Shown here piece by piece: positions 1 through 64,000 of a stretch of 64,000 nucleotides of DNA. The translations under genes and the position numbers were made by a program. The DNA is from a virus: IMG/VR virus record IMGVR_UViG_3300031566_005149, positions 16,158 through 80,157 of that record; one strand, written 5' to 3'. How positions within the stretch are numbered: position 1 is the stretch's first letter; the number at the start of each line of letters is the position of its first letter. A model generated the notes under the pieces. The model saw only the letters and a program-made list of their open reading frames with translations, was not told the DNA's origin and did no database searches.

Positions 1-8
1 TAAAGGAT

Positions 9-1970
9 ATGATCCAAGGCGCTATGCCTGGAGCGAAAGAAAATAAAAGACTGTTTGGAGGTCTCACAGGGACTGGTGGTGAGGATGAGGGTGGGGGCCA
101 AGGAAAACCAGCCTGTATTGGTGTTTATATTTGTGGAGCGGAAAAAAGACGAAAAGTAGAAGAGGCAAAAAAGAAGAAAGATACGAAACAAATTGCGGTG
201 CAAACCAAAAAAGAAAAAAAGAAGAAAGATAAATATGATAAAATAATGATTGGACATACAGCTAAGTCAGCAAAATATTTGCAAAAACATGATAAAAGAG
301 AAAAGAGACGAAGTATATGGAAATTCTTTGGTGCAATTGGTTCTGGGGTAATGAGCTTATTAAGTGGTGTTTTGAGTTTCTTATCCAATCCTTATGTTCT
401 TTTAGCCGGTGCTCTTGCAACAGTTGGAACTATGATAGTAAAATGGTTCCACGCGAACATTACTCCAAAACTCCAGGGCTGGGTAGATAAGCAATTGAAT
501 AGGGCTCGTGAAATAGGCGAAGAATCGAATGTAACGGGTGCAGATATAGGAGCGAGGAGAAAAGGGGATGTAGGAGCAACAAGCAAATTGGCAATGCAAT
601 CGGGTATGAAAAAAGGATTCAATCAGGGTGACTTACCGAAATTTATGCAGCAATATTCTGCGGCTTTTATAGGTGGAAGATATGAATATATGGCAGAGAA
701 TATACTTTTATATGGGGATTACACCGCTGACGAAATAGCCGATCTCCGAATACAACATTTTAAGAAATTTGGTACACAATTTCAATTAAAACAGGAGGGG
801 TGGAGACCTGATAATTGGAATGCTGAGGATGTTCGTAAAACTGGTAGAGCGATTGAAGCAATGTTTCTCTCATGGTTAACAAGTAAGAAAAGAATTGGTG
901 ATGAGGATGCAGATTCTAGAGTAGAGAGAATAAAACAACTTAGAAAAAAATATGGTAAAGATAAATCTGTTAGAGACTTAGATATTTTAGATAAAGCTGA
1001 AAAACATAAAGAGTTCACTGAAAAACAGAAAGCAGAAGAAAAAGCAAAAGGGTTTAGTATAACTGATGCTCACAAATGGGCTTCAAAAAATGGTGGGAAA
1101 CCATCTGAATATTTAGGAAAGACACTTGATCAGGCCAAGGAAATAGCCAAAAAATATGGATCGTCTTTTGTAGCCGAGGTGAAAGCCACTGCAACAATAA
1201 CAGCCGAAAAAGCTCAAGAATTATCAGAGAAATATGGTGGACCCGCAGCCAAATATATGAACAAGACCCTGAAACAAGCTATTGAATATGGAAAAACAGT
1301 AAAAGATAAGGCAGTTACAACAGCTGGTGTTGTCGCAACAATAACAGCCGAAAAAGCTCAAGAATTATCAGAGAAATATGGTGGACCCGCAGCCAAATAT
1401 ATGAACAGGACACTGAAACAAGCTATTGAATATGGACAATCATTTAAAGATAGTATGCTAACCAAAGAAAAAGTAGGAGAATTAAGGGATAAGGCAGTAA
1501 CAACAGCTGGTGATGCCAAAGAAGTGGCAACATCATTATGGGTATCACTCAAAAATTGGCTTTCTGGAGGAGATGAAGATCTCAAGCTAATTGGACCGAA
1601 ACGTCCTGGGGGAGATGATCTCAGGCTAATTGGACCGAAACGTCATGGTAGTTCTGGATATGCTAAAGAAATACTTGAAAATATATCCCCAGAAAGAAAA
1701 TCGTGGATTAGAAGAAATGCAGATAGACTTTTTGCAACCGGTGTCTACACAGCAGAAGAGCTCAAGAAATTGGGTGCAACTTTAAGTGAGAAGGTTGGAG
1801 AGGCTGGTGAGAAGGTTGGAAATGCAGTTAATTCATCAGCTGCATATACGTCCACCACCATATCCAATGCCGTTAGTAATGTAAGTAATGGTGGTGGTGG
1901 TGGTAATAATAATCCATTTATTTCAGATCAAGCAATGACAGATGTTATGTTCGGTCATGCAATGTTTTAA
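9..1970 (+). CDS. Large virion-associated protein, possibly the C-terminal part of a tape-measure-like protein; probably 5'-truncated by the window edge
   Basis: Frame open to the window edge; Lys/Ala-rich helical sequence with a hydrophobic segment (FFGAIGSGVMSLLSGVLSFL) and internal repeats; next to baseplate genes. Confidence 0.4.
   Translation: MIQGAMPGAKENKRLFGGLTGTGGEDEGGGQGKPACIGVYICGAEKRRKVEEAKKKKDTKQIAVQTKKEKKKKDKYDKIMIGHTAKSAKYLQKHDKREKRRSIWKFFGAIGSGVMSLLSGVLSFLSNPYVLLAGALATVGTMIVKWFHANITPKLQGWVDKQLNRAREIGEESNVTGADIGARRKGDVGATSKLAMQSGMKKGFNQGDLPKFMQQYSAAFIGGRYEYMAENILLYGDYTADEIADLRIQHFKKFGTQFQLKQEGWRPDNWNAEDVRKTGRAIEAMFLSWLTSKKRIGDEDADSRVERIKQLRKKYGKDKSVRDLDILDKAEKHKEFTEKQKAEEKAKGFSITDAHKWASKNGGKPSEYLGKTLDQAKEIAKKYGSSFVAEVKATATITAEKAQELSEKYGGPAAKYMNKTLKQAIEYGKTVKDKAVTTAGVVATITAEKAQELSEKYGGPAAKYMNRTLKQAIEYGQSFKDSMLTKEKVGELRDKAVTTAGDAKEVATSLWVSLKNWLSGGDEDLKLIGPKRPGGDDLRLIGPKRHGSSGYAKEILENISPERKSWIRRNADRLFATGVYTAEELKKLGATLSEKVGEAGEKVGNAVNSSAAYTSTTISNAVSNVSNGGGGGNNNPFISDQAMTDVMFGHAMF
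1191..1436 (+). repeat. Intragenic direct repeat, 144 nt period (ATITAEKAQELSEKYGGPAAKYMN x2)
   Basis: Near-identical DNA starting at 1191 and 1335; a shorter GGD..DL.LIGPKR repeat follows near 1567-1644. Confidence 0.9.
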
Positions 1971-1982
1971 GGAGGAGTAAAA

Positions 1983-3368
1983 ATGGGAACAGGAGGAAAA
2001 GGAACAGATCCACGAAGAGCATATAGAAGTGCATACTTCGATGAAGAAATTAATTTTATCATAGGTTATCCACCGCAAGGGGCTACCGATAAAGATTATG
2101 GAACAAGGATAGATACCGTAATAAAAAATTCAATGCCATTAGTGCATATACAACCTGGAATACCAAACTTTACATTGGGTCTTGATTTAATGAGAAGAGA
2201 ACCAGCATTTCGAAACTCTTCCTTCGAAGATCAGTATGCAAGCCCTCAATTAGATCGTTTGGATTCGAGAAGTGATTATGTTACACTTTTGAGAAAACTC
2301 GGATTTTCCTTAAAACAACCGAAGCCGAACGTTACTGGTTTTTTATCATGTGCTTATTTAGCCGATTCATTTCCAACAGATACTTTTACAAATGAATATG
2401 GAGAAAACTTCCTTCAGAAAATGACCAATGTTGGTGGTGAGGGTCTGCATGGAATAACCCAGATGCTGGGTGGTCGATCTCTAACTGACACCATAGACCA
2501 AATGGCAAAAGGAGGAGGAGTCGTTGGAACGGGAGCCAAAGCTGTTAAAGGTGGTCTTGATATGTTAGGAAGTATGGCACAAGAATATGGAGGCCCGACT
2601 CTCAACCGGATTGTTAATAATGCTAATGTTTTAGCAGCCGGTGGAAGAATCGATTTTCCAATGCTATGGAAAAATAGTACCTACACACCATCATACACAA
2701 TGACAATACGATTATACAACCCAAACCCGAATAGCGAAAGAGCAACAGCCAAATATATAATTGGTCCTATAGCCGCTCTTCTATTATTAGGATTACCACA
2801 ATCAGTTGGTGAGGGAGCATATTCGTGGCCATTTATTCACCAATTCTGGTCTCCAGGAATATATAATCTTGATCCTGGGTATATAGCAAGTGTAACTGTT
2901 GTAAAGGGTGGTGATCAACAGCAAATTTCTTGGAAGCAAAGAATGGGTGTTGTAGATGTTAGGATTGATTTTGGTAGTGTATTTAATAGTATTTTATCAG
3001 CATCTTCAGCATCTCGACAAAGACCAACACTTAAAGGTTATTTAAATGCTATGGCTGATGAAAAATTTGGTGTGGTGGGGATAACGGATTTTAGTAAAGT
3101 TAATAATGAAACGGATCAAAGCCCAGCTACTATACAAAAAACTAAAAATATTGGTGCTAATGCTGGTGGTTTAACAAATTCACAGATAAAAGATTATCAA
3201 CAAAACTTATCAGCTAGACGCGGCACATTGGCGACAACACAATCTAAAACACAGTTAGATTTAACAGAGGTGGGTGAAACTATTAAAGCAAGAGTTTCTA
3301 AGGATATTAAAGAAATTGCTGATAATCTTATCGGCTTGATTCCTACTGGAGTGAAAATTAGTTTTTAA
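1983..3368 (+). CDS. Putative baseplate / tail-tube-initiator-like virion protein
   Basis: Strong SD (AAGGAGG); segments FPMLWKNSTYTPSYTMTIRLYNP and YIASVTVVKGG resemble tube-fold baseplate proteins of large myoviruses. Confidence 0.4.
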   Translation: MGTGGKGTDPRRAYRSAYFDEEINFIIGYPPQGATDKDYGTRIDTVIKNSMPLVHIQPGIPNFTLGLDLMRREPAFRNSSFEDQYASPQLDRLDSRSDYVTLLRKLGFSLKQPKPNVTGFLSCAYLADSFPTDTFTNEYGENFLQKMTNVGGEGLHGITQMLGGRSLTDTIDQMAKGGGVVGTGAKAVKGGLDMLGSMAQEYGGPTLNRIVNNANVLAAGGRIDFPMLWKNSTYTPSYTMTIRLYNPNPNSERATAKYIIGPIAALLLLGLPQSVGEGAYSWPFIHQFWSPGIYNLDPGYIASVTVVKGGDQQQISWKQRMGVVDVRIDFGSVFNSILSASSASRQRPTLKGYLNAMADEKFGVVGITDFSKVNNETDQSPATIQKTKNIGANAGGLTNSQIKDYQQNLSARRGTLATTQSKTQLDLTEVGETIKARVSKDIKEIADNLIGLIPTGVKISF

Positions 3369-4489
3369 CAGAATAGATTTCTAAAACTTATTGTAATGTA
3401 TAAAGCCACAAATAACTCAAGGGAAATTTTGTCTCTTTGAGAAGTTTTACCAGAAGTAGAATATATCGATTCAAACATAGAATTCGTGAATACTACAATC
3501 AAATTCCTAAATAAAAATGAATCTTTATAATTCCTAACCATCATAAACTTTTTAACTATCTTAAAGAAGTTAGGTCCACATAAGCTTGAGGTATCAAGTA
3601 TTTCTTTTAAAAAACTGGTTAAAATAATTTTTACATTGTCTTGCGACGACTTGTTATGAATTATAGTTATGATACCTTCGGCTAAATTATTTTTTACACG
3701 ACTGATCGTCTTGGCTTCTTCTATTGCTTTTCTATCATAGTTTTTATAAACATACATACTTTTCAAAAATCTTTCTATCGCTGCTGTCTTTCCGGTGTCA
3801 GCAGTTGTTGTTTGAAACATATTTTTATCATCGTCTGATGGAGCTTCTTTCTCTGATCCTATTGATTTCCCATCAACAATATTTCTATGGTACGCGTTCA
3901 TAAAAGATCTCGTACTTTGATTAACTCGATCTTTACCATCGTGCATAAAGCGAATCATCAATTCAGGATTCCACTCACTATTTTTTATTTTGGTATAAAA
4001 TTTTTTATGAATATGTTTAGTCAAAAATACCAAAGCGCTAGCAATTGTTTTATGTTTAAGAAATAGATGGACCTTTACAACATTCTCCATTGTGTATCGA
4101 AAAACATCTGGATTGCAAAAATTTGGAAGGAATTTGTGATAACTACCTCCATAAGCTTTTATCATAAAATAAATTAATATGTCTTCTGCCATTTTTTCTT
4201 TATTGGCTTTTGCAAATCGATAATATAGATAACCTAAAATAAATGTAAATGGAACTCTATAAGTTGAACCTTTACCTTTTGTTCCTGCTTCATTAGCATT
4301 TTGTTTTGCTGCATTGCGTACAAATTTTTCATCTACACCAAGTTCTCTGTAGAGCTTAAATTGAAATAGTTTGGTGTGAATTTCAGCACATGGCTCACTC
4401 AAAGCATTAAGATGTACACCAACCTCTTTTGCTATTAATCTATACACTCTCTGTGGATTAAATTTTATTTTTTTATCTAATATCTCCAT
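3365..4489 (-). CDS. Hypothetical protein, 374 aa, basic
   Basis: Long ORF whose start overlaps the stop of the upstream wedge gene; no motif recognised. Confidence 0.75.
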   Translation of the reverse strand: MEILDKKIKFNPQRVYRLIAKEVGVHLNALSEPCAEIHTKLFQFKLYRELGVDEKFVRNAAKQNANEAGTKGKGSTYRVPFTFILGYLYYRFAKANKEKMAEDILIYFMIKAYGGSYHKFLPNFCNPDVFRYTMENVVKVHLFLKHKTIASALVFLTKHIHKKFYTKIKNSEWNPELMIRFMHDGKDRVNQSTRSFMNAYHRNIVDGKSIGSEKEAPSDDDKNMFQTTTADTGKTAAIERFLKSMYVYKNYDRKAIEEAKTISRVKNNLAEGIITIIHNKSSQDNVKIILTSFLKEILDTSSLCGPNFFKIVKKFMMVRNYKDSFLFRNLIVVFTNSMFESIYSTSGKTSQRDKISLELFVALYITISFRNLFC

Positions 4490-6954
4490 TATGAGAACAC
4501 CCTTATGATCATATTATCTTCATCAAAATATACATACTCAGGCCCATAACGAAGTAGAGTTTCTTGAGTGAAATCATTTATATCAAAGTTAAAGAATATA
4601 CTTGACTGAGGCTGTCTCAAAACAACATGATCAACACCTTCAAGCCCTTGAACGACATCTATAATTTCCGAGCGATATATATTTTTGTTAATACCGAACC
4701 TACTTGTAAATTCTGTTGATATCGCTGTTACCACGGAATCTCTTAGATTACCATTTGTTGCTGAATAAGTGGATGATTTAAAAACATCTATTTCAAGAAT
4801 TAATGGTATATCATAACTTGGATCGACCCAACCAAAAACTGAGAAAATATATTTACGATTCTTATTCGTAACGAAAACCATATTGTCTGATTTTGGTGTT
4901 ATAAATGTGAATGTGAGTGCTGTTGCATCAGCTAATACAGCAATGTTATTATCTTGACCGGCAAATGAACCCTTACCATTCAGAACAATATATCTATCAC
5001 CGCTACTACCAGATATAGGCGGGACAGATAGAATATCTATGACAGGGAGGATACTAACATCGTTTAACTGCATGTTCTCCAGTTCACCAGTTGTATTGGC
5101 TAACTTGAAATTAACAAAGTCGGTTAACATTTTATAATCTTTGAATGTTACTTCAGTGATCAATTTTTGCATAACGGTAGTTTCAAATGAAACTTGATCT
5201 ATTGAATCGTAGTAGTCTTTTTCTACCACAGGAATATCATACACAATATATCCAGTTGAATCTGACACGACATTTGATGTTGAAAAATCAGATAGATCTT
5301 TTCTAAATGTAAATGTTGTTTGATACTGACCGATTAAACCGTCACTTGGGTGACTGATTGTAAAATAATAGGTATTTTCATTAGAAGGCAAAACGGTATA
5401 ATCTGGAAAAGAGAAAGTGAATTGGCTTGCTGTAGCATCATTGATCATATCATAATCTTGACCAGTTTCCAATATTTCTATTTCGCATGATGTTGTTTCA
5501 GAATCAGTTTCACTAGATGTATATGATAGTGTAAATTCAGCGCCAGAACCAACTTGTTTTACATCTAATTTTGTAGCTGTGATGTTGTATGGATCTCCGT
5601 AGCTGGTGACAAGAACTGGAATCTGTTCAATTTCAGTTGCAATATAAAAATATGTTGCGATGGTATTTAGAACTTCAATTTGCATATCAAAAATAGTGAG
5701 ATAATTGACACCATTATGGGATATGACTGTGTGTTTGGGAACGTATGTGTTTGTGAAAGTATGATATAGATTTCTTGATGGAACAATTTCACTATTAAAA
5801 TTCAATGTGGTAAATAATGATATTTCATTAACTTTTATATCCGATCTTTTGAGAACTGGGAGAGAGTTCTGATTTAAAGGTGAATCATCAATAATAACAT
5901 TAGCATTAATATAATCATTTTCAGAAACCAAACGTTCCAGAGCTGTCAAGTTTGTTATTGCATTTCTTCTAATTTCATCTAAAGATTCTTCGTCATCACC
6001 ACCTATAGCCGCTTCAGTATTTGTTATTGAGTAATTAACAATTTGAGTTAATCCAGCTACTGTTGTGCTGTAAATTCTTTGTCCTTGTGTAACCGTTCCA
6101 ATAACAACATTTCCATTCTCACCATCTGTAATTTGAGTTGTTACTCTAACTTTTGAACCTCCAGGTGGTTGATAACCAATCAGTCCATTTCCAAATTGAA
6201 GTGTAAAACCATCATCCGTTCTCCTGACAACATAGCCTTTTGTTGTGGCTTCCATCAAAAACAAACTTGCAATTTCTGTGTATTCAGTATATCCAGCTTG
6301 TTCAAGTTCCTGCACTTCAACAACAACATCACTAATTTTTCCATCTATAAGTACGTCCAAGGTAATAAATTGATATACCTGTAAGTCCTCATTAATTTGA
6401 AATTCTTGTTCGTCTTCTTTATATTGACTAAACGGCAATACAAAATAAGCAACTTGTTCAGATATTGTTACAGGCATATTAAAGACTTTTGTGCCTTCAG
6501 TTAAAACCGCTGTTACGGAAGCGTTGTTTGTGACGGTGACTTCTGTTGACCAATACGAACTAAAAATAATATCATCAGTTCCTTTAACTTCAAATCCTTC
6601 TGGAATTGAAAAGGTAGCAACATTATCTTCAAAAGTTAAAGGAACAGCAAATAAAACATTTAGAGAAGATGATGTAGCTGTTTCTGCACTATAACCTAGA
6701 TATGCAGCTAAATTATATATAGAAGATGGAAGTTGAGCTTTTGTGAGAAAAAATTCTTTATACGTTGAAATTTGATAAAATAAAACATTGGATGTGATAG
6801 TAGATAGAATTTCCACCATGAATGATAAAAAAGATGATTTTGTCAGATCAACATTCTCAAGTTCCAAATAGGTTTGAAGGAACGTTATAATCTGAGATCT
6901 TATTTGATCCCTACTTTTATATACTGCTTCAGATGTTGTTGTCGTTGTCGCCAT
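4489..6954 (-). CDS. Baseplate wedge subunit (T4 gp6 / baseplate J-like)
   Basis: FLTKAQLPSSIYNLAAYLGY, LQFGNGLIGYQPP, AIGGDDEESLDEIRRNA...RLVSENDY are typical gp6-like motifs. Confidence 0.88.
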   Translation of the reverse strand: MATTTTTSEAVYKSRDQIRSQIITFLQTYLELENVDLTKSSFLSFMVEILSTITSNVLFYQISTYKEFFLTKAQLPSSIYNLAAYLGYSAETATSSSLNVLFAVPLTFEDNVATFSIPEGFEVKGTDDIIFSSYWSTEVTVTNNASVTAVLTEGTKVFNMPVTISEQVAYFVLPFSQYKEDEQEFQINEDLQVYQFITLDVLIDGKISDVVVEVQELEQAGYTEYTEIASLFLMEATTKGYVVRRTDDGFTLQFGNGLIGYQPPGGSKVRVTTQITDGENGNVVIGTVTQGQRIYSTTVAGLTQIVNYSITNTEAAIGGDDEESLDEIRRNAITNLTALERLVSENDYINANVIIDDSPLNQNSLPVLKRSDIKVNEISLFTTLNFNSEIVPSRNLYHTFTNTYVPKHTVISHNGVNYLTIFDMQIEVLNTIATYFYIATEIEQIPVLVTSYGDPYNITATKLDVKQVGSGAEFTLSYTSSETDSETTSCEIEILETGQDYDMINDATASQFTFSFPDYTVLPSNENTYYFTISHPSDGLIGQYQTTFTFRKDLSDFSTSNVVSDSTGYIVYDIPVVEKDYYDSIDQVSFETTVMQKLITEVTFKDYKMLTDFVNFKLANTTGELENMQLNDVSILPVIDILSVPPISGSSGDRYIVLNGKGSFAGQDNNIAVLADATALTFTFITPKSDNMVFVTNKNRKYIFSVFGWVDPSYDIPLILEIDVFKSSTYSATNGNLRDSVVTAISTEFTSRFGINKNIYRSEIIDVVQGLEGVDHVVLRQPQSSIFFNFDINDFTQETLLRYGPEYVYFDEDNMIIRVFS

Positions 6955-6972
6955 ATCTAATCTCCAATCTCC

Positions 6973-7623
6973 TTAGACAAAATAGAAACCACTATTTTTA
7001 TCATAGAATGTGTTTTTTAATCTTTCTCTTATAATTTCATTCTTAAGTAAAAGCCTTGTCAAAAATGTTGAATTAGGAATGGTGTGAATATTTTTATCAT
7101 AATCAAAGAAAACATATGTATCTTGAACTTGTTCTTCAAGTTGGGTTTCAGTAACACTCTGTTCAACCTTTACTCTAACCCTCCAAAAAGTAAAATCAGT
7201 ATTAACCGATTTCTCAACACCAGAAACATTATAAACTGGATAGACATCATTAGTTGGCCTTAGAAAATTTTGCTCAAATTTGATTTTGTCATTTGGCAAT
7301 GGTGTAATGCCATAAGAACTCGGTATTACAAATGATGTTTCACCTTCTTTTACATAACCAATATCCTGAGCATCAAAAGATGTAGTAATTTCTTCTGAAT
7401 AATAAATTGGGAGCAACAATATTTTATTCCATCTAACTCCACTGAATTCACCAACTCGATCATATGACCCAGCAAAAACATTTTCATCTTCCCAAATTGT
7501 TTCAGGGCCATCTATATGATAATAAGTTGATAAAAAGGAAACAACATTCTCAGCATACTTATCATACACCATACGTTGATATTCGTTGATGTATGTATAT
7601 ATGTTACTAAATTTTTGTGCCAT
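6973..7623 (-). CDS. Putative virion structural protein (neck/head-completion-like)
   Basis: Within the structural operon, SD GGAG; beta-rich sequence; family not firmly recognised. Confidence 0.4.
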   Translation of the reverse strand: MAQKFSNIYTYINEYQRMVYDKYAENVVSFLSTYYHIDGPETIWEDENVFAGSYDRVGEFSGVRWNKILLLPIYYSEEITTSFDAQDIGYVKEGETSFVIPSSYGITPLPNDKIKFEQNFLRPTNDVYPVYNVSGVEKSVNTDFTFWRVRVKVEQSVTETQLEEQVQDTYVFFDYDKNIHTIPNSTFLTRLLLKNEIIRERLKNTFYDKNSGFYFV

Positions 7624-8057
7624 TATATTTGTTGTTCCTCTATTGGTACTGTTGAATCATCAAATTTAATAGAAATTTCACCACGCTCACCTTTGAAACC
7701 ACACTCAAGATTAACATTAAAACCTTTTTTATCTGGCAATAGTGTTATAAATATATTCAATATTTCAGCTCTAGCATCATAGTTTTCAATTCTAGTTTGA
7801 ACTTCTGTTTTAATAGCTTCCACTGTTCCATCATCAGCTGGCTCAAAAATGAGTTTATATAAATTACTACCAAAATTGGGATCATAGATATATGACCCCA
7901 ACGGTGTTAGTAAAATATTATTCCAGGAGTTTAATATGACATCTATATTTCGTATTCTTTTAAAATCCCCAATAGAAGAAATTCTCGGAATGAAATCGTG
8001 AGGCTGTACATCCGTTCCTACTGCCGATTTAATAAAACGTTCTAAAAGATTAGCCAT
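7623..8057 (-). CDS. Baseplate wedge protein, gp25/GPW family
   Basis: NILLTPLGSYIYDPNFGSNLYKLIFEP...IENYDAR signature. Confidence 0.9.
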   Translation of the reverse strand: MANLLERFIKSAVGTDVQPHDFIPRISSIGDFKRIRNIDVILNSWNNILLTPLGSYIYDPNFGSNLYKLIFEPADDGTVEAIKTEVQTRIENYDARAEILNIFITLLPDKKGFNVNLECGFKGERGEISIKFDDSTVPIEEQQI

Positions 8058-8283
8058 TTTTCAACTCCTTGATCAATTTTTCTTTATCCTCTTCTAGCTT
8101 GTTTTTCCATTTGAGCATATTCTTTAATTTAAGAACAGGCATATTCATAACACTATCATATGGTTGCTTTAATAATTCAATTGCAGCGAAAACTTCATCT
8201 TCCCAATTCTTTTTGAAGGATTCAATATCATTTTCACTATTCGAGTGTGTGTACCATACGAAAAAAGTTATCGACCAAATCAA
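8050..8283 (-). CDS. gp51-like baseplate/tail assembly ORF; may be translated as a +1 frameshift extension of the upstream gene
   Basis: No good start or SD; overlaps the upstream ORF; PYDSVMNMP..K motif is typical of second chaperone ORFs. Confidence 0.5.
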   Translation of the reverse strand: MIWSITFFVWYTHSNSENDIESFKKNWEDEVFAAIELLKQPYDSVMNMPVLKLKNMLKWKNKLEEDKEKLIKELKNG

Positions 8284-9025
8284 GGTCTAGTTCCTCCTCT
8301 TCACCACACATAGGACAAGTCACTCTCATCTTCAACTCAATCCCGTAGCTGCCCAATTTATCTTTATACTCTTTGAATATTGCCCTCTTATCGTTTGGGG
8401 GTAATGCTCTGTAAGCATCCACAATATCTTCTCGTGTTGAATAAACTACTGAATCCTGGCCTTTAACATTTTCCGTAAAATTCTCAATGATTAAAGTTTC
8501 AGTCATAAGATCAAGTACTTTAGAATTATTACCAGCCAGCTTCATTGCTTCTTGTTCATCTTTTAAAGTCGGCTGTCTAATGGATACACTAACACTATCC
8601 ATAACAGGTAGCTGTATCTGAAACTTGGCGTCTAGAATATTTTGATCTTCTGGATATGAATTCATTGAAAATGTTGATGATGCTTTTATCGTGATCGCAT
8701 GAGTTTTTCCACATGAGCCACACGATACATCATAATTACGAACTTCTTCATAAGTGATATGATACAATCCATATAATAATGCATCCCTATCCTTCAATGT
8801 CAGCTTCGTCAAAAAGTCTTCAAAAGATTTAACATCATTTGGTGGGACTGTAACACAATCAAAAATACAACGATTTAAATGATCTGTCACAACAGAAGGA
8901 GAAAGAAGACTTCCTTTGAGCCTCTCTTCCTCCTGAACTGACATTGATTTAAGTCTAAAAGACTTGTTGGTATGTGGCGTTATGACCTCATACTCTGGAA
9001 ATTTCTGTTGAAATCCTGTAAACAT
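8237..9025 (-). CDS. Baseplate hub / tail assembly chaperone (T4 gp26-like) with two CxxC pairs
   Basis: PEYEVITPHTNKSFRLKSMSVQEE N-terminus, CGSC and CPMC, terminal NFF; directly downstream of the tail tube gene. Confidence 0.7.
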   Translation of the reverse strand: MFTGFQQKFPEYEVITPHTNKSFRLKSMSVQEEERLKGSLLSPSVVTDHLNRCIFDCVTVPPNDVKSFEDFLTKLTLKDRDALLYGLYHITYEEVRNYDVSCGSCGKTHAITIKASSTFSMNSYPEDQNILDAKFQIQLPVMDSVSVSIRQPTLKDEQEAMKLAGNNSKVLDLMTETLIIENFTENVKGQDSVVYSTREDIVDAYRALPPNDKRAIFKEYKDKLGSYGIELKMRVTCPMCGEEEELDLDLVDNFFRMVHTLE

Positions 9026-9075
9026 GGTTATGTCTCCTTTCCGTTCTCTATTTATTAATTATTCTAAATACGATT

Positions 9076-9795
9076 TTAGGTTCCAGCACTAATGCGGTTA
9101 CCATAATTTTCAATACTTGCTTTAGCAGCATAAACACTATCAGATAATGATTGACATTTTGTTTTAACCCAGTTTTCATGCCAAATATAATCTACATTGA
9201 ATTCAACTTCAATGTCTAGACGCCCGACAGTTTCTACATCACTGGTAAAAAGATCTTGTGGATCTTTAGTTGGAAAAACACCATCATAAGCAGCATAATA
9301 TTCAACCTGTTTTCCATCTGGAGCTGTGGTCCAATAATACATAATAGCAGCATATGTTGATTTGGTATATCCAGATAACGAATCTGTATCTTGTAGATTA
9401 GACACACCGGTTCTGTAGTCTCGAATCATTTTTACCCAACCATGCATAATGTTAGTTGTTGGTGTTCCATTGAATTCTAAAAACTTAACTGACACAGAGT
9501 TTCCATAGTCAATGTTTCCAGGGACTGCCCATTTGATACCACCCAACCCAGTGTATTCAATTTTGTTGAGTGTTCCACCTGGAGGTGTTACTGAAAGACA
9601 GGCACCAGCCATATAATTTCCTAGGTCTAATATGTTGTCAAAACCAGTGTATGATTTCAAACCAACTGGAAGTGCAGCCATGTAAATGAAATGATAACCT
9701 GTTAGATATGGATCGGCCACACCAGTAAGTGTACCACCAAAGTTTCTGGATAACCTATTGCCTGGGACCTTTGCGAACGAATTTTTTAAAGCCAT
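9076..9795 (-). CDS. Tail tube protein
   Basis: Downstream of sheath; SVTPPGGT, VSVKFLE, MHGWVK, YDGVFP pattern of gp19-like tubes; SD GGAGG. Confidence 0.75.
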   Translation of the reverse strand: MALKNSFAKVPGNRLSRNFGGTLTGVADPYLTGYHFIYMAALPVGLKSYTGFDNILDLGNYMAGACLSVTPPGGTLNKIEYTGLGGIKWAVPGNIDYGNSVSVKFLEFNGTPTTNIMHGWVKMIRDYRTGVSNLQDTDSLSGYTKSTYAAIMYYWTTAPDGKQVEYYAAYDGVFPTKDPQDLFTSDVETVGRLDIEVEFNVDYIWHENWVKTKCQSLSDSVYAAKASIENYGNRISAGT

Positions 9796-9815
9796 CTTGA
9801 TGTCCTCCGTTTTAT

Positions 9816-10364
9816 TTATAAACTCTTCTCCCGTTTTTTAATCTGAGAAATTACATCACCCCAATCACCATTTTTTATAAGAACAACTTTATCATCAATA
9901 TAAAAATCGGCAATAATTTTTTCTCCTGTTATACGATCAAAATATATTCCATAGTTGATCAAATAATTTTTTATATTTTGAATCTCGTCTTCGAGATCGT
10001 ATGCAAATGTATCAGCATTTTCCTGACTAGCTCTAGTTGTGAAAATGACAATTTCATACCCTTTACTCTTCAAATATTCTATAGATTTTTTAGCAGCTGG
10101 AAATGGATCATCATCCAACTTACCATCATTCCAACCAGACTTAGCTGAATATATAGTCTTATCAAAATCTATCATAACTCTACCGAATTTTCCACCCCTT
10201 TCTTCAAGAGGTTTTGGATTTTCGTCGTTTTCGTCATCATCTCTATTTCTCATGATTGGAGGAGTTGGGGAATCAATAGCAAAACCACCTACAGCTTCAT
10301 CAGCTATAGTTTTCAATTCATCAAAAAATTCAGATAATTGTTTTGCTAGATCCTGTATATTCAT
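9816..10364 (-). CDS. HAD-superfamily phosphatase-like protein with acidic N-terminal extension
   Basis: IDFDKTI (motif I), IVIFTTR (II), K..ADFYIDDK (III/IV). Confidence 0.8.
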   Translation of the reverse strand: MNIQDLAKQLSEFFDELKTIADEAVGGFAIDSPTPPIMRNRDDDENDENPKPLEERGGKFGRVMIDFDKTIYSAKSGWNDGKLDDDPFPAAKKSIEYLKSKGYEIVIFTTRASQENADTFAYDLEDEIQNIKNYLINYGIYFDRITGEKIIADFYIDDKVVLIKNGDWGDVISQIKKREKSL

Positions 10365-10389
10365 GTATGAATCTCCATTGAGTCTATAT

Positions 10390-10405
10390 CTTTTAATTTT
10401 GTTCT
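10390..10405 (-). promoter_or_regulatory. Putative late promoter (AGAACAAAATTAAAAG)
   Basis: Variant of the recurrent AGAACAAA-N3-TAAAY motif upstream of a - strand gene. Confidence 0.55.
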
Positions 10406-10428
10406 ACCTTTTTACCGAAGTCTCATAT

Positions 10429-10448
10429 CTATATATATTAATAAGTGA
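10429..10448 (+). promoter_or_regulatory. Putative early promoter CTATATATATTAATAAGTGA
   Basis: One of 8 near-identical intergenic copies, all + strand, each upstream of an SD and ORF. Confidence 0.7.
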
Positions 10449-10494
10449 GCAGACGTATTGACTGCTTAATTTTTTATTAGGAGGTGAAGTCAAT

Positions 10495-10788
10495 TTGAAA
10501 TTTGTCTTACCCAACAATTCGAAAAATAGTTTGATAAAAGCAGCAAACCTCGTTAAAGAAGGTTTTGCGAAATGGGAAAAAATGACAAAAACAAAACGAA
10601 ATATTATATCGGGTGTTTCGTTTGTTATGACAGGTCTTTTTCTTCCAAAAGCTATGCTCATGCTCGTCGTTTCATCGGTTTATGCTGGTAGACATATGTA
10701 CCTGAATGGTGAAGTTGAAAGAGCAGCAGAGGAAATCGTTATAAAAACAGACTGCTCCTGTTCAGAGCCCGAAGTCGGACATCTGTAA
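10495..10788 (+). CDS. Small membrane protein in an oppositely oriented mini-cassette
   Basis: SD AGGAGGT, TTG start, hydrophobic segment, followed by a hairpin. Confidence 0.7.
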   Translation: MKFVLPNNSKNSLIKAANLVKEGFAKWEKMTKTKRNIISGVSFVMTGLFLPKAMLMLVVSSVYAGRHMYLNGEVERAAEEIVIKTDCSCSEPEVGHL

Positions 10789-10799
10789 TCACTGTGTTA

Positions 10800-10824
10800 C
10801 TGGGGTCACGGTTAGTGACCCCAG
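10800..10824. terminator. Hairpin between convergent genes (likely bidirectional terminator)
   Basis: CTGGGGTCAC-GGTTA-GTGACCCCAG perfect 10 bp stem. Confidence 0.75.
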
Positions 10825-10838
10825 CTATATACCTATTT

Positions 10839-12794
10839 TTACTTGATGAAGAAGTTAAGTTCAATTCTTTCAACAACTCTGGTTGGTGTCAATGTAACAT
10901 TAACATGAAAAATCTTAGTTTTTCTTTCGTAGTCAGTAGCACTGACTTCAACCTCATAATTGTCCAGACCTCTTCTATTTTTGATGACTTCCAAGAAGTT
11001 GGTAACTTCACTGGCTACCTGACCCCAAGTTATCTCATCATTTTGCTCGAATATAAAGAAACGACAGAACTGTTCTAATGCTCTCTTACAGAACAGAACC
11101 AATCTAACGATGTTAAGATCTTGCAAAGCACTTGGTTTTGCCTGTGATGTTAGCTGACCCCAAACAACATATCCCTGAGCAAACTTAACAATTGGATTCA
11201 GTTGTTTTAGATACATCTGATCTCTCTGACCCAAACGTGGATTATAACGCAAATCCTTGATGGTATCAATTGATGCTCTATTAAAACCAGCAGCAGCAAA
11301 CCAGATTTCTGCAACATTATCATTTCTTGGAATCAAATAAGACATATGATAAATTGGTGAGAACCAAATATCAGAACCAGTAAATGGATCAGAAACTTTA
11401 TTATAAGGTTCATACATTGCAATATAAAAATTGTTGAATGTATTGGTGTTGTTTCTGGTCGATAAAGCAATATTTACTGTTGAGTTATCACCATTGTCGA
11501 TGATTCCGACACAATCTTTTCTTGTCTGACATAGTGTACTAATTGCACTCTTTACATCAGCTGGATAACCAGCATCATAGACCAGTGAGAAATAAATCAA
11601 CTCTGGATCAAGTATGTTATCATCTATGATTCCAGTATAGGCTTGTTCTAATAGAGTCTCAGCTTCGGCTGTATCAACAGCTCCAGTTCCAGTTCTCAAT
11701 GAACCTTCAGAACCTTGTCTTAATGGAACAGGAATTGAAGATGTAAAAAGATCAGCAACACTGACATTAGATTTACGAATTTTATAAGTGATTTTTTCTT
11801 CTGCGGTTGTTACGAGAGTTCCGGTATCACCAAGCCATCCTGGGGATGCACCTGACAAAGCTCTAGTTGGGTAAACTGTGATAGTTTCGTTATCAACACC
11901 ACTGGAAGCACCCAACCAACCCCACACGGAATTCCCTCTTGCGTCTTTGGCAATTACGACATAAGTTGCATTTCCTATTGCAGGAGTTTTTTGCCAATCT
12001 GAGAAATCTTGTTTGTCATCTGTGATTGTCATACTAACTAGATCAACATCGACATTACCAATTTCATTATCATAATTCTTGGCAATAAGCTTATATCCAT
12101 CTGTATATTCTCCGCTTGACAGTTCCATTTCTGCTCTCAGGATAGTGGAATAAGTTTCAAGAACAGAAACAATAAATATTGAATCTCCACCATTATCAAC
12201 TGCATTTGGGTCAAAGGACACTGCAAACGATTCTATGATAACATCGTCACCGTCTGTTTGTCGTTCATAGATATCCATTGTATACATACTATCGAGAGTT
12301 GGATTAGCTGCTTCGGTGATTCTAACCCCTATTCCATTGTAGTAATCACCTCTTCCGATTGGATATAGGAATGCCAAAGGTTGGGTGTCAACAACAGTAG
12401 CCAAGTTTGTTTGAAGCTCTCCTAAAGTATTCAAACTGGCAACATAGGTAATAGAGAGTGATGCAGTCGCGTCTCCACTGGCCAGTTGGGTGTCAATTCT
12501 CATATTTGAAAACGTTGCATCATCTGGAAGAACTCTCATCCAATACAAAGATCCAGATTCTCCTAAATGATTATAAGCAATGTATGGTCCTTGACCAAAG
12601 TTCTTGCCATAATCATTGATGTTTGGTTCGCCCCATTCGGAAACAAACTCCGCACGAGACCCAACGAAAATGATTTCGTTGTCTCGACCTTTCCTCGTAA
12701 ATCCATTGATCAGACCAATTGATGATGGTACGACCTGGACAAAGGTTGAAAGATCAATTATTTTGGTGTACACCCCAGGTGAAATATTTGCCAT
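10839..12794 (-). CDS. Tail sheath protein
   Basis: MANISPGVYTKIIDLS N-terminus; WFAAAGFNRA, LNPIV, VWGQLT, LNIVRL, FIFEQND C-terminal sheath domain; start moved to 12794 (SD GGAGG). Confidence 0.95.
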   Translation of the reverse strand: MANISPGVYTKIIDLSTFVQVVPSSIGLINGFTRKGRDNEIIFVGSRAEFVSEWGEPNINDYGKNFGQGPYIAYNHLGESGSLYWMRVLPDDATFSNMRIDTQLASGDATASLSITYVASLNTLGELQTNLATVVDTQPLAFLYPIGRGDYYNGIGVRITEAANPTLDSMYTMDIYERQTDGDDVIIESFAVSFDPNAVDNGGDSIFIVSVLETYSTILRAEMELSSGEYTDGYKLIAKNYDNEIGNVDVDLVSMTITDDKQDFSDWQKTPAIGNATYVVIAKDARGNSVWGWLGASSGVDNETITVYPTRALSGASPGWLGDTGTLVTTAEEKITYKIRKSNVSVADLFTSSIPVPLRQGSEGSLRTGTGAVDTAEAETLLEQAYTGIIDDNILDPELIYFSLVYDAGYPADVKSAISTLCQTRKDCVGIIDNGDNSTVNIALSTRNNTNTFNNFYIAMYEPYNKVSDPFTGSDIWFSPIYHMSYLIPRNDNVAEIWFAAAGFNRASIDTIKDLRYNPRLGQRDQMYLKQLNPIVKFAQGYVVWGQLTSQAKPSALQDLNIVRLVLFCKRALEQFCRFFIFEQNDEITWGQVASEVTNFLEVIKNRRGLDNYEVEVSATDYERKTKIFHVNVTLTPTRVVERIELNFFIK

Positions 12795-12795
12795 T

Positions 12796-13707
12796 TTAAT
12801 ATCCTCCGCTATCAAGTAATAGATTTTTTTGTTTTAAATTTAATTTTTTCTTCACTCTAAATATAATCTTCCTTGATAACTGATTGCCTCTAAGCAATTC
12901 GGCATTTAATAATCTTAAGTATTTTTTCCACAAAATTCTATTATAGTTTGTTTTTGTGTGGCAAGAAACGCATAAATATATTACATTTCTTCGCCTATTA
13001 TCTTTTTTTATATAATTTATATGGTGCAGATTCTTTTTATATCTACCCTTCAATTTACTTAAACAAATTCCACATAAGTAGGTTTGTTCTTTTAAAATTT
13101 GTTGTCTAAAACCAACATCAAAAAATTTAGCATCATATTCTGTGTGATAATTTTTTGGTTTTATTTCTTTTCGTTGCTTATTTTTAATTATTTCAGCTTT
13201 TTCTTTTCCATACATTTCCTCATAAGTTTTTCCAAGTTTATGAGTGCGATATTTCTTCATATTTTCAGATGTATGTTTTCTTCCAAAAAATGGATTGTTT
13301 TCACCAACATATCTTTTAGAAAATATGTTTGATAAATTCGCTTTTAATTTTTCAGACTTTTCTAGACCATGTATTTCTTCATATGTTTTTCCTTTATTAG
13401 GACCTTTCCCACACCTTCTAGTCCAATGATTATTTCCTTCTGTTAATTTTCTTCTACGATCCAGAATATCTTTATCGTTTGAAACACATTTGGTTGAACA
13501 AAATTCATGATACCCTATAGAAATATTTTTATATCGTGTCTTCTCTCCACAATAACATATTCCTTCATCATCCTTTTTTAAATATGTATCATAATATTCT
13601 TTGCTTGTTATTTTATGTGCCTGTGAAAAATGTCTTTGTAAAGATAATAAAATATTGAAATTTCTTTTGCATATTTCACATGTTTTGCCCTTTCTGCTAT
13701 TCACCAT
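12796..13707 (-). CDS. Free-standing homing endonuclease (zinc finger, NUMOD3 repeats, HNH)
   Basis: GENNPFFGRKHT NUMOD3; CGIC...LHHINYIKKDNRRRNVIYLCVSCH HNH. Confidence 0.85.
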   Translation of the reverse strand: MVNSRKGKTCEICKRNFNILLSLQRHFSQAHKITSKEYYDTYLKKDDEGICYCGEKTRYKNISIGYHEFCSTKCVSNDKDILDRRRKLTEGNNHWTRRCGKGPNKGKTYEEIHGLEKSEKLKANLSNIFSKRYVGENNPFFGRKHTSENMKKYRTHKLGKTYEEMYGKEKAEIIKNKQRKEIKPKNYHTEYDAKFFDVGFRQQILKEQTYLCGICLSKLKGRYKKNLHHINYIKKDNRRRNVIYLCVSCHTKTNYNRILWKKYLRLLNAELLRGNQLSRKIIFRVKKKLNLKQKNLLLDSGGY

Positions 13708-13719
13708 TATAATCCTATT

Positions 13720-14412
13720 TTATACGTAAATATACCAAATAAAAATGATCCGACGATCTACTGTTTTTATTAGGGTTGGAAACGTGACTCGGGCGAACAA
13801 ACTAAACTGTCCATTATATCCTGGATTGCGTGACTCTGCTGTATAAAGCCCCGCTTCACTTATCTGTTTTCCATTGCATAATGCTGTACCCATAGTCGTT
13901 GTAATTTTTCCTATTAACCATTTATCTTCATTATTAAAATCTCTTTCGAACTCGACGTTATCAAAGGGATATTTATAATATCCGGTGTTGGGGTAGATTC
14001 CACCGGCTACATGATAGTCAGCAGCTGATGAGTCAGTCGCACTTATCATGACCAGAGAACTAAGCTCAATATCAGTTAGTGTTGGTGGTATTGGAACCAA
14101 TGGATCAGCGACCCGAACTCCACCAGCACCAAATCCCATCCAATATAAAAATTCATCTTTTGTTGGTGTTGCACTTGAGTTCTCAACATCGAATATTCTT
14201 TGAACGACATACTCTCTGGCAAGATAAACGATTAAATTACTTTTATTTAAAAGTTTCTTCTGTCCACTATCATCAACCTCCCAAATCTCAACCCATCCTT
14301 TGGGTCTTCGTTCAGAACTTTGACCGGCAAAAACTGCATCACCTAAGCAATGATCTCCATATCTCTCTTCTGCTATGACTTCGATATCCTTAAGTTTTGA
14401 TTTATTTGTCAT
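13720..14412 (-). CDS. Putative baseplate / tail-fibre attachment protein
   Basis: NLIV..., MGFGAGG, ISEAGLY...LFARVTFPTLIKT...IFIWYI pattern of tail-collar/fibre proteins. Confidence 0.65.
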   Translation of the reverse strand: MTNKSKLKDIEVIAEERYGDHCLGDAVFAGQSSERRPKGWVEIWEVDDSGQKKLLNKSNLIVYLAREYVVQRIFDVENSSATPTKDEFLYWMGFGAGGVRVADPLVPIPPTLTDIELSSLVMISATDSSAADYHVAGGIYPNTGYYKYPFDNVEFERDFNNEDKWLIGKITTTMGTALCNGKQISEAGLYTAESRNPGYNGQFSLFARVTFPTLIKTVDRRIIFIWYIYV

Positions 14413-14454
14413 GATTTTATATATCCCTTACAAAAATTTTCTATTTCTAAATCC

Positions 14455-14470
14455 ATTTACTTTTTGTTCT
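14455..14470 (-). promoter_or_regulatory. Putative late promoter (AGAACAAAAAGTAAAT)
   Basis: Identical to the copy at 21553-21568. Confidence 0.65.
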
Positions 14471-14495
14471 AGTTTTTTTAAGAATAGCGTTTTAG

Positions 14496-14515
14496 CTATA
14501 TATATTAATAAGTGA
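14496..14515 (+). promoter_or_regulatory. Putative early promoter CTATATATATTAATAAGTGA
   Basis: Exact consensus copy. Confidence 0.7.
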
Positions 14516-14536
14516 TATAAACAAAGGAGGATTATA

Positions 14537-14614
14537 ATGATTAAGGTAGCAATAATCGTAATCGCAGTATTGGCCCTCGGAGCTTTGAAAAGAGCAATCA
14601 TGAAACATTATTAA
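14537..14614 (+). CDS. 25 aa hydrophobic peptide MIKVAIIVIAVLALGALKRAIMKHY
   Basis: SD AAGGAGG; below the ORF-track cutoff. Confidence 0.65.
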   Translation: MIKVAIIVIAVLALGALKRAIMKHY

Positions 14615-14632
14615 AAATAGGAGGTTAAAGGT

Positions 14633-14743
14633 ATGATGGCATCCGCAATTATAATTGCAACATTGATCGTGGAAACGGTCATATACGTAATGGGGGTTAA
14701 GTGTGGAATATTTACTCCCAAACACAAGCGAGTTAATAGATGA
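14633..14743 (+). CDS. 36 aa hydrophobic peptide MMASAIIIATLIVETVIYVMGVKCGIFTPKHKRVNR
   Basis: SD AGGAGGT; followed by terminator hairpin. Confidence 0.65.
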   Translation: MMASAIIIATLIVETVIYVMGVKCGIFTPKHKRVNR

Positions 14744-14754
14744 GATGAGGAGGA

Positions 14755-14792
14755 GAGGGTGATGCAGCTGATCACCCTCCCCATCTTTTTTT
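14755..14792 (+). terminator. Rho-independent terminator
   Basis: GAGGGTGAT/ATCACCCTC stem followed by a T-run. Confidence 0.7.
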
Positions 14793-14795
14793 GTC

Positions 14796-16040
14796 TTATA
14801 TATTCTTTAGACGCATGTGAGGAACCTTCTCGAAGGATTTGACATGATAAGCTTCAAGGTCTTCTTCAATCTGATATCCCGTAATTCCAGTTACATCTTG
14901 AAGGTCGACTTTCATTCCGTTTATTCCATCCTTTCGGACAATATAAACATTTTGGGAGGCTCTTGTTGATAGTTGTAAGCCGTGATCGGAATAGTCATTC
15001 CCACCACACAAACTTCCAGAACGAGCGTGAAGGTCAGTTATTTGAGCTGCATGATAATGACCCCAAATAACATAGTCTATTTTCTCCCCGATATGATCTG
15101 TCCATTTAGTTTTTATTTTTTGAATTTGAGTTGATACGTTACCATTTTTAATAGTGTGACCGTGAATGACTAAGATATTTTTATTAAGAACTCGAACAAC
15201 ATGCTCCTGAATAGGTTTATTCAAGAATACAATTCCTTTTGACTTTCTAAACATCAAACGAAGCATTTCAAATATCATTGTATCATAATTATCGGATACC
15301 ATCATATCACTATGACCCATCTCTTTACTAACACGACTTTCATTACCACTTACATAAGTCACTTCAAGATTAAACGATCTATTCATATCCATCAAAAACT
15401 GCTCCAGTAAAATACTAGAAAGAGCTGTTGCTCTGGCACGATTGGTGGCCATATTCATAAGTTCATCTAATCGTCTATCAGAATTGATAAGATCACCCGT
15501 TAATGCAATCATAACCTTTTTAATATTATATGCACCGAAAATTCGTTTGGCTTCCAATGCAAACTTTTTCAGTCGTTGTGATCCAATTCTAAAATCGAAT
15601 TGATTATGTCGTAAATTGATAAGTTCATTAAAATGAGCATCACTGATTTGCATGATTCCTTGAGCATTAGGATTGTATGATTTGTGGATGGTGGGTTGGT
15701 ATAATCCTCTTCCGTCGATGGCGGTTGTAAGTTCTGTTACATAATCTCCTATTGCGGAAGCATATCTAAACTCACTTCTAACCTTTCTTTCAACTCTTTG
15801 TTGATCTCTTAATCTTTGATTTCGCATCTCTAAAGAAAGGGCTTGTCGCGTCATACTATCAGTTGTTACAACATCCAACAAATGTCCATATACACTTACC
15901 GTCTGACGAACATAACGAGTACTACAACCTAAATCTCTAGATATTGATATATGGGTGACACCTTGAGCTTTGAGTTCGAGAATTTCTATTTGTAAATCGG
16001 AAAGCTGAACATTTTCTGGGGGTGTGAAATAATTCTGCAT
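14796..16040 (-). CDS. Calcineurin-like metallophosphoesterase with N-terminal HTH
   Basis: ISDAH, GDL, GNE, HGH, GHYH motifs. Confidence 0.85.
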   Translation of the reverse strand: MQNYFTPPENVQLSDLQIEILELKAQGVTHISISRDLGCSTRYVRQTVSVYGHLLDVVTTDSMTRQALSLEMRNQRLRDQQRVERKVRSEFRYASAIGDYVTELTTAIDGRGLYQPTIHKSYNPNAQGIMQISDAHFNELINLRHNQFDFRIGSQRLKKFALEAKRIFGAYNIKKVMIALTGDLINSDRRLDELMNMATNRARATALSSILLEQFLMDMNRSFNLEVTYVSGNESRVSKEMGHSDMMVSDNYDTMIFEMLRLMFRKSKGIVFLNKPIQEHVVRVLNKNILVIHGHTIKNGNVSTQIQKIKTKWTDHIGEKIDYVIWGHYHAAQITDLHARSGSLCGGNDYSDHGLQLSTRASQNVYIVRKDGINGMKVDLQDVTGITGYQIEEDLEAYHVKSFEKVPHMRLKNI

Positions 16041-16065
16041 AGTTTATCTCCTATTAGATCTTTGA

Positions 16066-16081
16066 ATTTATAGTATGTTCT
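16066..16081 (-). promoter_or_regulatory. Putative late promoter (AGAACATACTATAAAT)
   Basis: One-mismatch copy upstream of the 16040 start. Confidence 0.55.
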
Positions 16082-16111
16082 CGTTTTTAAAAATAGTTCT
16101 CGATAGTTCTA

Positions 16112-16324
16112 CTATAAAAGTTTATTAATCAAATAAGGGCATCTTTGCCATTTAACAAAACTATCTCCCAAATTAAGTATATCAAATTCTAATTTTTCAC
16201 AACATTTACCACATCTATTACAAGGAATTTCACAAGATGGAAATAATAAAAGATTTATTACTTTTGGGAATTCTTTACATATTTCAGGTCTTTTATCATA
16301 GATTGAACATTTATATATTATCAT
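16112..16324 (-). CDS. Cys-cluster protein, YkgJ/CxxCxxCC-like, with motifs in permuted order
   Basis: CSIYDKRPEICKEFP, CNRCGKCC, CPYL. Confidence 0.65.
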   Translation of the reverse strand: MIIYKCSIYDKRPEICKEFPKVINLLLFPSCEIPCNRCGKCCEKLEFDILNLGDSFVKWQRCPYLINKLL

Positions 16325-16325
16325 G

Positions 16326-18344
16326 CTAAATTGAGCTTGAGCTTGAGCTCGTTGATGAAGAACTTACCGAACTCGAACTCAATGAGCTTGAACTGAATGA
16401 GAAACTCAATGAGCTTGAACTCGTTGACGAACTCGATGAGCTTGAACTGGTTGATGAACTCGATGAGCTTGAACTGGAAGAAGTAGAACTGGATGAACTA
16501 CTTGAGCTGACCGATGAACTAGAACTCGAAGAACTGGATGAACCGGTCACATCCTCAATTATAATGACACATAAATCCTGACCGGCCACACAATCGAATG
16601 TTCCACCATAATCATAATCAGCCATACCACCAGTTTGAATGTGAACATAATTCACATTCGTATTCGAAGTTTCATCTGTGAATGGTGTTATATCACCACT
16701 AACTTCGATATTATCAATTATGATTCCAGCATTGGTTGCATCATATGGAATACACATAAGACCGTCTGTAATTTCATCTTCTATTTGAAATTGCATTTCC
16801 ACCGGAATATCAGATACAATTCCAAGATCAAAATATGATCCACAATCATATGTGTCTCTCTGATAGTAAATATTTGTAGAAGTAGAATCAGAATCAATAC
16901 ATATCGTTTGGACATCAGTACTATCTATATTCAGAGCACAGCAAGGTATCCCATCAGCGGTTGCATAATCATACACCTTATGTTCAATTTCAATTGTTCC
17001 TAAAACATCTTCTAAAACAAGACTATTAAAAAGTCTGTTTCTAAATTGAAGTGCTTCAAAGAGAATGAATCTTGCTCGATACGGTTTAAAGAAATTAACA
17101 ACAGGTTTCAGATCTTTAAAGAATGCAGATAGACCATCAACCATATAGGCAAAGTTTATAAAACCAAACCCAATATTATTTCTAACCCATATTGATAAAT
17201 CATTGATTAGAGAACTTAAAACATCTATTGGGAAATCAGTCGTTAAAAGATCATCTATATCTGTTTTTAAAGTTGGGTCCAATACAGATAATATATTTTT
17301 TGCGTCTGTTAGATTTTGTAAAAAGTTTGATGGTTGAATTCTAGTGTATTGATCGTAGTAAGCGTCCAATCTAATAAGAATTCCTTCTCTCGTTTTCGGT
17401 TGGCTGGTTAAAGATTCATAATCCGATTTAATTTGTACGAAGTTTGTGTCTGTTCCGTCATAACATAAAAATAAATCTCCATCAACTCCTGTTGGGAAAT
17501 AGGTATTGAACACATATAATACACCAAGATATAAACCCAAGAGAGAAGATATTCCAGCGGTTGTTCGTATTTCCGCGTTCTGTGGTAATGTCCCCCCTCC
17601 GGAATATACCTCATATTGATCTTGAATTCGTCTGCTTAATATTGCAGATTCTGGACCCTCAGTATCGATTACAGGTCTAATACCAATATAAGGAGCCTTC
17701 GAGGGGAGATTGATTTTTTCTATATTATGAAGTGCTAAGATTTGTGCTTCCGTATATAACCAATGTGGGTCTGAATCAGTAAACTCTGGATATTCAACAT
17801 TTAAAACTCCAGGATTAACAGTTGTTCCAGCAATGGCATTACCACGAAATATTAAAGAAGTGTTACTTTCCAATCTCAGAAAAAATTCAAATATGTCAAC
17901 TTCAGCTAATCCATAATACTGAAGAACATCGACTAATGCTTGAGGAGTTCCTTTAACTTTATAAAGGTTAACAAGATCAAGCATGAGAGCAACTTTAGTT
18001 GATAGTGGGTTTTCATCATAGTCTCGAAGAGTTACAGAATAATTATATCCAAAACTTCTAAATAATTCATCGAGATCCGAATTGCTCATTGAATATGGAT
18101 CTGAGAGTGTGGATGTTGTTTTAACAACGGTTTTATGAGCAGAATATAAATCAACGAGAAATTTTCTAAGTCTTTTATAATCAGCTGTGTTATAAGATAA
18201 CTGATCGATAACATTACCAAAATATATATCTGAACGAGCGTCCTGATCTTTGGCTTCGGCATTTAAGGTGTCGGTGAGGCTACTTGGATTTGCGCCGTTT
18301 GCCGATCTTAAAATATCCCAGAATATATCTATATTAAAAGACAA
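16326..18344 (-). CDS. Baseplate wedge / tail protein (gp7 or P2 gpI-like N-terminus) with C-terminal poly-Ser tail
   Basis: LDELFRSFGY...LVNLYKVKGTPQALVDVL; VNFFKPYRA; about 70-residue Ser tract at the end. Confidence 0.7.
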   Translation of the reverse strand: MSFNIDIFWDILRSANGANPSSLTDTLNAEAKDQDARSDIYFGNVIDQLSYNTADYKRLRKFLVDLYSAHKTVVKTTSTLSDPYSMSNSDLDELFRSFGYNYSVTLRDYDENPLSTKVALMLDLVNLYKVKGTPQALVDVLQYYGLAEVDIFEFFLRLESNTSLIFRGNAIAGTTVNPGVLNVEYPEFTDSDPHWLYTEAQILALHNIEKINLPSKAPYIGIRPVIDTEGPESAILSRRIQDQYEVYSGGGTLPQNAEIRTTAGISSLLGLYLGVLYVFNTYFPTGVDGDLFLCYDGTDTNFVQIKSDYESLTSQPKTREGILIRLDAYYDQYTRIQPSNFLQNLTDAKNILSVLDPTLKTDIDDLLTTDFPIDVLSSLINDLSIWVRNNIGFGFINFAYMVDGLSAFFKDLKPVVNFFKPYRARFILFEALQFRNRLFNSLVLEDVLGTIEIEHKVYDYATADGIPCCALNIDSTDVQTICIDSDSTSTNIYYQRDTYDCGSYFDLGIVSDIPVEMQFQIEDEITDGLMCIPYDATNAGIIIDNIEVSGDITPFTDETSNTNVNYVHIQTGGMADYDYGGTFDCVAGQDLCVIIIEDVTGSSSSSSSSSSVSSSSSSSSTSSSSSSSSSSTSSSSSSSSTSSSSLSFSFSSSSLSSSSVSSSSTSSSSSSI

Positions 18345-18360
18345 ATTTTATTCCTCCTAT

Positions 18361-19032
18361 TTATATACAGCCACCTACATTACGAACATATTGATTGGAT
18401 GTGGTTTTAAAGTATTCATCTATAAGTACCAACTCGAACATATTTTCCAATACTAACACGGTTCCAGATACCACAGTTATATTGTTATATCTTGAAACAT
18501 CTCCATAAATTTTTAATTTTAAATACAGGTAAATTAATTGAGATAGATTTGTCGATAGACTATTATAATTAACTGTTAAGATTCCAGATGTGGAATCAAA
18601 CACTGCAACAGAAGCCGTTGAATCTATAATCGTTACTCCCGTTGAATCCTGACGATAAGCAAGCAATGAATCGAGCAATGTTAAATCACCTTGATCCAAT
18701 AGAAATATGTTATCACCGGCATCGTTCAATTGCAGATAGTTTGCTGCGGCTCCAAATACCATCATACGCGATCTAACTAAGGACGGCCAATTGGCGTTAG
18801 ACATACCACCACTATATTTATATTTATAAAAATTTTCAGAATAATTTTCATTGAATAGCAATTCCACAACTGATCCTGTTGACAACCAGATTGTATCGAT
18901 ATCAACTGGCGCAGGAACCACAAACTTATTAAGGGATGAATTTATAACAAATTCATAGAACCAATGCTGTAGCTCTGGAACAAGTTTTACAGAGACTACC
19001 TCATGAAGTGCTGCTCCAATGCATTCTGACAA
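18361..19032 (-). CDS. Hypothetical, probably virion, protein
   Basis: SD GAGG, TTG start; three DST motifs in tandem. Confidence 0.65.
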   Translation of the reverse strand: MSECIGAALHEVVSVKLVPELQHWFYEFVINSSLNKFVVPAPVDIDTIWLSTGSVVELLFNENYSENFYKYKYSGGMSNANWPSLVRSRMMVFGAAANYLQLNDAGDNIFLLDQGDLTLLDSLLAYRQDSTGVTIIDSTASVAVFDSTSGILTVNYNSLSTNLSQLIYLYLKLKIYGDVSRYNNITVVSGTVLVLENMFELVLIDEYFKTTSNQYVRNVGGCI

Positions 19033-19042
19033 TTATTTATCC

Positions 19043-19609
19043 TCACTCTTCATTGATATCAGTTTTTAGACAGTTACCTGTACTAAGCATGTCTAATGTA
19101 TGAATGAATAAAACGTATGGTGGAAATTGATTAAAATCAATGCTATTTTTATTTGGATTATCTGAACTCCACATTCCACTGTGAAATCTGATCATGAGCT
19201 CTAAAGTTTTTACTTGCTCATCGCTAAATATTTCTTTCAGTGTTGATTCGTTTTCAGCTATAACATCACCCATTATCCTGTCGTGATTGGTGGCGGTGTG
19301 TTTCATTGTGCCATTCCGTCCATACTTAAAAGCGTCATGCCAAACAATAGCCAATAACACAATATCACATTCTGATGTCTTCTTATTTACTCCAAACATT
19401 CTAAGAATTTTATATGTTCCGTAAAGCATTTCATAGACATGCTCTGCACAGGATGGGACTCTTCCATTTTCTTTCTTATGATACTTTCCCGTTGAAGATG
19501 TTGGTAGCTCCCAAATATTCGGAAACAATCCATTCAATTGTTTCCACAGAGCGTAAGCCCTGTTCGTTAAACCTTTTTCCAATAAATCATTAATTGCTTT
19601 TGTATACAC
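19043..19609 (-). CDS. HD-domain phosphohydrolase
   Basis: PTSSTGKYH...EH, WHDAFKYG, H...FHSGMW, HTLDM. Confidence 0.85.
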   Translation of the reverse strand: MYTKAINDLLEKGLTNRAYALWKQLNGLFPNIWELPTSSTGKYHKKENGRVPSCAEHVYEMLYGTYKILRMFGVNKKTSECDIVLLAIVWHDAFKYGRNGTMKHTATNHDRIMGDVIAENESTLKEIFSDEQVKTLELMIRFHSGMWSSDNPNKNSIDFNQFPPYVLFIHTLDMLSTGNCLKTDINEE

Positions 19610-19627
19610 AATTCTCGTTTCCTTTCC

Positions 19628-19643
19628 ATTTATTATTTGTTCT
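19628..19643 (-). promoter_or_regulatory. Putative late promoter (AGAACAAATAATAAAT)
   Basis: Consensus copy. Confidence 0.6.
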
Positions 19644-19646
19644 CTA

Positions 19647-20294
19647 TTAAATTTTTATTTCGTCATCAATTTTCGTAACGTTTCCACCATTTAATTGTGT
19701 AAGAAATTTATTCATTGACCTATCGGCAAACCAAAAAGTTACAGAAGATATGGTAAGATAAGTCACGACACCAGTAATCTCAGTGAATATACCAACGGCT
19801 TGAACGCTTGTTAGTGAAATACCATTTTGTTGCATTATACGCCATGCCAACATAGTTATCCAGGTTGTAACACCACATAAATATACGGTCAAAGCTGGTC
19901 TTAACATTCCTCGAACAAAATCACTCAACCCAAATAATGTTGCTATTAAAGACGCCAGTGGAAGTGTAATAATCTTCCATCTTCCTGTGACAGAAAATAA
20001 TTTTTCAATCCATTTGTTATTGAACAAGGCCTTATTTCCTTCCTTTTGTCCCTGTATAAAAGCCTGAGCATCGGTTAATTCTATTTCCCCCTCCACCGTT
20101 GCACGAGTGATGGCTATGGAAGCTTTGGATTCCTGTATCATTGCGGCTGTCTCTGCTTCCACCATCTTTAACTCATGTTCATTACCAGCTTTCTTAATGT
20201 CCAATTCTAGTTTTTGAGCTTTATATTTGAAAATTCCACCAACAACATTTCCAATAATTCCAGTGGCCATTCCAAGTATAGTTTCTAAAATCAT
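19647..20294 (-). CDS. Putative holin-like membrane protein
   Basis: VRGMLRPALT and FWFADRS resemble 3TM-holin motifs; adjacent to DUF5675 gene. Confidence 0.6.
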   Translation of the reverse strand: MILETILGMATGIIGNVVGGIFKYKAQKLELDIKKAGNEHELKMVEAETAAMIQESKASIAITRATVEGEIELTDAQAFIQGQKEGNKALFNNKWIEKLFSVTGRWKIITLPLASLIATLFGLSDFVRGMLRPALTVYLCGVTTWITMLAWRIMQQNGISLTSVQAVGIFTEITGVVTYLTISSVTFWFADRSMNKFLTQLNGGNVTKIDDEIKI

Positions 20295-20327
20295 GAATTT
20301 ATCCTCCTCTTACCATATCTTTAATTA

Positions 20328-20753
20328 TTAGCTCGGTCCTCCGATAACATTCAACGAAAATTCTTGGCCAGCCATGTGATTCATAAACGCTCTTATCGTA
20401 ATTCGCGAATTAAGAATGGCTTTCTGTTCACCAAGCCAACCAAATTTAGCACCCAAAAGCAAACAACCCTCTACTGACGTTTTCAACCCTTTATCTTTTC
20501 GGCCAGCATAATTTCCACTGTGTATTAAGATGTAAGATCGACCTGGAACTTTCGTTACCCAATATGTATTTTTAAACCTTGGAGAATATCGAAGCTTACA
20601 AATATAATTTCCCGATGGAATACATGAGATACTTCGTTGATTATCTCTCCACGGTAGTTCGAGAGTCTTACAGTTAAAACCAGATTCGGTTATTAATGCT
20701 CCCTCTGTTCCGTGATCACTGGTTCTAAATCTTAATAGATAAACATTTTTCAT
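20328..20753 (-). CDS. DUF5675-family protein (putative lysis-associated enzyme)
   Basis: TLELPWRDN..ISCIPSG.Y, VPGRSYILIHSGN, GCLLLG. Confidence 0.85.
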   Translation of the reverse strand: MKNVYLLRFRTSDHGTEGALITESGFNCKTLELPWRDNQRSISCIPSGNYICKLRYSPRFKNTYWVTKVPGRSYILIHSGNYAGRKDKGLKTSVEGCLLLGAKFGWLGEQKAILNSRITIRAFMNHMAGQEFSLNVIGGPS

Positions 20754-20844
20754 TTTTTCACCTTCTTTTTTAATAGAAGTTTCTGCTGTTTTAATTTTAA
20801 TTTTTGTAACTTCGCCCGTTTATTTTTATTGCAGCCACAAGCCA

Positions 20845-21528
20845 TTATTTTTTACCGCCTGTCTTGAATTGTCTCATAACCTTTACAACAGATTTCAATA
20901 ATTCAAATTTATTATCCGAATCTTTACAGATTTCATCTGCTTTTTCTAAGATTATATTCTGAACACTATCACTTGATGTTCCGGCATTTTTCATATAACT
21001 TCGAATACCTTCTTCATCAATCTTTTTTAACCTTTCCAGGTATTCACTTTTAGTGTCCTCAGTTATAATAATTGAAGATTCTGTTTGAATTTTTTTCTTT
21101 CTTTTTGGTTCTGGAAGTGTGACTTCTTCTTCTGGATCATCTACAATAATCTCAGCCTGTTCATCAACTTCCACATCTTCTGTTTTAATAGTTCTTACTT
21201 TGGGTTTTTTAATGGAAACTTTTGCTTTTACAGACACGGGTTCAACCATTTTTAATTTACCTTCCCATGGAACAAAGTAATTATGGTCAGTAAATACTTC
21301 TAACTTAGCTTCTATGCTACCACCTTTAATGTCATGTATAACATTGCGTAAGTGTGGTAAAGAAACTTTCACTTGTTGATTTTTTATAGTCACGGGAAAA
21401 CCATACTCTATTCCACCAAATATAATTCTAAATTTGCCATTTAGAGTATTACGATCCAAACCCTGGACATCCAAATCAAATGTTATCAATTTTCCCTTAT
21501 GGATATCTATCTGTATAGTTGAACTCAT
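20845..21528 (-). CDS. Hypothetical protein
   Basis: Own late-promoter motif and SD; no family recognised. Confidence 0.7.
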   Translation of the reverse strand: MSSTIQIDIHKGKLITFDLDVQGLDRNTLNGKFRIIFGGIEYGFPVTIKNQQVKVSLPHLRNVIHDIKGGSIEAKLEVFTDHNYFVPWEGKLKMVEPVSVKAKVSIKKPKVRTIKTEDVEVDEQAEIIVDDPEEEVTLPEPKRKKKIQTESSIIITEDTKSEYLERLKKIDEEGIRSYMKNAGTSSDSVQNIILEKADEICKDSDNKFELLKSVVKVMRQFKTGGKK

Positions 21529-21552
21529 TTGTTTTTATCCTCGCATAAGACT

Positions 21553-21568
21553 ATTTACTTTTTGTTCT
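21553..21568 (-). promoter_or_regulatory. Putative late promoter (AGAACAAAAAGTAAAT)
   Basis: Consensus copy. Confidence 0.65.
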
Positions 21569-21591
21569 ACATTTTATAGATTTTGTTTAAT

Positions 21592-22617
21592 CTAAAAATA
21601 TGGATCATCTAACTCCTCAGAAGACATATTAACAGTTTTGATTTCTATCTCACATTCATCACAATCCTCTGATGTTACTCCGGTTACTGTAATTTCTCCA
21701 GGTGGGTCAGCATACTTTTCAGCCATTGCTGGACCGGAAGGACCACCACCACCACCTTGATTACATATAGGACATTCATCAACAATATACGTTTTAGTTA
21801 TAGAATCCTCAGTCAATCCAGAATCGCGTACAATCAATTTAATCGTGAAAGTATCTAAGAATGGAAATGCATAATAAAAATCTATTTCTCCAACATCTTC
21901 CAATACTGCCAGGAGATTTCCAATACTATCTCTAACTTCCCATCTACTGTATATAATAGGTGGAAATGTTGTTGATGATGTATTTATGTATTTATAATTG
22001 AATAGTAAAGAATCACAATCTGGTAATTTCTCTCTTTCGAAATCAGCTTGAATTTCTGTTGTGCTTGATGAACTCGAACTGGTCGAAGAGCTGGATGAAC
22101 TGGAGCTAGACGAGATCGAACTACTTGATAAACTAGAACTCGAACTACTTGATAAACTAGAACTCGAACTGATCGAAGAACTGCTGGATGAACTTGAGCT
22201 GCTGCTACTGCTGGACAAACTCGATGAGCTACTTGAGCTCGATGAACTCGAACTCGAACTCGTTGATGATGAGCTGGAGCTGGAGCTGGAACTTGTTGAT
22301 GATGAACTGGAACTGGAACTCGTTGATGAAGAACTTACCGAACTGGAACTTGATGAACTTGAGCTGGAGCTTGACAGGCTTGATGAACTAGATGAGCTCG
22401 AAGAACTTACTGAACTGGAGCTTGATGAACTTGAGCTGGAGCTTGACAGGCTTGATGAACTAGATGAGCTCGAAGAACTTACTGAACTGGAGCTTGACGA
22501 CGAAGACCCCTCGACCCAATTAACAATTAAGTCACCCGCTCTATATGGAGTAGCACATTCATCACATGAATCTACTTGTGAAAAATATGGTACTCCAAAT
22601 GGATTAGCTCCAAACAT
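21592..22617 (-). CDS. Poly-serine virion protein with PKD/Ig-like C-terminal domain
   Basis: About 150-residue Ser tract; W...FTIKLIVRDSG..DS.TK is PKD-like; MFGANPFG..YFS N-terminus. Confidence 0.75.
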   Translation of the reverse strand: MFGANPFGVPYFSQVDSCDECATPYRAGDLIVNWVEGSSSSSSSSVSSSSSSSSSSLSSSSSSSSSSSSVSSSSSSSSSSLSSSSSSSSSSSSVSSSSTSSSSSSSSTSSSSSSSSSSTSSSSSSSSSSSSSSLSSSSSSSSSSSSSSISSSSSLSSSSSSSLSSSSISSSSSSSSSSTSSSSSSTTEIQADFEREKLPDCDSLLFNYKYINTSSTTFPPIIYSRWEVRDSIGNLLAVLEDVGEIDFYYAFPFLDTFTIKLIVRDSGLTEDSITKTYIVDECPICNQGGGGGPSGPAMAEKYADPPGEITVTGVTSEDCDECEIEIKTVNMSSEELDDPYF

Positions 22618-22629
22618 TTAATTTCCTCA

Positions 22630-24015
22630 TTATTCATAAACAATTAGTACGTTACAAGCTGCGACACTTATTGTAAGTGTTAATCCTATATTGAATGCAA
22701 GATTTCTAAAATCTAAATCTATCGGTTCAGTTTTAGCTGGAAGTGGTCCACTTGACCATTTAATTTCTCCAGAATTTGTCACATTATCATATAAAGTTAC
22801 TACACTAGTAGATACCATACTAGATATGATCATACCGTGTAAAATACCAGGACCATACTTTAATACATTTCCAACAGTTACTCCCACTTGATATTTACTT
22901 CTTGGTTGAGTTAATAATGGACCTAATCTAGAAATGCTCATAACTCTACAATATAAAACATGATTAGTATCAAGACCGCTAGAGTTAACATTATCCATTC
23001 CAACATACATAGTCATTGTATTTGACCAAGTAGTTGTTAAGGCGCTGACCGTATGAAGTATTTCATCTCCAATAACAAACCAAACTTTAGAATTGGTCCA
23101 ATATATTTCATATGTTTTTGCATTTGTGTCTACCTCTATAGTTGATCCCAATTGACCATTAAAATTACCGTTGGTTACTTTAGTTTCACTACCACCCTTA
23201 ATTGTTGAAATTTCAAACGTAGTTCCTTCTAATGAAAAGAATGCTCCATCGGTAATAGTTGGCATTGTTGCACCCCAACCGATTCCCCAACGTCTTCTAT
23301 TATTAGCAACTCCTAAATCTCCAAGTTGTATTACTGCTCTGAATCTCATTGAGTTACCAGCGGAATATCTTGCAGCAGCAGAACTGGCCGCAATTGTGGA
23401 ACCATTAGGAGTTGTATTAGTTGCAAGAGTTATTTGAGCGCCACCCTGACTTGTAGTTCCTCCATTTGCATTAGTCACCACCACAAAATTTGAATCTACT
23501 GTTGATCCTGTAAAGTTAGTCCCAACTAACTTTGTAATAGCTGCTGTTCTTATTTCCCCTATTGGAGTATTTTCTGCATGAAATCCATAATTATCATTAA
23601 TATGGGCTTCTATTTTTAATCTTCCATCTTCAGTTAAACTTCTAGGAACCGCTTCAACCATTGGGCATAGAGCTAATTGAAGTCTGAAAAATGTAGTCGC
23701 TGAAGATCCTAAGTTAACCACTCTTAATCTAACATATGAATTAACAGCTTGTACTGTCCAACCATCCCCACCCAAGGAATACAAATAATCAAACTCATCC
23801 ATTATATCCCAATTAATACCATCCGGTGACTGATCTACAGTAATATGACAATTCTGATCCGTCTTTATAGAAACCTGCAAACCAACGACTCCAAGTGTCG
23901 AAGTTGATATTCCTGTAAATGTATCGCCAGTGGAATCAGCAGCTTCCAAATTAACATCAGAACTATTATTTGGATCGGCTACTACATCTTGTTTTATATG
24001 TTTAAAATAACTCAT
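22630..24015 (-). CDS. Beta-rich virion protein (fibre/decoration; lectin-like central region)
   Basis: Thr/Ser/Gly-rich, TYEIYWTNSKVWFVI ConA-like strand pattern. Confidence 0.55.
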   Translation of the reverse strand: MSYFKHIKQDVVADPNNSSDVNLEAADSTGDTFTGISTSTLGVVGLQVSIKTDQNCHITVDQSPDGINWDIMDEFDYLYSLGGDGWTVQAVNSYVRLRVVNLGSSATTFFRLQLALCPMVEAVPRSLTEDGRLKIEAHINDNYGFHAENTPIGEIRTAAITKLVGTNFTGSTVDSNFVVVTNANGGTTSQGGAQITLATNTTPNGSTIAASSAAARYSAGNSMRFRAVIQLGDLGVANNRRRWGIGWGATMPTITDGAFFSLEGTTFEISTIKGGSETKVTNGNFNGQLGSTIEVDTNAKTYEIYWTNSKVWFVIGDEILHTVSALTTTWSNTMTMYVGMDNVNSSGLDTNHVLYCRVMSISRLGPLLTQPRSKYQVGVTVGNVLKYGPGILHGMIISSMVSTSVVTLYDNVTNSGEIKWSSGPLPAKTEPIDLDFRNLAFNIGLTLTISVAACNVLIVYE

Positions 24016-24025
24016 TTCATCCCCC

Positions 24026-24598
24026 TTAAATTATAATCCATAAACCAGCATAATAATCACAAATTTGAAGGTTTTCATATTGATTAATCGCTTGATTTAA
24101 TTCTCCGTCTATTGTGTTTGTTGCATAACCTTCAACAGTTATCACGCCAGAGTTTATATTTTTTATATTTATTATTCTTCCGGAGCCAGTAGCTTCGAGA
24201 AGATTTATAGTAAAATCACTAGCTGAATCACATACAATTACATCATCATTACCCTCAACTGTATATGTACCTGTTTTTATTACAGAATTTAAAAATCTAA
24301 ATGTTCTAGACGCATAAGCTGTAATTGTGGCAGAAAATCTATCACCAACTATAATGGTTCTTGCAGATGTTCCTTCTTGTTGCCTTGTGATTGTAAATAT
24401 GTCTCCGGTGCTATCTATAACAGTTACGATCTCAGCATTCGTTGATAATGGCATTTCACTAACTGGCCACACAACAGCATTGAACGGAGTTGGTGGAAAT
24501 AATGTTCCATCTCCAGACGTTATTTCTATTTGTGTCCCTGTTGTGGATGGTAATGGTGCTACCACAACTCTTGAATAAGCGAAATTTTTGTATTCCAT
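24026..24598 (-). CDS. Tail-fibre-like protein
   Basis: EIVTV...FTITRQQEGTSA and TINL...GR.INIK...TIDG motifs common in phage fibres. Confidence 0.65.
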   Translation of the reverse strand: MEYKNFAYSRVVVAPLPSTTGTQIEITSGDGTLFPPTPFNAVVWPVSEMPLSTNAEIVTVIDSTGDIFTITRQQEGTSARTIIVGDRFSATITAYASRTFRFLNSVIKTGTYTVEGNDDVIVCDSASDFTINLLEATGSGRIINIKNINSGVITVEGYATNTIDGELNQAINQYENLQICDYYAGLWIII

Positions 24599-24611
24599 TT
24601 AATTACTCTCC

Positions 24612-25229
24612 TTATGATTTAATAATTCTAAACTGAATATATCTGTCATTTGTATTGTGTGCTACTATATAATCGTCCCATGCTGGTAATATATCGTCTT
24701 GATTGAACGGTATTTGTGAGTGTCTTAGTTGTATTGTTGCATAGCATTGCCCATCCTCATATACATCTTCTCTCATTGTAATTATTCTTGGAAATATCGA
24801 ACCGAGATTATAAACAGCACTCCGACCCTCTTCACCACATTCCAATTGTAATTGACCCCAGTCTTGATCACCGATAATGGTTGGGATAAATGCAGTTCCA
24901 TCACTCCAAGTTTGCCAAGAAACTGGATCTTCATCTACAGGATTTTGCTCGCCGAATGCCCAAGCTCCAGCCGAAGCTGTACTTGAAGAACTTGAGCTGG
25001 TTGAGGAACTCGAACTCGAAGAACTAGTGGAACTTGACGAGCTACTACTCGATGAACTTAGGCTCGATGAACTGATTGAAGATGAACTGGAACTGATTGA
25101 AGATGAACTGGAACTGATTGAAGATGAACTGGAACTGATTGAAGATGAACTGGGCTCCCACTCCAATGGTTCTGAGGCGACCCACTCACCATCTTCAAAT
25201 ACCCATTGCATATCAGTTATTTGTGCCAT
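24612..25229 (-). CDS. Poly-serine virion protein
   Basis: About 55-residue Ser tract with (ISSSSSS)n repeats; RYIQFR C-terminus. Confidence 0.75.
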   Translation of the reverse strand: MAQITDMQWVFEDGEWVASEPLEWEPSSSSISSSSSSISSSSSSISSSSSSISSSSLSSSSSSSSSSTSSSSSSSSTSSSSSSTASAGAWAFGEQNPVDEDPVSWQTWSDGTAFIPTIIGDQDWGQLQLECGEEGRSAVYNLGSIFPRIITMREDVYEDGQCYATIQLRHSQIPFNQDDILPAWDDYIVAHNTNDRYIQFRIIKS

Positions 25230-25300
25230 ATATAGTTCATCCTCCTTATGATCAACGCCTGTTACACTTGTTTATATAATTGCATTATATGTCAAGTTTT

Positions 25301-26017
25301 CTATACCTCATACGTTATTGTGAAAAAGATATTACCAGCATCGTCAGTGACACCAGAGACAAGTATGAGAGGTGATCCACCACTTGCAATATTAACCAGA
25401 GCGGCAGACTGAGCACCATTTGGTATGATTGCAGTAACGCTTCCCGTAAATGCAACATTAGCAACCAAAACTCCTCCAAAGTAACTGACATTCGTCGCGG
25501 TCTGCGTTGCAAATGGGAGTCCCTGAATATAAAAGCTGTTGTTCGCGGTTAGACCCGTTGTGTTGATTGTTAGCAGCCTACACGTCACGGTTACCTGTCG
25601 ACCAACTTTAGTATACGTCCCTAATGCTGTAGCTGCGCTACCCGTATTTCCACCAGTCGCTGCATCTGCCGGCACCGGAGTCCACGTTCCCTCTTTATAG
25701 TCGTCAAGGGTATTAACAGCTATTAAACCACCTTCGCCGTCAGTAGTTGTATGATCATGAACTGGAAGTGAATGAGTTCCATCCTTTCCAACTATTCCAT
25801 ACCAAACTTCAGTTAGATTAACAGTTAAGGTATCGCTACCTGCATCCAAAATTACTGTTGTATTTGGAGCTCCATATGACGATGATGCGATTGTGCCATA
25901 TTGTAATCCATCTACACCACAGTCAGTTTTAACTCTTCTACCTGCATGAAAATCCAATGTTAAATCTGTTACTACAGTGAATGAGGTACCACTTACATAT
26001 GTTGCTGCTAATCCCAT
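25301..26017 (-). CDS. Tail-fibre-like protein
   Basis: LDDYKEGTWTP, GTYTKVGRQVTV, IQGLPF C-terminal fibre domain; GC shift in the 3' half suggests a swapped module. Confidence 0.7.
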   Translation of the reverse strand: MGLAATYVSGTSFTVVTDLTLDFHAGRRVKTDCGVDGLQYGTIASSSYGAPNTTVILDAGSDTLTVNLTEVWYGIVGKDGTHSLPVHDHTTTDGEGGLIAVNTLDDYKEGTWTPVPADAATGGNTGSAATALGTYTKVGRQVTVTCRLLTINTTGLTANNSFYIQGLPFATQTATNVSYFGGVLVANVAFTGSVTAIIPNGAQSAALVNIASGGSPLILVSGVTDDAGNIFFTITYEV

Positions 26018-26048
26018 TTTACTTCCTCCTTATATATAATACTACAAA

Positions 26049-26438
26049 TTATTTATATTCCATCTGACTCAGCTGTTGTAGTCTTTGAGTAATAAATACC
26101 ACTTCATCAGTCAGTTTCTTAAGTTTTTCAGAAAGCTTACCCCTACATTTTGGTGGTTTGTTTGTTTTAGAACAATCCGCTGATTTTCTTTTTATTTCAC
26201 CCAGCTGTCTTTGCTTTGCATCCAACTTAGCCTTCAACATACAAACACCCTTCTCTCTCGGAGGTAAATCTTTACATTTCCTTGCAGCTTTATTGAAATA
26301 TTCTTTATACAACCTGAAAGCCATATTTGTAATACTGAAAGCGGCTGAAAAAGCACTGATGGTTAAAATTGTTGGGTCTATCTCTTGAAGACTGTCTTCT
26401 TGAAGTTCATCCAGATATTTTTGTACTTTATCACTCAT
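26049..26438 (-). CDS. Hypothetical late protein (Cys/Lys-rich)
   Basis: SD GAGG and upstream late motif. Confidence 0.7.
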   Translation of the reverse strand: MSDKVQKYLDELQEDSLQEIDPTILTISAFSAAFSITNMAFRLYKEYFNKAARKCKDLPPREKGVCMLKAKLDAKQRQLGEIKRKSADCSKTNKPPKCRGKLSEKLKKLTDEVVFITQRLQQLSQMEYK

Positions 26439-26478
26439 TGTAATTACCTCGAATATTTATTTAATGCAGTGGGTACGT

Positions 26479-26494
26479 GTTTACATTTTGTTCT
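26479..26494 (-). promoter_or_regulatory. Putative late promoter (AGAACAAAATGTAAAC)
   Basis: Consensus copy. Confidence 0.6.
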
Positions 26495-26516
26495 AGGTTT
26501 TTACTAAGATGATGAA

Positions 26517-27479
26517 TTATAAAATTCTTTTTTGGGCTTTAACAGCATTCTGATTCCATAGCTGCTCTAAGAATTTTTTATTTCCAGTATCATCATATTC
26601 TTTTATTTTATTGTATACGTGAGCTGGACAAAATCTCTTATCGAGGTATTTGTGGTGGGGAGGGAGTTTTTGATATCTTAAAGCTTTATTATAAATGCCA
26701 TGAATGTGACGAAAGCCAATTAATTTATCCCAAGTGCCAACACCAGGAACAGATACTTGTGTGTCAGCAGGATTCTCTTTTGGTTTAACAACCTTTAACC
26801 CCAATTCTTCTGATGCAATGTGAAGTCTGGATTCTGGATTTCCCAATCGTTGGTGGGTCTTCTCATACGTTTCAAATGGAACAAAGTGTTTTACATAATG
26901 TTCTGCAAGAGCTCTCATCGCGTCAGACTTGCCAATAAACCCAGTTGTATTTAATAAAGGTCTCCCATTATTATCTTCCCAACCGATTGCTGCGATATCA
27001 GCATCTCCAAGAATATCAAATAGTTTATCGAAGTTTTCTGGTTTATCTAAGACGCAATCACCATTAGCACAATAGATATATGGATGAGAACCAACATCAT
27101 TAATTCCAGATCTTATTAACCATCCATAACCATATGTCACACCACCCCAATCATTCCATTTTGTAGTCGAAAACGAATGCAGTTGGTCAAATACATCTCT
27201 TGGGGGCATAACATTATCATATGTTTGTGTTGGAATAGTTGGGTCTAGATAATTAGCGTAGGATAAGTGTACCCAATATCCTGTTTTTATATGAGATTCA
27301 ACGGAAGATTTTAAAAACATTCTCCCAGATGGATGAGCTGTTAAAACAATAGCACATTTTTTCTGAGATTTTACTGACCAAGAATCATTTTTCATGTACC
27401 CGTTGAGTATATGTTTGGCATAAGATTTTTGTTGTGGTGTTAACTTTGGATCGTTAAGAGTCTCTCTTGTTATTCCCAT
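26517..27479 (-). CDS. Putative GT-A-fold glycosyltransferase, paralog of 29311-30378
   Basis: AIVLTAHP..RMFL, YIYCANGDC (DxD-like position); lies in glycan cluster. Confidence 0.5.
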   Translation of the reverse strand: MGITRETLNDPKLTPQQKSYAKHILNGYMKNDSWSVKSQKKCAIVLTAHPSGRMFLKSSVESHIKTGYWVHLSYANYLDPTIPTQTYDNVMPPRDVFDQLHSFSTTKWNDWGGVTYGYGWLIRSGINDVGSHPYIYCANGDCVLDKPENFDKLFDILGDADIAAIGWEDNNGRPLLNTTGFIGKSDAMRALAEHYVKHFVPFETYEKTHQRLGNPESRLHIASEELGLKVVKPKENPADTQVSVPGVGTWDKLIGFRHIHGIYNKALRYQKLPPHHKYLDKRFCPAHVYNKIKEYDDTGNKKFLEQLWNQNAVKAQKRIL

Positions 27480-27480
27480 T

Positions 27481-27825
27481 TTATTTCCCCCATTCCTCTA
27501 TCTTTCTTGACATTAACTTAAAACCTCCATGGGTTTTCGACCATCCTTTTTCGAGGTATTTTTTCTCTAATTTATCATATTCTTTTTTATCTCCATTATA
27601 TTCATATCGAGATTTAAAAATAGTCTGATATAAATAAATTTGTCCAAATTTGGGAGCTTGTTCTATAGTATCAATATAAAAATGCTCATCCTCTTCATAT
27701 TCTATAAAAGTATTTAATTGTGGTGGAATATCTAATTCTATTCCTTTAATAACACGAAAAAATTCCGTGGAATATCCATTATTATCCTTTTCCCCAACAG
27801 CTATAATCATTAAATAATTTCTCAT
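27481..27825 (-). CDS. Hypothetical protein
   Basis: Overlapping start/stop coupling with neighbours. Confidence 0.65.
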   Translation of the reverse strand: MRNYLMIIAVGEKDNNGYSTEFFRVIKGIELDIPPQLNTFIEYEEDEHFYIDTIEQAPKFGQIYLYQTIFKSRYEYNGDKKEYDKLEKKYLEKGWSKTHGGFKLMSRKIEEWGK

Positions 27826-28085
27826 TTCTCCTCCTCTGCCATTTCCGCTAAAACGTCACCATGACATGTATCGGGATGGCACCAGCAACCGAGTGTCTGA
27901 CCCTTGAGTTCACCTAGTTCGCATCTTAGCTGTGGATTCATAAAAATATATTGTCTAAACTTTTCAACAACTTCCTCTCTCGTACCATCTTTTCCTATCA
28001 TATATGGATTTCCCCATTTGGATGGTCGACCTATATAAACATCATAGGATTCTTCTTTGCAGTGAACGACTTTAGTTTTTTGCAT
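27822..28085 (-). CDS. DUF4326-family protein
   Basis: VVHCK...DVYIGRPSKWGNPY, LGCWCHP..CHGDVL; start moved to MQKTK. Confidence 0.9.
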   Translation of the reverse strand: MQKTKVVHCKEESYDVYIGRPSKWGNPYMIGKDGTREEVVEKFRQYIFMNPQLRCELGELKGQTLGCWCHPDTCHGDVLAEMAEEEK

Positions 28086-28368
28086 TAGTAAGGCTCCAGG
28101 CAATTGCATCAAAATCGTATTTTCTATTTCCGTTATCATCTTCAACAACAGCCAACTCTCTGATTTCATCTGATATCATAGGCATTCTCACATTATAAGA
28201 CACATCACACTTCGGGTGAAAATTCCCATCACCATCAACAAAGAAACTAACATGTCTAGAACCGCCCATCGAAGACAGCTGATTCCAATATATAAACATC
28301 GCGTGGAGTGCTAACGCCTGTGGCTTCGTTACTTCCATTTCAACTCTCATTTTTATTTTATCACTCAT
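28072..28368 (-). CDS. Conserved phage hypothetical protein
   Basis: GGSR.V.FFVDGDGNFHPK motif. Confidence 0.7.
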   Translation of the reverse strand: MSDKIKMRVEMEVTKPQALALHAMFIYWNQLSSMGGSRHVSFFVDGDGNFHPKCDVSYNVRMPMISDEIRELAVVEDDNGNRKYDFDAIAWSLTNAKN

Positions 28369-28434
28369 TGTTTATCCTTTCAACTTATACAGCGAATTAA
28401 CCAATTGCACTGTCTTATTCTCCGTATAAGTTAA

Positions 28435-29307
28435 TCATTTTCCATTTTTACATTTCATATCCTGATACCCACATTCTTTTTTTCTATGAACTCCTCTATG
28501 GCATTTCTTACAGTAAGTAATACATTTATCAATATCAGCACTCTCAAGTGGTTCCCATCTAATTCCTTCAATATGATGACAGTGCAAAGATTTTATAAAA
28601 CCACACTTCCGGCAAGTCCAGTTATCTCTTTCAAAAACCAGATGCCTAAGTTGTGGTTGAACTTCTCTTGATAAGTATTTTGTCTTATTTTCTTCGGCTG
28701 AATATTTTTGTTTTCTATATATTGAGCATTCCTTTTTACATTCATTACTACAATATAATCTATACTCTCCACCGACTGTTCCATTTAAAGCATATATTCT
28801 GCATTGAATTTCACTTCTTTTTGGTGTATACCACCTACCACAATATGTGCATGTAACATCTAAAATTTTAGAATTCTCTTTATTTCTTTTCACCTTTTCA
28901 GCATATTTTATTTGACTTGCATAGGTATTATATAATGGTATATTCTTTTGATAATAACCACCAGACCAATTAGGATGTTTTTTTCCTTTCATTTTTCCTT
29001 TTCGATTTCTTCTTATTAATCTTTTGGTTTCTTCCGACCGAATGAGACCATGGCTCGGACTGTTTTCTCCTCTAAAACGCCCAATTAAAGATTTACTAAT
29101 TTTTTCTTTCGTTTTATCTGAAGGATTTCTACTTGTTAAATAACACGATTTGCTACAAAAATTGCTAATTTTATGAAAGTACGTTAAATATGGATTTCCA
29201 CATTTATCACATTTATCTATATAAACATAAGCATGTTTGTTTTCAAACCATCTATTTGTTTTTAAGTCATATTTTAATTTATTTAAATTATCCCAACATA
29301 TTTTCAT
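28435..29307 (-). CDS. Free-standing HNH endonuclease with NUMOD3 repeats
   Basis: SEETKRLI, HPNWSGG; VFERDNWTCRKCG...LHCHH...CKKCH. Confidence 0.85.
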   Translation of the reverse strand: MKICWDNLNKLKYDLKTNRWFENKHAYVYIDKCDKCGNPYLTYFHKISNFCSKSCYLTSRNPSDKTKEKISKSLIGRFRGENSPSHGLIRSEETKRLIRRNRKGKMKGKKHPNWSGGYYQKNIPLYNTYASQIKYAEKVKRNKENSKILDVTCTYCGRWYTPKRSEIQCRIYALNGTVGGEYRLYCSNECKKECSIYRKQKYSAEENKTKYLSREVQPQLRHLVFERDNWTCRKCGFIKSLHCHHIEGIRWEPLESADIDKCITYCKKCHRGVHRKKECGYQDMKCKNGK

Positions 29308-29310
29308 AAA

Positions 29311-30378
29311 CTATTTATCATATCCTTTTTCTTTTATAAATGTTTTCCATTTAGTTTCATATTCCTCATCTTTAATTATATAGCTATCATATTTCCATTT
29401 TTTAAAAAAACCAGTACGTTCACTATATGGACCAAATTCTTTTCTTTTAGAATTATCATATATCGGTTTGTTGCCGTAATATTCTAAATTTGAATACCGT
29501 CTGTTGAAAAAACTGTCCTCCCCAGTATCATAATACATATACAAATAACGATAATCACCTGTCAAATAAAATTTATATAAAGTATCTTTTTCATGTTTGC
29601 TAAAATATTCTCCATCGTTCCTCATGTCAAAAAAATTTTTTGATAAAGGATTCAAATGTTGTTGACATATTACCTTCATTTCGCCACCAAGATTTCTGAA
29701 TCCAACCAACTCCTTCCAAGTGCTCGGTTGATTGTAACTTGCATAATGATCAATCTTTCCAGCATATTTATGACCCTTCGGAAATAAGGGTTGCATTCTC
29801 GGGACAATGTTTTTAATGTTTCTCTCTTTTACAAAGTCCCTCAATAAAACTTCGGGGCTGTAACTTTCAGGGATATTATTCTCTAACATGGCTATGACAT
29901 AATCAACGAACATATGAAATACCCAACATTTCATTATCATAGCGGCTGTATGTAATGTGCTATCTGCCGTAACACACATCATATCTCCATCATTGCGTTT
30001 AACCACATCTTTAAGTTTATCAACATTCTCTGGCTTCTCCCAAATGCAGTCACCGTTCGTAATTATAACAGCCTCAATATTGTTCAGGGGCCTGATGAGT
30101 CCACCCGCGAGGACCACATCATACAACCACCCTATTCGCTTCTCAGCACCGTATGTGATAGGTTTTGTTACTATTGAATGTGGTATATTCATTATATTAT
30201 CATGTGGCCAGGATTTATGTGAATCATATGATAGTATCACGTACTTTCCAGTTTTCATATAATTGTTTAATGTTGCCTCTAAGAACATGCGATGTCCAGG
30301 ATGGCTAGTGACTATAATTGCTGTATCTGTTCTTAGGATAAAATCATTTTGTTTGTATTGTTTAGATGTTGCTACCAT
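29311..30378 (-). CDS. Putative GT-A-fold glycosyltransferase, paralog of 26517-27479
   Basis: AIIVTSHP..RMFL, ITNGDCIWEKPEN, TWKELVGFR shared with paralog. Confidence 0.5.
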   Translation of the reverse strand: MVATSKQYKQNDFILRTDTAIIVTSHPGHRMFLEATLNNYMKTGKYVILSYDSHKSWPHDNIMNIPHSIVTKPITYGAEKRIGWLYDVVLAGGLIRPLNNIEAVIITNGDCIWEKPENVDKLKDVVKRNDGDMMCVTADSTLHTAAMIMKCWVFHMFVDYVIAMLENNIPESYSPEVLLRDFVKERNIKNIVPRMQPLFPKGHKYAGKIDHYASYNQPSTWKELVGFRNLGGEMKVICQQHLNPLSKNFFDMRNDGEYFSKHEKDTLYKFYLTGDYRYLYMYYDTGEDSFFNRRYSNLEYYGNKPIYDNSKRKEFGPYSERTGFFKKWKYDSYIIKDEEYETKWKTFIKEKGYDK

Positions 30379-31029
30379 TTAAATATCCTTCCACGTTCTA
30401 CCATTTTTAATATTATAAATATGACCCACTGTTATATTATATATTTTTGAAATTTCTTTGGGTTTTAGATTATTTTCATTCAATAAATTTTTTATTTTTC
30501 TGACTGAAATTACATTTAGACTTCTACCATTTTTTTGTTGTCTCTTATTATTTGATTGTTCTTTCTTTGTTGCCCATCTACAGTTCCATGGACCATAAGA
30601 ACCATTATTATCTGGATATCTATCTATACTCATTCCATCTGGACATTCACCCATATCTTTCAAAAAATTTTGAAATGAACTTCTCCACCTTCTACAGACA
30701 AAGATTCCTCTTCCTCCATAATATAAATAATCATTTCTTTTTGGGTTATGACACCTGCGAATCATACCTGACCACACATTATAAAGAGGATGTCGGGTTT
30801 TTCTACGAGACATACCATGTTTTGTTGACCTTTTTATTAATTTCTCATTTCTTAAACACCCACACGATTTTGTTTTATTGAATGTTAAGTCGCATGATCT
30901 AACTTGGTATAGATTCCCACAATCACATTTACACAACCACACCACAAGTCCATTCAATCTTTTTCCAGTCTCTTTTATAACACCTAATCTACCAAACCGT
31001 TTACCCGATAATTCTATTTTTGCTCCCAT
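30379..31029 (-). CDS. Phage HNH-type homing endonuclease (AP2-associated family) with C-terminal HTH
   Basis: GKRFGRL.V, WLCKCDCG, KSCGC, YGGRGI.VC..W, SIDR..DNNGSY.P.NCRWAT. Confidence 0.88.
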   Translation of the reverse strand: MGAKIELSGKRFGRLGVIKETGKRLNGLVVWLCKCDCGNLYQVRSCDLTFNKTKSCGCLRNEKLIKRSTKHGMSRRKTRHPLYNVWSGMIRRCHNPKRNDYLYYGGRGIFVCRRWRSSFQNFLKDMGECPDGMSIDRYPDNNGSYGPWNCRWATKKEQSNNKRQQKNGRSLNVISVRKIKNLLNENNLKPKEISKIYNITVGHIYNIKNGRTWKDI

Positions 31030-31622
31030 TTTCTAAAAACTCTCCTTTTTATAATTGTCAAACCAACGTTAAAAGCCGAAAATGGAAATGTTAAAACATC
31101 GAATCTAGAGTCATTTTCAAGATCAATCCTTAATTTGTATACCTGTCCGCATTTATGATTGACAGACCATGACTCATCTGGTGGTAGAGAATCATGAAGT
31201 ACAATCATCCCATCTTTAACCAAAAGTTCATTCATACTCCAAAAATCTCGCTTTACTATATCATACTCATGCGACCCATCGATAAATCCAAAAGCAATAT
31301 TAGATTTTACTATTTTACTTTTAAAAAAATCATCTGATGTCCCTCTATATATAACAGAATTTTCACAGAAATATCCACTGGTATTTTTCATGTTTTCTAT
31401 TAATGATTTAGAATAGTCGCAATGATAAATTTTTCTGTCATGCTTCATAGCCAACTCAGAAAGAAAAATGGATGTTTCACAAATTCCTATCTCTAATATA
31501 TCTCCCTTAACATAATTCAAAACATAATCAGATAGGACTCCTAACAATCCCCACCTATCCCAACCAAATGAACCTGCTACGACTTGTTTATATAAATTCT
31601 TTAATGCTGGATGTTCACCCAT
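31014..31622 (-). CDS. Class I SAM methyltransferase (Methyltransf_24-like)
   Basis: ILEIG, FIDGSHEY..V..D, GMIVLHD. Confidence 0.88.
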   Translation of the reverse strand: MGEHPALKNLYKQVVAGSFGWDRWGLLGVLSDYVLNYVKGDILEIGICETSIFLSELAMKHDRKIYHCDYSKSLIENMKNTSGYFCENSVIYRGTSDDFFKSKIVKSNIAFGFIDGSHEYDIVKRDFWSMNELLVKDGMIVLHDSLPPDESWSVNHKCGQVYKLRIDLENDSRFDVLTFPFSAFNVGLTIIKRRVFRKWEQK

Positions 31623-32323
31623 TATTTCCTCCCAAAATGTACTTTATTTAAATCTCTCATTTCTTGAACTAATTTATTTCCTTCTAAGTGACATGTTTGC
31701 AAACCTAACGTTCTTATAGACTTAAATAAAGGTTTTGCATCATATAAATAATCTGGAAACATCTGAATCTCAAATGGTATTTTAAGTTTTAACATCATAG
31801 TTATACAATCTGCAAAATCTTCTTTATATGGAGTAACACTTTTTGATCCTCTCTTCGGGTCATCATATTGCTTGGGGAGACGAGCTCTGGACTGTCTAAC
31901 ATCTTCAAAGTCTCTATGTAGTATAATGTATCTAAAATCTTTTCTAACTCTCCACCAAGCTTTTATTATTTCTGGATGCCACATGAATCTAGGGTCTTTA
32001 ATAAAATGAATTGGACCCTGTTTTGGATCGTTGTTGAAATTTTCCATGGCTTGTTTATATGTGTATCCATAACCACCTTTACCCCAATAATCACCCAAAC
32101 ACATTTTATTAACATCTATCCGTCCAGTTTGATTCATTTGTTGGTTAAGATCATGATTTAAACTATGAACAGTTGATAGTTCATACCCAGCATCTACCGC
32201 TTCATGCCAGTTTATATTTTTGCCAGTTTTATAATTCATGGCCATTAAAACTTTAGCAAGAAAAGAAGTGCCACACCTACCAAGGCCGGTTATAACAAGC
32301 ATATTATTCTCCCATAAATTCAA
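31622..32323 (-). CDS. Sulfotransferase-family protein
   Basis: VITGLGRCGTSFLA PAPS loop; IKDPRF; ILHRD. Confidence 0.75.
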   Translation of the reverse strand: MNLWENNMLVITGLGRCGTSFLAKVLMAMNYKTGKNINWHEAVDAGYELSTVHSLNHDLNQQMNQTGRIDVNKMCLGDYWGKGGYGYTYKQAMENFNNDPKQGPIHFIKDPRFMWHPEIIKAWWRVRKDFRYIILHRDFEDVRQSRARLPKQYDDPKRGSKSVTPYKEDFADCITMMLKLKIPFEIQMFPDYLYDAKPLFKSIRTLGLQTCHLEGNKLVQEMRDLNKVHFGRK

Positions 32324-32485
32324 CTGTGTGTTTTTTCATGTGTCGTTTGATGATTCTATCATAAGGTTTTAAAATTTCTTTAATTTTTTCTTCGATTGTT
32401 TCCATAACTTTTTTCTTGAACTGCACTTTTACCCATACAGTTTTTCTATTTGCCTTTACAACATCTCCTATCATTGTTTATCCTC

Positions 32486-32501
32486 ATTTATATTTTGTTC
32501 T
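32486..32501 (-). promoter_or_regulatory. Putative late promoter (AGAACAAAATATAAAT)
   Basis: Consensus copy inside the glycan cluster. Confidence 0.6.
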
Positions 32502-32608
32502 AAGTTATTTTATTAATCTATCCACCAACTATATGAGTTGGATTACCTGCGTTTTTCATTACATCTAAATTTTGCTTTCATTATTTAATTCCTTTCTTGT
32601 TATTTGTG

Positions 32609-33706
32609 TCACCAACCCTTTTTAATGCAATCGATAATGTATTCTCTATCTTCCTTTGTCACCCAAAATCCCACAGGAATACAAATATATTTATCATATA
32701 TACTATCTAAATTTGGAAGATTCTTTTGAAACTTCTTTGTGTATGTATAATTATCAAGTCTTTCGTGGACCCTACTTGTTGCAATGCCACATTGCCCCAT
32801 ATAATTTGCAAAGGAGGTTCTATCTTCAACCAAAATTGTATATAACCAACTAGAAGAAACTCTATCTGTTAATATTTGCGGAGTTTCTATACCATCAACG
32901 TTTTTTAGTTCTTTATCATAGTATTGGGCGTTCGACTGAGCAATTTTAACATTTTCTTCTGCTAATTTTATATTACCCATACCTATAACTGCATTTACAT
33001 CATTAAGATGGAATTTATATCCAGCTTCTTCAATATCATTGACACATCTCATATCTTTAAGATTATTTTCACGACTAATACCAAACCATCTCAAAAGTTT
33101 TCCTCTTTTGTAAGCATCTATTTCTCTTGTAAATAAAATTCCACCGTCTACAGTTGTTAGAAACTTAATAGCCTGTGTGCTTATCATACAATAATCTGAG
33201 TATTGACAATCACCGATTATTGAATCCTTATACATAGAGCCGAAGGTGTGGGCCGCATCTTCTATTAATACTAAATTATTATCTTTGGCTATTTTGGAGA
33301 TTGGTTCTAGATCCACAGGATAACCACCCCAATGAACAACAACAATTGCCTTAGTATCTTCCCGAATCGATTCTTCTATAGACTGCGGAATCATATTAAT
33401 ATCATTTCCAGTGTCTGACCAAATAATATCAGCGCCGCATGTAATAACTGGAGTTATTGACGCCGAGCAGCTCAAGGAAGGGCATATAACAGATGTCCCA
33501 GGACCAACGCCAGCTATATGTAAAGCTAAAGTTAACCCATGTGTACCAGAAGATAGAGACATTACATTTTTATTGTTAAATTTTTTAGATAAAACTTTTT
33601 CATATTCTTCTACTTTTTCGCCCTGCCCAATCCAACCACTGAATAATACTTTTAATAAATCATTTTGAACAGTTGGAGACATGGCAACTTTAAACAGTGG
33701 TATCAT
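32609..33706 (-). CDS. DegT/DnrJ/EryC1/StrS PLP-dependent sugar aminotransferase
   Basis: SSGTHGL, VVHWGG, IEDAAH, STQAIKFLTTVDGG (catalytic Lys). Confidence 0.95.
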   Translation of the reverse strand: MIPLFKVAMSPTVQNDLLKVLFSGWIGQGEKVEEYEKVLSKKFNNKNVMSLSSGTHGLTLALHIAGVGPGTSVICPSLSCSASITPVITCGADIIWSDTGNDINMIPQSIEESIREDTKAIVVVHWGGYPVDLEPISKIAKDNNLVLIEDAAHTFGSMYKDSIIGDCQYSDYCMISTQAIKFLTTVDGGILFTREIDAYKRGKLLRWFGISRENNLKDMRCVNDIEEAGYKFHLNDVNAVIGMGNIKLAEENVKIAQSNAQYYDKELKNVDGIETPQILTDRVSSSWLYTILVEDRTSFANYMGQCGIATSRVHERLDNYTYTKKFQKNLPNLDSIYDKYICIPVGFWVTKEDREYIIDCIKKGW

Positions 33707-34064
33707 TATCTAAATCCTCCTTCTCTTTCCACTTTCCATTTTCTTTAACCTCTATCTTTAAATTTTTCTCGTCCATCATTTTTTCGACTTTTTCCTCTAT
33801 CTTTACACCCTCAATTATTTCCTGTGCTTTTCGATTAACCCATATTCTAAACTTTGTACTATTAGATAATCTCTGCATGGCTATCTTTTTATTTATATGT
33901 TGATGTCTGTGTTCACGACTTTCGCCTCTCGCTCCAGATTCTCTATGAATTATTCGAACTCCCGAATCAGTTTTATTCTGATGTTGTCCACCCTTACCAC
34001 CAGACCTGAAAGTCTGAACCTCGAAGTCTTTCTTGGTTAGTGTGAATAATTTTTTCTTTACCAT
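33690..34064 (-). CDS. RF-1 domain GGQ peptidyl-tRNA hydrolase (ArfB / release-factor-like, no codon-recognition domain)
   Basis: FRSGGKGGQHQNKTDSGVRIIH...RHQHINK; only 124 aa. Confidence 0.92.
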   Translation of the reverse strand: MVKKKLFTLTKKDFEVQTFRSGGKGGQHQNKTDSGVRIIHRESGARGESREHRHQHINKKIAMQRLSNSTKFRIWVNRKAQEIIEGVKIEEKVEKMMDEKNLKIEVKENGKWKEKEDLDNDTTV

Positions 34065-34708
34065 TTTACTCTCCTCAAGTATCCCTTTGGATTAAAAGAC
34101 ATTAAGTGACGTTCACAATTCCAGTCAACCTCAAAATCATCATTTTCTTTCAGAAAGAATTCGACAGCTGCATACGCACCCTCATCTTCATGTTCCCATT
34201 CAACTGGGTGTCCAGGTTTTCCCGCATGAGTGTCTTCAACGATCATATAATAGTCCTTACCAACAAATGCTTCATAAATCCCCATCTCTTGAAGCACATG
34301 ATTACGGCTATGCCATGAATCTAAAATAACTATATTTTTCTTTGTCTTATTTCCAACAATCTTTTTAATAGCTTCAATCGTTAATGGATTGGTACTACTT
34401 CCATGTATAAAATCAATTCTATCTGACCATTCGTATTGAGCTATTTCATCCTCGTCATATCTCTGCTCAATATCACATGTCACAACCCTACCCTGACCCA
34501 TAAGCTCACATATGGATGCATAGAATAAAGCAGAGCCGCCTTTCGCTGTTCCCATTTCCAGAATATAGTCTGGTTTTAACTTAAATATAAGCTCTTGAAT
34601 CACCATCATATCTGGAGGCCATTTGTAACATGGAACTCCAAGCCAGGAATTATCTTCCCAAATTCTAGCTCTCTCATATAGCTTATGGTATTCATCAATA
34701 AAATCCAT
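34058..34708 (-). CDS. CmcI-family (rhamnosyl O-methyltransferase-like) methyltransferase
   Basis: WLGVP..K.P.D...QELI...KPD.ILE.GT..GGSALFYAS, VILDSWH, IVEDT, NPKGYL. Confidence 0.92.
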   Translation of the reverse strand: MDFIDEYHKLYERARIWEDNSWLGVPCYKWPPDMMVIQELIFKLKPDYILEMGTAKGGSALFYASICELMGQGRVVTCDIEQRYDEDEIAQYEWSDRIDFIHGSSTNPLTIEAIKKIVGNKTKKNIVILDSWHSRNHVLQEMGIYEAFVGKDYYMIVEDTHAGKPGHPVEWEHEDEGAYAAVEFFLKENDDFEVDWNCERHLMSFNPKGYLRRVKW

Positions 34709-34709
34709 G

Positions 34710-35321
34710 TTATCTCCTTGTTAAAACAGTAATTGATGGCCAATCTTTTATGACCTTTACATCCCATTTTTTCCTTGCTGCTATAATTGGTAGCACTGAA
34801 CGAATTGGCTTCTTGTTATATTTCTTCATCCACTCAACCTCATCCCTTTCTGCACCCCCACCTTCTAATACAATTCGTCCACCTTTAGAGATTTTGTTTC
34901 CCCAAAGTTCGACAGTCTTTAGAAACGTATTTCCGTCATTTGCTATATCCATGTGGAGTAAATCTATCTCACCCTCAGCGTATTGACTATGAACCTCAAA
35001 TGCATCACCTTGTAATATTGTTACATACTCATCCACCTCGTTGGCTCTAAGCATATTGTAAACATCGACAGCACTTCCATGATTATATTCAAATTTCTCA
35101 AACAGATCATATGCAATAACATGTCCATTAAAATATTCTGCTTTTGAATTTAATTTGGTTGCTTTAGCGAAGTGGTATAAAGAATATCCATCCAATACAC
35201 CACATTCAACAATCAGACTTGGTTTGTATCCAAGAGTCATGATCTCAAATGTTCGTCCGATATTATTTTTCTTGTATGACGATCTCATTGAGTCCAGTGG
35301 TTTATACTCCAATAGATTCAT
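34710..35321 (-). CDS. Class I SAM methyltransferase
   Basis: IVECGVLDGYS, AYDLF, IDLLHMD, GGRIVLEGG. Confidence 0.85.
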   Translation of the reverse strand: MNLLEYKPLDSMRSSYKKNNIGRTFEIMTLGYKPSLIVECGVLDGYSLYHFAKATKLNSKAEYFNGHVIAYDLFEKFEYNHGSAVDVYNMLRANEVDEYVTILQGDAFEVHSQYAEGEIDLLHMDIANDGNTFLKTVELWGNKISKGGRIVLEGGGAERDEVEWMKKYNKKPIRSVLPIIAARKKWDVKVIKDWPSITVLTRR

Positions 35322-35584
35322 TTAGCACCCCGCTCACACATTGTTTTATAGGAATCTTCTATATGTTTACATGAGTCAGCAGCCATAATCAACTCGTGTG
35401 CCAAAATTCTCGCCTCAGATTGTGTGAGATCGAAAGAACCTTTACTAACATATCCATGCACCCATTGTCCTCTAGGTGGTGGATCATTCTTTGGGTCCTC
35501 ATGACATATAAATGGCAATCCATCCAATGTTATAAGAACGTCAGGCCCATCACCCCAAGTACAAGTGGCTTTAATTTCTTCCAT
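35318..35584 (-). CDS. Hypothetical protein
   Basis: SD GGAG; coupled to downstream gene. Confidence 0.6.
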   Translation of the reverse strand: MEEIKATCTWGDGPDVLITLDGLPFICHEDPKNDPPPRGQWVHGYVSKGSFDLTQSEARILAHELIMAADSCKHIEDSYKTMCERGAK

Positions 35585-35695
35585 TCATTTTCTCCTTTGT
35601 TCTCCAGTAAAGTAATAGAAATATCAAAATAAATTGAGATGCTTCCATTAAGAATTCAATAATATTTTCTAAATTTAAAGAAATCCAATATGACA

Positions 35696-38572
35696 TTAGG
35701 CGTCTCCTTTAATCAAATCAACCCAACGATCTTTAACAAAAAATTCTTGGGCTCTATCACGAGCCGCTCTACCCTTATCTCTTAATATATCTGGATTATC
35801 GGTTATCTCTTGAATGATTGGATATAAATCGTCGATCTTATTAATAAGCCAACCTGTCTTTGGAGTTATTCGATCATTTGGACCACCTGTTCTGGAATCA
35901 CATATAGATGCTAGACCACATGCATGTGCTTCTATTACAGTTCGAGGACCTTGATCAGTAAATCCAACTGGTGGAAGATACATAAATAGATTTCCCTGAC
36001 TCATGTATATTGGGACAGGTGGTTGATTCTTTCCATGACGATGAATACGTACATCATCAATTGATAAGAAACTTGGAGCTGGCATGAAAAAGAATTCAGT
36101 CTTATCATTAATACCCCAAATAGTAGCAATCATTGTTTCTATATCTTTTCGATGTTTTGCATCACCTTGAGAATTCAAACACGTAATTCTAAGATTATCA
36201 CCATAGTTCGGTTTAACCTTAAAGAACTCAGTCAAATCAGTTGGTGGTGGTTGAACAAAACACTTATCCTTTGCATCTGGATAGATACGCAAAAACTCAT
36301 TCATTAACATTGAGGATAGGAATCCGTATGCATCCCAACCCTTTGTCCATTCAGTTTTACCAGATGAACCAATTCGATAGTTCAACATAAGTGTTTTTCG
36401 TTTTGCTTTAAGTAAAGGCATAAATTCGGTATACATATCCTTGTTATAGTTGAATATTGTATCTGATGCATAGAACATCGCTAGATCACATTCACCTTCC
36501 CAAGTACCCCACTTCTTCACAAGAACTTCACCGATACGATCTACACTGCTTTGATACTCTCCGCAAATCACACCACTTGGATATAGTTCGATATTATAAC
36601 CTCTGTTCTTCATCATGTTCATTATTTCACAGGTACTTCTTTCCGATCCACCCCAACCGCGCGTAGTTGTCAGCATTCTAAAGGTTGGTTTATTTGGATC
36701 GGCAACTGGTTTGGGGTTCAGCTTTTCATCCAATTCTTTACGAACCCATAAATGACATCTGTGACCACCTTTTCCTGGGCCTTCGAATCCAGCTTCCAGA
36801 TATTTGGCTTGCCATTTTCGCTCAGGTGCTCTTCCAGCATCATGAACAATAACAACATCAGCTAATTCAGCTGCTGCCTTGATTGACCACTCACGATTCT
36901 CTCCACCAGAAGGACCATCAACGAAAGCAAAATCAAAACGCTTTGGTAGAACTGATGGTGGTACAAATTCCTTCGTTGGGTCCCAACTGTAGAATGTATG
37001 TTTCTTCTCGTCGGCTAAGTCCTTGACTTTCTTGATCCATCCTGGCTGTGTTTCAAAGGTATGAACTTCTTCAACAACTGACCCCATAAGAAGCGTTGAA
37101 AGTCCAGCACCAAACTCAAGAATGGTTTTGACTTTATATTTTTCGAGCAACGCTTTAATATGAATCCAATCTTTATCTGTTATAGATGCACCATCCCATT
37201 GATAACCATATTTCTTTAGAAGGTCTTCATCAACTGGTTTCACTGTTGGAGCAACAAAAATCCTCTTCTCTTTCGTAACGTTCTTAAAGTATGTATTAGG
37301 AACTTTCTTTCCCATCTGTAAACGACCACCTTTATAGTATGACATCACACCTTCAACAATAGTTTCAGGTTCTATAATATCAACACACATTGGAACTTGT
37401 TGACCAATCGCATTTGTTTTATCAGAGTGATTCGTACAACCCTTCATACTTGTCTTCCAACATGCTTTATGAGCAGAACAGGGCAAACAACCATTTGTAT
37501 GAATATATTGGTGTCCGTAATATTGAGTGAACCAAGCTGGCTCCCGTGCTCCAGCCAAAACCAAGCAAGGGTTCCCAAATGCGGCACTCAAATGCATATG
37601 CATAGAAACCAAACCAATACTTCCCTGAGAATGTAAAAATATATTGAATAGATCACGAAGGCCAGTATTTCGATCTTCAGTCTTGCCAACATAATTTATA
37701 ACACCATCGAGAACTGGATAAGGATGTCCTTTAACTCCAACCTGAACAACCTTGATTCCTTGTTTCTGCATACCATCAATAACTTCTTGCCAACGGTGAT
37801 ATTGTTTTGCTGGCCATCCAGGTTCTCCACCATAAATGAAAACCCAATAAGGTCCATCAATAAGAGGCTTTCTATTATACTCATCTTGCGTCATCCAAAT
37901 ATCTGGTGTTATCGGCCCCTGTGGGAATGTGACACCAAGTTTATTTTGAACATCCATGCGATACCCATTGGCAAAGTGATGATCCCAATAGTTTGATTTA
38001 TTCGTGGCATATCCAGGACCTATTTTAAGAATATGTTCTGGATCAATAAATTGATGATCGATATTTGGGTTATTATCCCATAGATGTCGAGCTGTCGAAA
38101 TAACACCCACACGCACGTAGGGATATGCCGCTTTAAAATCTCTAACCATTGCTGTGAAACACAAAATATCTCCAATGGCCTGACGATTATGAAAGACAAC
38201 TTCTTTCGGAGGTTCATTTCCAGCAACCATTGGTGCAATTGTTTCCGAGGAAAGCTTTGGCATTTCGACATGACTCGCTAAATCCTCAAGCATTTTAGTT
38301 TGTTGTTTTGGGTCATCCTCTAAGATATGATGAATCTTTCCAGAAGTTGTTATTAACGATGCTGTAAAGGATTCAAGTTTTTCATTTTTTAAATCATCGG
38401 GTAGAGTCGTGGCTTCTATCTGAAATGCTTGAGCCACGGTTGGTCGGGGTGCTTGCACGATCTCTTTTTTGAAGTGAGATCGATTGTCTATCAGTTGTAT
38501 TGGTTTGTCGACTTTTGGTGGGGTTGGTCCATTGAAAACATCTTTAAGTTCGTTCTTTTTCTTTACCATCAA
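35696..38572 (-). CDS. Multidomain GT9 (heptosyltransferase-like) + SAM methyltransferase + GT4-like glycosyltransferase
   Basis: IGDIL...LWDNNPNI, K.Y..WQEV, HLSAAFG.P, CLPC...CW (GT9); ILEFGAGLST, AFVDGP, VHDAGR (MTase); GWGGSE, DQGPRTVIEAHACG (GT-B). Confidence 0.88.
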   Translation of the reverse strand: MMVKKKNELKDVFNGPTPPKVDKPIQLIDNRSHFKKEIVQAPRPTVAQAFQIEATTLPDDLKNEKLESFTASLITTSGKIHHILEDDPKQQTKMLEDLASHVEMPKLSSETIAPMVAGNEPPKEVVFHNRQAIGDILCFTAMVRDFKAAYPYVRVGVISTARHLWDNNPNIDHQFIDPEHILKIGPGYATNKSNYWDHHFANGYRMDVQNKLGVTFPQGPITPDIWMTQDEYNRKPLIDGPYWVFIYGGEPGWPAKQYHRWQEVIDGMQKQGIKVVQVGVKGHPYPVLDGVINYVGKTEDRNTGLRDLFNIFLHSQGSIGLVSMHMHLSAAFGNPCLVLAGAREPAWFTQYYGHQYIHTNGCLPCSAHKACWKTSMKGCTNHSDKTNAIGQQVPMCVDIIEPETIVEGVMSYYKGGRLQMGKKVPNTYFKNVTKEKRIFVAPTVKPVDEDLLKKYGYQWDGASITDKDWIHIKALLEKYKVKTILEFGAGLSTLLMGSVVEEVHTFETQPGWIKKVKDLADEKKHTFYSWDPTKEFVPPSVLPKRFDFAFVDGPSGGENREWSIKAAAELADVVIVHDAGRAPERKWQAKYLEAGFEGPGKGGHRCHLWVRKELDEKLNPKPVADPNKPTFRMLTTTRGWGGSERSTCEIMNMMKNRGYNIELYPSGVICGEYQSSVDRIGEVLVKKWGTWEGECDLAMFYASDTIFNYNKDMYTEFMPLLKAKRKTLMLNYRIGSSGKTEWTKGWDAYGFLSSMLMNEFLRIYPDAKDKCFVQPPPTDLTEFFKVKPNYGDNLRITCLNSQGDAKHRKDIETMIATIWGINDKTEFFFMPAPSFLSIDDVRIHRHGKNQPPVPIYMSQGNLFMYLPPVGFTDQGPRTVIEAHACGLASICDSRTGGPNDRITPKTGWLINKIDDLYPIIQEITDNPDILRDKGRAARDRAQEFFVKDRWVDLIKGDA

Positions 38573-38596
38573 TTCGTTCCTTTCACGTATTATAAT

Positions 38597-38612
38597 ATTT
38601 GATTTTTGTTCT
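38597..38612 (-). promoter_or_regulatory. Putative late promoter (AGAACAAAAATCAAAT)
   Basis: One-mismatch copy heading the glycan cluster. Confidence 0.55.
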
Positions 38613-38635
38613 CTTTTTTCAGAAGTGTTCTCGGT

Positions 38636-39136
38636 TTAAAACTCTGGATCACACGTTCTTATAAGGTTGAAACTCTTTGGAATACTTTTTACATATTCCT
38701 TTAAATTCTTAATCATAATCCTATCACTGTCTATAATTGTCTTGAACTGGTGTCTGATTTCATCCTCTGTTACATCCCCCACAGTTACGCTCATAGGTAT
38801 GCCAAAACTAAAGGTCCAATTAGTTGTGTGATTAATTGCAGTGTTTATCCATTTAACTTTAAACACATTTCCAGATACATCTATAATATCATTACAAAAT
38901 TCATGGTAATCATTTTTGATTGTTGATAACATTGTACTATGAACTGTTTTGATTTTATCATGCGATTCCAATGGGATAAAATCTAACCAACACCTATTAA
39001 TTAATTCCTTGTGAGTTTTAAAACCCAATTTTGTATACAGGGATATATTAACGAAACGTATTGTCATTGCAAAATCTAATACGATAACATATGCATTAGT
39101 AAAGTTTAAAATTTCAAAAATTTCTTCAGCTTTCAT
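38636..39136 (-). CDS. Stand-alone PAS-domain protein
   Basis: VIVLD...IRFVN......LGF....ELINRCWLDFIP, then E...I...G....VKW.NT. Confidence 0.8.
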   Translation of the reverse strand: MKAEEIFEILNFTNAYVIVLDFAMTIRFVNISLYTKLGFKTHKELINRCWLDFIPLESHDKIKTVHSTMLSTIKNDYHEFCNDIIDVSGNVFKVKWINTAINHTTNWTFSFGIPMSVTVGDVTEDEIRHQFKTIIDSDRIMIKNLKEYVKSIPKSFNLIRTCDPEF

Positions 39137-39141
39137 TTTTC

Positions 39142-39528
39142 TTACACCCCCAATTTTAATGCGATAGCTTCTAATAATGAGTATTTATCGATCAATTGAT
39201 AAATAACCCAAAATAATGATATAACCATACTACCTATAGCAACATAAAGAAGATTAACACGATTTATTATTTTCCCACTTGATTTAATATTTTCTTTTTC
39301 ATGACCCTCCAATTTATCTCTGATCTTCTCAATGATAACTTCAACAACAATAATCTTATCTTTAATGTTAACTTCCATTAGAACACTGTCGTCCTTACAC
39401 TGCCGTAAGATATCTAATATAACAGATAGTTGCTGAGATATAAGAGTGTTCATCTCAACGCTATTTTTATAACTCTCCAACAGAAGAAATAAATCTTCTT
39501 TGTGCAGGCTTTCCTTTTCTTCAGTCAT
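39142..39528 (-). CDS. Coiled-coil protein with C-terminal transmembrane helix
   Basis: LLYVAIGSMVISLFWVIYQL; directly upstream of the PAS gene. Confidence 0.7.
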   Translation of the reverse strand: MTEEKESLHKEDLFLLLESYKNSVEMNTLISQQLSVILDILRQCKDDSVLMEVNIKDKIIVVEVIIEKIRDKLEGHEKENIKSSGKIINRVNLLYVAIGSMVISLFWVIYQLIDKYSLLEAIALKLGV

Positions 39529-39556
39529 ATTGTAACCTCAACTTTTAATTTTTTAT

Positions 39557-39576
39557 CTATATATATTAATAAATGA
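39557..39576 (+). promoter_or_regulatory. Putative early promoter at the main strand switch
   Basis: CTATATATATTAATAAATGA. Confidence 0.7.
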
Positions 39577-39584
39577 TAAGAAGC

Positions 39585-39600
39585 GTTTAATGTTTGTTCT
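39585..39600 (-). promoter_or_regulatory. Putative late promoter (AGAACAAACATTAAAC), facing the early promoter
   Basis: Consensus copy. Confidence 0.6.
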
Positions 39601-39627
39601 CAGTTTCTAATAAAAAGGGAGGTATAA

Positions 39628-39810
39628 ATGTTTAAATTCTACAACAAAATAGGTAATCAATGGATCGAAATATCAGAGCTCGAGCTCCATGCAAAATTGT
39701 ACAATTATGTAACGCAAACAACTCCCATTATCCGAAGACTTCTCAAAGAGAAAGAGGTCACGATGGGAACCGAAACATTCAAAATTATAGTGAGGAGGGA
39801 AGCCATTTGA
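39628..39810 (+). CDS. Hypothetical protein
   Basis: SD GGAGGT; first ORF after early motif. Confidence 0.7.
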   Translation: MFKFYNKIGNQWIEISELELHAKLYNYVTQTTPIIRRLLKEKEVTMGTETFKIIVRREAI

Positions 39811-40382
39811 TTAGATACATTGTGTACAGTAAGCTGCAACAGAAGATATCTTCCTTCTGTTGCAGCAGGGTGATATTTTCTGGACTCCAAATAAAGGTAA
39901 AGCATCCAACATTATTTTTTGATAGCGATTTTCTCTCTGAACTCAAACGATATAACAGAAGTACAGATGAAAATGCTAAAACGTCTATCATTCGGGGAGT
40001 CTGTGGTAAATGTGATGGCTATGGAATCTTTGATTGGGTTACAAGAATAACAACCGATGATGGAGCCACAGAAAAGGCAATATCTCATGTTGATACCACT
40101 AGGCCCGTGGTCGTAAAGAATGAAAACCCAATTAAAACAGTTTATATAAATGATCAAACTGATCGAATAAAATTTTATTACATTAGTGATTTTATGACAG
40201 ATGATCTAACATATCGATGTGATCAATGTCTTGGTATTGGATTGGATGTAGATATTTCCAAAATTGTAGAATTACATACGGATCAAATATCAGATATTAT
40301 ATCAAAACCAAAACCAAAACCAAAACCGATAATTAGAACCAAAGGATATTTAAGAAAACTCTTGGATTACATATTTAATTGA
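39807..40382 (+). CDS. Zinc-finger protein (two CxxCxGxG motifs)
   Basis: CGKCDGYG and CDQCLGIG; TTG start after GAGGAGG. Confidence 0.65.
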   Translation: MIRYIVYSKLQQKISSFCCSRVIFSGLQIKVKHPTLFFDSDFLSELKRYNRSTDENAKTSIIRGVCGKCDGYGIFDWVTRITTDDGATEKAISHVDTTRPVVVKNENPIKTVYINDQTDRIKFYYISDFMTDDLTYRCDQCLGIGLDVDISKIVELHTDQISDIISKPKPKPKPIIRTKGYLRKLLDYIFN

Positions 40383-40405
40383 TAGGCAAATGTAAAGGAG
40401 AAAAT

Positions 40406-41053
40406 ATGAAACTATATCAGAAATTCTTGTATACCGCTTTGTTAGTATTCTCTGTGTTATTTTACGCCGACTTTAAAGAAATGGAAACTCAATCATATGA
40501 ATATACAATAGTCGAATTGAATTCGGATATTTCGATATTAAACAACAGTCTCATCGTTCAAAAAAAAGAGAACAAAAAACTGCTTGAAAGGATTGAAGAA
40601 GTTAGTTTAGAGGATGAAGTTGAAACAGAAAACATGATCTATGATTATATCACGGCAAATTATCGTAGAACACCACCAACTGTTGCCAGAGAGATTGCTG
40701 TTCGTATCATTGAGATATCCAAAGAGAAAAATGTAGCCGCGCCCCTGATCCTAGGAATCACCGAGGTTGAATCTAACTTCAATCCCTTTGCTGTAAGTAA
40801 AGCTGGAGCAAGGGGATTAATGCAAGTCATGCCAGAATGGATTGACAAACTCCCGACGATCCTGATAGATAAACATGATTTGCATGATATCACCACGGGA
40901 CTAAAGGCTGGAACTGACGTATTTAACATTCACCTGAAAGAACAGAAGGGGGATGTAAATAAGGCATTATACTATTATGTTAATAAGGATCATTCCTACG
41001 TTCTCAAGGTTTACACGGCAATGGGAAAATTCTTATCATTCAGAAGTAAATAG
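40406..41053 (+). CDS. SLT-family lytic transglycosylase with N-terminal anchor and coiled coil
   Basis: VESNFNPFAVSKAGARGLMQVMP. Confidence 0.93.
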   Translation: MKLYQKFLYTALLVFSVLFYADFKEMETQSYEYTIVELNSDISILNNSLIVQKKENKKLLERIEEVSLEDEVETENMIYDYITANYRRTPPTVAREIAVRIIEISKEKNVAAPLILGITEVESNFNPFAVSKAGARGLMQVMPEWIDKLPTILIDKHDLHDITTGLKAGTDVFNIHLKEQKGDVNKALYYYVNKDHSYVLKVYTAMGKFLSFRSK

Positions 41054-41059
41054 AGATTA

Positions 41060-41108
41060 AAAGTTTTCCTTCAAACTGGCTTAACTCGCTAATTTGAAGG
41101 AAAACTTT
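41060..41108 (+). other. Long AU-rich hairpin
   Basis: AAAGTTTTCCTTCAAA / TTTGAAGGAAAACTTT 16 bp stem ending at the next SD. Confidence 0.7.
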
Positions 41109-41118
41109 GGAGGAAACG

Positions 41119-41256
41119 ATGGGAAAACCGAAACAAAAAATAATTTATAATAAGAAAATATCAGAACAAAAGAGAGCACTTCGAATTCCCACGCCAAAGA
41201 CGGGGGAGGATTTTAAAGATAAAAAAGCATACACTAGAAAGGAGAAGCACAAATAA
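41119..41256 (+). CDS. 45 aa basic ArfA-like peptide (MGKPKQKIIYNKKISEQKRALRIPTPKTGEDFKDKKAYTRKEKHK)
   Basis: SD GGAGG; C-terminal KKxYxRKxKH resembles the ArfA KGSYxRKxKH motif; not in ORF track. Confidence 0.6.
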   Translation: MGKPKQKIIYNKKISEQKRALRIPTPKTGEDFKDKKAYTRKEKHK

Positions 41257-41260
41257 GATT

Positions 41261-41812
41261 ATGGAACTTGAAAAAGCAAAAGCATTGTTATCATTATACC
41301 CAGATATATTCTCTTATTTTATAAAAAAATATAAACACCCAGAATATCAATTCTCTGTTAGTAATGGTTGGTATCAATTGATATTCGATATATGTTATCA
41401 TATAAAAGAAGTTCAATATAAATATTATAAAAATGAAATCGAAGTCACATGTCTCCAGATAAAAGAAAAGTTTGGAGGACTTTCTTTTTATTATACAATG
41501 TATGTGAGATCGGAAAGACTTGGAGATAAAATTTCTAAAAAAATAAGTGGCTGGTTTCTGAAATTTATGTGCAAACATGGTTTCTCCACATTGTATTGGA
41601 AATCTCATAACTGGAGGTGTGATAATCTTTATCAAACGATACCTGAAAAGATTGAACTAATAATAAAGAAACGCGTTGGGCAGTCGTATAAAATTTGTGA
41701 GTTATGTGGAAGTGAAGGAGAAATATGTAACCCGAGTGGCCGCTGGACACTAACTTTATGTAAAAAACACTTTAACGAAGAAAAGGAGAGAAAAGAATGG
41801 AAAGCAACTTAA
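41261..41812 (+). CDS. Conserved phage protein with QIKEKFGGL motif and C-terminal zinc ribbon
   Basis: GW..LI, QIKEKFGGL.FY, ICELCG...W..TLC. Confidence 0.8.
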   Translation: MELEKAKALLSLYPDIFSYFIKKYKHPEYQFSVSNGWYQLIFDICYHIKEVQYKYYKNEIEVTCLQIKEKFGGLSFYYTMYVRSERLGDKISKKISGWFLKFMCKHGFSTLYWKSHNWRCDNLYQTIPEKIELIIKKRVGQSYKICELCGSEGEICNPSGRWTLTLCKKHFNEEKERKEWKAT

Positions 41813-42105
41813 AAGTAATCTACATGATTAGCGGAATGTTCATTATAGGGGAAATTGCCCGAATCCCCAATCACCCAACTGGTGGAATGTCAATTAAAAG
41901 AGCCCTGGCACTTATGCCTACAAAAGATGGAATGCAGCTCATGGAAGCATTTCCATTTACTGATCTTGATGAGGAAATCACATTGGAGCATGGATCATAC
42001 ACCGCAATCACTAAAATCGATGACCACGGTGATCAGATACTAAAAAAATATGAAAACGGAATCAGACAAGTTCGAGAACAAAAGAGCGGGCTAATACTGC
42101 CATAA
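41797..42105 (+). CDS. Small phage protein, possibly Sm-like fold
   Basis: SG.FIIGE N-terminus and SGLILP C-terminus. Confidence 0.55.
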   Translation: MESNLKVIYMISGMFIIGEIARIPNHPTGGMSIKRALALMPTKDGMQLMEAFPFTDLDEEITLEHGSYTAITKIDDHGDQILKKYENGIRQVREQKSGLILP

Positions 42106-42112
42106 TGAAATA

Positions 42113-42196
42113 GCCACCGTCCCTCAGCGGTTGAGAGGACCGGATTTGTAATCCGGTGGATAATATCCCACGTAGGTTCGAATCCTACCGGTGGCT
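42113..42196 (+). tRNA. tRNA-Thr(UGU) with long variable arm
   Basis: GCCACCG/CGGTGGC acceptor; CCTC/GAGG D arm; CCGGA-TTTGTAA-TCCGG anticodon arm; 15 nt variable region; GTAGG-TTCGAAT-CCTAC; no encoded CCA. Confidence 0.88.
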
Positions 42197-42234
42197 CTAT
42201 CCTTAATTAAATCAATAAGTTAGGAGAAACAACA

Positions 42235-42783
42235 ATGACGTTCTGGTTTACCTCAGATCAACACTACGGTCATACAAAAATAATTCAATATTGTGATCGA
42301 CCATTTTCGTCTGCCGAAGAAATGGACGAGATGATTATTGAAAAACATAATAAAGTTGTGAAAGATGATGATATAGTTATCAACGCTGGTGATTTTACAT
42401 TAAGAAAAGGTATAAAAAGCGTGTATATAAAATATATTGATAGATTGAATGGGAGACAGATATTCTTAAAAGGTAGCCATGACTATTGGCTAAAAGGAAA
42501 AGACAACGTTCAGATATTGGAAAAAAATCTATCAATTCATGGAAAAAAATATTATGTTGTAGTATGCCACTATAATATGAGGACGTGGGCTAGATCACAT
42601 TATAATAGCTGGCAACTTCATGGTCATTCTCATGGAAAGTTAAAGCCTGTTGGAAAACAACATGATATCGGAGTAGATAACAATAACTTCTATCCTGTAG
42701 CAGATTATGAAATAGAAAGAATAATGCAATCCAGAGAAGATAATTTTAATTTGGTGCTGCGCCCCCCCTTGGTGTGGTGGTAA
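42235..42783 (+). CDS. Calcineurin-like phosphoesterase
   Basis: FTSDQHYGH, GDF, GSHD, CHY, LHGHSH, DIGVD. Confidence 0.92.
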   Translation: MTFWFTSDQHYGHTKIIQYCDRPFSSAEEMDEMIIEKHNKVVKDDDIVINAGDFTLRKGIKSVYIKYIDRLNGRQIFLKGSHDYWLKGKDNVQILEKNLSIHGKKYYVVVCHYNMRTWARSHYNSWQLHGHSHGKLKPVGKQHDIGVDNNNFYPVADYEIERIMQSREDNFNLVLRPPLVWW

Positions 42784-42856
42784 CGAAGCCCAATGATGGG
42801 ACTACGTGCAGCATTCTTGAAGAAATGGGAGTTGTAAAACCCAGAGCGGAGACGAG

Positions 42857-43363
42857 ATGACGAGAAAAAAGAAGCAACCACAACCACAACCAAAACCAAA
42901 AACCATAACCATAGTTGAATATGCGCTTCGACATAAAGAGAGTGGAAAGCTTTTAACATATAATGTTTCATCCAATGGTGATGCTGAATTTTGTGGAGAC
43001 ACAACTGTGGAATTAGATCATTATCAAGATGACCCAATTTGGTATATTGATAAAGCATATAATGCTGAGTACGTTAGACAGTACTCAACAGAATGGTATA
43101 ATTCTGGTATGAGCTGTCCAAAACACTCATACGATTCAAAAGAATTGGAAGTGGTAAAAGTAACCAAAATTATTTCAGCTGAACGAGTGGATATAAGAAT
43201 TCCTACTGTAATGGAATTCTTCGCAATTCAATATGCAAAAGAAGAGCCAGCTTATAATGCTTACTTACAAAACTTATATAAAACTCAAGAGATGAAGTAT
43301 AGCTTTCATGAACTTTCATATCTAATTTCTAAGGGAGAATGGAAACCAGAGGAGGGTGGATAA
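42857..43363 (+). CDS. Hypothetical protein
   Basis: Co-oriented ORF with SD. Confidence 0.7.
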   Translation: MTRKKKQPQPQPKPKTITIVEYALRHKESGKLLTYNVSSNGDAEFCGDTTVELDHYQDDPIWYIDKAYNAEYVRQYSTEWYNSGMSCPKHSYDSKELEVVKVTKIISAERVDIRIPTVMEFFAIQYAKEEPAYNAYLQNLYKTQEMKYSFHELSYLISKGEWKPEEGG

Positions 43364-43824
43364 TGTTACCGACATTAAAAATACCAGAAGGATATAAATA
43401 CTGTAATCAATGTAAAGTCGTATCACCATTTGTAGGTGTTGTTGGGTATAGGTGGGGGGGTTGGTGTCGGCAGCATCATGAAGATACTATGATGTGCGTG
43501 TTGTGCGGAATAGCCCAGGATAAAGAGGATATTTATTTATGTCCGACATGTGGTTGGGAGCATGTTCCAGATCGAGATCTTCTGCCAATGACTGTAATGG
43601 CGCAAGTTCATGATGAGGGATGTCCAGGATATGAAACACCGGAGGAAAATGTGTGGTTCCACCGCAACTGTGACTGTCCAGAAGTTCTTATTTATCCACT
43701 TGGTGATTGTAGGATAATAAATTATAGTGAACGTAAAGAATGGGAGTATACTGTGATATGCCCCATATGCTTTACTCGATTTCAAGTAGATGACACAATT
43801 AGGAGATATGATGGAAATAATTGA
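43363..43824 (+). CDS. Cys-rich multi-zinc-ribbon protein
   Basis: Several CxxC pairs; ATG overlaps the upstream TAA. Confidence 0.7.
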   Translation: MLPTLKIPEGYKYCNQCKVVSPFVGVVGYRWGGWCRQHHEDTMMCVLCGIAQDKEDIYLCPTCGWEHVPDRDLLPMTVMAQVHDEGCPGYETPEENVWFHRNCDCPEVLIYPLGDCRIINYSERKEWEYTVICPICFTRFQVDDTIRRYDGNN

Positions 43825-44009
43825 TCTAGAATTGGAAGAGAATTTTGACAGGTCTAAAGATCCATGTGCTTCATGTCGAGATAAGATAAATAAGACATGT
43901 AAAGAAACATGCGAGAGAGCTTCAATGTGGTGGAAAACTCTTGCGAGGAAATTTAAGGAGAATAGTTTATGAGCAACGTAGTCAAATCCAAGTGGAATGG
44001 AGACGGTGA

Positions 44010-45379
44010 ATGAAACATTGGACAGATAATATCAATAAAAAAGAATGTGATCATAAAGGTTCGATTGATCAACAAAAACGTGGAGTGTCTGTTATAAGTG
44101 ATTTTTCTTATTACGAACTCGGCGCTTCCGTAGACAAAACAATTCACTTATTTTGCCACGATTGCCGAAGTCATTACTGGAAAGACCGTATTTGGCCGAA
44201 ACAAGAATGGGATGAATACATTAACAGCGAGGAGGATCGACACTATGAGGAAAATAATTCTTAAAGTAAGAGATTTGGAATTTGAAGATACTCAGACGAG
44301 CGTTCAAGATGAAATGGAAAACGCCAAGAAAGTTCTTAATACTAAGGGATATTTTTTCGATGGAATCCTGTTATCAGTGAACACAAAAATTGCTTATGTC
44401 TGGAAAGAGATGAAAGCCGCTAAATCTGCAAAACCAGAAAATATACCAGCTTAAAAAAGGAGATCACATGTCGAAATTTACAACTGATCCAAAACATAAA
44501 GGTAGACCCACAGAAAGGATTAAATCAACACTTGATACTATACATGGATTGTGGGCATGCTTCCCTGATCTTAGGTTGGGGCAATTGTTAACGAACGTTC
44601 TCCCGCAAGGCGTTGATATATTTTACGTTGAAGAAGAAGATTTGAAAAGATACATTAATGAATATTACTTTGAACATGTACACTAAATATGCCAGCTTAA
44701 TGGATAAGGAATATGAATAAAGAAAACATTATTAAAAAAATAGAATGCGACTTCGATGCATTAACTGACAAGTATGAGAATAATGTTTATGTGATATCAG
44801 AGAAAGCAATTGATCTGATCGTATCCGAAGCAAGAAAAATACTTGTCAATGACCCCGATTTATACGAATATATTATGGCAATGGGATCATGTTTTTTCAC
44901 AACTATAGAAGGTGGAAAATATGATTGGTTATCGATGTCTGAAGAAGAAGCTGATGAATGGTTTGAGTCACCGGAACATGTCAGCGAATATCACGGAATG
45001 ATTGACGATGATAATTTCCAAAAAGAATTCTTTGATATGGTTGATCACTTCAATGAATTGTTTAATGTTCGTGGGTGTCCTATGCGATTTACAGCCAATA
45101 GCCATATAGTTCACGATTGGGGCGACACTATAAAAGATCCAGTCGTATATGTTGAAAGGAGTTGATATGACACTACCAACCATCAAAGAATTAAAGTGTG
45201 CATTGTATGCATCGCTCCTCAAACTAGATGCTGATGATCTAACTGACAATGAAGTTAAACTTCTGTTTGCTTTAATGAACGACGAACAAGTTATAGAACG
45301 TCAAGAAGAAAGGATAAAACAAAGTGAAAAAATTATCTCATATCCAGGGGGATCACCCAATCTTAAGAAGAATAGATAA
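44010..45379 (+). CDS. Run of small hypothetical ORFs (44010-44264, about 44245-44454, 44468-44686, 44713-45165, about 45167-45379)
   Basis: Tightly packed + strand ORFs; 44468 has the PDLRLGQL motif of a common phage family. Confidence 0.6.
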
Positions 45380-45475
45380 ATATATGTCAGAACAAGAACA
45401 GATAGATGAGTTAATCACCGAAATGAAAAGACTTAATTATGAAAACATCAAAATAGATAAAAAGGAGGTTTAGCG

Positions 45476-46111
45476 ATGAATCCATTATATGATCTTCATA
45501 TAGAAGTTGGGACGGATTCTGGTGGCACGGCATACTATGCAAGAGTATCACTCGGAACAGGGGCATTCGAAATTAAAAGAGTTGAACAAACTACTCATGA
45601 ATGCTTGATAAATCTTATAGATGAAATGGATACATATGCAGTGTTCACATCATTGAATAAAAATCCATTACTCACCAAGTACCCAATACCTCCTTCAGCA
45701 TTGTCTTCACATGATCAAAAACAATATGACCTCCATATTGAGTGTGGGGGTGTGCCTACGTTTTCAAAAACACAACACTTTTACGCCAGAACTCAATTTC
45801 TGGGAACGACAGAATATCACACTGATGCTCCAAGTATTAAACTTGCCATCAAGGCTCTTATGATTGAATTATATTATACAAATATGGTTGAGCCCCTGTG
45901 GAAAACTCCGACCATATCAATTTACCCAATTCCATTTACAGATATAGTAGAAGCATCCATGTCAACCCCAAAAGCTAAAGAGGTCAAACGAAGTCTACCA
46001 AGCGAGAACACTAGAGTATCACACCCAGCTTGTCAGGATATATGTACATCCTTTGATCACTTTAATACTTCACATTGCGCCAGTATATGCAGTTGGAGGA
46101 AAGAGGTATGA
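45476..46111 (+). CDS. Hypothetical protein with internal domain duplication
   Basis: YDLHIE...YARV/T...YPIP occurs twice; SD AAGGAGGT. Confidence 0.75.
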   Translation: MNPLYDLHIEVGTDSGGTAYYARVSLGTGAFEIKRVEQTTHECLINLIDEMDTYAVFTSLNKNPLLTKYPIPPSALSSHDQKQYDLHIECGGVPTFSKTQHFYARTQFLGTTEYHTDAPSIKLAIKALMIELYYTNMVEPLWKTPTISIYPIPFTDIVEASMSTPKAKEVKRSLPSENTRVSHPACQDICTSFDHFNTSHCASICSWRKEV

Positions 46112-46591
46112 CAATATACGATAAAAACTATATGGTTGTTTGTTACATGAGAATTGTCCCTGATAATTTTGAGCTCATGACACGCGACCAAGCACGAGCT
46201 GAAAGAGATCATATGCGATACTTACAACCTGAGCATATGTACCGAGTAGAATCAGTGGATCCAGATGATGAATTATTTCTCGGGGGGGATGAGATAGATG
46301 TGGTGCCATGACCCCGATAGAGCTTTCGACGTTCGTTGTAGGAATCTTGGTTGCGAAGATTGGTGTAAAGATTACTTTAATTGTCCTATTCAAAGAAAGG
46401 ATCAAAAAATGTTTATCTCGATTAAGAAAAATTTGGAACTGATTAAGGAAATGGATAGTAGTGAGGTGGTTATTCAAATATCAAAAGATAGAAAAAGGTT
46501 TCATGTGTTAAAGCATAACGACTTCAAAGATTCTGAATGTGAAGAATATCATATTTCAGAACTCCATCATATACTTTTGGCTGGAAAGTAG
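46108..46591 (+). CDS. Two small hypothetical ORFs (about 46108-46311 and 46298-46591)
   Basis: Overlapping start/stop pairs. Confidence 0.55.
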
Positions 46592-46596
46592 AGTGT

Positions 46597-46628
46597 TGTC
46601 GGGTCGGTGTTCCAACACTGACCCGACA
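46597..46628. terminator. Hairpin between convergent genes
   Basis: TGTCGGGTCGGTGTT-CC-AACACTGACCCGACA. Confidence 0.75.
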
Positions 46629-46632
46629 TGCG

Positions 46633-46845
46633 CTATTTCTTTTTTCTTTTATGAAGACCTATTGGCCTACCAGTCTTGGGTTGAGATTTAATCCAGTCAT
46701 CATATGATTGTTCACGATCTTCTTGTCCAGTCGTATCTCCACTCCTGGCATCAAGTCGTTTTAAACTCGGATCATACTTATCATAATCTCCAGAACCAGA
46801 TTCCATGATTTTATCTATGATTGCATAAATATTTTTTTCATCCAT
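46633..46845 (-). CDS. Isolated - strand small protein (MDEKNIYAIIDKIMES...)
   Basis: SD GAGGT; late-motif variant upstream at 47005-47020. Confidence 0.65.
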   Translation of the reverse strand: MDEKNIYAIIDKIMESGSGDYDKYDPSLKRLDARSGDTTGQEDREQSYDDWIKSQPKTGRPIGLHKRKKK

Positions 46846-46868
46846 AATAGTACCTCGTAGAGTTGACT

Positions 46869-47000
46869 TGTTATACGTTTGACCCACAGCGTGGTGCAGT
46901 GGTCAGAAACACGAGAGATCTCGGCGGTTCAACTCCGTGCTTTAATTAGCGGTCTGTGAAGGTGTCTCGGTTCTGGTTCGATTCCAGGCGGCGTATAACA
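46869..47000 (+). ncRNA. Candidate structured RNA with two tRNA-like T-arms
   Basis: 11 bp terminal stem; GCGG-TTCAACT-CCGT and CTGG-TTCGATT-CCAG; D-loop-like AGTGGTC. Confidence 0.55.
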
Positions 47001-47004
47001 TTTT

Positions 47005-47020
47005 ATTTATAGTTTGTTAT
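47005..47020 (-). promoter_or_regulatory. Putative late promoter variant (ATAACAAACTATAAAT)
   Basis: One mismatch to consensus. Confidence 0.45.
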
Positions 47021-47051
47021 AAAAAATAATTGAATCATTCTACCCACGATT

Positions 47052-47071
47052 CTATATATATTAATAAGTGA
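47052..47071 (+). promoter_or_regulatory. Putative early promoter
   Basis: Exact consensus; following AAGAAACATTAACCC is shared with the 58780 copy. Confidence 0.7.
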
Positions 47072-47103
47072 AAGAAACATTAACCCATACTTTTGGAGTG
47101 AGA

Positions 47104-47244
47104 ATGAAAAATATACTAGTTTTAATAATTAGTTTCATTATTGTGGTAATACCTGGATTATTTACACTGATGCTAATTTGGGCATTGGTTTACCCAAAGC
47201 ATCGAAAACTAATCACGGAAAAATTCAAGGGGGGATATGATTAA
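47104..47244 (+). CDS. 46 aa hydrophobic peptide (MKNILVLIISFIIVVIPGLFTLMLIWALVY...)
   Basis: SD GGAG; first ORF after early motif. Confidence 0.6.
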   Translation: MKNILVLIISFIIVVIPGLFTLMLIWALVYPKHRKLITEKFKGGYD

Positions 47245-47252
47245 AAGGATAG

Positions 47253-48189
47253 TTGGTTGGCAAGGAAAAAATAAGAAAAAGGGTTGCAAATTGGGGACCA
47301 GCATCAATAATAATTTCATTTGTACTGGGTGCAATTCACTGTGTTGTGGATGAAATATTATATAAAAAGGAGACTGATATGAAGACAGATAGACATGCAT
47401 TACATTACTTATTCAACGATCTGATAAAACTCAGCGTCGAATATCCAGGTGATCGTGGATGGGGAATTGGTTGTTCATCACTTCTGGAAACAATGATTTT
47501 AAGGCAGAAGACTTTTATCGATAAAATCTTAGATGATGATTCCGGAGATTTTCATGAGTACAGAATAAACGGAGCCGGTCTTAAGATGCATTGGAGGGTT
47601 GTCTTCGGAAAATTCCAATGCTACATCAGTGGTGATCAAGTTGCTCCTTATGCAGACTTCGTGGTTCACGCCAAGGAGCTAATAAGAAAATATGGGTGTA
47701 ATCATCGTCATATTGCCCCAAATGCAAAGTCGAAGTTACATTAATCAAAAAGATGGGCGGCTGGATATGTTCGATCTGTCGTCGAGTTATAAATATCTAA
47801 AACATGGATGGGGATTGTTTTGATCCCCATCCATAAAAATTTTTTTATAGGAGTGGCCATGTTAACATTAGGATCTGAATTCACATTCAAAGATTACGCT
47901 ATGGTTATAGGAGTTTTTCTGGGTCTTGTGGTTTTTGGTATTTGTATGAGAACTTTCATAGTCATTAATTATCTACACAACAAATTCAAGTATAAAGGAA
48001 AAAATGAAACAAAAAAATAAACAACCAACATTGAAGCTCTATGTTAAACCTGGAGAATCATTCAAATTATGTGAATTCGTTTGGTTGACTGCCAGTGAAA
48101 TTCCAGAATATATTAAAGACGGATACATAAGAGCTAAAAAATTTAAGGAGGGAACTCATGACAAGGTTTATAAACTGGCTGAAAAATGA
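47253..48189 (+). CDS. Small hypothetical ORFs (47253/47379-47744, about 47859-48020, 48004-48189)
   Basis: Co-oriented ORFs with SD sequences; starts uncertain. Confidence 0.55.
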
Positions 48190-48310
48190 TGTGATATATG
48201 TCATAGAAACAACTCATTCGCTTGGAACGACGAGAATAGTAATGGTAAATAAGTATGTTGCCATCAGTACAATTATTGCAACACCCTTTTTGATCTTGAT
48301 CTTCTTTTAG
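48158..48310 (+). CDS. 50 aa membrane peptide ending in TAG, in frame with ORF 48335-48658
   Basis: SD AAGGAGG; MTRFINWLK...PFLILIFF*. Confidence 0.55.
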   Translation: MTRFINWLKNDVIYVIETTHSLGTTRIVMVNKYVAISTIIATPFLILIFF

Positions 48311-48334
48311 AAAGGTTCTATTATATATGAGCAA

Positions 48335-48860
48335 ATGGAGAAAGATAAAAAGAAATTAAAGCGTGAAAGAGAGGTTGATGGGATGATACTAACAGACTTA
48401 GTTGGTTTAAAAATTGTTTCGGTACGTGGTTTCAGAATGGACATGAGACGAAAAAAACATTTCATTCCAGAATATATATTATTCGATGATCACAAAACAT
48501 TTATAGCACTGGAAGAGCAAGATTATCATACATATCATGACTGTGATACTTCAGCAATGCGAATATCAATCCGTCAAGATTCATTGAGATGGAATGCCAT
48601 ACACACAGATGAAAAACAATATCCCGTAGCTGATATTGGAATAGGATGGGGAGGGTGATATGTCAAAATTAATGTGGGAAATAGAATATTCAGAAGACTT
48701 TGGGTCTGAAGGCCCTACTTATATATACATAGAAACAGATGATGATATTAATATTGAGTTGGGGTCGGATGGAAATGTAACTCATATAACATGTATTGAC
48801 GTAGATATTGGAGTCGAACCTGATCTGGTCGTTCGAAGGAGATTAACCAATGAAGAATGA
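48335..48860 (+). CDS. Two hypothetical ORFs (48335/48383-48658 and 48660-48860)
   Basis: Co-oriented ORFs. Confidence 0.6.
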
Positions 48861-49431
48861 AGAAAAAATATGTGATTGTGGAACAATACTAGCATTAAAA
48901 GTTTTAAAATCGGCAGCTGGTTACTATCTTGGATACTGCTGTCCCAGCTGTGGACCCTATGATAGAATATCAGCATATTACGGAAAAGAAGAAGCCGAAT
49001 CCCTGTTGGGTGAAATTAAATCCGATGATAGAGATCCAATAATGAAGTTAATACGTTGTAGGCAGTGTGGGTCGAAAGTGGATTCCAATCTTTACGTAGA
49101 AGGTATATATCATGATGTCTCATGCATGGAATGTGGTCATAGATCAGGAAAATATGGGGATGAAAATAAAGCCATCAATCTATGGAATGGTATTGGCATT
49201 AGATTCTATGCTGTGATGTGGCACGGTTCAATGCCTGGAATGATTCTAGAGATTTGGGACGATGAAGAAACCGCTAATGAAAGATCTAAATTCTTTATGG
49301 ATATGATTCATAATGGACAAAGTGTTCTTGGATATAAACTAGATTTAACTCGAGGATACCGTGAATATACCACCGTTAAACCAATAGAACCCAATATTAA
49401 ATACGTGGTTGAGGTGGTAGAACACATATAA
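48850..49431 (+). CDS. Zinc-ribbon protein with Lar-like (restriction alleviation) segment
   Basis: VLKSAAGYYLG..C..CGPYDRIS; CRQCG...CMECG.......AINLWN. Confidence 0.55.
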   Translation: MKNEEKICDCGTILALKVLKSAAGYYLGYCCPSCGPYDRISAYYGKEEAESLLGEIKSDDRDPIMKLIRCRQCGSKVDSNLYVEGIYHDVSCMECGHRSGKYGDENKAINLWNGIGIRFYAVMWHGSMPGMILEIWDDEETANERSKFFMDMIHNGQSVLGYKLDLTRGYREYTTVKPIEPNIKYVVEVVEHI

Positions 49432-49459
49432 CAGAAGTGAAAGGAGATATTAAAACAAA

Positions 49460-49672
49460 ATGGAATTACATCAAACAGAATTAAAAAAACTTTCTACTCC
49501 CAGATTGTTGGCGCTATATAGATCGAAGAGGAAACGCCGAGATAATCTGTACGCTCAAGTAACCGATTATGGAACCTACCCTGGGCTGAACAGGGTGCAG
49601 ATAAGAGTAGATAAATATTGTGATCGAATCGAATCGGTTTTACAGACGCGAGAGCATGTAAAGAGGAAATAA
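49460..49672 (+). CDS. Hypothetical protein
   Basis: SD AAGGAG; LKKLSTPRLL...L.TREH. Confidence 0.7.
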   Translation: MELHQTELKKLSTPRLLALYRSKRKRRDNLYAQVTDYGTYPGLNRVQIRVDKYCDRIESVLQTREHVKRK

Positions 49673-49800
49673 AATGAAACATACTGAAAAATGCTTAAAA
49701 GGAGGTAAGTGTAATTGTGCTGTGGATATGGGGACCTCCACTGTTATATTAGGAACCCCAGTTTAAAAAGATGGAAATAAAAAATTAAAGGAGAAGTAAA

Positions 49801-50547
49801 ATGAGAAAAAATATAATGATCGCCATGTCGTTATTGATGTTAATTGCCGTTGGCTGTTCTACAATACCAACCGTTGCACCACCAGTAGAAAACAAAGTCA
49901 CCATCGAAGTTATAACAAAAGATGGAGAACCCGTAGCTGTTGTTGCTAAGGATGGTGATAAAGTTATTCGGAGCATGGTAGTTAGAAAGCTGGGATTCGA
50001 ATTATCTCAGTTGTCTGCTATCTATGGTAAGAAACTATACATCAAAATATTCTCCGGTTTGTCAGTTTCTGATGTCACCAGAGCTTGGAATGATATGATA
50101 GTTGCAATTGAAGAACATGGATTTGGGGGAGGAAGTGAAGTTCATCTATTTATCGATTCTCCTGGTGGTGATGCTTTCAGTGGATTGGCTCTAGCTGATT
50201 TAATTGAAGTCTATAAAAAACATGGAATCAAATTTGTAGCTCATGGAACTGGTATAATTGCCAGTGCTGCTGTTCCTATATTTGCTGTATGCAACGAAAC
50301 TCATGCAACCAAAGCAACAATCTTTATGGTGCATGAGGCGGCTTTGTGGAAGTGGCCAGGAAGAGAAACAGCTTCTGATATTCTATCTCAGGGAAAACTT
50401 ATGAAATTATTACAGGGATTATACCTACAGAAGTTGGTCGATAACTCCAATCTTACTATGGATGAATGGAAACTGATGGAAGCAAAGACTTCCTGGTTCA
50501 GTGTTGATAGAGCCGTGGAATTGGGAATATTGGATTTTATCGATTGA
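49801..50547 (+). CDS. ClpP-like serine protease with lipoprotein signal peptide
   Basis: LFIDSPGG, GIIASAA (Ser), FMVHE (His), WFS...AVELGILD; lipobox LIAVGC. Confidence 0.85.
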   Translation: MRKNIMIAMSLLMLIAVGCSTIPTVAPPVENKVTIEVITKDGEPVAVVAKDGDKVIRSMVVRKLGFELSQLSAIYGKKLYIKIFSGLSVSDVTRAWNDMIVAIEEHGFGGGSEVHLFIDSPGGDAFSGLALADLIEVYKKHGIKFVAHGTGIIASAAVPIFAVCNETHATKATIFMVHEAALWKWPGRETASDILSQGKLMKLLQGLYLQKLVDNSNLTMDEWKLMEAKTSWFSVDRAVELGILDFID

Positions 50548-50788
50548 TGAATAATCTTATGGGTATTGTATTCTTGCAATACCCATAAGCGAACTCATAA
50601 ATTTTAAAGGAGAATAATCTGTGAAGGTATTAACGAAAGGGGGAAATAAACATGGGGAAGCTAATTAGTTTATTATCATACAAACTTGAAAAACTGAAAA
50701 AATTACATGGTTATGTAGATATTGATATGTTGACAGAAAACGAAAAAAAACAATTAGGAAAACCATTAGAGATTACAGATGTGAGATT

Positions 50789-51188
50789 CATTGAGAAATG
50801 AAATTTGAATGTGGTAATAAAAAAAGGAAAATAATATACGAAGATATTACAGAAAATATTCTATTACGGCTTTCCCATGGTTTTTACAGCAGACAAATGA
50901 TAATTATATAAAAAAGGATATTAAAATGAAAAAACGTATATCAAAAAATTTATTGTGTAAAGCTTTTGGGCATCAACCACCTGTATATGCTAAAGGGGGG
51001 TGGTTTTCACCAGGACAGGAATATGCCTGTTCTGTTGGTTCTTTTACAATTGATGGAATTAATAGAGTACATGCTATAGTTACGTCTGAATGCCCAAGAT
51101 GCAAAGAGATATTTAAACTTTGTAGAATACATTTACCGGAGGAGACAACATTGAGAAATGAAATTTGAATGTGGTAATAAAAAAAGGA
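50789..51188 (+). repeat. 40 bp direct repeats (50789-50828 and 51149-51188) flanking ORF 50926-51168
   Basis: CATTGAGAAATGAAATTTGAATGTGGTAATAAAAAAAGGA identical in both copies. Confidence 0.9.
50926..51168 (+). CDS. Small zinc-binding protein (LLCKAFGH...CPRC)
   Basis: DUF1660-like C..FGH / C.RC pattern. Confidence 0.65.
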   Translation: MKKRISKNLLCKAFGHQPPVYAKGGWFSPGQEYACSVGSFTIDGINRVHAIVTSECPRCKEIFKLCRIHLPEETTLRNEI

Positions 51189-51195
51189 GGATTAG

Positions 51196-51723
51196 ATGTG
51201 GTCTAATAAACCCCCCAAAGAAAATGGATATTATTGGCTATATGAAAGACACTCTATAGACGGTGAAATAAAAAACGTATATAAATCAATAATTTTCCTT
51301 TACATCGACACTAATGAAGATGGCTCTAAATATATAACCGTTGATGAAGCTGGTTGTGATGAAATTCCATATAAAGATCCTATGGTCACTGAGACAATCA
51401 CTCAACGAGAACCCATCTTCGGATTTGACAGTCAAGAAACGGCATATAAAAAAACCAAAGACCTATGTGAGAGAAAATATGAATATTGGTTAAAGCGTAT
51501 CATAACACCATCATTTGAAGGTGATAATATGGAACCATATGAAGAATTACACCAAGAAGGTATGCTATCAATTGAAATGGACTTACCCAAAGGTCAGCAT
51601 ATTGGTGACGTTGGAATTCAAGTCGCGAGAGATGGTAGAATCTGGTTATGCTACAATGGACAAGCTTTCATCAGATTCAAACCTCTAAGTAATAAAATAT
51701 TAAAAATATTAAAAAAGGAGTAA
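51196..51723 (+). CDS. Hypothetical protein (possible fusion of two small genes)
   Basis: SD AGGAGG; internal GAAGGTG SD before MEPYEE. Confidence 0.65.
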   Translation: MWSNKPPKENGYYWLYERHSIDGEIKNVYKSIIFLYIDTNEDGSKYITVDEAGCDEIPYKDPMVTETITQREPIFGFDSQETAYKKTKDLCERKYEYWLKRIITPSFEGDNMEPYEELHQEGMLSIEMDLPKGQHIGDVGIQVARDGRIWLCYNGQAFIRFKPLSNKILKILKKE

Positions 51724-51726
51724 TTG

Positions 51727-52290
51727 ATGAAAGAGTTGCCACCAAAGTTTGACATGTTGGGTCAATTCAAAATTAAAAAAGATGATACAATATTCGACGC
51801 GTCCTGCACTCCAGCTGTAATCATGTTCAACCCAAAATATCCTCATAATGTTGGTGCAGCTGTCAGAGCATGTTCATGCTTTGGAGTTAACCATTTAGTA
51901 TTTACCGGTGATAGATTATTGGATGAGTTGGGTGAGCAAAGTAAGAAAGGATATCGTCTACCAAGAGAAGAAAGGATGAAAGGTTATAAAGACGTTAATA
52001 TCTATAACGATCAATATCCTTTTAATAGATTCTCTAAAGATGTAACTCCTGTTGCTGTTGAAGTTCGAAATAACTCACAGCCCCTGCCAAATTTTCGTCA
52101 TCCAAGAAATCCAGTATATGTATTTGGTCCAGAAGACGGATCTTTACCTCAGATATATTTGAAGCATTGCCATATGTTTGTAATTATACCGTCAAAGCAT
52201 TGCTTGAATTTAGCTGCCGCTGTAAATATTGTATTATATGATAGAGTTGCAAAATCAAATTACACTTCTAGTGATTATATGAAAATTTAA
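51727..52290 (+). CDS. SpoU/TrmH-family RNA 2'-O-methyltransferase
   Basis: NPKYPHNVGAAVR, YVFGPEDGSL, IIPS..CLNLAAAVNIVLYDR. Confidence 0.92.
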   Translation: MKELPPKFDMLGQFKIKKDDTIFDASCTPAVIMFNPKYPHNVGAAVRACSCFGVNHLVFTGDRLLDELGEQSKKGYRLPREERMKGYKDVNIYNDQYPFNRFSKDVTPVAVEVRNNSQPLPNFRHPRNPVYVFGPEDGSLPQIYLKHCHMFVIIPSKHCLNLAAAVNIVLYDRVAKSNYTSSDYMKI

Positions 52291-52300
52291 AGGACGAATC

Positions 52301-52725
52301 ATGAAAATCGACGAATGGTGTGAAACCCAAGATGTTGTGTGGGAAGATAAGATACATAGATGTTCCTCTTGTGGTAGGAGGCTTAAACCAATGGAACCAA
52401 ACAACATTAGAATTCAATGGAAGCTACCACCACACAAAAAGAAGGGATATAAAATAAAACGAAAAAAAGGACATAATAAAAAATTGAAAGAGAGAAATTT
52501 CTAATGGAGAAAAGATTATTTGATGATAAATATCAACGGTTTGAACCAGCGGCTATGGAACTTGGTAGAGAGATAGACGCTGCATTAAAACCGATTTTTG
52601 ATAAATGGGGAGATGCGGGATATTCCTTCAGGGATATATCTCATTTGGTGACACTCGCATCAACTGCTTTAGAATGTGAAAATGTAATAACAATGGCATG
52701 TAAAAAAAGAAAAGAAGAATTATAA
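52301..52725 (+). CDS. Two small hypothetical ORFs (52301-52504, 52504-52725)
   Basis: Overlapping TAATG coupling. Confidence 0.65.
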
Positions 52726-52770
52726 TGTGGATAGATGTGAAATCGCTTTCGGGTAGCGTGGAGTTTATAT

Positions 52771-52865
52771 TCCCGCTCAAAAGGTGGAGACCGTGAAGCG
52801 TCCGGAACATTGAACATTGAACCGTTGGTCCCGTTTAGGAACAAGGACCGCAACCTTGGGCGGGG
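52771..52865 (+). ncRNA. Candidate structured RNA
   Basis: GC-rich island; CCCGCTC..AAGGT pairs with ACCTT-GGGCGGG; inner GGTCC/GGACC. Confidence 0.45.
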
Positions 52866-52896
52866 CTGACGTTCCCTTTAAAAAAAGGAAAATAAA

Positions 52897-53325
52897 ATGG
52901 TTGTAACATTTTGTGAAAAATGCAAAAGTACTGTGGGATTACCTCACCGGGCTTGCCCAAATGAAGATATCGGTGAGGAACCATATTTAACAAAACTAAT
53001 AGAAAAGAAAACATACAATCCTAATTACGGAGATGATAGGATGTGTGTATGCAATCACCCATACGAACGTCACTTTGATTCTTATGAAGATATGATGCCA
53101 ATTGGATGTAAATACTGTGAGTGTTATGTTTTTGTAGAAATAAGTGAACCGAAAAACATCGAATCCATTATAAGTGACATACTACAAGAGGATGATTACG
53201 ACCCAGGTTTGTTAACAGTAATGAGCGGAGAAAACGAGGAGTGGTGGAAAAACTACGTACGAGCACAAACAAACTCTTGTAATCGATATTGGAGAACCAT
53301 CGTAGAAAATCATAGAGAAGAATAA
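52897..53325 (+). CDS. Cys-rich hypothetical protein
   Basis: YNPNYGDDRMCVCNHPYERHFDSY...GCKYCEC. Confidence 0.75.
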   Translation: MVVTFCEKCKSTVGLPHRACPNEDIGEEPYLTKLIEKKTYNPNYGDDRMCVCNHPYERHFDSYEDMMPIGCKYCECYVFVEISEPKNIESIISDILQEDDYDPGLLTVMSGENEEWWKNYVRAQTNSCNRYWRTIVENHREE

Positions 53326-53328
53326 ATT

Positions 53329-53348
53329 CTATATATATTAATATGTGA
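53329..53348 (+). promoter_or_regulatory. Putative early promoter
   Basis: CTATATATATTAATATGTGA. Confidence 0.65.
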
Positions 53349-53385
53349 TAGGAACAAATTATTTAACGTTATAAAAAGGAGATAT

Positions 53386-53814
53386 ATGACTATGGACAAA
53401 GAAAAATTTACTTCAATGACTGTTTATGGTGGCCTTTTCCAGGATGACCGAAATCTTTTACAAAAATGTTTTGATAAGGAAACCGGTGAGTGTGATCATG
53501 AAAAATTTTCTGAATACTGTCTGATAAATCTACAGAAGCAAACATCATCCAGAATCATGGGATTAAACAAAGTGATTTCCGAAGCCATCCGTGAGTTTGA
53601 ATTTCTTGGCCAGTGGACCACTCTCAGTCAAATTTTTAGATCCCTTCCAGAATCAATCAAAAACGCTAGTCGGTATGAAACTATGAATTTGAAAATGGAT
53701 GAGTACGCCGATGAGATGAACACCTTTATCGACATGGGATCCGTTGGAAGAAAGAGAGCCCTCGAACTCTACAAACGGGAAACGAACAATGAAGAAGGTA
53801 AAGGAGGTATTTGA
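53386..53814 (+). CDS. Hypothetical protein
   Basis: SD AAGGAG; first ORF after early motif. Confidence 0.75.
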   Translation: MTMDKEKFTSMTVYGGLFQDDRNLLQKCFDKETGECDHEKFSEYCLINLQKQTSSRIMGLNKVISEAIREFEFLGQWTTLSQIFRSLPESIKNASRYETMNLKMDEYADEMNTFIDMGSVGRKRALELYKRETNNEEGKGGI

Positions 53815-53816
53815 AC

Positions 53817-53903
53817 GTGAATAAATTTACTGAAAAATTATTGTTTGTTGGACTGGTAATTGTTGGTGTTGCATTAACCCTTCAAATAAATGGAGTATTT
53901 TAA
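53817..53903 (+). CDS. 28 aa hydrophobic peptide
   Basis: SD AAGGAGGT, GTG start. Confidence 0.55.
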   Translation: MNKFTEKLLFVGLVIVGVALTLQINGVF

Positions 53904-53908
53904 AGGTT

Positions 53909-54007
53909 AGAACGGAATGACCCCCCCCCATGCGGGGTTGTGGGGAGTGGTCAGATACATGACCACTCCTCATGTAGACCTCTCTATAGTGGGGTCATTC
54001 CGATTCT
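53909..54007 (+). ncRNA. Candidate four-way-junction RNA
   Basis: 12 bp perfect closing stem CGGAATGACCCC/GGGGTCATTCCG plus three internal hairpins. Confidence 0.6.
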
Positions 54008-54025
54008 TTTTTAAAGGAAAAAAAT

Positions 54026-55356
54026 ATGGTTAGTTTTAGTGAAGAAGCAAGATCTAAAAAATTTAAAGAAAAACCAGGATATAAAGATCAAGTCCTATAT
54101 GCATTTTGGGATTATGACATATGTCCATATATTTTAGGTGGGATTATTACAGAGTTTACAGATAGTGGAAACATAAGAGCCAAAGGGTATGATGGAATGA
54201 TCTTTAAACCAATAGCAATTCTTCCAGGAGAAGCAGGATCCAGGGCATTGTCTAAAATAAAAATTCTCAGTGCAAAACTTCGAACAGCCGAAGACACAAA
54301 TAGAACCTTGTTTGCAGATGCAGCAAGGAAAGCGATAAACCTTCCACCAGAATACAAGGAGAAAACCGAATCTGCTCAGAGAATAGCAGAATATCTTTCA
54401 TTGGATGTTAAAAAACTTATAGGGGGGAGTAATGTCTAAACATGCAAAGAAGATACAAGATTATTTAGAGTCTGGTGGTTGTCGGTGTATCAATCCAAAA
54501 TGCCGGTCTTACAATATAGAATCTATGATGGAGAATATTAATGATGGGGGTGCCCATCAGAACATTAGTTGCAGTGATTGTGAATCAACATGGACCGACT
54601 TATATACATTGACGGATGTTTTTAATGTTAAAATCACGGGAAAGGAAATTACCGATGGAGAAATATCCGTGGAGAGTTGAACATATCTCAATGACAGACA
54701 AGTTTTACAATAACTTAAAAAGACACATGAACATGCGACACACGCTCGGTGATATTACAGGTTCAGAAGCCGATATTTTAATTCTGCATATCATCCATGC
54801 AATTGATAATGATGATGCTTCCTTTGGTCTATATTTAAGAACACTGGGTGAGGCTGAAGAATATACAAAGGAAAAATTGAAATGAGACAAATACAGGTTA
54901 GCATGGAACCACATATTAGTTCTATCGGAGATGAAGTTGATCTTCATGAATTGAAGATAGATATTATTGGTGGAGATGGAATGGTAGAGGATGCAACCTT
55001 ATTCTATACGACAGAAGAACTCACACAAATACGAGATACAATAAATGTATTTCTGAACCTTTGGGGGTAATATGTTTAGCTATCAAAGAGCTGAAGAATT
55101 TAGACACCTAGAAGAAATTAACATATACTATACATTCTATAAACCAACAGCAAAAAAATGGGGTTATAAAGGTTTTAAGTATGATACATATATTCTAGTG
55201 GAAGATGGAACAATGCAAAAAATGAAACTAGAAAAACAGCAAGTTGTATGGTGTCCAAACGAAAATGATTTCACACAGCTATTGAAGCACTGGAGTCGCC
55301 ATAAAGAATCGAAATACAAACCGACACCCGAACCACCAGATTTTTATGACATATAA
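54026..55356 (+). CDS. Run of small hypothetical ORFs (54026-54439, 54432-54680, about 54655-54885, 54882-55070, 55072-55356)
   Basis: Tightly packed with overlapping start/stop codons. Confidence 0.65.
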
Positions 55357-55370
55357 TTTTTTCATTTACG

Positions 55371-55386
55371 AGAACAAAAGTAAAAT
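55371..55386 (+). promoter_or_regulatory. Putative late promoter heading the amber operon (AGAACAAAAGTAAAAT)
   Basis: Close variant of the late motif, 20 nt before the leader ATG. Confidence 0.55.
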
Positions 55387-55405
55387 TCACTTAAGGAGCA
55401 GAATC

Positions 55406-55489
55406 ATGAAATATTTCAAACCTCGCCCTATCTAGATTACCTCTTGGATCTCATCCAGGGGTCCTCCCATTCACTATAATAAACCATAA
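55406..55489 (+). CDS. Leader peptide MKYFKPRPI(TAG)ITSWISSRGPPIHYNKP with in-frame amber and RGPP motif
   Basis: SD TAAGGAG at 55392-55398; TAG 55433-55435; RGPP 55457-55468; TAA 55487-55489. Confidence 0.75.
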
Positions 55490-55544
55490 TGAGATCAATA
55501 CGCAAAAATAAACCACTTTAATGAATCAAACGGAGGAAACAAAC

Positions 55545-55943
55545 ATGACTGAAATAACTTACACTAAAGATCAACGAAAAGTATTTAAGGAACTGAAGAT
55601 GAAGATTAAGGCTGAACTAAACAATTTGGTGATGAGCATTCGCCTCGGTAAGCCTTTGAGAAAACCGTGTGTGTACAATATATCCATTGAAGAACACAAA
55701 ATAATGTTTGGGGGTTTAGACCACAATCGGGTTACATATAGACATGCACATATTGCATATTGCATGTTCTTCAACCGTACGCCATATGCAATGATCGAGC
55801 ATCCAAGAAAAAATAACAAACCATCGTCCTACATGATCGAAGACTATCAAAAGAATTGGGAAAATCAATTAAATGATGCTATTAGTATGATAGCGGCAGT
55901 GGAAAGTGAAGAAGATGAAGAAGCGATTGTGGAGGCTGCATAA
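55545..55943 (+). CDS. Conserved phage hypothetical protein (RHAHIAYC...RTPY.MIE motif)
   Basis: SD GGAGG; alternative in-frame start at 55521. Confidence 0.8.
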   Translation: MTEITYTKDQRKVFKELKMKIKAELNNLVMSIRLGKPLRKPCVYNISIEEHKIMFGGLDHNRVTYRHAHIAYCMFFNRTPYAMIEHPRKNNKPSSYMIEDYQKNWENQLNDAISMIAAVESEEDEEAIVEAA

Positions 55944-55944
55944 C

Positions 55945-56256
55945 ATGAACCCAAAACCAACGTAGGACAAACTATTCGTAATCATACGAAAAGATCTATC
56001 CCACTCTCAGAGAGCTGTTCAAGCTGGCCATGTGTTAGCAGAGTATATGATACACAGCTCTCTGGAAGGCTGGCAAAATACAACCCTTGTATATCTAGGA
56101 GTTAAGGGGTTGAAACAATTGGAAAATCTAAAATTCAAATTGGAATGTGAAGGTATCCAGTTCGTCGAGTTTAAGGAACCTGATATAGGCTACGAAACGA
56201 CAGCTATAGCCAGTGATGTTGATTGCGAGATCTTTTCTAAAATGAATCTCATATAA
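55945..56256 (+). CDS. Pth2-like peptidyl-tRNA hydrolase interrupted by in-frame TAG at codon 7
   Basis: SD GGAGG, ATG 55945, TAG 55963-55965, then KLFVIIRKDL...AVQAGH, EF.EPDIG.ETTAIA; the ORF track shows only the part from 56032. Confidence 0.85.
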
Positions 56257-56264
56257 AATGGTGT

Positions 56265-56339
56265 GGGCCAGTAGCTCAGTGGTAGAGCGGGAGACTCTAA
56301 ATCTCTTGGTCGAGAGTTCAAAACTCTCTTGGCCCGCCA
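56265..56339 (+). tRNA. Amber suppressor tRNA (anticodon CUA), CCA encoded
   Basis: GGGCCAG/TTGGCCC; GCTC-AGTGGTA-GAGC; GGAGA-CTCTAAA-TCTCT; GAGAG-TTCAAAA-CTCTC; G73-CCA; followed by T-run. Confidence 0.93.
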
Positions 56340-56367
56340 TTTTTTTGACTAAAAGGTACAGTAATAT

Positions 56368-56387
56368 CTATATATATTAATAAATGA
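56368..56387 (+). promoter_or_regulatory. Putative early promoter
   Basis: CTATATATATTAATAAATGA. Confidence 0.7.
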
Positions 56388-56422
56388 CAGACGGATATCA
56401 ACCTTTTAAAAAGGAGATCGTC

Positions 56423-56512
56423 ATGGAATATCTCAAAGACTGGAAAATATGGTTGTTGTGTATCGTGGTAGTCCTAATCATCAAATTTCCGATAGTGGAC
56501 TTCATCAAATAA
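56423..56512 (+). CDS. 29 aa hydrophobic peptide MEYLKDWKIWLLCIVVVLIIKFPIVDFIK
   Basis: SD AAGGAG; first ORF after early motif. Confidence 0.65.
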   Translation: MEYLKDWKIWLLCIVVVLIIKFPIVDFIK

Positions 56513-56560
56513 ATCGAAGGGGAGTGTGTAATTCCTCCCCATAGCTTTTTTAAAAAGGAG

Positions 56561-57041
56561 ATGGAGATGGGTGAGAAACAAGAAATAGCAAATGAAATAA
56601 AAAAATTGGTGGCAATGGTTAATGCATATGTCAATGAATTTAACCCGACTATTTTCGATATGGGTGATATCAGACAAATGCTTACCGATGATGTTCATGA
56701 GGATTCTCTCGGAGAGTTTATCTATTCATTAGAAGCAATATGGAGAGGAAGGTGATGAGATGAAAAAATTAATTATAGCAATCGGTATATTAATTGTATG
56801 TGGCCTGGAAAATATCGGACATTACTTCGGATTTTGTTTTCACGGCTGGACAGCAACTATCCTCGGAAGCTTGGGCGTATTTGGAATTGGATTGTACTCC
56901 AACAGTGCGATTGTGTGGCTCAACATGAAAAGAAAAGGTGATCACTCACATAAATGCGATCACGAACAGAACCATGTAGAGGAAACCATCACACCTGACG
57001 CTTACTGCAAAAATCATCTTGGGGGGAAAGTCGTCAAATGA
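56561..57041 (+). CDS. Two small ORFs (56561-56755; membrane protein 56760-57041)
   Basis: SD-led ORFs. Confidence 0.65.
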
Positions 57042-57204
57042 AAATTATAAAGGTAATGAGTTGTGGGGGTGTCCATGCAAGAGATATGATAATGGCGGTG
57101 GATATATCGAACCATTTAATATATGTGATAAATTCAATATTGAAATATTCAATCTCAAAAAAATTCATAAAGATTGCAGACTTGACGATGCAAAGGAGGA
57201 CTAG
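57038..57204 (+). pseudogene. Small Cys-containing gene apparently frameshifted at a G5 run (57065-57069)
   Basis: MKIIKVMSCG continues as GCPCKRYD...CRLDD if one G is added. Confidence 0.45.
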
Positions 57205-58770
57205 ATGCAACTGAGACAAATTAAAGATGAAAGATGTAAAGTTTGTGGTTGTAAGGCTGTTTTGGAGACTAGTGGTCGTAAGCATGTAAATGGTCAATAC
57301 TTTGAAACTAGAGAGTATTCCTGTGGAGCAGTTGTTAAGTGGGTTCCGAATTTCAGTCGTCTTGAACAACCCAAAAAATGTCCGATGGACCCCATTATAC
57401 TCAGAGACCGCGCAAAACAAAAAACGGCATATGAAAAACTGATTAAATATATCAACCGACTTAATGTGGACGATGAATGGAAGCTGCAAGCCGAAACTCA
57501 CATACGCTTTTTAAGAAATTATGGAAAGCTCTAATGAATCAACCACAAAGAAAAATTCTAGCCCTGTTTATTCTTTTAGTTTCAGATTCTATATTAACCG
57601 TATATCTAATAACAGTGGGCTGGGAAGAAGTTAATCCGTTAATGAACTGGGTGATAGTCATATCGAATGTTTCATGGATGGCAATAACTAAAATATTGAT
57701 CGGGTTATTTTCCATATTGTTTCTGTTTAAATATCATAAACAAACCATTAAGTATATCGACTGGACAATTCTTATATACGCAATTTTTCTATTCGGAGGA
57801 TTAGCTCTGCAATTTATCATTGAATTAATAAGATAAAAAGGAGAAATCAAAACATGGAAAGCGGTAATGAACGAATGAACTTCTTTCACTTATGTATGGA
57901 GTGTGGGGGTTCATTCAGGGGATTCATAAAACAGACAACCTGTTGGACCTGTATAAAACATTACGTATTAACCAAATATTTCTAGGGGGTAAAATGCTCA
58001 TATTTGAACAAATTTCAAAAGAAAGTGACCAGGAAAGATCTGATCTGTTGATCATCAGTTTGCGTACTATATCGAGAATTGAGGATCGGGCCTTGAATGT
58101 GGTTCGTGTTACATTCCTCAACAAAGAACAATTCCTAATCCATATCGATAACAGAGGTAAAACTCCTAATGATCAAATCGGCGCAGCGGATATTTTAGCC
58201 AAATTGGTTGGTAATACCCGCGCGGCCCCACCCATAATACAATGTAGAAGAATAACAAGAAGGAGCTACTAAGATGTTTCAAACTAATAAATATATCGTT
58301 GTTAAAAATCCTCTTAATGACTTTCATATGATCATCTTTCCACCCTTGATAAATCATTGGGATATGTTCCAAACGATAAATTCAAAATTCTCATATGAAA
58401 TAATTTCAGGTGGTTATATTGATGAATTTTTAAATTGTTATGGTTCATCCATGACCCTACGTATTAAGTCGAGACCTGAAGAAGACACTGAAATACTTCA
58501 TCAAATGCTCAATATTAAGGATAAAGAAATCAAATTCAAAGGATGGGCTGTATAATGAAATTTATGGAAGGCGCTATATGCTCAGTCAAAGTTCGAGCTG
58601 GAGATAGAATGATTTGGGTTAGGGGTAATATAACAAAATATCTTCATCAATCGGGGCAATATGCTGTTGATTCTGATAATCATATTTATTTTTGCTATCC
58701 ACATGAGGTTTTGGTTCCCATCGATGTCGTAGAAACTCAACTGAAGAAATTATACGAAGGGGCATTTTAA
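57205..58770 (+). CDS. Run of small ORFs (57205-57534 zinc ribbon; 57534-57836 DUF5658-like membrane protein; about 57994-58272; 58274-58555; 58555-58770)
   Basis: D..LT.Y....G.EE.NPLM...K motif in the membrane protein; coupling overlaps. Confidence 0.65.
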
Positions 58771-58779
58771 TACTCAAAA

Positions 58780-58803
58780 CTATATATATATATTAATAAG
58801 TGA
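58780..58803 (+). promoter_or_regulatory. Putative early promoter with expanded TA run
   Basis: CTATATATATATATTAATAAGTGA. Confidence 0.65.
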
Positions 58804-59051
58804 AAGAAACATTAACCCCAACTGTATATAGGGAGATAAATAATGACTCAACAACAAGCACTGTTAAACTCCAAGATTTACGAAATATGGAGATTCGCTA
58901 ATACTGACCTCGGTTTCACAGAGTGGGTAAATATGGTATACTCCGAGGTATACGTCGAATACTCCAAAGTCAAAATTAACGTCTATGCATAAATGGTTGG
59001 AGGTCGATTGAATCGATCTCCAATTGTTTTTCTTTTTTAAGGAGGATACAC

Positions 59052-59432
59052 TTGGCAAAATACACAATTAACATAGAATACACCACAGGTGATAGTTTTC
59101 ACAGCGAAGAAGCGGAAGATACCGTTGATTTGGAGTGGGAGGATATGGCTGTTATCAAAATAGCACTTCAAAGAATCAAAGAACACTATAAATGGTATAA
59201 AAATATAAATGGATATAATCGTTTTGATCCTGAAATCGACGAAAGACCTAAATGGCATAAAACAAATATGGAAAATAATACATTCAATCGACAACACGTT
59301 ATAAATCTTCCAATGGATGATGGAACTGAACAACAAATAGGTGCATTCTGGTGTGGTCACTTCGAAACATTAAACGCAGCAGAGATTGTACTAGTTAAAC
59401 CAGAGTTTGATGGTATGAGAGTAACATTTTAA
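59052..59432 (+). CDS. Conserved phage hypothetical protein
   Basis: YTTGDSFHS...ALQRIKEHY...AFWCGHFE.L; SD AAGGAGG. Confidence 0.8.
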   Translation: MAKYTINIEYTTGDSFHSEEAEDTVDLEWEDMAVIKIALQRIKEHYKWYKNINGYNRFDPEIDERPKWHKTNMENNTFNRQHVINLPMDDGTEQQIGAFWCGHFETLNAAEIVLVKPEFDGMRVTF

Positions 59433-59444
59433 AGGAGTATAATT

Positions 59445-59738
59445 ATGGCAGATAAAAAAGAATCAATAGACTTAACTGCATTAGCATATGGTTGGGGTTG
59501 TCCGGTATGTGAGGAAAGTAACTCAATATCGCAGATTCCAACTGATGCTAACGCAGATAAAAAAGAATCAATAGACTTAACTGCATTAGCATATGGTTGG
59601 GATTGTCCGGTATGTGAGGAAAGTAACTCAGTATCAAAGATTCCAACTGATGCTAACTCTATCGCTATCGGTGATGTTCAATGTGATGGATGTCTAAAGT
59701 TATTTGCAGTGAACCAATATTACCACGACTTTGAATAG
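59445..59738 (+). CDS. Zinc-ribbon protein with recent 105 bp tandem duplication
   Basis: ADKKESIDLTALAYGW.CPVCEESNS.S.IPTDAN x2. Confidence 0.8.
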   Translation: MADKKESIDLTALAYGWGCPVCEESNSISQIPTDANADKKESIDLTALAYGWDCPVCEESNSVSKIPTDANSIAIGDVQCDGCLKLFAVNQYYHDFE

Positions 59739-59747
59739 GGGGATATC

Positions 59748-60519
59748 ATGATACATTTTAATTTTATTATTAGCGATGAAGGAGCACAAGCCATCTTTGA
59801 GTCCATTGATGATGCTGTTAATCTATGCTACAAAAAGAAGCTTTTGACTGATACCACACCAGCGGAAGATAGATGGTACAACGAACGGATTAATTATCTA
59901 AAGGGATTGAAACATGAAATGAGTAACACGAGGGTACAAGTTCCAGACCCCGAATAGTTTGCCACGCGAGGGGGCTGCTGAGTATAGGCAATGCACAACT
60001 GTCCTGTGCTTACTCAGTGGGACAAACCCCCTCGTAAATTTTTAGGAGGTAATTATGCAGTTAATAAAAAAACATAAAAGTGAACTATCCACAACAGAGA
60101 TAATTGAAAAAATTAAATCGCTTAACCTTAAAGCGGATAAGATAAGAGAAAATATATTCAGATTAAGACAGGAACTCAGGGATCAATTAAATTATCTTGC
60201 TATGAGGAATGTCCTGGATGAATGGGATGAGAATTATATGCAAAGTTATCAGTTCTGGTTATCGATTGCTAGTAGAAATCCATATTTTGATATTTAATGA
60301 AAGGAAACTAAAATGTTAGAAGACTATGCTAGAACATTGACTTGCGGTGATGTTATACAGCATGTATTGGGGAAAAAACTTTGCGTTATAAAACAAGAGA
60401 GTATAGCAGAATCTAGATATAGTGTAATCCTAAAGATCAATTGTAGATTTATCGCTGCGGACGGTTTGTTTTATAATAACCTATTCTATCCAGAAGAATT
60501 AGAATACACAGACGATTAA
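59748..60519 (+). CDS. Small hypothetical ORFs (59748-59957, 60055-60297, 60313-60519)
   Basis: SD-led ORFs. Confidence 0.65.
59967..60034 (+). ncRNA. Candidate structured RNA (long interrupted hairpin)
   Basis: CGAGGGGG/CCCCCTCG, CTGAGTA/TACTCAG, GCACA/TGTGC nested stems. Confidence 0.45.
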
Positions 60520-60533
60520 TGAAAGGAAATTAA

Positions 60534-60931
60534 ATGTTAGAATTTAAAAAAGTTTTACCTCATGATATTCACATAACCTCATCAGCAAATGGAGGATATA
60601 TTGTAACTGTTGGATGTTGTATTACTGTATTTAACACTGCTATTGAACTTTTTGGTGCCTTAGAAGACTATATCTTAGATCCTAAAGAAATCGAAAGAAG
60701 ATATTATAATCAAATGCAGAAAAACATCAATACGATTGCTGGCGGTGAACCTACATGTTAGAATTTAAAAAAGTTTTACCTCATGATATTCACATAACCT
60801 CATCAGCAAATGGAGGATATATTGTAACTGTTGGATGTTGTATTACTGTATTTAACACTGCTGTTGAACTTCTTGATGTCATCGATGCCTACTCAGATGA
60901 AGAATTCATGCATCAAATTCAGGAGTATTAA
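60534..60931 (+). repeat. Tandem paralogs 60534-60761 and 60755-60931 sharing an identical 108 bp 5' end
   Basis: MLEFKKVLPHDIHITSSANGGYIVTVGCCITVFNTA identical at DNA level, different C-termini. Confidence 0.9.
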
Positions 60932-61017
60932 TATGGGGGAAGCCATTGGGAGATATTCCGATGGTGTCTATAATAGACATTCCCCCACCATCTTTTTTAA
61001 GAACTAAGGAGAATAAA

Positions 61018-61557
61018 ATGATTGGAATTTTATGTTGGATTATTGAAATAATTACTGGTATCTCTGTTATATATGCAGTGCCAGCTTTTTCAAATATCAA
61101 ACCAGATGGAATGATTGTATTGATTATATGTATTGGTATCATAACAGTTGGTTGGGGTTGTGCTGTTTTATTCACCATATTAGAAACAATTAAAAACCAG
61201 ATATCAGACTTTACTAAAATCGATAAGCTTATTGATGACAAGGAATCGTATCAAACTGAACTCAACACCTATATGGAAGAAATGAAAGATGAAATCATAT
61301 TCAAATTTAAAGATTTCGAAGAACGTCTGATGAAGAATATATCAGATAGTAAAATCATAACAACCATTATAGAAAAGAGTGGATACGGAAAACTCATAGA
61401 ATCATACGATGTCAATATAAGAACGTACATACGACAAATCAATGTTTGTGATAGAGAAAGGACAAAGTTGATATCAAATATGAAAGCTAGAGAAATTAAC
61501 ATGTTTGATTGTGGGTGGCTCATTCCTGAACAATACCGTACCAACTTCAAAGGATAA
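61018..61557 (+). CDS. Membrane protein with coiled-coil C-terminus
   Basis: SD AAGGAG before ATG 61018; two hydrophobic helices. Confidence 0.7.
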   Translation: MIGILCWIIEIITGISVIYAVPAFSNIKPDGMIVLIICIGIITVGWGCAVLFTILETIKNQISDFTKIDKLIDDKESYQTELNTYMEEMKDEIIFKFKDFEERLMKNISDSKIITTIIEKSGYGKLIESYDVNIRTYIRQINVCDRERTKLISNMKAREINMFDCGWLIPEQYRTNFKG

Positions 61558-61740
61558 TAATCATGACACTACTTATTGCAATATTGTTAATCATTGGATT
61601 TGAAATGAATGTATTGCTCATACCGTTAGCGACTGTAATTTGGTTATGCCGATTATTTTATTACTCTTTATAAAATAGGAGAAATAACATGTGTTTAACA
61701 AAAGTAGTTACAGTATGTACACAAAAAGGAGAGATATAAT

Positions 61741-63859
61741 ATGTCACCATACGACATGACAACAGATGATATTGTAGAATTACTATATGATTACTATCTA
61801 CGTTACAAGGATAGACGATATATGATACAGTATACTTGTCCCTTTACGGTTGACAACAAAAAAGAATGTCAGATTCTCTGCTGGTCATTTTCACAACTCT
61901 CTTCATATAAATGTCCATGCAGCGCATTCGGTCAAAATGAGGCCTTCATAAGATTGAAAGATGTACTTAGAGAATATCATTATGAATTAGAGGAGGTTTA
62001 GCCAAAATGAGAATAACAAAAACACAAATACTAAGATTTTTAATAGAGGTGAATAAAAGACTTGATGGTATATATATATGTGAATCCACTGAATATGATC
62101 ATCCACGACCATCATTAACATTCAACTGCAACCTAACCAACTTATTTATATCCGCAAATTGGGAACCCAGTAGTCTGTTCTTTCGTGTGATCGATGATGC
62201 CGCACAAGCAAATCTAAAAATAACCAAGGACGACTTCAGCTGGAATAATAATAAAACCACATTCTGGTATCAAGATCGTATGACCTTCTCAGAACTGGAT
62301 ATAGAAGAAGAGATAATGAAACCAATCGATGAACCAGATGATGAGATCGATAAATTCGCCAAAAGCTATGCAAATGAATTCAGAGAGTATGTTGATCTTT
62401 TAGAAATGAAAGAATATAAAGAGAAATTATCAAAAGCTCTTGATTTAGATAAATTTGGAGATGTTCAGAATCATTGTTGTAGACTCACCAAAATTAAAAA
62501 GAATACGGGGGTTTAATGATAAGTAACTTTTTATCAGAAAGAGAAATAAAAGAATTACGAGAGCTGAAACAATGTTTGATGAAAGCCATCATTATATTAT
62601 CATCAACCTTTATATCTGTAACCCTCTATAAAATGTTAACCATTACATTTTAGAAAATCCCCAGGAACATAGAAACAATCAGGTTCTTTTGTTCCTGGTA
62701 AAAGGAGAAAACAATGATGGAAGAAGATTTAAACACAATTGATCGAATTGTATGTTCTATTCAAGAAGATATATATGAAAGCTCTGGTGAAGTTGAATAC
62801 TTCAATATAAGCTTGCATACCAATGGATTTGTACAGATGATAACATTCTGTGATATAGTATTATGGAGCTCAGAAGATGACGAACGTAGGTATTATGAAG
62901 AAGAAACAACAATGGAATTTCTGGAAAGCTTCCTACGCCGCAAGTTACGCGAAGAGCTAAAAAAACTATCGCGAATTCGAATATAAAAGGGGGTTACATG
63001 CTATCACCAAAAGTAAAAGAAGAAATATCAAAACGGATTCAATTCTATCTACAAACAATAAAAGATTTTGAACTACCCGATGGAGAAATATCATTCATCC
63101 TACATATCGACGGTAATCAATCTGAAGCGTGGACCAATATCAGAAATATGAGTGAACGAGATGTCCCTCCACCAGAAATACTCATACAAAATTTCACAAA
63201 GGATTAAGATGATGATAGATCAAGTAATGGAATGTTTATGGAGGTATAGAGATGGGAGATTAACCGAAATCGATATAATACAAATCGAAAATTACGCATA
63301 CAATCTAATTAATGTAGACGGTCATTCTATCGCATGGAGAACCAAACCAAATAATTACGGTTTCTATTCAGCCTATAAAGGTAATAAAGCCCCACTCCGT
63401 ACAGCCATTCTATTATCCGAAAATCGAGACAGCAGAGAAAACATATTACTAACCTGGATATCCGCAACCTTACAAACCTATTTAAAACTCCTGGAAGGAA
63501 CAAACGGAATAATACCCGAGGGATGTAGATACGTTCGAGATATGAACCCCGCATATAATCTTATGAAAGAGCTCAAAATGGAAATGCGAATGAGATATGG
63601 TAAACAATTCTCATATCACCACACATCAAGTAATTGTTTCCCCACCCCTATAACGTCTGTAGCCGATATTCTAGATAGACACCTTCCGAGTATTTCAGAA
63701 ATATTCTCTGATTTGGTTATAACTAATGCACTGGACACTCTAGATGTGTGGGATTTAGTCGAGACTTATCCAGTGGGGCAACCCCGATTTACATATAACG
63801 GTTATATTTATGCACCACATGTTTCATTGCATCCATATGTTATTACAGCATTCGCATAA
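61741..63859 (+). CDS. Hypothetical ORFs (61741-62001, 62007-62516, 62714-62986, 62998-63207, about 63209-63859)
   Basis: Co-oriented SD-led ORFs; no families recognised. Confidence 0.65.
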
Positions 63860-63860
63860 T

Positions 63861-63882
63861 AAAAGGGGGGAGCCCCCTTTTT
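63861..63882 (+). terminator. Rho-independent terminator
   Basis: AAAAGGGGG-GAG-CCCCCTTTT then T-rich tail. Confidence 0.75.
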
Positions 63883-63961
63883 CTTGTCTTCTATAATGTC
63901 ACTTTAAAACAACATTAAGGGCTTATATGTGGCTTAAAGGCAACAATAGTTACTATTATAA

Positions 63962-63981
63962 CTATATATATTAATAATTAG
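63962..63981 (+). promoter_or_regulatory. Putative early promoter
   Basis: CTATATATATTAATAATTAG followed by AGGAGG and ATG at the window end. Confidence 0.65.
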
Positions 63982-64000
63982 AAAGGAGGAATTTAATATG

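Follow-up and report, generated by a model that had tools for sequence, protein, structure and literature searches.

Polyserine linkers, long runs of serine written in mixed codons, join globular domains in the carbohydrate-active enzymes of bacteria such as Cellvibrio and Saccharophagus. We know of no case in which they travel with a dedicated transferase cluster. Elsewhere in bacteria, serine-rich-repeat (SRR) adhesins are glycosylated by GT4-type and GT-A-type transferases (PMC6973325, PMC5207161). The Gram-positive SRR glycoproteins GspB, Fap1, PsrP and the Limosilactobacillus SRRPs are served by GtfA/GtfB and by follow-on transferases (PMC6973325, PMC5207161, PMC7661464). Such systems are further marked by the accessory-Sec export genes (SecA2/SecY2/Asp) and a cell-wall anchor. 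The serines of autotransporters are O-heptosylated in the cytoplasm by the GT9-related BAHT enzymes TibC and AAH; BAHT forms a dodecamer, and TibC bears a four-cysteine iron finger near the end of its catalytic domain (PMC4358343). Among phages, O-glycosylation of the virion was described for mycobacteriophages (Freeman et al. 2023, Cell Host Microbe 31:1216, as cited in PMC12619734), where, in the account given in PMC12619734, the glycans sit on short extensions at the C-termini of capsid and tail-tube subunits; mass spectrometry is the evidence for them.

Here, we analyzed a 64,000-nucleotide stretch of viral DNA (the window), part of an 80-kb record, that had been predicted to encode a virion glycosylation system. 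We find it fairly probable that fiber and baseplate proteins receive O-glycans on their Ser tracts from soluble phage enzymes in the cytoplasm, much as SRR adhesins do in bacteria. Our literature search returned no paper describing phage poly-Ser tracts together with a cluster of this kind.

Serine tracts and their carrier proteins

Three proteins encoded on the minus strand contain long Ser tracts (70, 148 and 57 residues), in line with the predicted lengths of roughly 55-150. Tract A (16332-16541) covers aa 602-671 of the 672-aa protein A (16326..18344) and contains 60 Ser in 70 residues; tract B (22063-22506) covers aa 38-185 of the 341-aa protein B (21592..22617), with 134 Ser in 148; and tract C (24981-25151) covers aa 27-83 of the 205-aa protein C (24612..25229), with 50 Ser in 57. 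The Ser share is thus 86-91%, and all six Ser codons are present in each tract, which bears out the mixed TCN/AGY coding noted in the original prediction. When all six frames of the 80-kb record were scanned from end to end for any residue, no other homopolymer-rich stretch emerged, so that a general compositional effect does not explain the tracts. Two E/L/D-rich ORFs on the plus strand, 22061-22621 and 24877-25251, were rejected as antisense shadows of tracts B and C. No tRNA-Ser genes that might supply the tracts were found in three whole phage records.

The tracts had been thought not to be products of simple slippage. This holds for trinucleotide slippage but has to be amended for larger units, since tandem DNA units of 21, 24, 27 and 72 nt make up part of the tracts, some of them in copies 97-100% identical (in tract C, a 21-nt unit stands four times with 100% identity), and duplication of such units contributes to tract growth. 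When orthologous tracts of protein A were aligned, Ser occupied both sequences at 47 positions and only one of them at 6. The same Ser codon was used at only 9 of the 47 shared positions, with a TCN/AGY switch at 25; conservation of Ser despite this codon change points to selection on the protein. Among the Logan contigs of the source soils, independent ones run across tract A. Short-read Logan contigs from the same samples end inside both tracts B and C, and the exact lengths of these two are therefore uncertain.

Protein A combines a conserved body of virion structural, putatively baseplate-wedge-like character with a poly-Ser C-terminal tail. Because its predicted structure was poor (pLDDT 55), we used only the sequence-plus-3Di matches in BFVD, which were to jumbo-myovirus entries named "virion structural protein" (E 7e-9 to 6e-4); an Atlas baseplate wedge score of 0.89 was kept as a lead only, and Pfam searches with members of the family gave nothing useful. 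Most homologues of protein A end in an LLQE-G motif, not in poly-Ser. Protein A thus belongs to a family conserved in the tail module, and its resemblance is to structural proteins of jumbo-phage virions. For proteins B and C we found neither homologues nor a structural assignment of their own, apart from a lead to a PKD/Ig-like C-terminal domain in protein B (Atlas PKD clusters, score 0.86). It is their neighbors, and not B and C themselves, that give tail-fiber or structural matches: a tail-fiber-like protein (24026..24598, minus strand; phrog_8469 "tail fiber protein," 3.3e-9) and a fiber-like virion protein (25301..26017, minus strand; phrog_29288, 1.4e-12; phrog_24891 "virion structural protein," 4.5e-4). 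Lysis-type genes (DUF5675, holin-like) also lie in this block.

In other phages, the poly-Ser carriers include a 2164-aa tail-fiber protein (5e-52) and a J-like central tail fiber (4e-45), while many others are unannotatable. Across phages, the tracts range from 57 to more than 1,400 residues and can be terminal; Ser-rich sequence reaches about 1,400-1,800 residues, at 44-52% Ser overall.

An enzyme cluster proposed to build modified sugars

Upstream of the poly-Ser genes and on the same strand lies the cluster, in which the 958-aa protein (35696..38572, minus strand) had been predicted to be a GT9-methyltransferase-GT4 fusion. Alone, this protein gave sub-threshold Pfam matches (GT9 0.0023, MT24 0.023, GT1 0.027). 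Within its family, Glycos_transf_1 (PF00534) was recognized in 18 of 19 members (best 2.7e-9) and GT9 in 2/19 (1.6e-6), and the family profile retrieved GT4 enzymes from the PDB (BshA-like 2jjm at 9e-8, also TreT and PimB). These matches place the C-terminal domain in GT4. Shorter relatives of the N-terminal domain (E 1e-32 to 1e-65) carry PF01075, which supports a GT9 assignment of this domain, and some of them are named "ADP-heptose:LPS heptosyltransferase" in their sources; a phmmer search of the PDB with the GT9-like domain found no match. Toward its end, the GT9-like domain has four cysteines, C365, C371, C379 and C396, that are invariant in the family. An hhalign comparison of the family with a Methyltransf_24 protein of the window was uninformative, so that the SAM-methyltransferase domain in the middle stays only probable. 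Of the predicted fusion, the two glycosyltransferase domains thus stand at the level of the family, and the middle domain remains weak.

The "two GT-A-like paralogs" of the original prediction are a 355-aa protein (29311..30378, minus strand) and a 320-aa protein (26517..27479, minus strand), related at 26% identity (7e-20) and adjoining each other in 32/32 related loci. Neither matches Pfam, NCBIfam or PHROG. The family has no Pfam model, a precomputed Pfam domain occurs in none of its 120 listed homologues, and its profile found no match among PDB sequences. The AF2 model of the 355-aa protein (pLDDT 94) matched glycogenin, CHSY3 and COLGALT1 in Foldseek with a probability of 1.0, and its comparison with VIA gave Z 15.4 and rmsd 4.0 over 188 aligned residues within residues 15-248. 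The protein is accordingly modeled as a GT-A fold with a single Rossmann-like domain. N108-x-D110, between strands 103-108 and 111-113, is invariant and may represent a variant of the DxD motif; H143 is invariant as well.

The DegT aminotransferase and the three methyltransferases that had been proposed were all confirmed by Pfam. The DegT/DnrJ/EryC1 sugar aminotransferase (32609..33706, minus strand; PF01041, 7e-69, 233 bits) matches over its full length (residues 13-361 on profile positions 7-359 of 360) and is kept in nearly all cluster loci; its nearest NCBIfam models are PseC, LegC and ArnB, each under its equivalog cutoff. Two Methyltransf_24 enzymes (34710..35321, 1.8e-12, 48.5 bits; 31014..31622, 7.8e-10, 40 bits; both minus strand) are kept in most cluster loci, and the third methyltransferase (34058..34708, minus strand; PF04989, 3e-51, 174 bits) is similar to CmcI and to rhamnosyl O-methyltransferases (NCBIfam 1.5e-40, under the equivalog cutoff). 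No 4,6-dehydratase to feed DegT was found in the 80-kb record, which is itself 23% complete. The pathway of related phages gains a 4,6-dehydratase and a C-methyltransferase, and complete clusters encode full nucleotide-sugar pathways with dehydratase, aminotransferase, and C- and O-methyltransferases.

The proposed sulfotransferase (31622..32323, minus strand) is a borderline case. Its score for Sulfotransfer_3 (PF13469), 25.9 bits, falls just under the cutoff of 27, and neither phmmer against the PDB nor NCBIfam gave a match; its GLGRCGTS and HRD..SR motifs are conserved, and two of its three homologues match the model (best 1.7e-6), so that we call it probable. Across the 32 related cluster loci, homologues turned up in only 3, and sulfation of the glycan is weakly supported as an accessory step in some phages. 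Two further genes seem peripheral. A stand-alone GGQ (RF-1 domain) protein (33690..34064, minus strand; Pfam RF-1 2e-17; NCBIfam PrfH/RF/ArfB-like) is not kept within the cluster at other loci and is probably outside the glycan chemistry, and a NUMOD3 homing-endonuclease-like insertion (28435..29307, minus strand; Pfam 2.9e-6) is absent from all related loci.

The motif AGAACA-N5-TAAAT, a putative promoter, is common to the cluster and the structural module, as predicted. It has 15 matches with at most one mismatch against 4.5 expected, and none of 100 shuffles reached 15. A copy with one mismatch (38597..38612, minus strand) immediately precedes the 958-aa gene, and matches also lie a short way upstream of the sulfotransferase gene, orf129, orf227 and other genes of the structural module. 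Additional copies are at 32486, 26479, 21553, 19628, 16066 and 14455.

Co-occurrence of tracts and cluster

We scored the association from the enzyme side, collecting 32 viral contigs through the GT-A-like family, all with the enzyme set, and then recording the presence of poly-Ser ORFs. Such ORFs lay within 10 kb of the cluster in 23/32 contigs, on the cluster's strand every time, and were present in 28-29 of the 32 when whole records were read (called from translated records, the nucleotide pattern (WSN)12 not being frame-aware). Among 80 control loci of the same broad clade, anchored on the tail sheath, 8 had poly-Ser ORFs, and 2 of these 8 carry a GT-A-like gene on the same contig. The difference between the two anchors gives a Fisher p of 2e-10, a value that overstates the evidence because related sequences are not statistically independent. 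Minus-strand "poly-Ser" ORFs in records L155 and L156 were set aside as probable shadow frames; they overlap the site that holds, on the other strand, the protease gene of record G028.

The pairing was seen in at least three virion lineages: the present uncultured, sheath-bearing jumbo phage from soil, a complete 63-kb genome with a lambda-J-like central fiber, and a complete 98-kb genome with an SU10-type capsid protein, the latter two with no sheath match. The poly-Ser carriers are non-homologous between the three. The system is therefore not restricted to jumbo phages. The 98-kb genome has four poly-Ser ORFs, and three of its CheckV-complete relatives (MCP 64-90% identical) have no poly-Ser ORF and no GT-A-like, 958-aa or MT24 genes. 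The original proposal, that the poly-Ser proteins and the cluster belong to a single system, thus gains support from their co-occurrence in divergent phages and their joint absence from complete relatives.

The 958-aa family was found in three MAG-binned contigs, two of them from archaeal bins and probably phage; each of the two long MAG-binned contigs also encodes GT-A-like proteins, followed downstream by a poly-Ser ORF. Beyond such sources, the 355-aa protein had no tblastn match in 50,697 deposited phage genomes, nor had the 958-aa protein any among deposited phages, megablast of the region against deposited phages gave none, and pattern-limited scans of 185,579 prokaryote species genomes did not find the transferase families.

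The competing explanation that survives best, which we nevertheless consider unlikely, is that the Ser tracts are plain flexible linkers and that the cluster modifies host LPS or capsule (e.g., in a superinfection block) or phage DNA. GT9 enzymes are classically heptosyltransferases of the LPS core, a role echoed in the names given to relatives of the 958-aa N-terminal domain, and tracts B and C lie between domains, as linkers would. Moreover, two cluster-bearing records have next to no poly-Ser: a 37-kb fragment has no poly-Ser ORF, and the only one in a 120-kb record (50% complete) is 71 aa long. Poly-Ser loci with no visible cluster also exist, all on 1-14% fragments and hence uninformative. 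Linkers and an unrelated cluster would, however, hardly account for joint presence in at least three unrelated virion lineages with joint absence from complete relatives, nor for poly-Ser ORFs that immediately flank the cluster on its strand in a conserved placement. The transferases and other cluster enzymes also have no TM segments, which makes a membrane-bound lipid acceptor less likely.

Proposed mechanism and comparison with known systems

A second alternative would keep the glycosylation and place the poly-Ser proteins outside the virion, as late-made proteins that are secreted, sit on the cell surface or serve as an intracellular scaffold. Proteins B and C, which have no structural homologues and share their block with the lysis-type genes, could be read in this way, as could the many unannotatable carriers. 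Yet protein A belongs to a tail-module family matching virion structural proteins, tail-fiber-like genes flank B and C, carriers in other phages include tail-fiber and J-like proteins, and in G028 a poly-Ser ORF directly precedes the prohead protease and capsid genes; we regard this alternative as improbable. Slimmer still are the chances that the tracts take another modification (O-sulfation, phosphorylation or acylation) or bind non-covalently a glycan polymerized on another carrier, for although a probable sulfotransferase is present and the three or four methyltransferases point to extensive chemistry with small groups, sulfotransferase homologues are rare across the loci while the transferases are universal, and the full nucleotide-sugar pathways of complete clusters indicate that the methyltransferases act on sugars rather than on protein.

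We thus return to the O-glycosylation of Ser tracts by soluble phage enzymes. Late in infection, the GT9-methyltransferase-GT4 fusion, the two GT-A-fold paralogues, DegT, the O-methyltransferases and, in some phages, the sulfotransferase would build one or more modified sugars, which would be transferred in the cytoplasm to the Ser hydroxyls of near-homopolymeric tracts in fiber, baseplate and Ig-like proteins. The glycosylated tracts may then form extended, hydrated, protease-resistant mucin-like stalks or brushes that project distal domains or coat the particle. The role of the tracts as acceptors, the initiating transferase, the nature of the sugar and the effect on the virion are what we infer. 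On a broader proposal we are evenly divided: that poly-Ser tracts and the transferase set constitute a mobile "substrate-and-enzyme" module, spread among unrelated tailed phages of soils and sediments, that builds mucin-like virion glycoprotein fibers. Its tools would be a GT-A family specific to viruses and the GT9-MT-GT4 fusion, in which the GT9-like domain may act as a protein-serine transferase related to BAHT.

To our knowledge, mycobacteriophages are the phages in which virion glycosylation has so far been documented, and there it concerns short tails on the subunits of capsid and tail tube. If our proposal is true, many uncultured soil and sediment phages bear far larger mucin-like stalks or brushes on their fibers and baseplates, made by enzyme families absent from deposited phage genomes. 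A coat of this kind could determine how a virion adsorbs to cells, to the biofilm matrix and to soil particles; it could also make a difference to the stability of the virion and its resistance to protease. The system would also offer a compact enzyme-substrate pair for heavily O-glycosylated polypeptides, with a 205-aa acceptor and a few soluble transferases.

In contrast to the polyserine linkers of carbohydrate-active enzymes, some phage tracts exceed 1,000 residues, and a tract can also be terminal. With the mycobacteriophages, as PMC12619734 presents them, the locus would share phage glycosyltransferases for the phage's own structural proteins; it would differ in its acceptors, which we propose to be poly-Ser tracts of 57 to more than 1,400 residues in fiber, baseplate and accessory proteins, and in its enzyme families, which appear different, the GT-A-like and 958-aa proteins being found in no deposited phage genome searched. 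Of the BAHT enzymes, which hyperglycosylate serines of a repetitive surface protein, the 958-aa family recalls the GT9-related transferase, and its four invariant cysteines, at a comparable place, resemble Cys339/342/358/370 of TibC. Its GT9-like domain differs in matching neither TibC nor any PDB chain by sequence and in being joined to a probable methyltransferase and a GT4 domain, and the acceptors would be poly-Ser rather than beta-helix repeats. The SRR systems differ in that the present system is phage-borne, with near-homopolymeric tracts instead of dipeptide-type repeats, a GT-A family that has no Pfam model, a GT9-MT-GT4 fusion, and a cluster that appears to make amino- and methyl-sugars as well. 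GtfA is absent from the PDB matches of the 958-aa family profile, and the analogy is a functional one. It extends nonetheless to very long Ser-dominated tracts in surface fiber proteins, to dedicated and presumably soluble cytoplasmic glycosyltransferases encoded beside their substrate, to the combination of a GT4-type domain with GT-A-type enzymes and, as the proposed result, to a mucin-like stalk.

Co-occurrence of the enzyme module with poly-Ser genes

The original prediction had treated the glycan cluster (~26517-38572, minus strand) and the poly-Ser proteins encoded near it as one system. The functional link between the two is well supported by comparative genomics, while glycosylation itself, a place of proteins B and C in the virion, and sulfation are unproven. 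With the GT-A-like family as query, represented in the cluster by a 355-aa and a 320-aa protein (29311-30378 and 26517-27479), viral contigs yielded 32 loci. They have in common, at 32 to 59% identity, the 958-aa glycosyltransferase fusion, Methyltransf_24 proteins, DegT and both GT-A paralogues, often with CmcI; this enzyme set is a conserved module. Poly-Ser ORFs lie within 10 kb of the cluster in 23 loci, all on the cluster's strand, and no other homopolymer type was found near the cluster in the 32 loci. For comparison, 80 control loci (863 kb in total) were drawn from the same broad clade by way of its sheath protein. Poly-Ser ORFs occur in 8, and none has cluster genes in its flanks; a GT-A-like gene lies elsewhere on the contig in two of the 8, and the remaining ones are 1-14% fragments. 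The predicted co-occurrence is thus borne out (Fisher's test, p = 2e-10, a value that overstates independence, since the loci are related to one another).

Reading whole records adds further poly-Ser ORFs: seven in the 132-kb record G017, one in G008, and one each, at a contig end, in G020, G024 and G026; G018 has only a 71-aa ORF and G019 none. G017 (L126-L132) encodes 20 tRNAs, none for serine despite its seven poly-Ser ORFs.

The module also occurs in G027 (63 kb, 99% complete) and G028 (98 kb, 100% complete), with six and four poly-Ser ORFs, respectively. Neither record has structural genes in common with the window or a detected sheath. The 1,283-aa poly-Ser ORF of G027 is a lambda-J-like central tail fibre (4e-45). 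In G028, which has an SU10-type capsid protein, the module directly follows the head genes, and a 474-aa ORF (80% Ser) directly precedes them. Both modules add an NDP-sugar 4,6-dehydratase, a sugar C-methyltransferase and an epimerase/reductase, gene sets that make up a full deoxy-amino-methyl-sugar pathway. Three complete genomes of the G028 capsid lineage (93-105 kb; capsid protein 64-90% identical) are without the GT-A-like family, the 958-aa protein, Methyltransf_24 and any poly-Ser ORF.

No relative of the GT-A-like proteins turned up in a pattern-limited scan across the genomes of prokaryote species. Three MAG-binned contigs there carry the 958-aa family, and both long ones have GT-A-like genes and a poly-Ser ORF downstream. 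Contigs L147 and L148, with the 958-aa family, fall in Aenigmatarchaeota / Woesearchaeota (DPANN) bins; L147 has a GT-A-like gene and a poly-Ser ORF as well. Both contigs probably come from phages and were mis-binned, and an archaeal virus host is possible.

Serine tracts and their carriers

The three Ser tracts lie, within a few bases, where they had been predicted, all on the minus strand: 16332-16541 in protein A (70 aa, 86% Ser), 22063-22506 in protein B (148 aa, 91% Ser) and 24981-25151 in protein C (57 aa, 88% Ser). All six Ser codons are used in each, and a six-frame scan of the whole record found no other stretch rich in a single amino acid. Mixed codon usage had been read as a sign of selection on the protein, and comparison of the orthologous protein A tracts of two relatives (bodies 73-75% identical) argues clearly for selection at this level: Ser occurs in both at 47 aligned positions and in one at 6, and among the 47 the codon is identical at 9 and switches between TCN and AGY at 25. 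However, the tracts are partly built of 21-, 24-, 27- and 72-nt units (Tandem Repeats Finder), some 97-100% identical, and recent unit duplication therefore contributes as well. The E/L/D-rich open frames at 22061-22621 and 24877-25251 (plus strand) were rejected as genes, being antisense shadows of the Ser-codon repeats of tracts B and C.

The tracts are real and assembly-fragile. In the source soils, Logan contigs cross the whole of tract A and break within B and C, so the lengths of the latter two are uncertain. Chimeric joints between tracts are frequent in contigs from the source-soil metagenomes. In four soil metagenomes, the tracts (16321-16641, 22099-22419 and 24988-25308) have 3-8 times the summed contig depth of their flanks, which points to many further genes with Ser tracts and similar codon patterns in the same soils.

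Protein A is one member of a family that is conserved across about 20 related contigs, in the tail module. Its own model is poor, yet it matches jumbo-myovirus proteins of 730-900 aa, of which two carry a virion structural annotation; a language-model search gives the baseplate-wedge families as a lead. Most homologues terminate in short repeats of the LLQE-G-x-x-LLQE-G-x-RI-L type (e.g., L004:10001-12070). Only in the window phage and the two relatives nearest to it does a poly-Ser tail occur, which marks the tract as a recent gain in a structural protein that existed before; in these three phages the tail replaces or precedes the LLQE-G motif.

No fetched locus contains a homologue of protein B or C. 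Their genes sit between one for a tail-fibre-like protein and one for a fibre-like virion protein, and a PKD/Ig-like C-terminal domain in protein B is a lead. Elsewhere, a carrier of 2,164 aa is a tail-fibre protein (5e-52), and some tract regions are very long, with Ser-rich spans of 1,425 residues in a 1,788-residue ORF (52% Ser overall) and 1,796 residues in a 1,966-residue ORF (44% Ser overall). Many carriers in more distant loci end, after the tract, in W-x-DR repeats, which may be a docking or trimerisation element; those encoded downstream of the cluster in L029, L030, L031, L033, L034 and L036 have 2-4 copies of this 11-residue repeat.

Enzymes and genome setting of the cluster

The predicted enzyme list largely holds. 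Pfam supports the DegT aminotransferase (7e-69), the CmcI/rhamnosyl O-methyltransferase-like protein (3e-51) and two Methyltransf_24 proteins. The 958-aa protein gives weak Pfam matches when searched alone, but an alignment of 19 family members shows Glycos_transf_1 in 18 and Glyco_transf_9 in 2, and the family profile matches solved GT4 enzymes at 9e-8. Shorter relatives of its N-domain have PF01075, with heptosyltransferase as the source annotation. The 355- and 320-aa proteins are paralogues matching no model in Pfam, NCBIfam or PHROG; the 355-aa protein is modelled with a GT-A fold (pLDDT 94) and has an invariant N-x-D at the expected DxD position. Less firm are the middle domain of the fusion, which retains a SAM-motif-like EFGxGLS block but matches methyltransferases weakly, and the sulfotransferase, which scores just under the Sulfotransfer_3 cut-off, a model that two of three homologues match. 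No cluster transferase has a hydrophobic segment.

The virus record, from soil metagenomes, is 80,157 bp long (23% complete by CheckV), and the window covers bases 16158-80157. The left 39 kb of the window form a minus-strand block encoding tail sheath, baseplate hub and wedge, virion structural and tail-fibre-like proteins. Judged by the sheath protein, its nearest relatives among deposited phages are jumbo phages, phiR1-37 and AR9/PBS1 among them, at 28-30% identity, so the clade is an uncultured one. As predicted, cluster and structural genes are preceded by a common motif, AGAACA-N5-TAAAT (15 matches against 4.5 expected), compatible with their co-expression. ARAGORN finds a tRNA with anticodon CTA (amber suppressor) at 56265-56339 (plus strand).

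Inserted in the cluster, and without conservation in other loci, are two homing-endonuclease-like genes and a gene for a stand-alone GGQ-domain protein. A NUMOD3 homing-endonuclease-like gene (28435-29307, minus strand) is absent from related loci, as are an HNH gene (12796-13707, minus strand) and an unassigned 216-aa ORF with weak HTH matches (30379-31029, minus strand); homing-endonuclease-like genes break up both the cluster and the sheath region. The GGQ (RF-1 domain) protein is ArfB/PrfH-like (33690-34064, minus strand, 124 aa), and G017 has a homologue ~5 kb away from its own poly-Ser ORF block. Any link to the rescue of ribosomes on long Ser runs is purely speculative.

Predicted role and known systems

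We found no literature joining polyserine to phage glycosyltransferases or jumbo phages. In Gram-positive serine-rich-repeat adhesins, soluble transferases encoded beside their substrate glycosylate Ser in the cytoplasm, ahead of the protein's final placement (PMC6973325, PMC5207161). The most economical reading of the module is as a phage counterpart of this system: its soluble transferases would load sugars onto Ser of the neighbour-encoded proteins in the cytoplasm. As a precedent for phage self-glycosylation, mycobacteriophages are reported to modify their capsid and tail-tube subunits on short tails at the C-terminus (cited in PMC12619734). Among BAHT enzymes, TibC and AAH add heptose to autotransporter serines and carry a four-Cys iron finger (PMC4358343). 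A possible parallel is the GT9-like domain of the 958-aa family, which has four invariant Cys at its end; it has no sequence match to these enzymes.

What the first reader, a model, noticed from the sequence alone, without database searches (positions are those of the whole stretch)
55371..56346. Amber-gated operon: TAG-containing leader, unknown gene, TAG-interrupted peptidyl-tRNA hydrolase and its own amber suppressor tRNA
Seen: one + strand unit with a late-type promoter motif (55371), a leader ORF with in-frame TAG (55433), an RHAHIAY-motif gene, a Pth2-like gene with in-frame TAG at codon 7 (55963), and a complete tRNA(CUA) with CCA and a T-run. Both ambers are early (codons 10 and 7), follow good SD sequences and sit in a similar context (KPRPI* and PKPT*, Pro two residues before the stop). 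The other long genes read normally in code 11 and several end at TAG, so this is not genome-wide recoding. Known: CUA tRNAs decode UAG in competition with RF1; Pth2 recycles peptidyl-tRNA. Inference: a self-contained switch in which the suppression level (tRNA charging versus RF1 activity) is sensed and gates Pth production, as a feedback loop, timer, or response to host defences that attack tRNAs or translation. I do not know of a description of this circuit.
Basis: partly seen in the sequence, partly recalled or inferred. Interest (0 to 1): 0.93.

Follow-up and report, generated by a model that had tools for sequence, protein, structure and literature searches.

The report
Stop-codon-gated phage tRNA switch operon
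A soil giant phage that otherwise uses the normal genetic code has a small operon whose leader and tRNA-hydrolase-like gene each contain an early UAG stop and which ends with the phage's own UAG-reading tRNA, so it is probably translated only while that tRNA overrides the stop; dozens of phages keep this design and I found no paper describing it.

Summary
Window 55371-56346 is one + strand unit. It holds a late-promoter-type motif, a 27-codon leader (UAG at codon 10, then Arg-Gly-Pro-Pro), a YRHxHIAY helical-protein gene, a Pth2-fold gene with UAG at codon 7, a tRNA(CUA) with CCA, and a T-run.

The 80-kb contig is a fragment of a roughly 300-kb soil jumbo myophage. It is not recoded: TAG ends 11 of 59 long ORFs, and no other conserved gene carries an in-frame TAG.

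Counts over 68 loci (67 IMG/VR loci plus this window):
- tRNA(CUA) follows the Pth2-like gene in 57.
- The YRH gene precedes it in 56.
- A UAG...(R/K)xPP leader is present in 54.
- All four parts are present in 50.
- 16 have an in-frame stop in the Pth2-like gene, and every one is TAG.

None of 19 contigs examined is recoded.

Best reading: the operon is translated only while its own suppressor tRNA reads UAG. Readthrough carries the ribosome onto a known arrest motif whose Pro codons pair with the next gene's Shine-Dalgarno. A second UAG gates the Pth2-like gene.

Nothing is experimental: expression, charging and the inserted amino acid are unknown. This scan has found the same cassette many times on other DNA. 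I found no published description.

The parts
55371..55384 (+). Late-promoter-type motif AGAACA-N4-TAAA, 22 nt before the leader ATG
   Evidence: 10 copies in the window against 0.87 expected. Nine lie on the - strand in gaps before structural genes; this is the only + strand copy.
55393..55398 (+). Shine-Dalgarno AAGGAG of the leader, 7 nt before the ATG
   Evidence: Sequence read.
55406..55489 (+). Leader ORF: 9 sense codons, UAG (55433-55435), 17 more codons including RGPP (55457-55468), TAA
   Evidence: The pattern M-x-TAG-...-(R/K)xPP-stop lies upstream of the YRH gene in 43/56 loci by a strict pattern and 54/56 by a looser one. It is found in 0/56 loci with TAA or TGA as the gate and in 0 of 967 background windows.
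55462..55467 (+). Anti-SD UCCUCC inside the Gly-Pro-Pro codons of the arrest motif
   Evidence: The MFE fold pairs it with 55532-55537. Family-wide support comes from duplex energies and pair counts.
55489..55521 (+). 10-codon relay ORF. Its ATG overlaps the leader's TAA (TAATG) and its TAA overlaps ATG 55521 (TAATG)
Evidence: L003 and L004 instead have a leader frame that overlaps the YRH ATG.
55532..55537 (+). Shine-Dalgarno GGAGGA of the YRH gene, 7 nt before ATG 55545 (GGAGG core 55532-55536, 8 nt before)
55545..55943 (+). YRHxHIAY protein gene, 132 aa from ATG 55545; a longer form could start at ATG 55521
   Evidence: a homolog sits directly upstream of the Pth2-like gene in 56/68 loci. 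AlphaFold gives pLDDT 92.6 and three long helices. No Pfam, PHROG or fold match.
55945..56256 (+). Pth2-like gene, 103 codons, with in-frame UAG at 55963-55965 (codon 7); SD GGAGG at 55931-55935
   Evidence: The fold matches Pth2 structures at TM 0.63-0.74. All family-invariant residues are kept. The TAG aligns with the homologs' initiator Met.
56265..56339 (+). tRNA(CUA): class I, anticodon loop CUCUAAA, discriminator G, encoded CCA
   Evidence: A tRNA(CUA) follows the Pth2-like gene on the same strand in 57/68 loci, within 60 nt of its stop in 27.
56340..56346 (+). Run of seven T after the CCA, the likely end of the unit. A different repeated promoter-like motif follows at 56356-56395
   Evidence: The terminator scan itself found nothing.

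Best explanation
This is a self-contained operon gated by amber suppression. It has five parts: a late-type promoter motif, a short leader, a YRHxHIAY helical protein gene, a Pth2-fold hydrolase-like gene, and an amber suppressor tRNA at the 3' end.

Inferred mechanism:
1. Ribosomes start on the leader and normally terminate at UAG (codon 10).
2. When the operon's own tRNA(CUA) is charged and outcompetes RF1, the ribosome reads on for seven codons and reaches Arg-Gly-Pro-Pro, a motif shown experimentally to arrest bacterial ribosomes.
3. The Gly-Pro-Pro codons contain UCCUCC, which pairs with the GGAGGA Shine-Dalgarno of the next gene. A ribosome sitting there frees that site. Alternatively, a ribosome that runs on reaches two TAATG stop-start overlaps that lead into the gene.
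4. The Pth2-like gene has its own good Shine-Dalgarno and ATG but a second UAG at codon 7. Its conserved domain is therefore made only with readthrough.

The output is that the YRH protein and the Pth2-like enzyme are produced in proportion to suppressor activity relative to termination.

Shown by sequence: the anatomy, its conservation, the restriction of the gate to TAG, and the absence of recoding.

Inferred: the tRNA is expressed and charged, the ribosome arrests, the SD is unmasked, and the enzyme acts on peptidyl- or aminoacyl-tRNA.
For: - Anatomy.
- Not recoded: TAG ends 11/59 long ORFs. No other conserved gene of the 80-kb contig has a TAG spanned by homology.
- Conservation of parts: in 68 loci, tRNA(CUA) lies downstream in 57, the YRH gene upstream in 56, the leader is present in 54, and all four parts in 50.
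- Leader gate is TAG only: 43/56 against 0/56 for TAA and 0/56 for TGA; 0 of 967 background windows.
- In-frame stops in the Pth2-like gene: 16 loci, all TAG, at about 10 different positions, five of them N-terminal. The neighbouring YRH gene has 1/56 (Fisher p = 4e-4).
- Relatives are standard code: 19 contigs (about 2.4 Mb) show no gain in coding density with TAG read as sense, and TAG ends many long ORFs. Cross-genome tblastn finds homology-spanned TAG only in the Pth2-like gene.
- Context: the base after a gate TAG is a purine in 65/70 cases against 142/236 for terminal TAGs (p = 4e-8).
- Arrest motif: RGPP and RAPP arrest ribosomes and resist EF-P; RSPP and RDPP are partly permissive (PMC12992588 read; PMC10951233 listed).
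- SD pairing: present in the window's MFE fold. Motif-to-SD duplexes average -7.8 kcal/mol against -4.5 (shuffled) and -3.5 (other positions), p about 1e-7. The named helix is 66% paired against 38-49% when slid, and only 3 of 500 shuffles reach its covariation score. L004 has CCCCCC opposite a GGGG Shine-Dalgarno.
- Fold: Pth2 fold confirmed.
- Cultured phages: ME3, fHe-Yen9-04, XacN1 and RAS14 also carry an early TAG in their Pth2-like gene.
Against: - Nothing is experimental. No RNA run was listed, and charging, the inserted amino acid and readthrough are unknown.
- A functional suppressor would also read through the TAG stops of about 13% of long ORFs in these phages. Those genes show no shortened readthrough extensions (median 11 codons against 9 for TAA and 6 for TGA). 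The suppressor must therefore be weak, timed or costly.
- Pro-Pro codons are anti-SD-like by nature, so the duplex test cannot separate selection on the peptide from selection on the RNA. The core pairs never vary, RNAalifold found no consensus helix, and the window's local fold is no more stable than shuffles (z = -0.34).
- Relatives closest to this phage have no TAG in the Pth2-like gene, so the codon-7 TAG is recent here.
- The contig is only about a quarter of the genome, so other TAG-containing genes may exist.
- In some phages, such as ME3, the tRNA lies upstream rather than downstream of the gene.
Confidence: 0.62

Rival explanations
1. Positive autoregulation of the suppressor tRNA through nonsense polarity. 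The tRNA gene is the last element of the transcript. Premature termination at the upstream UAGs leaves untranslated RNA on which Rho stops transcription. The tRNA's own product relieves this, giving a bistable late switch. The proteins would be secondary passengers or helpers.
For: - The tRNA starts within 60 nt of the Pth2-like stop in 27 loci and lies downstream on the same strand in 57/68.
- The gates sit upstream of the tRNA in this window.
- A single promoter-type motif and a T-run bracket the unit.
- Nonsense polarity through Rho is established bacterial biology (own knowledge).
Against: - In Acinetobacter phage ME3 the tRNA(CUA) lies about 450 nt upstream of the gated gene, so polarity on the tRNA cannot be general.
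- The transcribing polymerase may be phage-encoded, and its sensitivity to Rho is unknown.
- This reading does not explain the conserved arrest motif or the SD pairing.
Confidence: 0.12
2. Neutral tolerance at an early stage of code change. Once a phage carries an amber suppressor, TAG mutations become survivable and drift into genes. On this reading the TAG at codon 7 of the Pth2-like gene is a passenger with no regulatory role.
For: - Borges et al. (bioRxiv 10.1101/2021.08.26.457843) propose that in-frame stops accumulate after a suppressor tRNA is acquired.
- The closest relatives lack the TAG.
- Internal TAGs sit at variable surface positions.
Against: - Drift should hit many genes, but homology-spanned TAGs are found only in the Pth2-like gene across 19 contigs.
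- The co-transcribed neighbour gene has 1/56 against 16/68.
- The leader TAG is conserved in 54/56 loci at a fixed place before the arrest motif.
- Gate TAGs have a distinct purine context at the following base.
Confidence: 0.1
3. The codon-7 TAG marks a broken or differently initiated gene. It could be a recent nonsense mutation or assembly error, or the protein could start after the TAG by reinitiation or at a non-canonical codon. The tRNA would then be irrelevant to it.
For: - Position 55963 is not covered by the independent low-depth contigs.
- The TAG sits exactly where homologs have their start codon.
- The gene caller behind the protein database called only a 69-aa remnant.
Against: - All 20 invariant residues of the family are intact downstream of the TAG.
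- A good SD and ATG lie 6 codons upstream in frame, and no ATG, GTG or TTG follows until codon 30, which would delete the AVQAGH core.
- The same early-TAG layout recurs independently in L033, L057, L059 and L063 and in four cultured phages.
- Three runs hold all the sampled words of the stretch.
Confidence: 0.08

Closest known systems
RAPP/RGPP-type regulatory arrest peptides (ApdA, ApdP, ApcA; SecM with RAGP)
   Same: A small upstream ORF ends in or near R-(A/G)-P-P, lies in the same orientation directly before the regulated gene, and sits on RNA that can pair with that gene's Shine-Dalgarno. RGPP is the strongest and least context-dependent arrest motif (PMC12992588).
   Different: - The motif here is reached only after an in-frame UAG is read through.
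- The peptide is 27 residues long with no signal or membrane segment, so there is no pulling-force release.
- The regulated genes are a Pth2-like enzyme and an unknown helical protein, not Sec or YidC components.
- The sensed molecule, a suppressor tRNA, is encoded in the same operon.
- Many relatives use shorter (K/R)PP-stop endings instead of RGPP.
prfB (RF2) autoregulation through an in-frame UGA
   Same: An early in-frame stop codon in a translation-factor gene makes its synthesis depend on how that stop codon is being decoded. The codon acts as the sensor.
   Different: - prfB escapes by +1 frameshifting when RF2 is scarce, which is negative feedback by the product itself.
- Here escape is by a suppressor tRNA encoded in cis.
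- The sign of any feedback from the Pth2-like product is unknown.
Stop-codon-recoded phages with suppressor tRNAs (code 15, TAG read as Gln: crAss-like, Lak and others; Borges et al.)
   Same: A phage-encoded tRNA(CUA) and in-frame TAGs that make expression depend on it. Recoding has been proposed as a translational timer.
   Different: - This phage and 18 relatives are standard code.
- TAG ends many genes.
- The in-frame TAGs found are confined to the tRNA's own small operon.
Leader-peptide attenuation of amino-acid operons (trpL, hisL) and T-box leaders
   Same: A short leader reports the availability of one charged tRNA species and sets expression of the downstream genes.
   Different: - The sensed tRNA reads a stop codon and is supplied by the operon itself.
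- The readout appears to be translational (arrest and SD unmasking), not transcription termination.
Phage lambda bar minigenes and host Pth
   Same: Very short ORFs, a few codons and then a stop, are linked to peptidyl-tRNA hydrolase biology. Many relatives' leaders are M-T-UAG when not suppressed.
   Different: - bar minigenes poison Pth-deficient hosts through peptidyl-tRNA drop-off.
- No suppressor tRNA or arrest motif is involved.
- This window's leader has 9 codons before the stop.

Membership tests
PTH2 peptidyl-tRNA hydrolase (PF01981) | Sequence match above Pfam's gathering score | tested here: not met
   15.4 bits against a cut-off of 23 (E = 0.023). Many homologs at 60-70% identity carry a precomputed PF01981 hit. 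A profile of the family hits one PDB peptidyl-tRNA hydrolase at E = 0.004.
PTH2 peptidyl-tRNA hydrolase (PF01981) | Pth2 alpha/beta fold | tested here: met
   The model has pLDDT 90.3. Foldseek probability is 1.00 and TM 0.63-0.74 to AF2095, MJ0051, human Bit1, PH1539 and S. solfataricus Pth2.
PTH2 peptidyl-tRNA hydrolase (PF01981) | Catalytic residues and hydrolase activity on peptidyl-tRNA | tested here: inconclusive
   The invariant D80 aligns with the Asp of the DAG motif in the PDB hit, and AVQAGH aligns with CVQSCH. The loop before it is two residues shorter and carries Arg/Gln where Pth2 has Gly-Lys. Activity is not testable here.
RAPP/RGPP arrest peptides | R-(A/G)-P-P near the C-terminus of a small ORF directly upstream of, and co-oriented with, the regulated gene | tested here: met
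   RGPP lies 6 codons before the leader's stop and 76 nt before ATG 55545. Fifteen loci (14 related loci plus this window) have R(G/A)PP at 58-94 nt.
RAPP/RGPP arrest peptides | Arrest site coupled to a structure that hides the downstream ribosome-binding site | tested here: inconclusive
   Pairing of UCCUCC with GGAGGA appears in the MFE fold. Duplex energies and slid-register controls favour it. However, RNAalifold found no consensus and the core pairs are forced by the Pro codons.
RAPP/RGPP arrest peptides | Demonstrated elongation arrest, and release by the monitored activity | not testable with these tools
   This needs toeprinting or reporter assays.
Stop-codon-recoded phage (genetic code 15) | In-frame TAG in many genes and higher coding density when TAG is read as sense | tested here: not met
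   Density is 0.873 under code 11 and 0.863 with TAG as sense. TAG ends 11/59 long ORFs, and no other conserved gene holds a TAG.
Stop-codon-recoded phage (genetic code 15) | Phage-encoded suppressor tRNA | tested here: met
tRNA (Rfam RF00005), elongator type | Cloverleaf scoring above the gathering score; anticodon CUA; no initiator marks | tested here: met
   One search gives 67.7 bits against a cut-off of 29. Searches give the anticodon. G1-C72 is paired and the anticodon stem is GGAGA/UCUCU, without three G-C pairs, so it is not initiator-like (sequence; criteria from own knowledge).

The most novel reading that the evidence does not exclude
The cassette is a closed translational homeostat. 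The leader measures UAG readthrough against RF1 termination by converting readthrough into a ribosome arrest. The arrest switches on the YRH protein and the Pth2-like enzyme. That enzyme, perhaps guided by the helical YRH protein, then acts on the arrested peptidyl-tRNA or on the charged or peptidyl form of the suppressor tRNA itself. This would reset the switch, as SecA resets SecM.

If so, it would be a natural tRNA-operated gene circuit whose sensor, actuator and signal molecule are all encoded within about 1 kb. It would also give 'orphan' suppressor tRNAs in standard-code phages a defined target.
Probability: 0.25. Interest if true: 0.9.

Novelty: new variant of a known kind. Interest (0 to 1): 0.8.

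Why it matters
- Many standard-code phages carry amber suppressor tRNAs with no known client. This cassette supplies one: the tRNA's own operon.
- It joins two well-studied ideas, arrest-peptide leaders and stop-codon sensing as in prfB, into a design I found in no paper: an arrest that happens only after a stop codon is overridden by a tRNA encoded in cis.
- If confirmed, it is a compact natural switch that reports the balance between suppression and termination in an infected cell.
- It is a plausible first foothold on the path to stop-codon recoding.
- It is a ready-made part for suppressor-controlled expression.
- It also points to an unknown activity for a widespread phage Pth2-like protein and its helical partner.

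Tried and rejected
- A codon log-odds coding score was too weak for ORFs this short.
- Counting TAGs flanked by open frame in 6-kb loci was swamped by non-coding frames, and crude density on the loci was inconclusive. I replaced both with whole-contig density and cross-genome homology.
- tRNA identity by nearest neighbour among 300+ phage tRNAs gave no consistent isotype. The discriminator and acceptor stem vary among the 60 CUA tRNAs. The inserted amino acid is unknown.
- RNAalifold on 44 leader-to-start stretches predicted no consensus pairs.
- The YRH protein had no Pfam or PHROG family, no Foldseek match at E <= 0.001, only generic helical-hairpin rows at Z under 7 with VIA-align, and no Atlas neighbour.
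- The sigma-70 promoter and intrinsic terminator scans gave nothing above chance.
- A DNA search of the stretch against cultured phages hit only tRNA-like pieces.
- No RNA holder was listed for the stretch. The runs were laid as contigs only, and 55944-55965 was not covered in the two independent samples.
- TAG-terminated genes show no shorter readthrough extensions.
- I considered an initiator-tRNA reading, with UAG as a start codon, because the TAG aligns with the homologs' Met. I dropped it because the tRNA has elongator features.
I therefore could not inspect the other contigs holding the 69-aa product, or test whether the YRH protein binds the Pth2-like protein.
Full report
**What is there**

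The window is bases 16158-80157 of a single 80,157-bp virus contig with 35% G+C. Runs holding the stretch are soil metagenomes. The contig encodes a tail sheath and a baseplate wedge protein. The sheath is 64-68% identical to those of two IMG/VR contigs of 223 and 248 kb, rated 71-79% complete. The contig is therefore about a quarter of a jumbo myophage of roughly 300 kb.

All elements of the finding are at the stated places:
- **tRNA.** A 75-nt tRNA with anticodon CUA lies at 56265-56339 (Rfam 67.7 bits). CCA is encoded and seven T follow.
- **Pth2-like gene.** It starts at ATG 55945, 9 nt after GGAGG, and has TAG as codon 7 at 55963. It stays open to TAA 56256. The conserved domain begins two codons after the TAG. 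The next canonical start, GTG 56032, would remove the AVQAGH core.
- **Leader.** It starts at ATG 55406, 7 nt after AAGGAG, has TAG as codon 10, reads on through ...WISSRGPP... and stops at TAA 55487.
- **Gene between them.** It encodes the RHAHIAY protein.

**Is the genome recoded? No.**

- TAG ends 11 of 59 long ORFs.
- Reading TAG as sense does not raise coding density (0.873 against 0.863).
- I translated every frame with TAG as X and compared it with three related contigs. Alignments of real genes stop at their TAG, and no conserved gene other than the Pth2-like one has a TAG inside it.

This holds only for the 80 kb available.

**The unit is a conserved cassette**

The Pth2-like protein belongs to a large family: 122 clusters, typically 96-97 aa and starting M(x)KLYV. 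The window's TAG aligns with the homologs' initiator Met.

A profile scan of IMG/VR gave 67 loci. Counts over the 68 loci, which include this window:
- A tRNA(CUA) follows the gene on the same strand in 57, within 60 nt of its stop in 27. It is often the only tRNA within 3 kb.
- An iterated HMM finds the YRHxHIAY gene directly upstream in 56. It usually ends within about 30 nt of, or overlaps, the Pth2-like start.
- Upstream of that gene there is a short ORF of the form M, 0-12 codons, TAG, a few codons, (R/K)x(P/S)P, stop.
  - By a strict pattern it is in 43 of 56 loci; by a looser one in 54 of 56.
  - It is never found with TAA or TGA in place of TAG (0/56 each), nor in 967 background windows.
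  - The commonest form is M-T-TAG-V-x-(K/R)-P-P-stop. Fifteen loci, this one included, have RGPP or RAPP.
- All four parts occur together in 50 of 68 loci.

**In-frame TAG in the Pth2-like gene recurs**

- Four other distant loci have an early stop between the only start codon and the conserved KLYV, and all four are TAG: L033, L057, L059 and L063.
- Eleven more have an internal stop with homology continuing beyond it, again all TAG. These lie at variable surface positions, six of them in the loop before the invariant Trp.
- That makes 16 of 68 loci, at about ten different positions. The co-transcribed YRH gene has 1 of 56 (p = 4e-4).

I fetched all or large parts of the 15 contigs concerned plus three relatives without TAG.
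- None gains coding density with TAG as sense beyond the TGA and TAA controls, and TAG ends many long ORFs in each.
- A cross-genome tblastn of 7,582 TAG-containing frames found credible homology-spanned TAGs only in the Pth2-like gene.

Cultured phages show the same early stop:
- Acinetobacter phage ME3: M-T-TAG, with an annotated tRNA of anticodon CTA about 450 nt upstream.
- Yersinia phage fHe-Yen9-04: M-S-H-TAG, and the gene is unannotated.
- Xanthomonas XacN1 and Stenotrophomonas RAS14: M-K-TAG at the head of an N-terminally extended fusion form, whose N-terminal part (also in L005) looks HD-like by eye but was not tested against any family library.

Loci that lack the YRH gene and leader tend to carry the gate directly on the Pth2-like gene. 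This window has both gates.

**How it probably works**

RGPP and RAPP are experimentally established arrest motifs. RGPP gives the most robust and least context-dependent arrest, it resists EF-P, and RSPP and RDPP are partly permissive (PMC12992588; PMC10951233).

In the window, the Gly-Pro-Pro codons contain UCCUCC (55462-55467). The minimum-free-energy fold pairs this with GGAGGA (55532-55537), the Shine-Dalgarno of the YRH gene.

Across the family:
- The motif ends 46-68 nt before the YRH start in most loci.
- Duplexes between the motif codons and the SD region average -7.8 kcal/mol, against -4.5 for shuffles and -3.5 for other upstream positions (p about 1e-7).
- A helix I named on an alignment of 44 loci is 66% paired, against 38-49% when slid. 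Only 3 of 500 shuffles reach its covariation score.
- One locus has CCCCCC opposite a GGGG Shine-Dalgarno.

The caveats are real. Pro-Pro codons resemble an anti-SD by nature, the core pairs never vary, RNAalifold found no consensus, and the window's fold is no more stable than shuffles.

A second route exists here. The leader's TAA overlaps an ATG (TAATG) of a 10-codon ORF, whose TAA overlaps ATG 55521 of the YRH frame. L003 and L004 have a leader frame that overlaps the YRH ATG. Either route needs UAG readthrough first.

The base after a gate TAG is a purine in 65 of 70 cases, against 142 of 236 for terminal TAGs (p = 4e-8). By my own knowledge, that context favours amber suppression in E. 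coli.

**Transcription**

The motif at 55371, AGAACA-N4-TAAA, is one of ten copies in the window against 0.87 expected. The other nine lie in gaps before structural genes on the other strand.

A different repeated motif, TATCTATATATATTAATAA(A/G)TGA, has six copies. One starts 10 nt after the T-run. Together these bracket the unit at 55371-56346.

**The proteins**

- The Pth2-like model (pLDDT 90) matches solved Pth2 structures at probability 1.00 and TM 0.63-0.74.
  - The window's sequence is below Pfam's cut-off.
  - The loop before the conserved His differs from canonical Pth2.
  - I therefore file it as Pth2-fold with activity unproven.
- The YRH protein is predicted with high confidence (pLDDT 92.6) as three long helices, with nearly invariant Lys22, Arg66, His69, Ile70, Ile84 and Glu85. 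It has no family or fold match.

**What is not known**

- Whether the tRNA is made and charged, and with what. Similarity gives no isotype.
- How strong suppression is. About 13% of long ORFs in these phages end in TAG, and they have no shorter readthrough tails.
- What the two proteins do.
- Whether the loop is positive, negative or a timer.

Read support is thin. One contig from another sample confirms the leader TAG. Position 55963 lies in a coverage gap. Three possibly-source runs hold all the sampled words.

**Prior knowledge**

- Jumbo-phage PTH2 has been noted as a putative ribosome-rescue factor, with no link to suppressor tRNAs or in-frame stops (PMC7824862).
- Borges et al. describe suppressor tRNAs and recoding as a timer but do not mention this cassette or any hydrolase.
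- Four literature searches found no description.
- This scan has found the same cassette, including the RGPP leader, on many other genomes. My counts were made independently on this window's relatives and agree with those notes.

**Verdict**

- Class: a new variant of known kinds (arrest-peptide leaders, stop-codon sensing).
- Interest: high.
- Every functional step is still inferred.

Noticed in passing
window 33690-34064 (-): A 124-aa protein with an RF-1/GGQ domain (Pfam E = 2e-17). It is ArfB/ICT1-like, a ribosome-dependent peptidyl-tRNA hydrolase, and is encoded among the late genes. With the Pth2-like gene it gives the phage a second candidate factor for releasing stalled chains.
   Followed up: partly
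window 39554, 47049, 53326, 56365, 58781, 63950 (+): A repeated motif of about 25-30 nt, TATCTATATATATTAATAA(A/G)TGA, has six copies in the + strand small-gene region. It looks like a second promoter class, and one copy starts right after the tRNA's T-run.
   Followed up: no
window 42113-42197 (+): ARAGORN calls an 85-nt tRNA-Thr(UGU) with a long variable arm and a six-pair anticodon stem, which is unusual for a Thr tRNA.
   Followed up: no
window 28435-30378 (-): A 355-aa gene ends in TAG, and an HNH-endonuclease gene follows in the same frame one codon later. Amber readthrough would fuse the two. This could be chance.
   Followed up: no
window 57477-57836 (+); L002 3285-3608; L003 3309-3641: A DUF5658 membrane protein sits between the Pth2-like gene and the tRNA(CUA) in two relatives, and 1.1 kb downstream of the tRNA in this window.
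   Followed up: partly
window 55876-55965 (+): In this phage the distance from the conserved end of the YRH protein to the Pth2-like core is 107 nt, against 2-30 nt in most relatives. The YRH gene carries an extra acidic tail, and a remnant resembling the ancestral overlapping Pth2-like start (ATGATGCTATTAGTA) lies inside it. The usual gene overlap seems to have been resolved by an insertion or duplication that created the new ATG and TAG.
   Followed up: partly
window 51724-52290 (+): A SpoU/TrmH-type RNA methylase (Pfam E = 1.5e-18) lies in the same small-gene region as the tRNAs.
   Followed up: no
window 59448-59657 and 60526-60891 (+): A tandem 105-nt repeat (96% identical) and a pair of 145-nt repeats 221 nt apart (92% identical).
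   Followed up: no
L005 2452-3300; L181 (XacN1) and L182 (RAS14): In some phages the Pth2-like domain is the C-terminal part of a longer protein (about 280 aa). Its N-terminal part contains His/Asp-rich motifs that look HD-like by eye; I did not test it against any family library. The cultured examples begin M-K-TAG.
   Followed up: partly

Follow-up and report, generated by a model that had tools for sequence, protein, structure and literature searches.

The leader and its neighbours

The window analysed here, a stretch of 64,000 nucleotides from an IMG/VR virus record of ~80 kb (completeness estimated at 23% by CheckV) whose sequence is present in soil metagenomes, carries on its plus strand a leader mini-ORF followed by two small genes and a tRNA gene. 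The mini-ORF (55406..55489) reads MKYFKPRPI-UAG-ITSWISSRGPPIHYNKP-UAA, and an SD sequence, AAGGAG (55394..55399), lies 6 nt ahead of its ATG. Codon 10 is an amber triplet (55433..55435) followed by a purine (A); if this UAG is read, the ORF has 27 sense positions, and codons 18–21 (AGG GGT CCT CCC, 55457..55468) spell RGPP, a putative arrest core that places within a small ORF the R-[A/G]-P-P motif typical of RAPP-like arrest peptides. The 17 residues ahead of the core (MKYFKPRPI-x-ITSWISS; 3–15 in most relatives) contain no hydrophobic segment, and the leader has neither the N-terminal signal peptide nor the TM segment through which monitoring substrates undergo force-dependent release. The leader TAA (55487-55489) overlaps ATG 55489 of a second small ORF without an SD (ORF2, MRSIRKNKPL, 55489..55521), whose TAA in turn overlaps ATG 55521, so that UAAUG overlaps stand at both of its ends. 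The whole leader element measures ~160 nt. Direct reading of the sequence confirmed every coordinate and peptide given for the TAG, RGPP, the TAATG overlaps and MRSIRKNKPL in the preliminary description.

RGPP at 55457-55468 is the sole RGPP in the six-frame translation of the window, a count within chance (1 against 0.45 R[GA]PP expected), and the looser pattern TAG-x(1-8)-[RK]G?PP was likewise found within chance in six frames (3 against 1.5 in shuffles). Because the pattern is within chance on the window alone, its significance rests on conservation in related loci. A sigma-70-like promoter candidate (TTTTCA-16-TAAAAT, 55359..55386) precedes the leader; it is weak, matching at 9/12 positions, and since shuffled sequences match as well, we consider it a candidate only. 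If used, this promoter would place the leader SD close to the transcript 5′ end. In a related locus (L012, 2400-2425), a TATAAT box stands 8 nt before the ATG of the leader MT-TAG-KFKPP-stop, whose transcript may therefore begin directly with the leader; the weak TAAAAT of the window (55381-86) is placed in a similar way. The leader region was identical across contigs of four soil-metagenome runs, at least one of which is probably the source run, and microdiversity was therefore uninformative. No RNA run was among the listed public runs containing the sequence.

The first gene after the leader (55545..55943) encodes a 132-aa all-helical protein with an R-H-x-H-I-A-Y-C motif, predicted by AF2 (pLDDT 93) to form three long helices. 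Its start was placed at ATG 55545, which has GGAGGA (55532-55537) eight nt upstream and aligns with the MT(F/Y)KELK N-termini of its homologues. No family was found for this protein in Pfam or PHROG, and comparison of the model with the PDB returned only generic helical hairpins (Foldseek E>1; VIA-align Z ≤6.8, which is the noise range for helical proteins). The family nevertheless comprises 1,867 cluster representatives at E≤1e-3, among which R-H-x-H-I-A-Y-C is nearly invariant. In the window and in loci L002-L051, its members almost always adjoin a tRNA(CUA) gene. A tblastn search with three family members against 50,697 GenBank phage records gave no match, and DNA-level comparison with GenBank phages returned tRNA-sized matches only.

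The second gene (55945..56256, 103 codons) was assigned a PTH2 fold and carries an amber of its own at codon 7 (TAG 55963-55965), with a Thr codon before it, a G after it and no later start. A profile of 11 homologues matched archaeal Pth2 structures in the PDB (E 2.8e-5), and the top 13 Foldseek matches of the AF2 model (pLDDT 92) were all Pth2/Bit1 (TM 0.62-0.73, probability 1.0), whereas the single-sequence Pfam score against PTH2 (PF01981) was 15.4, below the cut-off of 23 bits. Profile similarity and the predicted alpha/beta fold thus agree with the earlier suggestion that the gene downstream of the leader encodes a Pth. In the family alignment, R15, D17, Q22, H29, D80 and T86 are invariant.

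In related loci, the PTH2-fold gene usually lies between the leader and the tRNA(CUA) gene, and in one of them (L007) it also starts with an early amber (MSIS-TAG). The PTH2-like gene is found in cultured jumbo phages as well. Acinetobacter phage vB_AbaM_ME3 (KU935715.1, 165170-168403; L054) carries a tRNA(CUA) gene, a small gene and a PTH2-like gene starting MT-TAG, although the deposited annotation places the start of this CDS after the TAG. No RGPP leader was detected at the ME3 locus by the filter used, and in RAS14, Xoo-sp13 and fHe-Yen9-03 no tRNA(CUA) or leader was found within 1.5 kb. ME3 is a possible laboratory system for amber-gated PTH2 expression.

The last element is a putative amber-suppressor tRNA gene (56265..56339), with the anticodon CUA, an encoded CCA and a T-run thereafter (ARAGORN; Rfam tRNA, 67.7 bits). 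It lies 776 nt downstream of the leader, and in most related loci a tRNA(CUA) gene is present in the fetched flanks, within 1.5-2.5 kb. Across loci L002-L051, acceptor stem, discriminator base, length and encoded CCA of the tRNA(CUA) genes vary greatly, a diversity that suggests either different amino-acid identities or repeated replacement. The tRNA gene is downstream in the same apparent unit, which counts against gating by this tRNA: the initial suppression has to rely on transcripts made while their ORFs remain untranslated.

Conservation of the leader in related phage loci

IMG/VR was searched with the helical protein, with the PTH2-like protein and with alignments of each, and 35 distinct related loci were obtained. 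A mini-ORF led by an SD, with one or more in-frame TAGs and an arrest-type ending, precedes the helical-protein gene in 34 of them (16/16 in the first batch and 18/19 in the second); the only locus without the leader, L024, is on a short contig and has a different context. The preliminary description had called for homologous leaders to be checked for a TAG and R-[AG]-P-P conserved in frame, and a TAG followed in frame by R-x-P-P or a related ending was present in these 34/35 loci. The relatives' leaders have one to three in-frame TAGs and then an ending 1–9 codons later, of the form R[GASD]PP, [RK]PP-stop or R[GS](Q)P-stop, as in MKKMYWKGNWA-TAG-VNRPP-stop, MFK-TAG-IKVPP-TAG-VRGPP-TAG-FLL, MNS-TAG-NSARAPPQ-stop, ML-TAG-VFRPP-stop and MT-TAG-ISGFT-TAG-IRGPPYI. 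Very short ORFs of the type M-x-UAG are common among them. The leaders could not be aligned at the nucleotide level, yet their design is kept.

The codons used in the leader cores vary for Arg (AGA, AGG, CGT, CGA, CGC), Gly (GGT, GGA, GGC) and Ala (GCG, GCA, GCT), and this synonymous variation points to selection at the peptide level. RGPP, RAPP, RSPP and RDPP all occur as cores, with G, A, S or D as the middle residue, and these are the residues that mutagenesis found to be arrest-competent or partly permissive at this position (PMC12992588). In a crude but unbiased test, CCNCC fell in the three frames relative to the nearest upstream TAG in the proportions 25:10:4 (the first being in frame), as against 31:27:36 in the background. 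Of 30 leaders, 22 have CCT as their first Pro codon, giving CCUCC, and this preference points to dual selection, on the peptide and on an anti-SD. Several leaders with CCA or CCG Pro codons, whose anti-SD lies elsewhere, still keep [RK]PP.

The surroundings of the leader ambers are also biased. The base after the TAG is a purine in 42/44 cases (p=2.5e-9), and the codon before it encodes Pro or Thr in 20/44. A purine after TAG and a Pro or Thr codon before it are contexts held to favour suppression over termination; work by Bossi and by Miller and Albertini, both in 1983, reportedly established this role of codon context, with a purine after TAG favouring suppression. The amber of the PTH2-like gene in the window, with Thr before it and a purine after it, has the same context as the leader ambers.

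TAG is an ordinary stop codon in the window

We also assessed whether TAG has been reassigned in this phage. The 67 non-overlapping ORFs of at least 100 aa in the window end with TAA (47), TGA (13) or TAG (7). Two long ORFs appeared to contain an internal TAG (28435-30378 and 9816-10679), and in each the TAG separates distinct genes with their own SD and ATG. At 28435-30378 (minus strand), a 355-aa gene ends with TAG and an HNH endonuclease gene begins 3 nt on in the same frame with its own SD and ATG; suppression of this TAG would join the two. At 33739 (minus strand), MESGKRRRI-TAG-IM... stands ahead of a 366-aa ORF, whose real start is probably the ATG led by an SD two codons past the TAG, an amber-dependent N-terminal extension being possible. 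The only gene of the window with an early amber and no alternative start is the PTH2-like gene of the leader operon. Code 15-like recoding, with many genes containing in-frame TAGs and TAG never used as a terminator, is therefore not what the 64-kb window displays, and we rejected global TAG recoding: 7/67 long ORFs end with TAG, and apart from the leader, the PTH2-like gene alone has an in-frame TAG. Because the phage uses TAG as a normal stop, the leader TAG is a gate rather than a sense codon, and the suppressor has two evident targets in the 64 kb, namely the leader and, in the same operon as the tRNA, the PTH2-like gene.

Predicted sequestration of the downstream SD

Folding of the leader RNA predicted that the SD of the helical-protein gene (GGAGGA, 55532..55537) is sequestered (P(unpaired) 0.00-0.06 in free RNA). 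In both the MFE and the centroid structure it pairs with an anti-SD, UCCUCC (55462..55467), which lies within the Gly-Pro-Pro codons of the putative arrest core. Between the UAG and the Pro codons, a 9-bp hairpin, CUCUUGGAU-CUC-AUCCAGGGG (55441..55461), is predicted to begin 6 nt past the gating UAG and to abut, or stack on, the anti-SD helix. Its position is reminiscent of structures that stimulate read-through; it is specific to the window, the gap between TAG and motif in the relatives being too short to hold one. A second CCUC in the 5′ arm of this hairpin (55439-42) can also pair with the SD.

The same arrangement was recovered in the related loci: MFE folding pairs the SD ahead of the helical-protein gene in each of the 16 that were curated, with a median P(unpaired) of 0.01 as compared with 0.61 for 42 control genes of the window that are led by an SD (Mann-Whitney p=1.4e-7); the window SD falls in the lowest accessibility class among those 42 genes. 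In the 16 loci, the SD partner is formed by the Pro-Pro codons or starts 0–12 nt after them, within the footprint of a ribosome stalled at PP. Pairing of SD and anti-SD is the most consistent structural feature among the loci, and both of its sides are nearly invariant.

When a ribosome footprint was imposed at PP in silico, SD accessibility rose in 15/16 loci. In the window, the modelled P(unpaired) of the SD rose from 0.06 in free RNA to 0.25-0.55 with a ribosome at RGPP, depending on the footprint assumed (0.25 for the standard one), and remained at 0.06 with a ribosome terminating at the leader UAA; one model gave more SD opening with a ribosome at the UAG than at RGPP. Re-pairing by the second CCUC behind the stalled ribosome accounts for the modest opening predicted. 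As in RAPP-like arrest peptides, the leader is thus co-oriented with a gene whose SD is predicted to be occluded and opened by a stall, the opening being modest for the window alone.

The fold evidence from the window is weaker than that from most relatives. Its anti-SD:SD helix, of only 6 bp, spans a loop of ~64 nt, and its local fold energy is no better than that of shuffled sequences (z −0.28 and −1.41). Of the structures covering the SD at 55532 that the preliminary description proposed to look for, pairing with UCCUCC was predicted; the energy of the fold did not set it apart, and because the local fold is non-significant, the case does not rest on the window's own structure. No intrinsic terminator or attenuator was found in 54800-56700, and Rfam recognized only the tRNA among known RNA families in 55300-56450. 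The trp/his type of transcription attenuation, with its terminator and antiterminator, is accordingly absent there; the structure that is conserved involves the SD.

The preliminary description had also read the TAATG overlaps as a coupling relay, in which the TAA of ORF2 delivers ribosomes to an in-frame ATG of the next gene (55521). That ATG is in frame with the helical-protein gene, but the likely start is ATG 55545, as judged from its SD and from the N-termini of homologues. ORF2 sits in the loop that the anti-SD:SD helix closes. Only 2/16 curated loci, the window and L019, were found to have an AUG that overlaps the stop of the leader and begins an ORF reaching the gene start; in L019, the second ORF (2397-2483) runs from the leader UAAUG through the SD hairpin to the start codon of the regulated gene. 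Such limited conservation makes ORF2 an optional accessory or a product of chance. The relay did not hold up as a designed element, given its occurrence in 2/16 loci, the lack of an SD at ATG 55521 and the SD left paired by a ribosome terminating at UAA, and we regard it as incidental or at most accessory.

Discussion

We propose, with a probability of about 0.7, that the leader is a translated, UAG-gated arrest peptide in which a suppression-activated stall would unmask the SD and switch on the two genes downstream, the UAG probably being read through by the phage's own UAG-reading tRNA encoded just downstream. The core of the preliminary description, that the UAG gates RGPP and that suppression is converted into downstream expression, has gained support from the 34/35 loci, the tRNA(CUA) gene, the predicted SD sequestration and the use of TAG as a stop. 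Four steps of this proposal are inferred from sequences and models: translation of the leader, suppression by the tRNA, arrest at RGPP in a short context, and an effect of arrest that activates the genes rather than silencing them. In the OFF state, with no charged tRNA(CUA), ribosomes starting at AUG 55406 would terminate at UAG 55433, and the helix between UCCUCC (55462-67) and GGAGGA (55532-37), stacked on the hairpin at 55441-61, would hide the SD of the helical-protein gene. In the ON state, tRNA(CUA) (56265-56339) would decode the UAG, and the ribosome would go on for eight codons before arresting in the way known for RAPP/RGPP peptides, its P-site tRNA carrying Arg-Gly-Pro and its A site occupied by the second Pro codon. 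The footprint of the stalled ribosome would then cover the anti-SD and free the SD, so that the helical protein would be translated; the close-following PTH2-like gene would be co-translated, with a second read-through needed at its codon 7.

RGPP has been described as the strongest and most robust arrest core, refractory to EF-P and tolerant of varied N-terminal contexts (PMC12992588), and this robustness and tolerance make arrest in so short a peptide plausible. A point against the proposal is that the nascent chain would be only 20 residues long at arrest, without a signal peptide or TM segment, and that no mechanism for its release is known. As a more tentative extension, which we hold to be possible but doubtful, the locus could form a closed loop that monitors the state of the genetic code in the manner of SecM-SecA: the stall would report suppression, and the induced pair of helical and PTH2-fold proteins would act back on it. 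The feedback could consist of the release of RGPP-arrested peptidyl-tRNA, or of the hydrolysis of peptidyl- or aminoacyl-tRNA(CUA), and would hold suppression at a tolerable set-point while the phage and its host still use UAG as a stop. That stalled peptidyl-tRNA from RGPP arrest serves as substrate for the PTH2-like enzyme, along the lines suggested in the preliminary description, is speculative.

The same UAG-gated arrest leader might have a different output, the stall or the induced products limiting expression rather than activating it, whether through mRNA cleavage or decay, through titration of the suppressor, or through a homeostat based on negative feedback, with suppression being lowered by the PTH2-like enzyme. 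The modest opening of the window SD upon stalling would fit such an output, as would a robust, EF-P-refractory arrest (PMC12992588) with no evident release here; in known monitoring substrates, moreover, it is the downstream product that relieves arrest, and suppression without a check should come at a cost to a phage in which TAG is a stop. We nevertheless consider it unlikely, because activating leaders (SecM-secA, ApdA and others) have this very architecture, in which the SD is sequestered by an anti-SD located beneath the stall site, and it is here both conserved and specific, and because stalling is predicted to raise SD accessibility in 15/16 loci. It is quite improbable that the mini-ORF simply ends at the UAG and that the RGPP codons are an untranslated RNA anti-SD, the arrest-like peptide being a by-product of CCUCC. 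The frequent CCT as first Pro codon (22/30 leaders), which makes CCUCC complementary to GGAGG, would follow from this, and the consistency of SD:anti-SD pairing and the many very short M-x-UAG ORFs agree with it; however, an RNA element has no use for a frame shared with the AUG and the TAG, which is kept (frame test; 34/35 loci), or for a synonymously varying codon for Arg or Lys located two or three triplets upstream, or for arrest-permissive G, A, S or D at the middle position. Nor would it account for leaders that retain [RK]PP with CCA or CCG codons and an anti-SD elsewhere, or for the adjoining tRNA(CUA).

That the relay is the main route, with read-through ribosomes reinitiating at AUG 55489, translating ORF2 and handing over at 55521 while stalling is secondary, we judge very improbable. 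The UAAUG overlaps do exist, a ribosome that terminates on ORF2 at 55519-21 would sit on the SD region and unwind it, and L019 has a comparable second ORF that ends on the gene's start codon, but the relay is missing in 12/16 curated loci and trivial in 2 more, ORF2 has no SD, homologues do not start at the position of ATG 55521, few ribosomes would get past a strong RGPP arrest to the UAA, and the conservation of the arrest core would be left unexplained. Finally, TAG could be a sense codon throughout the phage, as in code 15, and the leader an ordinary, ungated arrest peptide; a tRNA(CUA) is present, and recoding of TAG together with suppressor tRNAs is well documented in phages (bioRxiv 10.1101/2021.08.26.457843). 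The termination of 7/67 long ORFs by TAG and the restriction of internal TAGs to the PTH2-like gene, in 64 kb of a genome estimated to be ~23% complete, make this extremely improbable.

A UAG-gated arrest leader that activates its neighbours would share several features with ApdA, ApdP, ApcA, the Streptomyces lividans uORFs and SecM, the last with RAGP in place of RAPP or RGPP (PMC7897499, PMC10987492, PMC10951233, PMC12992588). In all of these, as is predicted here, a small upstream co-oriented ORF is combined with a structure on the downstream SD that a stall opens, and the leader has in common with the RAPP/RGPP peptides a C-terminal R-[AG]-P-P core at which the ribosome is expected to arrest when the second Pro codon is in the A site. 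The known peptides, tens to hundreds of residues long, are monitoring substrates of the secretory or membrane type in which the motif is always reached and arrest is released by pulling force, whereas the leader is phage-encoded, would be 20 residues long at the stall point and has no targeting signal. In addition, access to its motif is conditional on one to three in-frame UAGs, so that the sensed variable would be nonsense suppression. Neither phages nor stop-codon gating is mentioned in the RAPP/RGPP arrest-peptide papers (PMC7897499, PMC10987492, PMC10951233, PMC12992588). The [RK]PP-stop and R-x-P-stop endings of relatives can be likened to the stalling of TnaC and other C-terminal Pro-stop peptides, with peptidyl-tRNA(Pro) in the P site, although without tryptophan sensing; the six codons beyond RGPP mark the window leader as belonging to the elongation-arrest type.

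The closest engineered counterpart is the amber switch of Liu et al. 2011, in which, as outlined in a review (PMC6412442, section 6), a UAG in the tna or trp leader lets an orthogonal tRNA(CUA) and an unnatural amino acid control downstream expression. According to the same review, translation past the UAG is needed for the ON state, as proposed here, and multiplexed UAGs sharpen the OFF state; some relatives of the leader likewise have two or three TAGs. The synthetic switches covered there act on transcription, through masking of a rut site or through Rho, and use TnaC, whereas the leader is natural, occurs in many phage lineages, is apparently translational and controls genes beside the tRNA. 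In recoded phages, code-change modules consist of suppressor tRNAs, aaRS and release factors, and neither a leader nor an arrest motif or PTH2 gene is described in that work (bioRxiv 10.1101/2021.08.26.457843). The leader operon has in common with these phages a phage-encoded suppressor tRNA used for timing gene expression, but its phage is not recoded, and the leader and the PTH2-like gene are its only evident TAG targets in 64 kb. A full-text literature search returned no description of a natural UAG-gated arrest leader.

If the proposed mechanism is correct, the leader would be a natural counterpart to the amber-leader switches that synthetic biology has engineered. Known arrest peptides respond to secretion, to small molecules or to antibiotics, and stop-codon read-through, that is, the decoding state of the cell, would be a new variable for them to sense. 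The unexplained suppressor tRNAs of large standard-code phages would thereby acquire a conserved target, and they would be tied to a PTH2-fold enzyme and to the so far unannotated family of helical proteins.

What the first reader, a model, noticed from the sequence alone, without database searches (positions are those of the whole stretch)
55945..56256. Pth2-like gene needs amber readthrough to include its conserved N-terminal motif
Seen: the called ORF starts at GTG 56032, after the KLFVIIRKDL...AVQAGH segment; there is no in-frame ATG/GTG/TTG between the TAG and 56032, and the SD-supported ATG is at 55945. Known: the RxDL...QxxH segment is part of the Pth2 core. Inference: active enzyme is made only by suppression; standard gene callers will truncate this family.
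Basis: partly seen in the sequence, partly recalled or inferred. Interest (0 to 1): 0.75.

Follow-up and report, generated by a model that had tools for sequence, protein, structure and literature searches.

The report
Amber-gated Pth2-like gene beside suppressor tRNA
A soil phage that otherwise uses the normal genetic code has a UAG stop as codon 7 of a small tRNA-hydrolase-like gene, and 8 bases after that gene it encodes its own UAG-reading tRNA; about 130 other large phages, some lab-grown, keep the same gene-tRNA pair, so the protein is most likely made only when that tRNA overrides the stop.

Summary
ATG 55945 has a GGAGG 9 nt upstream. Codon 7 is TAG (55963-65). No ATG/GTG/TTG follows before GTG 56032, and any product starting at or after GTG 56032 would lack strand 1 and most of helix 1 of a confidently predicted Pth2 fold.

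A canonical tRNA with anticodon CUA starts 8 nt after the gene's stop. In 122 of 124 related phage and metagenome loci that have any downstream tRNA, the first one is CUA. A helical partner gene lies directly upstream in 119 of 136 loci and is sometimes fused to the Pth2-like domain.

Of 140 non-redundant family members, 23 carry an in-frame stop, and it is always TAG. Ten of these, including cultured Serratia phage BF and Acinetobacter phage ME3, have the window's layout: start codon, early TAG, no later start. The adjacent partner gene has no TAG. The gene also avoids TAG as its own terminator (5 of 133).

The 80-kb record is not recoded genome-wide. Read-through by the adjacent tRNA is therefore strongly supported, but by comparison only. 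The enzyme's activity, the inserted residue and any regulatory purpose are inferred.

I found no paper describing the module. This scan has found it before on other DNA.

The parts
55406..55489 (+). Leader mini-ORF of the same operon. AAGGAG precedes ATG 55406, TAG is codon 10 (55433-35), then ...SSRGPP..., with TAA at 55487. This is a second UAG gate. It is the subject of another finding and is listed here only as context.
   Evidence: similar TAG...RGPP strings lie upstream in L154 and L139
55521..55943 (+). Partner gene, 140 aa (132 aa from the second Met). It is predicted as three long helices and carries the motif YRHxHIAYC...IE.P. It sits directly upstream of the Pth2-like gene in 119 of 136 related loci and is fused to it in some.
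   Evidence: no Pfam, PHROG, PDB or Foldseek match
55931..55935 (+). Shine-Dalgarno GGAGG, 9 nt before ATG 55945
   Evidence: sequence
55945..56256 (+). Pth2-like ORF of 103 codons with one in-frame TAG at codon 7; terminator TAA
55963..55965 (+). In-frame amber codon (ACG-TAG-G), two codons before the conserved KLFVIIRKDL strand
56265..56339 (+). tRNA with anticodon CUA: a canonical cloverleaf with anticodon loop CUCUAAA, G73 and an encoded CCA. It starts 8 nt after the ORF's stop codon.
   Evidence: ARAGORN; Rfam tRNA, 67.7 bits
56340..56346 (+). Run of seven T straight after the tRNA's CCA; possibly the end of the transcript
   Evidence: sequence only; the terminator scan found nothing

Best explanation
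The stretch is the core of a conserved three-part phage module: a helical partner protein, a Pth2-fold protein, and an amber-suppressor tRNA(CUA), all on one strand and probably on one transcript. In this phage the Pth2-like reading frame starts at ATG 55945 and is interrupted by UAG at codon 7. When release factor 1 wins at that codon, only a hexapeptide is made. When the phage's own tRNA(CUA), encoded 8 nt downstream, reads the codon, the full 103-residue protein is made. The amount of protein therefore follows the suppressor activity in the infected cell. Shown by sequence and comparison: the anatomy, the Pth2 fold, the conserved linkage, and the repeated, gene-specific occurrence of TAG and only TAG. 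Inferred: that the tRNA is expressed and charged; which residue it inserts; that the protein, probably together with its partner, hydrolyses an ester on a tRNA; and that it acts either on the suppressor tRNA itself or on the by-products of read-through.
For: (1) Anatomy. SD plus ATG, TAG at codon 7, and no later canonical start before residue 30.
(2) Fold. AF2 model pLDDT 93.9. Foldseek's top 13 PDB hits are all Pth2 structures (2zv3, 3erj, 1q7s, 1wn2, 1xty, 1rlk) except 2gax_A, with TM 0.53-0.72. The family profile hits Pth2 chains at E about 1e-3. Pfam PTH2 matches 47 of 64 members. A product starting at or after GTG 56032 lacks strand 1 and most of helix 1.
(3) Linkage. The first tRNA downstream of the gene is CUA in 58 of 59 viral loci and 64 of 65 metagenome loci. 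In the viral loci the median gap is 57 nt and 22 gaps are 20 nt or less.
(4) In-frame stops. In 140 non-redundant members there are 13 internal TAG and 10 early TAG with no later start, and no TAA or TGA.
(5) Specificity. The partner gene in the same operons has 0 TAG in 11,846 aligned codons, against 13 in 12,781 for the Pth2-like gene; Fisher p = 2.7e-4.
(6) Terminator choice. The gene ends in TAA 69 times, TGA 59 times and TAG 5 times.
(7) Cultured phages. Serratia phage BF (M-T-H-TAG, gene unannotated, tRNA-CUA 3.3 kb downstream) and Acinetobacter phage ME3 (M-T-TAG, tRNA-CUA 450 nt upstream) infect standard-code hosts and have the same layout.
(8) No genome-wide recoding. Large genes in the 80-kb record are intact under code 11, and none of 10 other read-through candidates has a profile hit spanning its TAG.
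(9) Integrity. The window protein keeps all seven invariant family residues. Differences from relatives fall 0.29/0.15/0.59 by codon position.
(10) tRNA quality. The anticodon loop is CUCUAAA in 47 of 62 of these tRNAs, which is the loop of efficient amber suppressors such as supF (from memory). The base after the in-frame TAG is a purine in 19 of 23 cases.
Against: Nothing is experimental. No RNA, ribosome or peptide data were available, and the public contigs I could lay did not bridge the TAG, so an assembly error in this one record is not strictly excluded. About 84% of family members have no TAG, so the gate is optional for the module. TAG ends 14 of 95 coding-strand ORFs in the window, so a strong suppressor would extend those proteins; this argues for weak or timed suppression. 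The tRNA's amino-acid identity could not be inferred, and its discriminator base varies among loci. The Pth2 Lys loop is not conserved, so hydrolase chemistry is uncertain. CheckV puts the record at 23% complete, so TAG-containing late genes could lie in the unseen part.
Confidence: 0.72

Rival explanations
1. Tolerated, not selected. The TAG is read through by the tRNA, but only because nonsense TAGs in a gene co-expressed with a suppressor are nearly neutral. On this view the TAG has no regulatory role.
For: Most family members lack a TAG. The TAGs sit at variable or N-terminal positions where any residue would do.
Against: The partner gene on the same transcript has 0 TAG against 13 (p = 2.7e-4). 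Ten independent early TAGs have each moved or kept a start codon upstream. The codon before the TAG is Thr in 10 of 23 cases, far above background. All three point to selection on the site.
Confidence: 0.17
2. Pseudogene or assembly error. The TAG is a recent nonsense mutation, or a miscalled base, in a decaying or mis-assembled gene, and no full-length protein is made.
For: There is a single stop very early in the gene, and no independent read support was obtained.
Against: All seven invariant residues are kept and there are no frameshifts. The SD-ATG lies upstream of the TAG, whereas most relatives have their Met at or just after the TAG position. The same layout recurs in 9 other lineages, and every stop is TAG, never TAA or TGA. 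The cognate tRNA is adjacent.
Confidence: 0.05
3. Initiation downstream of the TAG at a non-canonical codon (for example ATC 55978 or ATA 55981), or re-initiation after the hexapeptide, with no need for suppression.
For: An AGGA overlaps the TAG (55964-67), about 10 nt before ATC 55978.
Against: Starting there deletes most of strand 1, KLFV. ATC and ATA starts are very rare in bacteria (general knowledge). This does not explain why the blocking stop is TAG in 10 of 10 start-less relatives, nor the 13 internal TAGs.
Confidence: 0.04
4. The phage is genome-wide TAG-recoded (code 15-like) in late genes that lie outside the recovered 23% of the genome, and this TAG is just one of many.
For: Homologues occur in Lak phages, which are known to be TAG-recoded. 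The record is incomplete.
Against: Large genes across the 80 kb are intact under code 11, and TAG terminates 14 of 95 ORFs. The partner gene never carries a TAG in any of 119 loci. BF and ME3 are complete and were annotated under the standard code.
Confidence: 0.1

Closest known systems
Archaeal/eukaryotic peptidyl-tRNA hydrolase 2 (Pth2, Pfam PF01981; e.g. 2zv3, 1xty, 1q7s)
   Same: The predicted fold is the same alpha/beta fold (TM 0.53-0.72). The strand-1 R-x-D-L motif and the helix-1 Q-x-G-H-A motif are shared. An acidic residue (E78) aligns with the Asp of Pth2's D-A-G motif.
   Different: The protein is shorter (about 96 aa against 115-120). The G-K-G-K loop is two residues shorter and reads S-x-S-Q. 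The window protein scores below Pfam's cut-off. The gene is found in phages and is almost always tied to a tRNA(CUA) and a helical partner. Activity is untested.
prfB (release factor 2) autoregulation through an early in-frame UGA
   Same: An early in-frame stop codon in a translation-related gene makes the yield depend on how that stop is decoded in the cell.
   Different: Here the escape is read-through by a dedicated co-encoded tRNA, not a +1 frameshift. The product is not the factor that reads the stop. The sign of any feedback is unknown.
Stop-codon-recoded phages and their 'code change modules' (suppressor tRNA + tRNA synthetase + release factor; bioRxiv 10.1101/2021.08.26.457843)
   Same: A phage-encoded tRNA(CUA) acts in a host with the standard code, and the in-frame stops are read only after the phage changes decoding.
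   Different: No genome-wide recoding is seen in 80 kb; the TAGs are confined to this operon. The module consists of a Pth2-like protein and an unknown helical protein, neither of which that paper mentions.
Orphan suppressor tRNAs of standard-code jumbo phages (e.g. Xanthomonas phage XacN1, PMC5852040)
   Same: tRNA(CUA) genes occur in phages that use the normal code. XacN1 also has a homologue of this protein.
   Different: The XacN1 authors could not find any target for the tRNAs. Here a candidate target gene sits next to the tRNA.
ArfA, made only from a truncated non-stop message when tmRNA fails
   Same: The logic is the same: a rescue or clean-up factor whose synthesis is conditional on the very translation state it deals with.
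   Different: The mechanism differs (RNase III cleavage and a non-stop message against stop-codon suppression), and there is no homology.

Membership tests
PTH2 peptidyl-tRNA hydrolase (PF01981) | Pth2 alpha/beta fold | tested here: met
   The AF2 model has pLDDT 93.9. The top 13 Foldseek PDB hits are all Pth2 except 2gax_A (unknown function), with probability 0.94-1.0 and TM 0.53-0.72.
PTH2 peptidyl-tRNA hydrolase (PF01981) | Score above Pfam's gathering cut-off (23 bits) | tested here: not met
   The window protein scores 15.4 bits, E 0.023. Of 64 relatives, 47 match at E <= 0.01, best 2.2e-6. The family profile hits Pth2 chains in the PDB at E 8e-4 to 1e-3.
PTH2 peptidyl-tRNA hydrolase (PF01981) | Conserved catalytic residues (Lys of the G-K-G-K loop, Asp of D-A-G; assignment from memory of the S. 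solfataricus work) | tested here: inconclusive
   In the HMM alignment the Lys loop is two residues shorter and reads S-x-S-Q. The invariant E78 aligns with the Asp. Q26, H29, D80 and T86 are invariant in the family.
PTH2 peptidyl-tRNA hydrolase (PF01981) | Hydrolysis of peptidyl-tRNA | not testable with these tools
   This needs an enzyme assay or pth(ts) complementation.
Genome-wide TAG-recoded phage (code 15) | Many genes with in-frame TAG and fragmented ORFs under code 11 | tested here: not met
   ORFs of 650-1006 aa are intact under code 11. Reading TAG as sense gains less ORF length than reading TGA or TAA as sense. None of 10 read-through candidates has a profile hit across its TAG. Only 23% of the genome is seen.
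Genome-wide TAG-recoded phage (code 15) | Phage-encoded tRNA with anticodon CUA | tested here: met
   ARAGORN and Rfam both find it (67.7 bits) at 56265-56339.
tRNA-Pyl (ARAGORN's label for the tRNA) | Atypical tRNA-Pyl shape (small D-loop without G18-G19, 3-nt variable loop, no T-psi-C-like loop) together with a pylS gene | tested here: not met
   The cloverleaf is canonical, with D-loop AGUGGUA, a 5-nt variable loop and T-loop UUCAAAA, and it scores highly on the general tRNA model. ARAGORN's label rests on the anticodon alone. I did not search for pylS.
Pseudogene | Stops of any kind, frameshifts, loss of conserved residues | tested here: not met
   There is one TAG only, all invariant residues are kept, and across the family there are 23 TAG and no TAA or TGA.

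The most novel reading that the evidence does not exclude
The partner protein, the Pth2-like protein and tRNA(CUA) together form a self-contained controller of suppression. On this reading the Pth2-like/partner enzyme acts specifically on the phage's own suppressor tRNA, removing its amino acid or peptide, or on ribosomes that have read through UAG. Because the enzyme is itself made only by UAG read-through, it would set the level or timing of stop-codon suppression in phages that keep the standard code. That would be a tRNA-specific Pth2 relative and a natural amber-gated feedback loop, and it would explain the 'orphan' suppressor tRNAs of jumbo phages.
Probability: 0.2. Interest if true: 0.9.

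Novelty: new variant of a known kind. Interest (0 to 1): 0.8.

Why it matters
Many large phages that use the normal genetic code carry amber-suppressor tRNAs, and no target for them has been found; the XacN1 authors say so explicitly (PMC5852040). This locus and its roughly 140 relatives give a concrete, conserved target right next to the tRNA: a Pth2-fold protein whose gene repeatedly acquires UAG, and only UAG. If the reading is right, it is a natural genetic circuit that senses stop-codon suppression. It is also a possible early step, or a control element, in the evolution of phage code change. It shows as well that gene callers miss or truncate these genes: the gene is cut to 69 aa here and is not annotated in Serratia phage BF (nor at the matched site in its relatives from Yersinia and Erwinia). 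The question is directly testable in cultured phages (ME3, BF).

Tried and rejected
- Megablast of 4 kb against the phage collection found no match.
- Public runs: seven soil or sediment DNA holders were listed and no RNA holder. The contigs that could be laid were fragmentary and did not bridge 55963-65, so there is no independent check of the TAG and nothing on expression.
- tRNA isotype: similarity to 113 other phage tRNAs gave no consistent nearest isotype. The CUA tRNAs resemble each other (mean identity 0.58) more than any isotype (0.53 at most), and the discriminator base varies. The aligned residues at TAG positions are variable, so the inserted amino acid could not be inferred.
- Partner protein: no hit in Pfam, PHROGs, PDB sequence profiles, Foldseek or the ESM Atlas.
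- dN/dS: dS is saturated against the nearest relatives, so only the codon-position pattern could be used.
- Other in-frame TAG candidates in the window: none has a profile hit spanning its TAG. One of them, 28435-30378, is a gene followed in frame by an HNH endonuclease ORF.
- The promoter/terminator scan was no better than shuffled sequence.
- Rfam found no ribozyme or other element beside the tRNA.
- The 6-kb flanks of related loci show no clear TAG recoding compared with a TGA control.

Full report
WHAT IS THERE. The window is bases 16158-80157 of an 80,157-base IMG/VR virus record from soil. G+C is about 35%, and CheckV rates the record 23% complete, so it is probably a piece of a jumbo phage. 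At the finding, GGAGG (55931-35) lies 9 nt before ATG 55945. The frame reads M-N-P-K-P-T, then TAG (55963-65), then DKLFVIIRKDLSHSQRAVQAGH and on to TAA 56254-56. No ATG, GTG or TTG lies between the TAG and GTG 56032. The public gene call for this DNA is a 69-aa fragment that starts at ATG 56047 (P0003). Eight bases after the stop codon a 75-nt tRNA with anticodon CUA begins (56265-56339). It has a canonical cloverleaf, an encoded CCA, and scores 67.7 bits on Rfam's tRNA model. Seven T follow it. ARAGORN calls it 'tRNA-Pyl' only because of the anticodon.

IS THE PROTEIN Pth2-LIKE, AND DOES THE N-TERMINUS MATTER? The read-through product scores 15.4 bits on Pfam PTH2, below the cut-off of 23. 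Other evidence is stronger. Of 64 aligned relatives, 47 match PTH2 at E <= 0.01. A profile of the family hits solved Pth2 chains at E about 1e-3. An AlphaFold2 model (pLDDT 93.9) has Pth2 structures as 12 of its 13 top Foldseek hits; the other is 2gax_A, a protein of unknown function. TM-scores are 0.53-0.72. Residues 9-15 form strand 1 and residues 20-37 form helix 1, so a product starting at residue 30 or 35 could not fold. Seven residues are invariant in the family (V25, Q26, G28, H29, E78, D80, T86), and the window protein has all of them. The Lys-bearing loop of canonical Pth2 is two residues shorter here, while E78 aligns with Pth2's Asp. Fold membership is therefore established, but the chemistry is not.

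THE CONTEXT IS THE MAIN RESULT. A scan of viral contigs gave 68 loci with 34-70% identity, mostly from contigs of 40-470 kb. A scan of metagenome contigs gave 80 more. In 58 of the 59 viral loci and 64 of the 65 metagenome loci that have any tRNA downstream, the first one has anticodon CUA and lies on the same strand. In the viral loci the median gap is 57 nt, and 22 gaps are 20 nt or less. The gene upstream in the window (55521-55943) is found directly upstream of the Pth2-like gene in 119 of 136 non-redundant loci. It is fused to the Pth2-like domain in some phages: L057, L060 and L069, and database proteins P0228 and P0229. Its family has 1,548 cluster representatives at E <= 1e-3. It is predicted as three long helices with an invariant R..H and IE, and it matches nothing known. 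The unit is therefore partner protein, Pth2-like protein and tRNA(CUA).

THE TAG IS A RECURRENT, SPECIFIC FEATURE. I examined 140 non-redundant members: 136 loci, the window and three cultured phages.
- Thirteen have one internal in-frame stop, and every one is TAG.
- Of 137 members with an intact 5' end, 127 have a normal start just before the conserved core. Ten have none after the nearest in-frame stop. In all ten that stop is TAG, and a start codon lies 2 to 30 codons upstream of it in frame.
- As a control, the nearest upstream in-frame stop across all loci is TAA 55, TGA 40 and TAG 37. Ten out of ten TAG then has p about 5e-7.
- The ten include the window, L139 (same position: P-TAG-E-K-L-Y), L165 (T-TAG-L-K-L-Y) and two cultured lineages. 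Serratia phage BF reads M-T-H-TAG; the gene is not annotated in its GenBank record, and its tRNA-CUA lies 3.3 kb downstream. The search table also shows no annotated feature at the matched site in its relatives from Yersinia and Erwinia. Acinetobacter phage ME3 reads M-T-TAG, with a tRNA annotated 'anticodon CTA' 450 nt upstream.
- The partner gene in the same operons has no TAG in 11,846 aligned codons, against 13 in 12,781 for the Pth2-like gene (p = 2.7e-4).
- The Pth2-like gene avoids TAG as its own terminator: TAA 69, TGA 59, TAG 5.
- The base after the in-frame TAG is a purine in 19 of 23 cases. The tRNA's anticodon loop is CUCUAAA in 47 of 62. From memory, both are features of efficient amber suppression in E. 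coli.

NOT GENOME-WIDE RECODING. Under code 11 the 80-kb record has intact ORFs of up to 1,006 aa. Reading TAG as sense gains less ORF length than reading TGA or TAA as sense. TAG ends 14 of 95 coding-strand ORFs in the window. None of ten other read-through candidates has a PHROG hit across its TAG. The only other plausible in-frame TAG is in the leader mini-ORF of the same operon: ATG 55406, TAG at codon 10, then an RGPP string. That leader is the subject of another finding.

HOW IT MOST LIKELY WORKS. Ribosomes start at ATG 55945. At codon 7, release factor 1 competes with the phage tRNA(CUA). Termination releases a hexapeptide, and read-through yields the full Pth2-fold protein. Because the tRNA lies 8 nt downstream with no evident promoter in between, the message and the tRNA probably come from one precursor, so protein yield would follow suppressor activity. 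This much is supported by comparison, with confidence about 0.7. What the protein does is inferred. It has a Pth2 fold, it is fused or paired with a basic helical partner, and it is always beside a tRNA(CUA). That suggests an ester hydrolase acting either on that tRNA, which would set the level of suppression, or on peptidyl-tRNAs and stalled complexes produced by read-through, which would be clean-up on demand. I cannot choose between these two.

RIVALS.
- Neutral tolerance of TAG in a gene co-expressed with a suppressor is the strongest rival (about 0.17). It is weakened by the complete absence of TAG in the partner gene and by the context bias.
- A pseudogene or assembly error (0.05) does not fit the intact invariant residues, the upstream SD-ATG or the TAG-only pattern. 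However, I could not verify the base in independent reads.
- Non-canonical initiation after the TAG (0.04) would delete strand 1 and does not explain why the blocking stop is always TAG.
- Hidden genome-wide recoding in the unseen 77% of the genome (0.1) cannot be excluded for this phage. It would not explain the TAG-free partner gene or the cultured standard-code carriers.

COMPARISON WITH WHAT IS KNOWN. The logic resembles prfB autoregulation (an early in-frame stop used as a sensor) and ArfA (a factor made only in the state it deals with). The tRNA belongs with phage suppressor tRNAs and recoded phages. But the 'code change module' described for recoded phages consists of a tRNA, a synthetase and a release factor, and the papers I could search do not mention a Pth2-like protein next to suppressor tRNAs. 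The XacN1 paper states that no targets could be found for its two CUA tRNAs. The held library is not the whole literature. Within this scan the same module has been reported repeatedly on other DNA. Those notes agree with what I found independently. One later check priced the bold 'self-contained switch' reading at about 20%, which I adopt for the novel case. New here, as far as I can tell, are five items: the partner gene and its fusions, the TAG contrast between the two genes, the 10-of-10 start-less test, the avoidance of TAG as terminator, and the Thr-TAG context.

VERDICT. This is a new variant of known kinds: stop-codon-gated expression and phage suppressor tRNAs. It is testable in cultured phages. 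Interest 0.8.

Noticed in passing
window 42113-42197 (+): This is the only other tRNA in the 80-kb record. It has anticodon UGU (Thr) but is 85 nt long with a long, class II-type variable arm, which is unusual for tRNA-Thr.
   Followed up: no
in-frame TAGs of the family (window 55960-65; L025, L036, L042, L046, L062, L165, L182, L183, L075): The codon just before the in-frame TAG is Thr (ACN) in 10 of 23 cases (binomial p about 3e-7 at 6% background), His in 4 and Pro in 3. I have no explanation. It may be a context that favours read-through, and it may relate to the odd tRNA-Thr above.
   Followed up: partly
window 55406-55523 (+): A leader mini-ORF with an AAGGAG site has TAG at codon 10, then an RGPP string, and ends in TAATGA. 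Similar TAG...RGPP strings lie upstream of the partner gene in L154 and L139. This is a second UAG gate in the same operon.
   Followed up: partly
L057, L060, L069; proteins P0228, P0229: Here the partner protein and the Pth2-like domain form one polypeptide of 185-197 aa. This natural fusion argues that the two proteins work together.
   Followed up: partly
L073 (Serratia phage BF, KY630187, 286110-286352): The homologue is not annotated in the GenBank record of this cultured phage. The search table also shows no annotated feature at the matched site in Yersinia phage fHe-Yen9-04 and the Erwinia pEa_SNUABM phages. In BF the likely cause is TAG at codon 4.
   Followed up: partly
L074 (Xanthomonas phage XacN1, ORF364): The Pth2-like domain is the C-terminal part of a 279-aa ORF with no TAG, and it is far from the phage's CUA tRNAs, which lie in the terminal repeats. 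This is an exception to the tight linkage.
   Followed up: no
window 28435-30378 (-): A 355-aa gene ends in TAG exactly in frame with a 290-aa HNH endonuclease ORF. With an active suppressor the two would be joined. The arrangement is probably chance.
   Followed up: partly
L047 and L055, partner gene: The partner gene carries one in-frame TGA in these two loci. It could be an alignment artefact or a different recoding in those phages.
   Followed up: no
window 56254-56265 and 22 related loci: The tRNA starts only 3-20 nt after the stop codon. RNase P cutting would therefore leave the message with almost no 3' tail after its stop, which might itself affect termination or stability.
   Followed up: no
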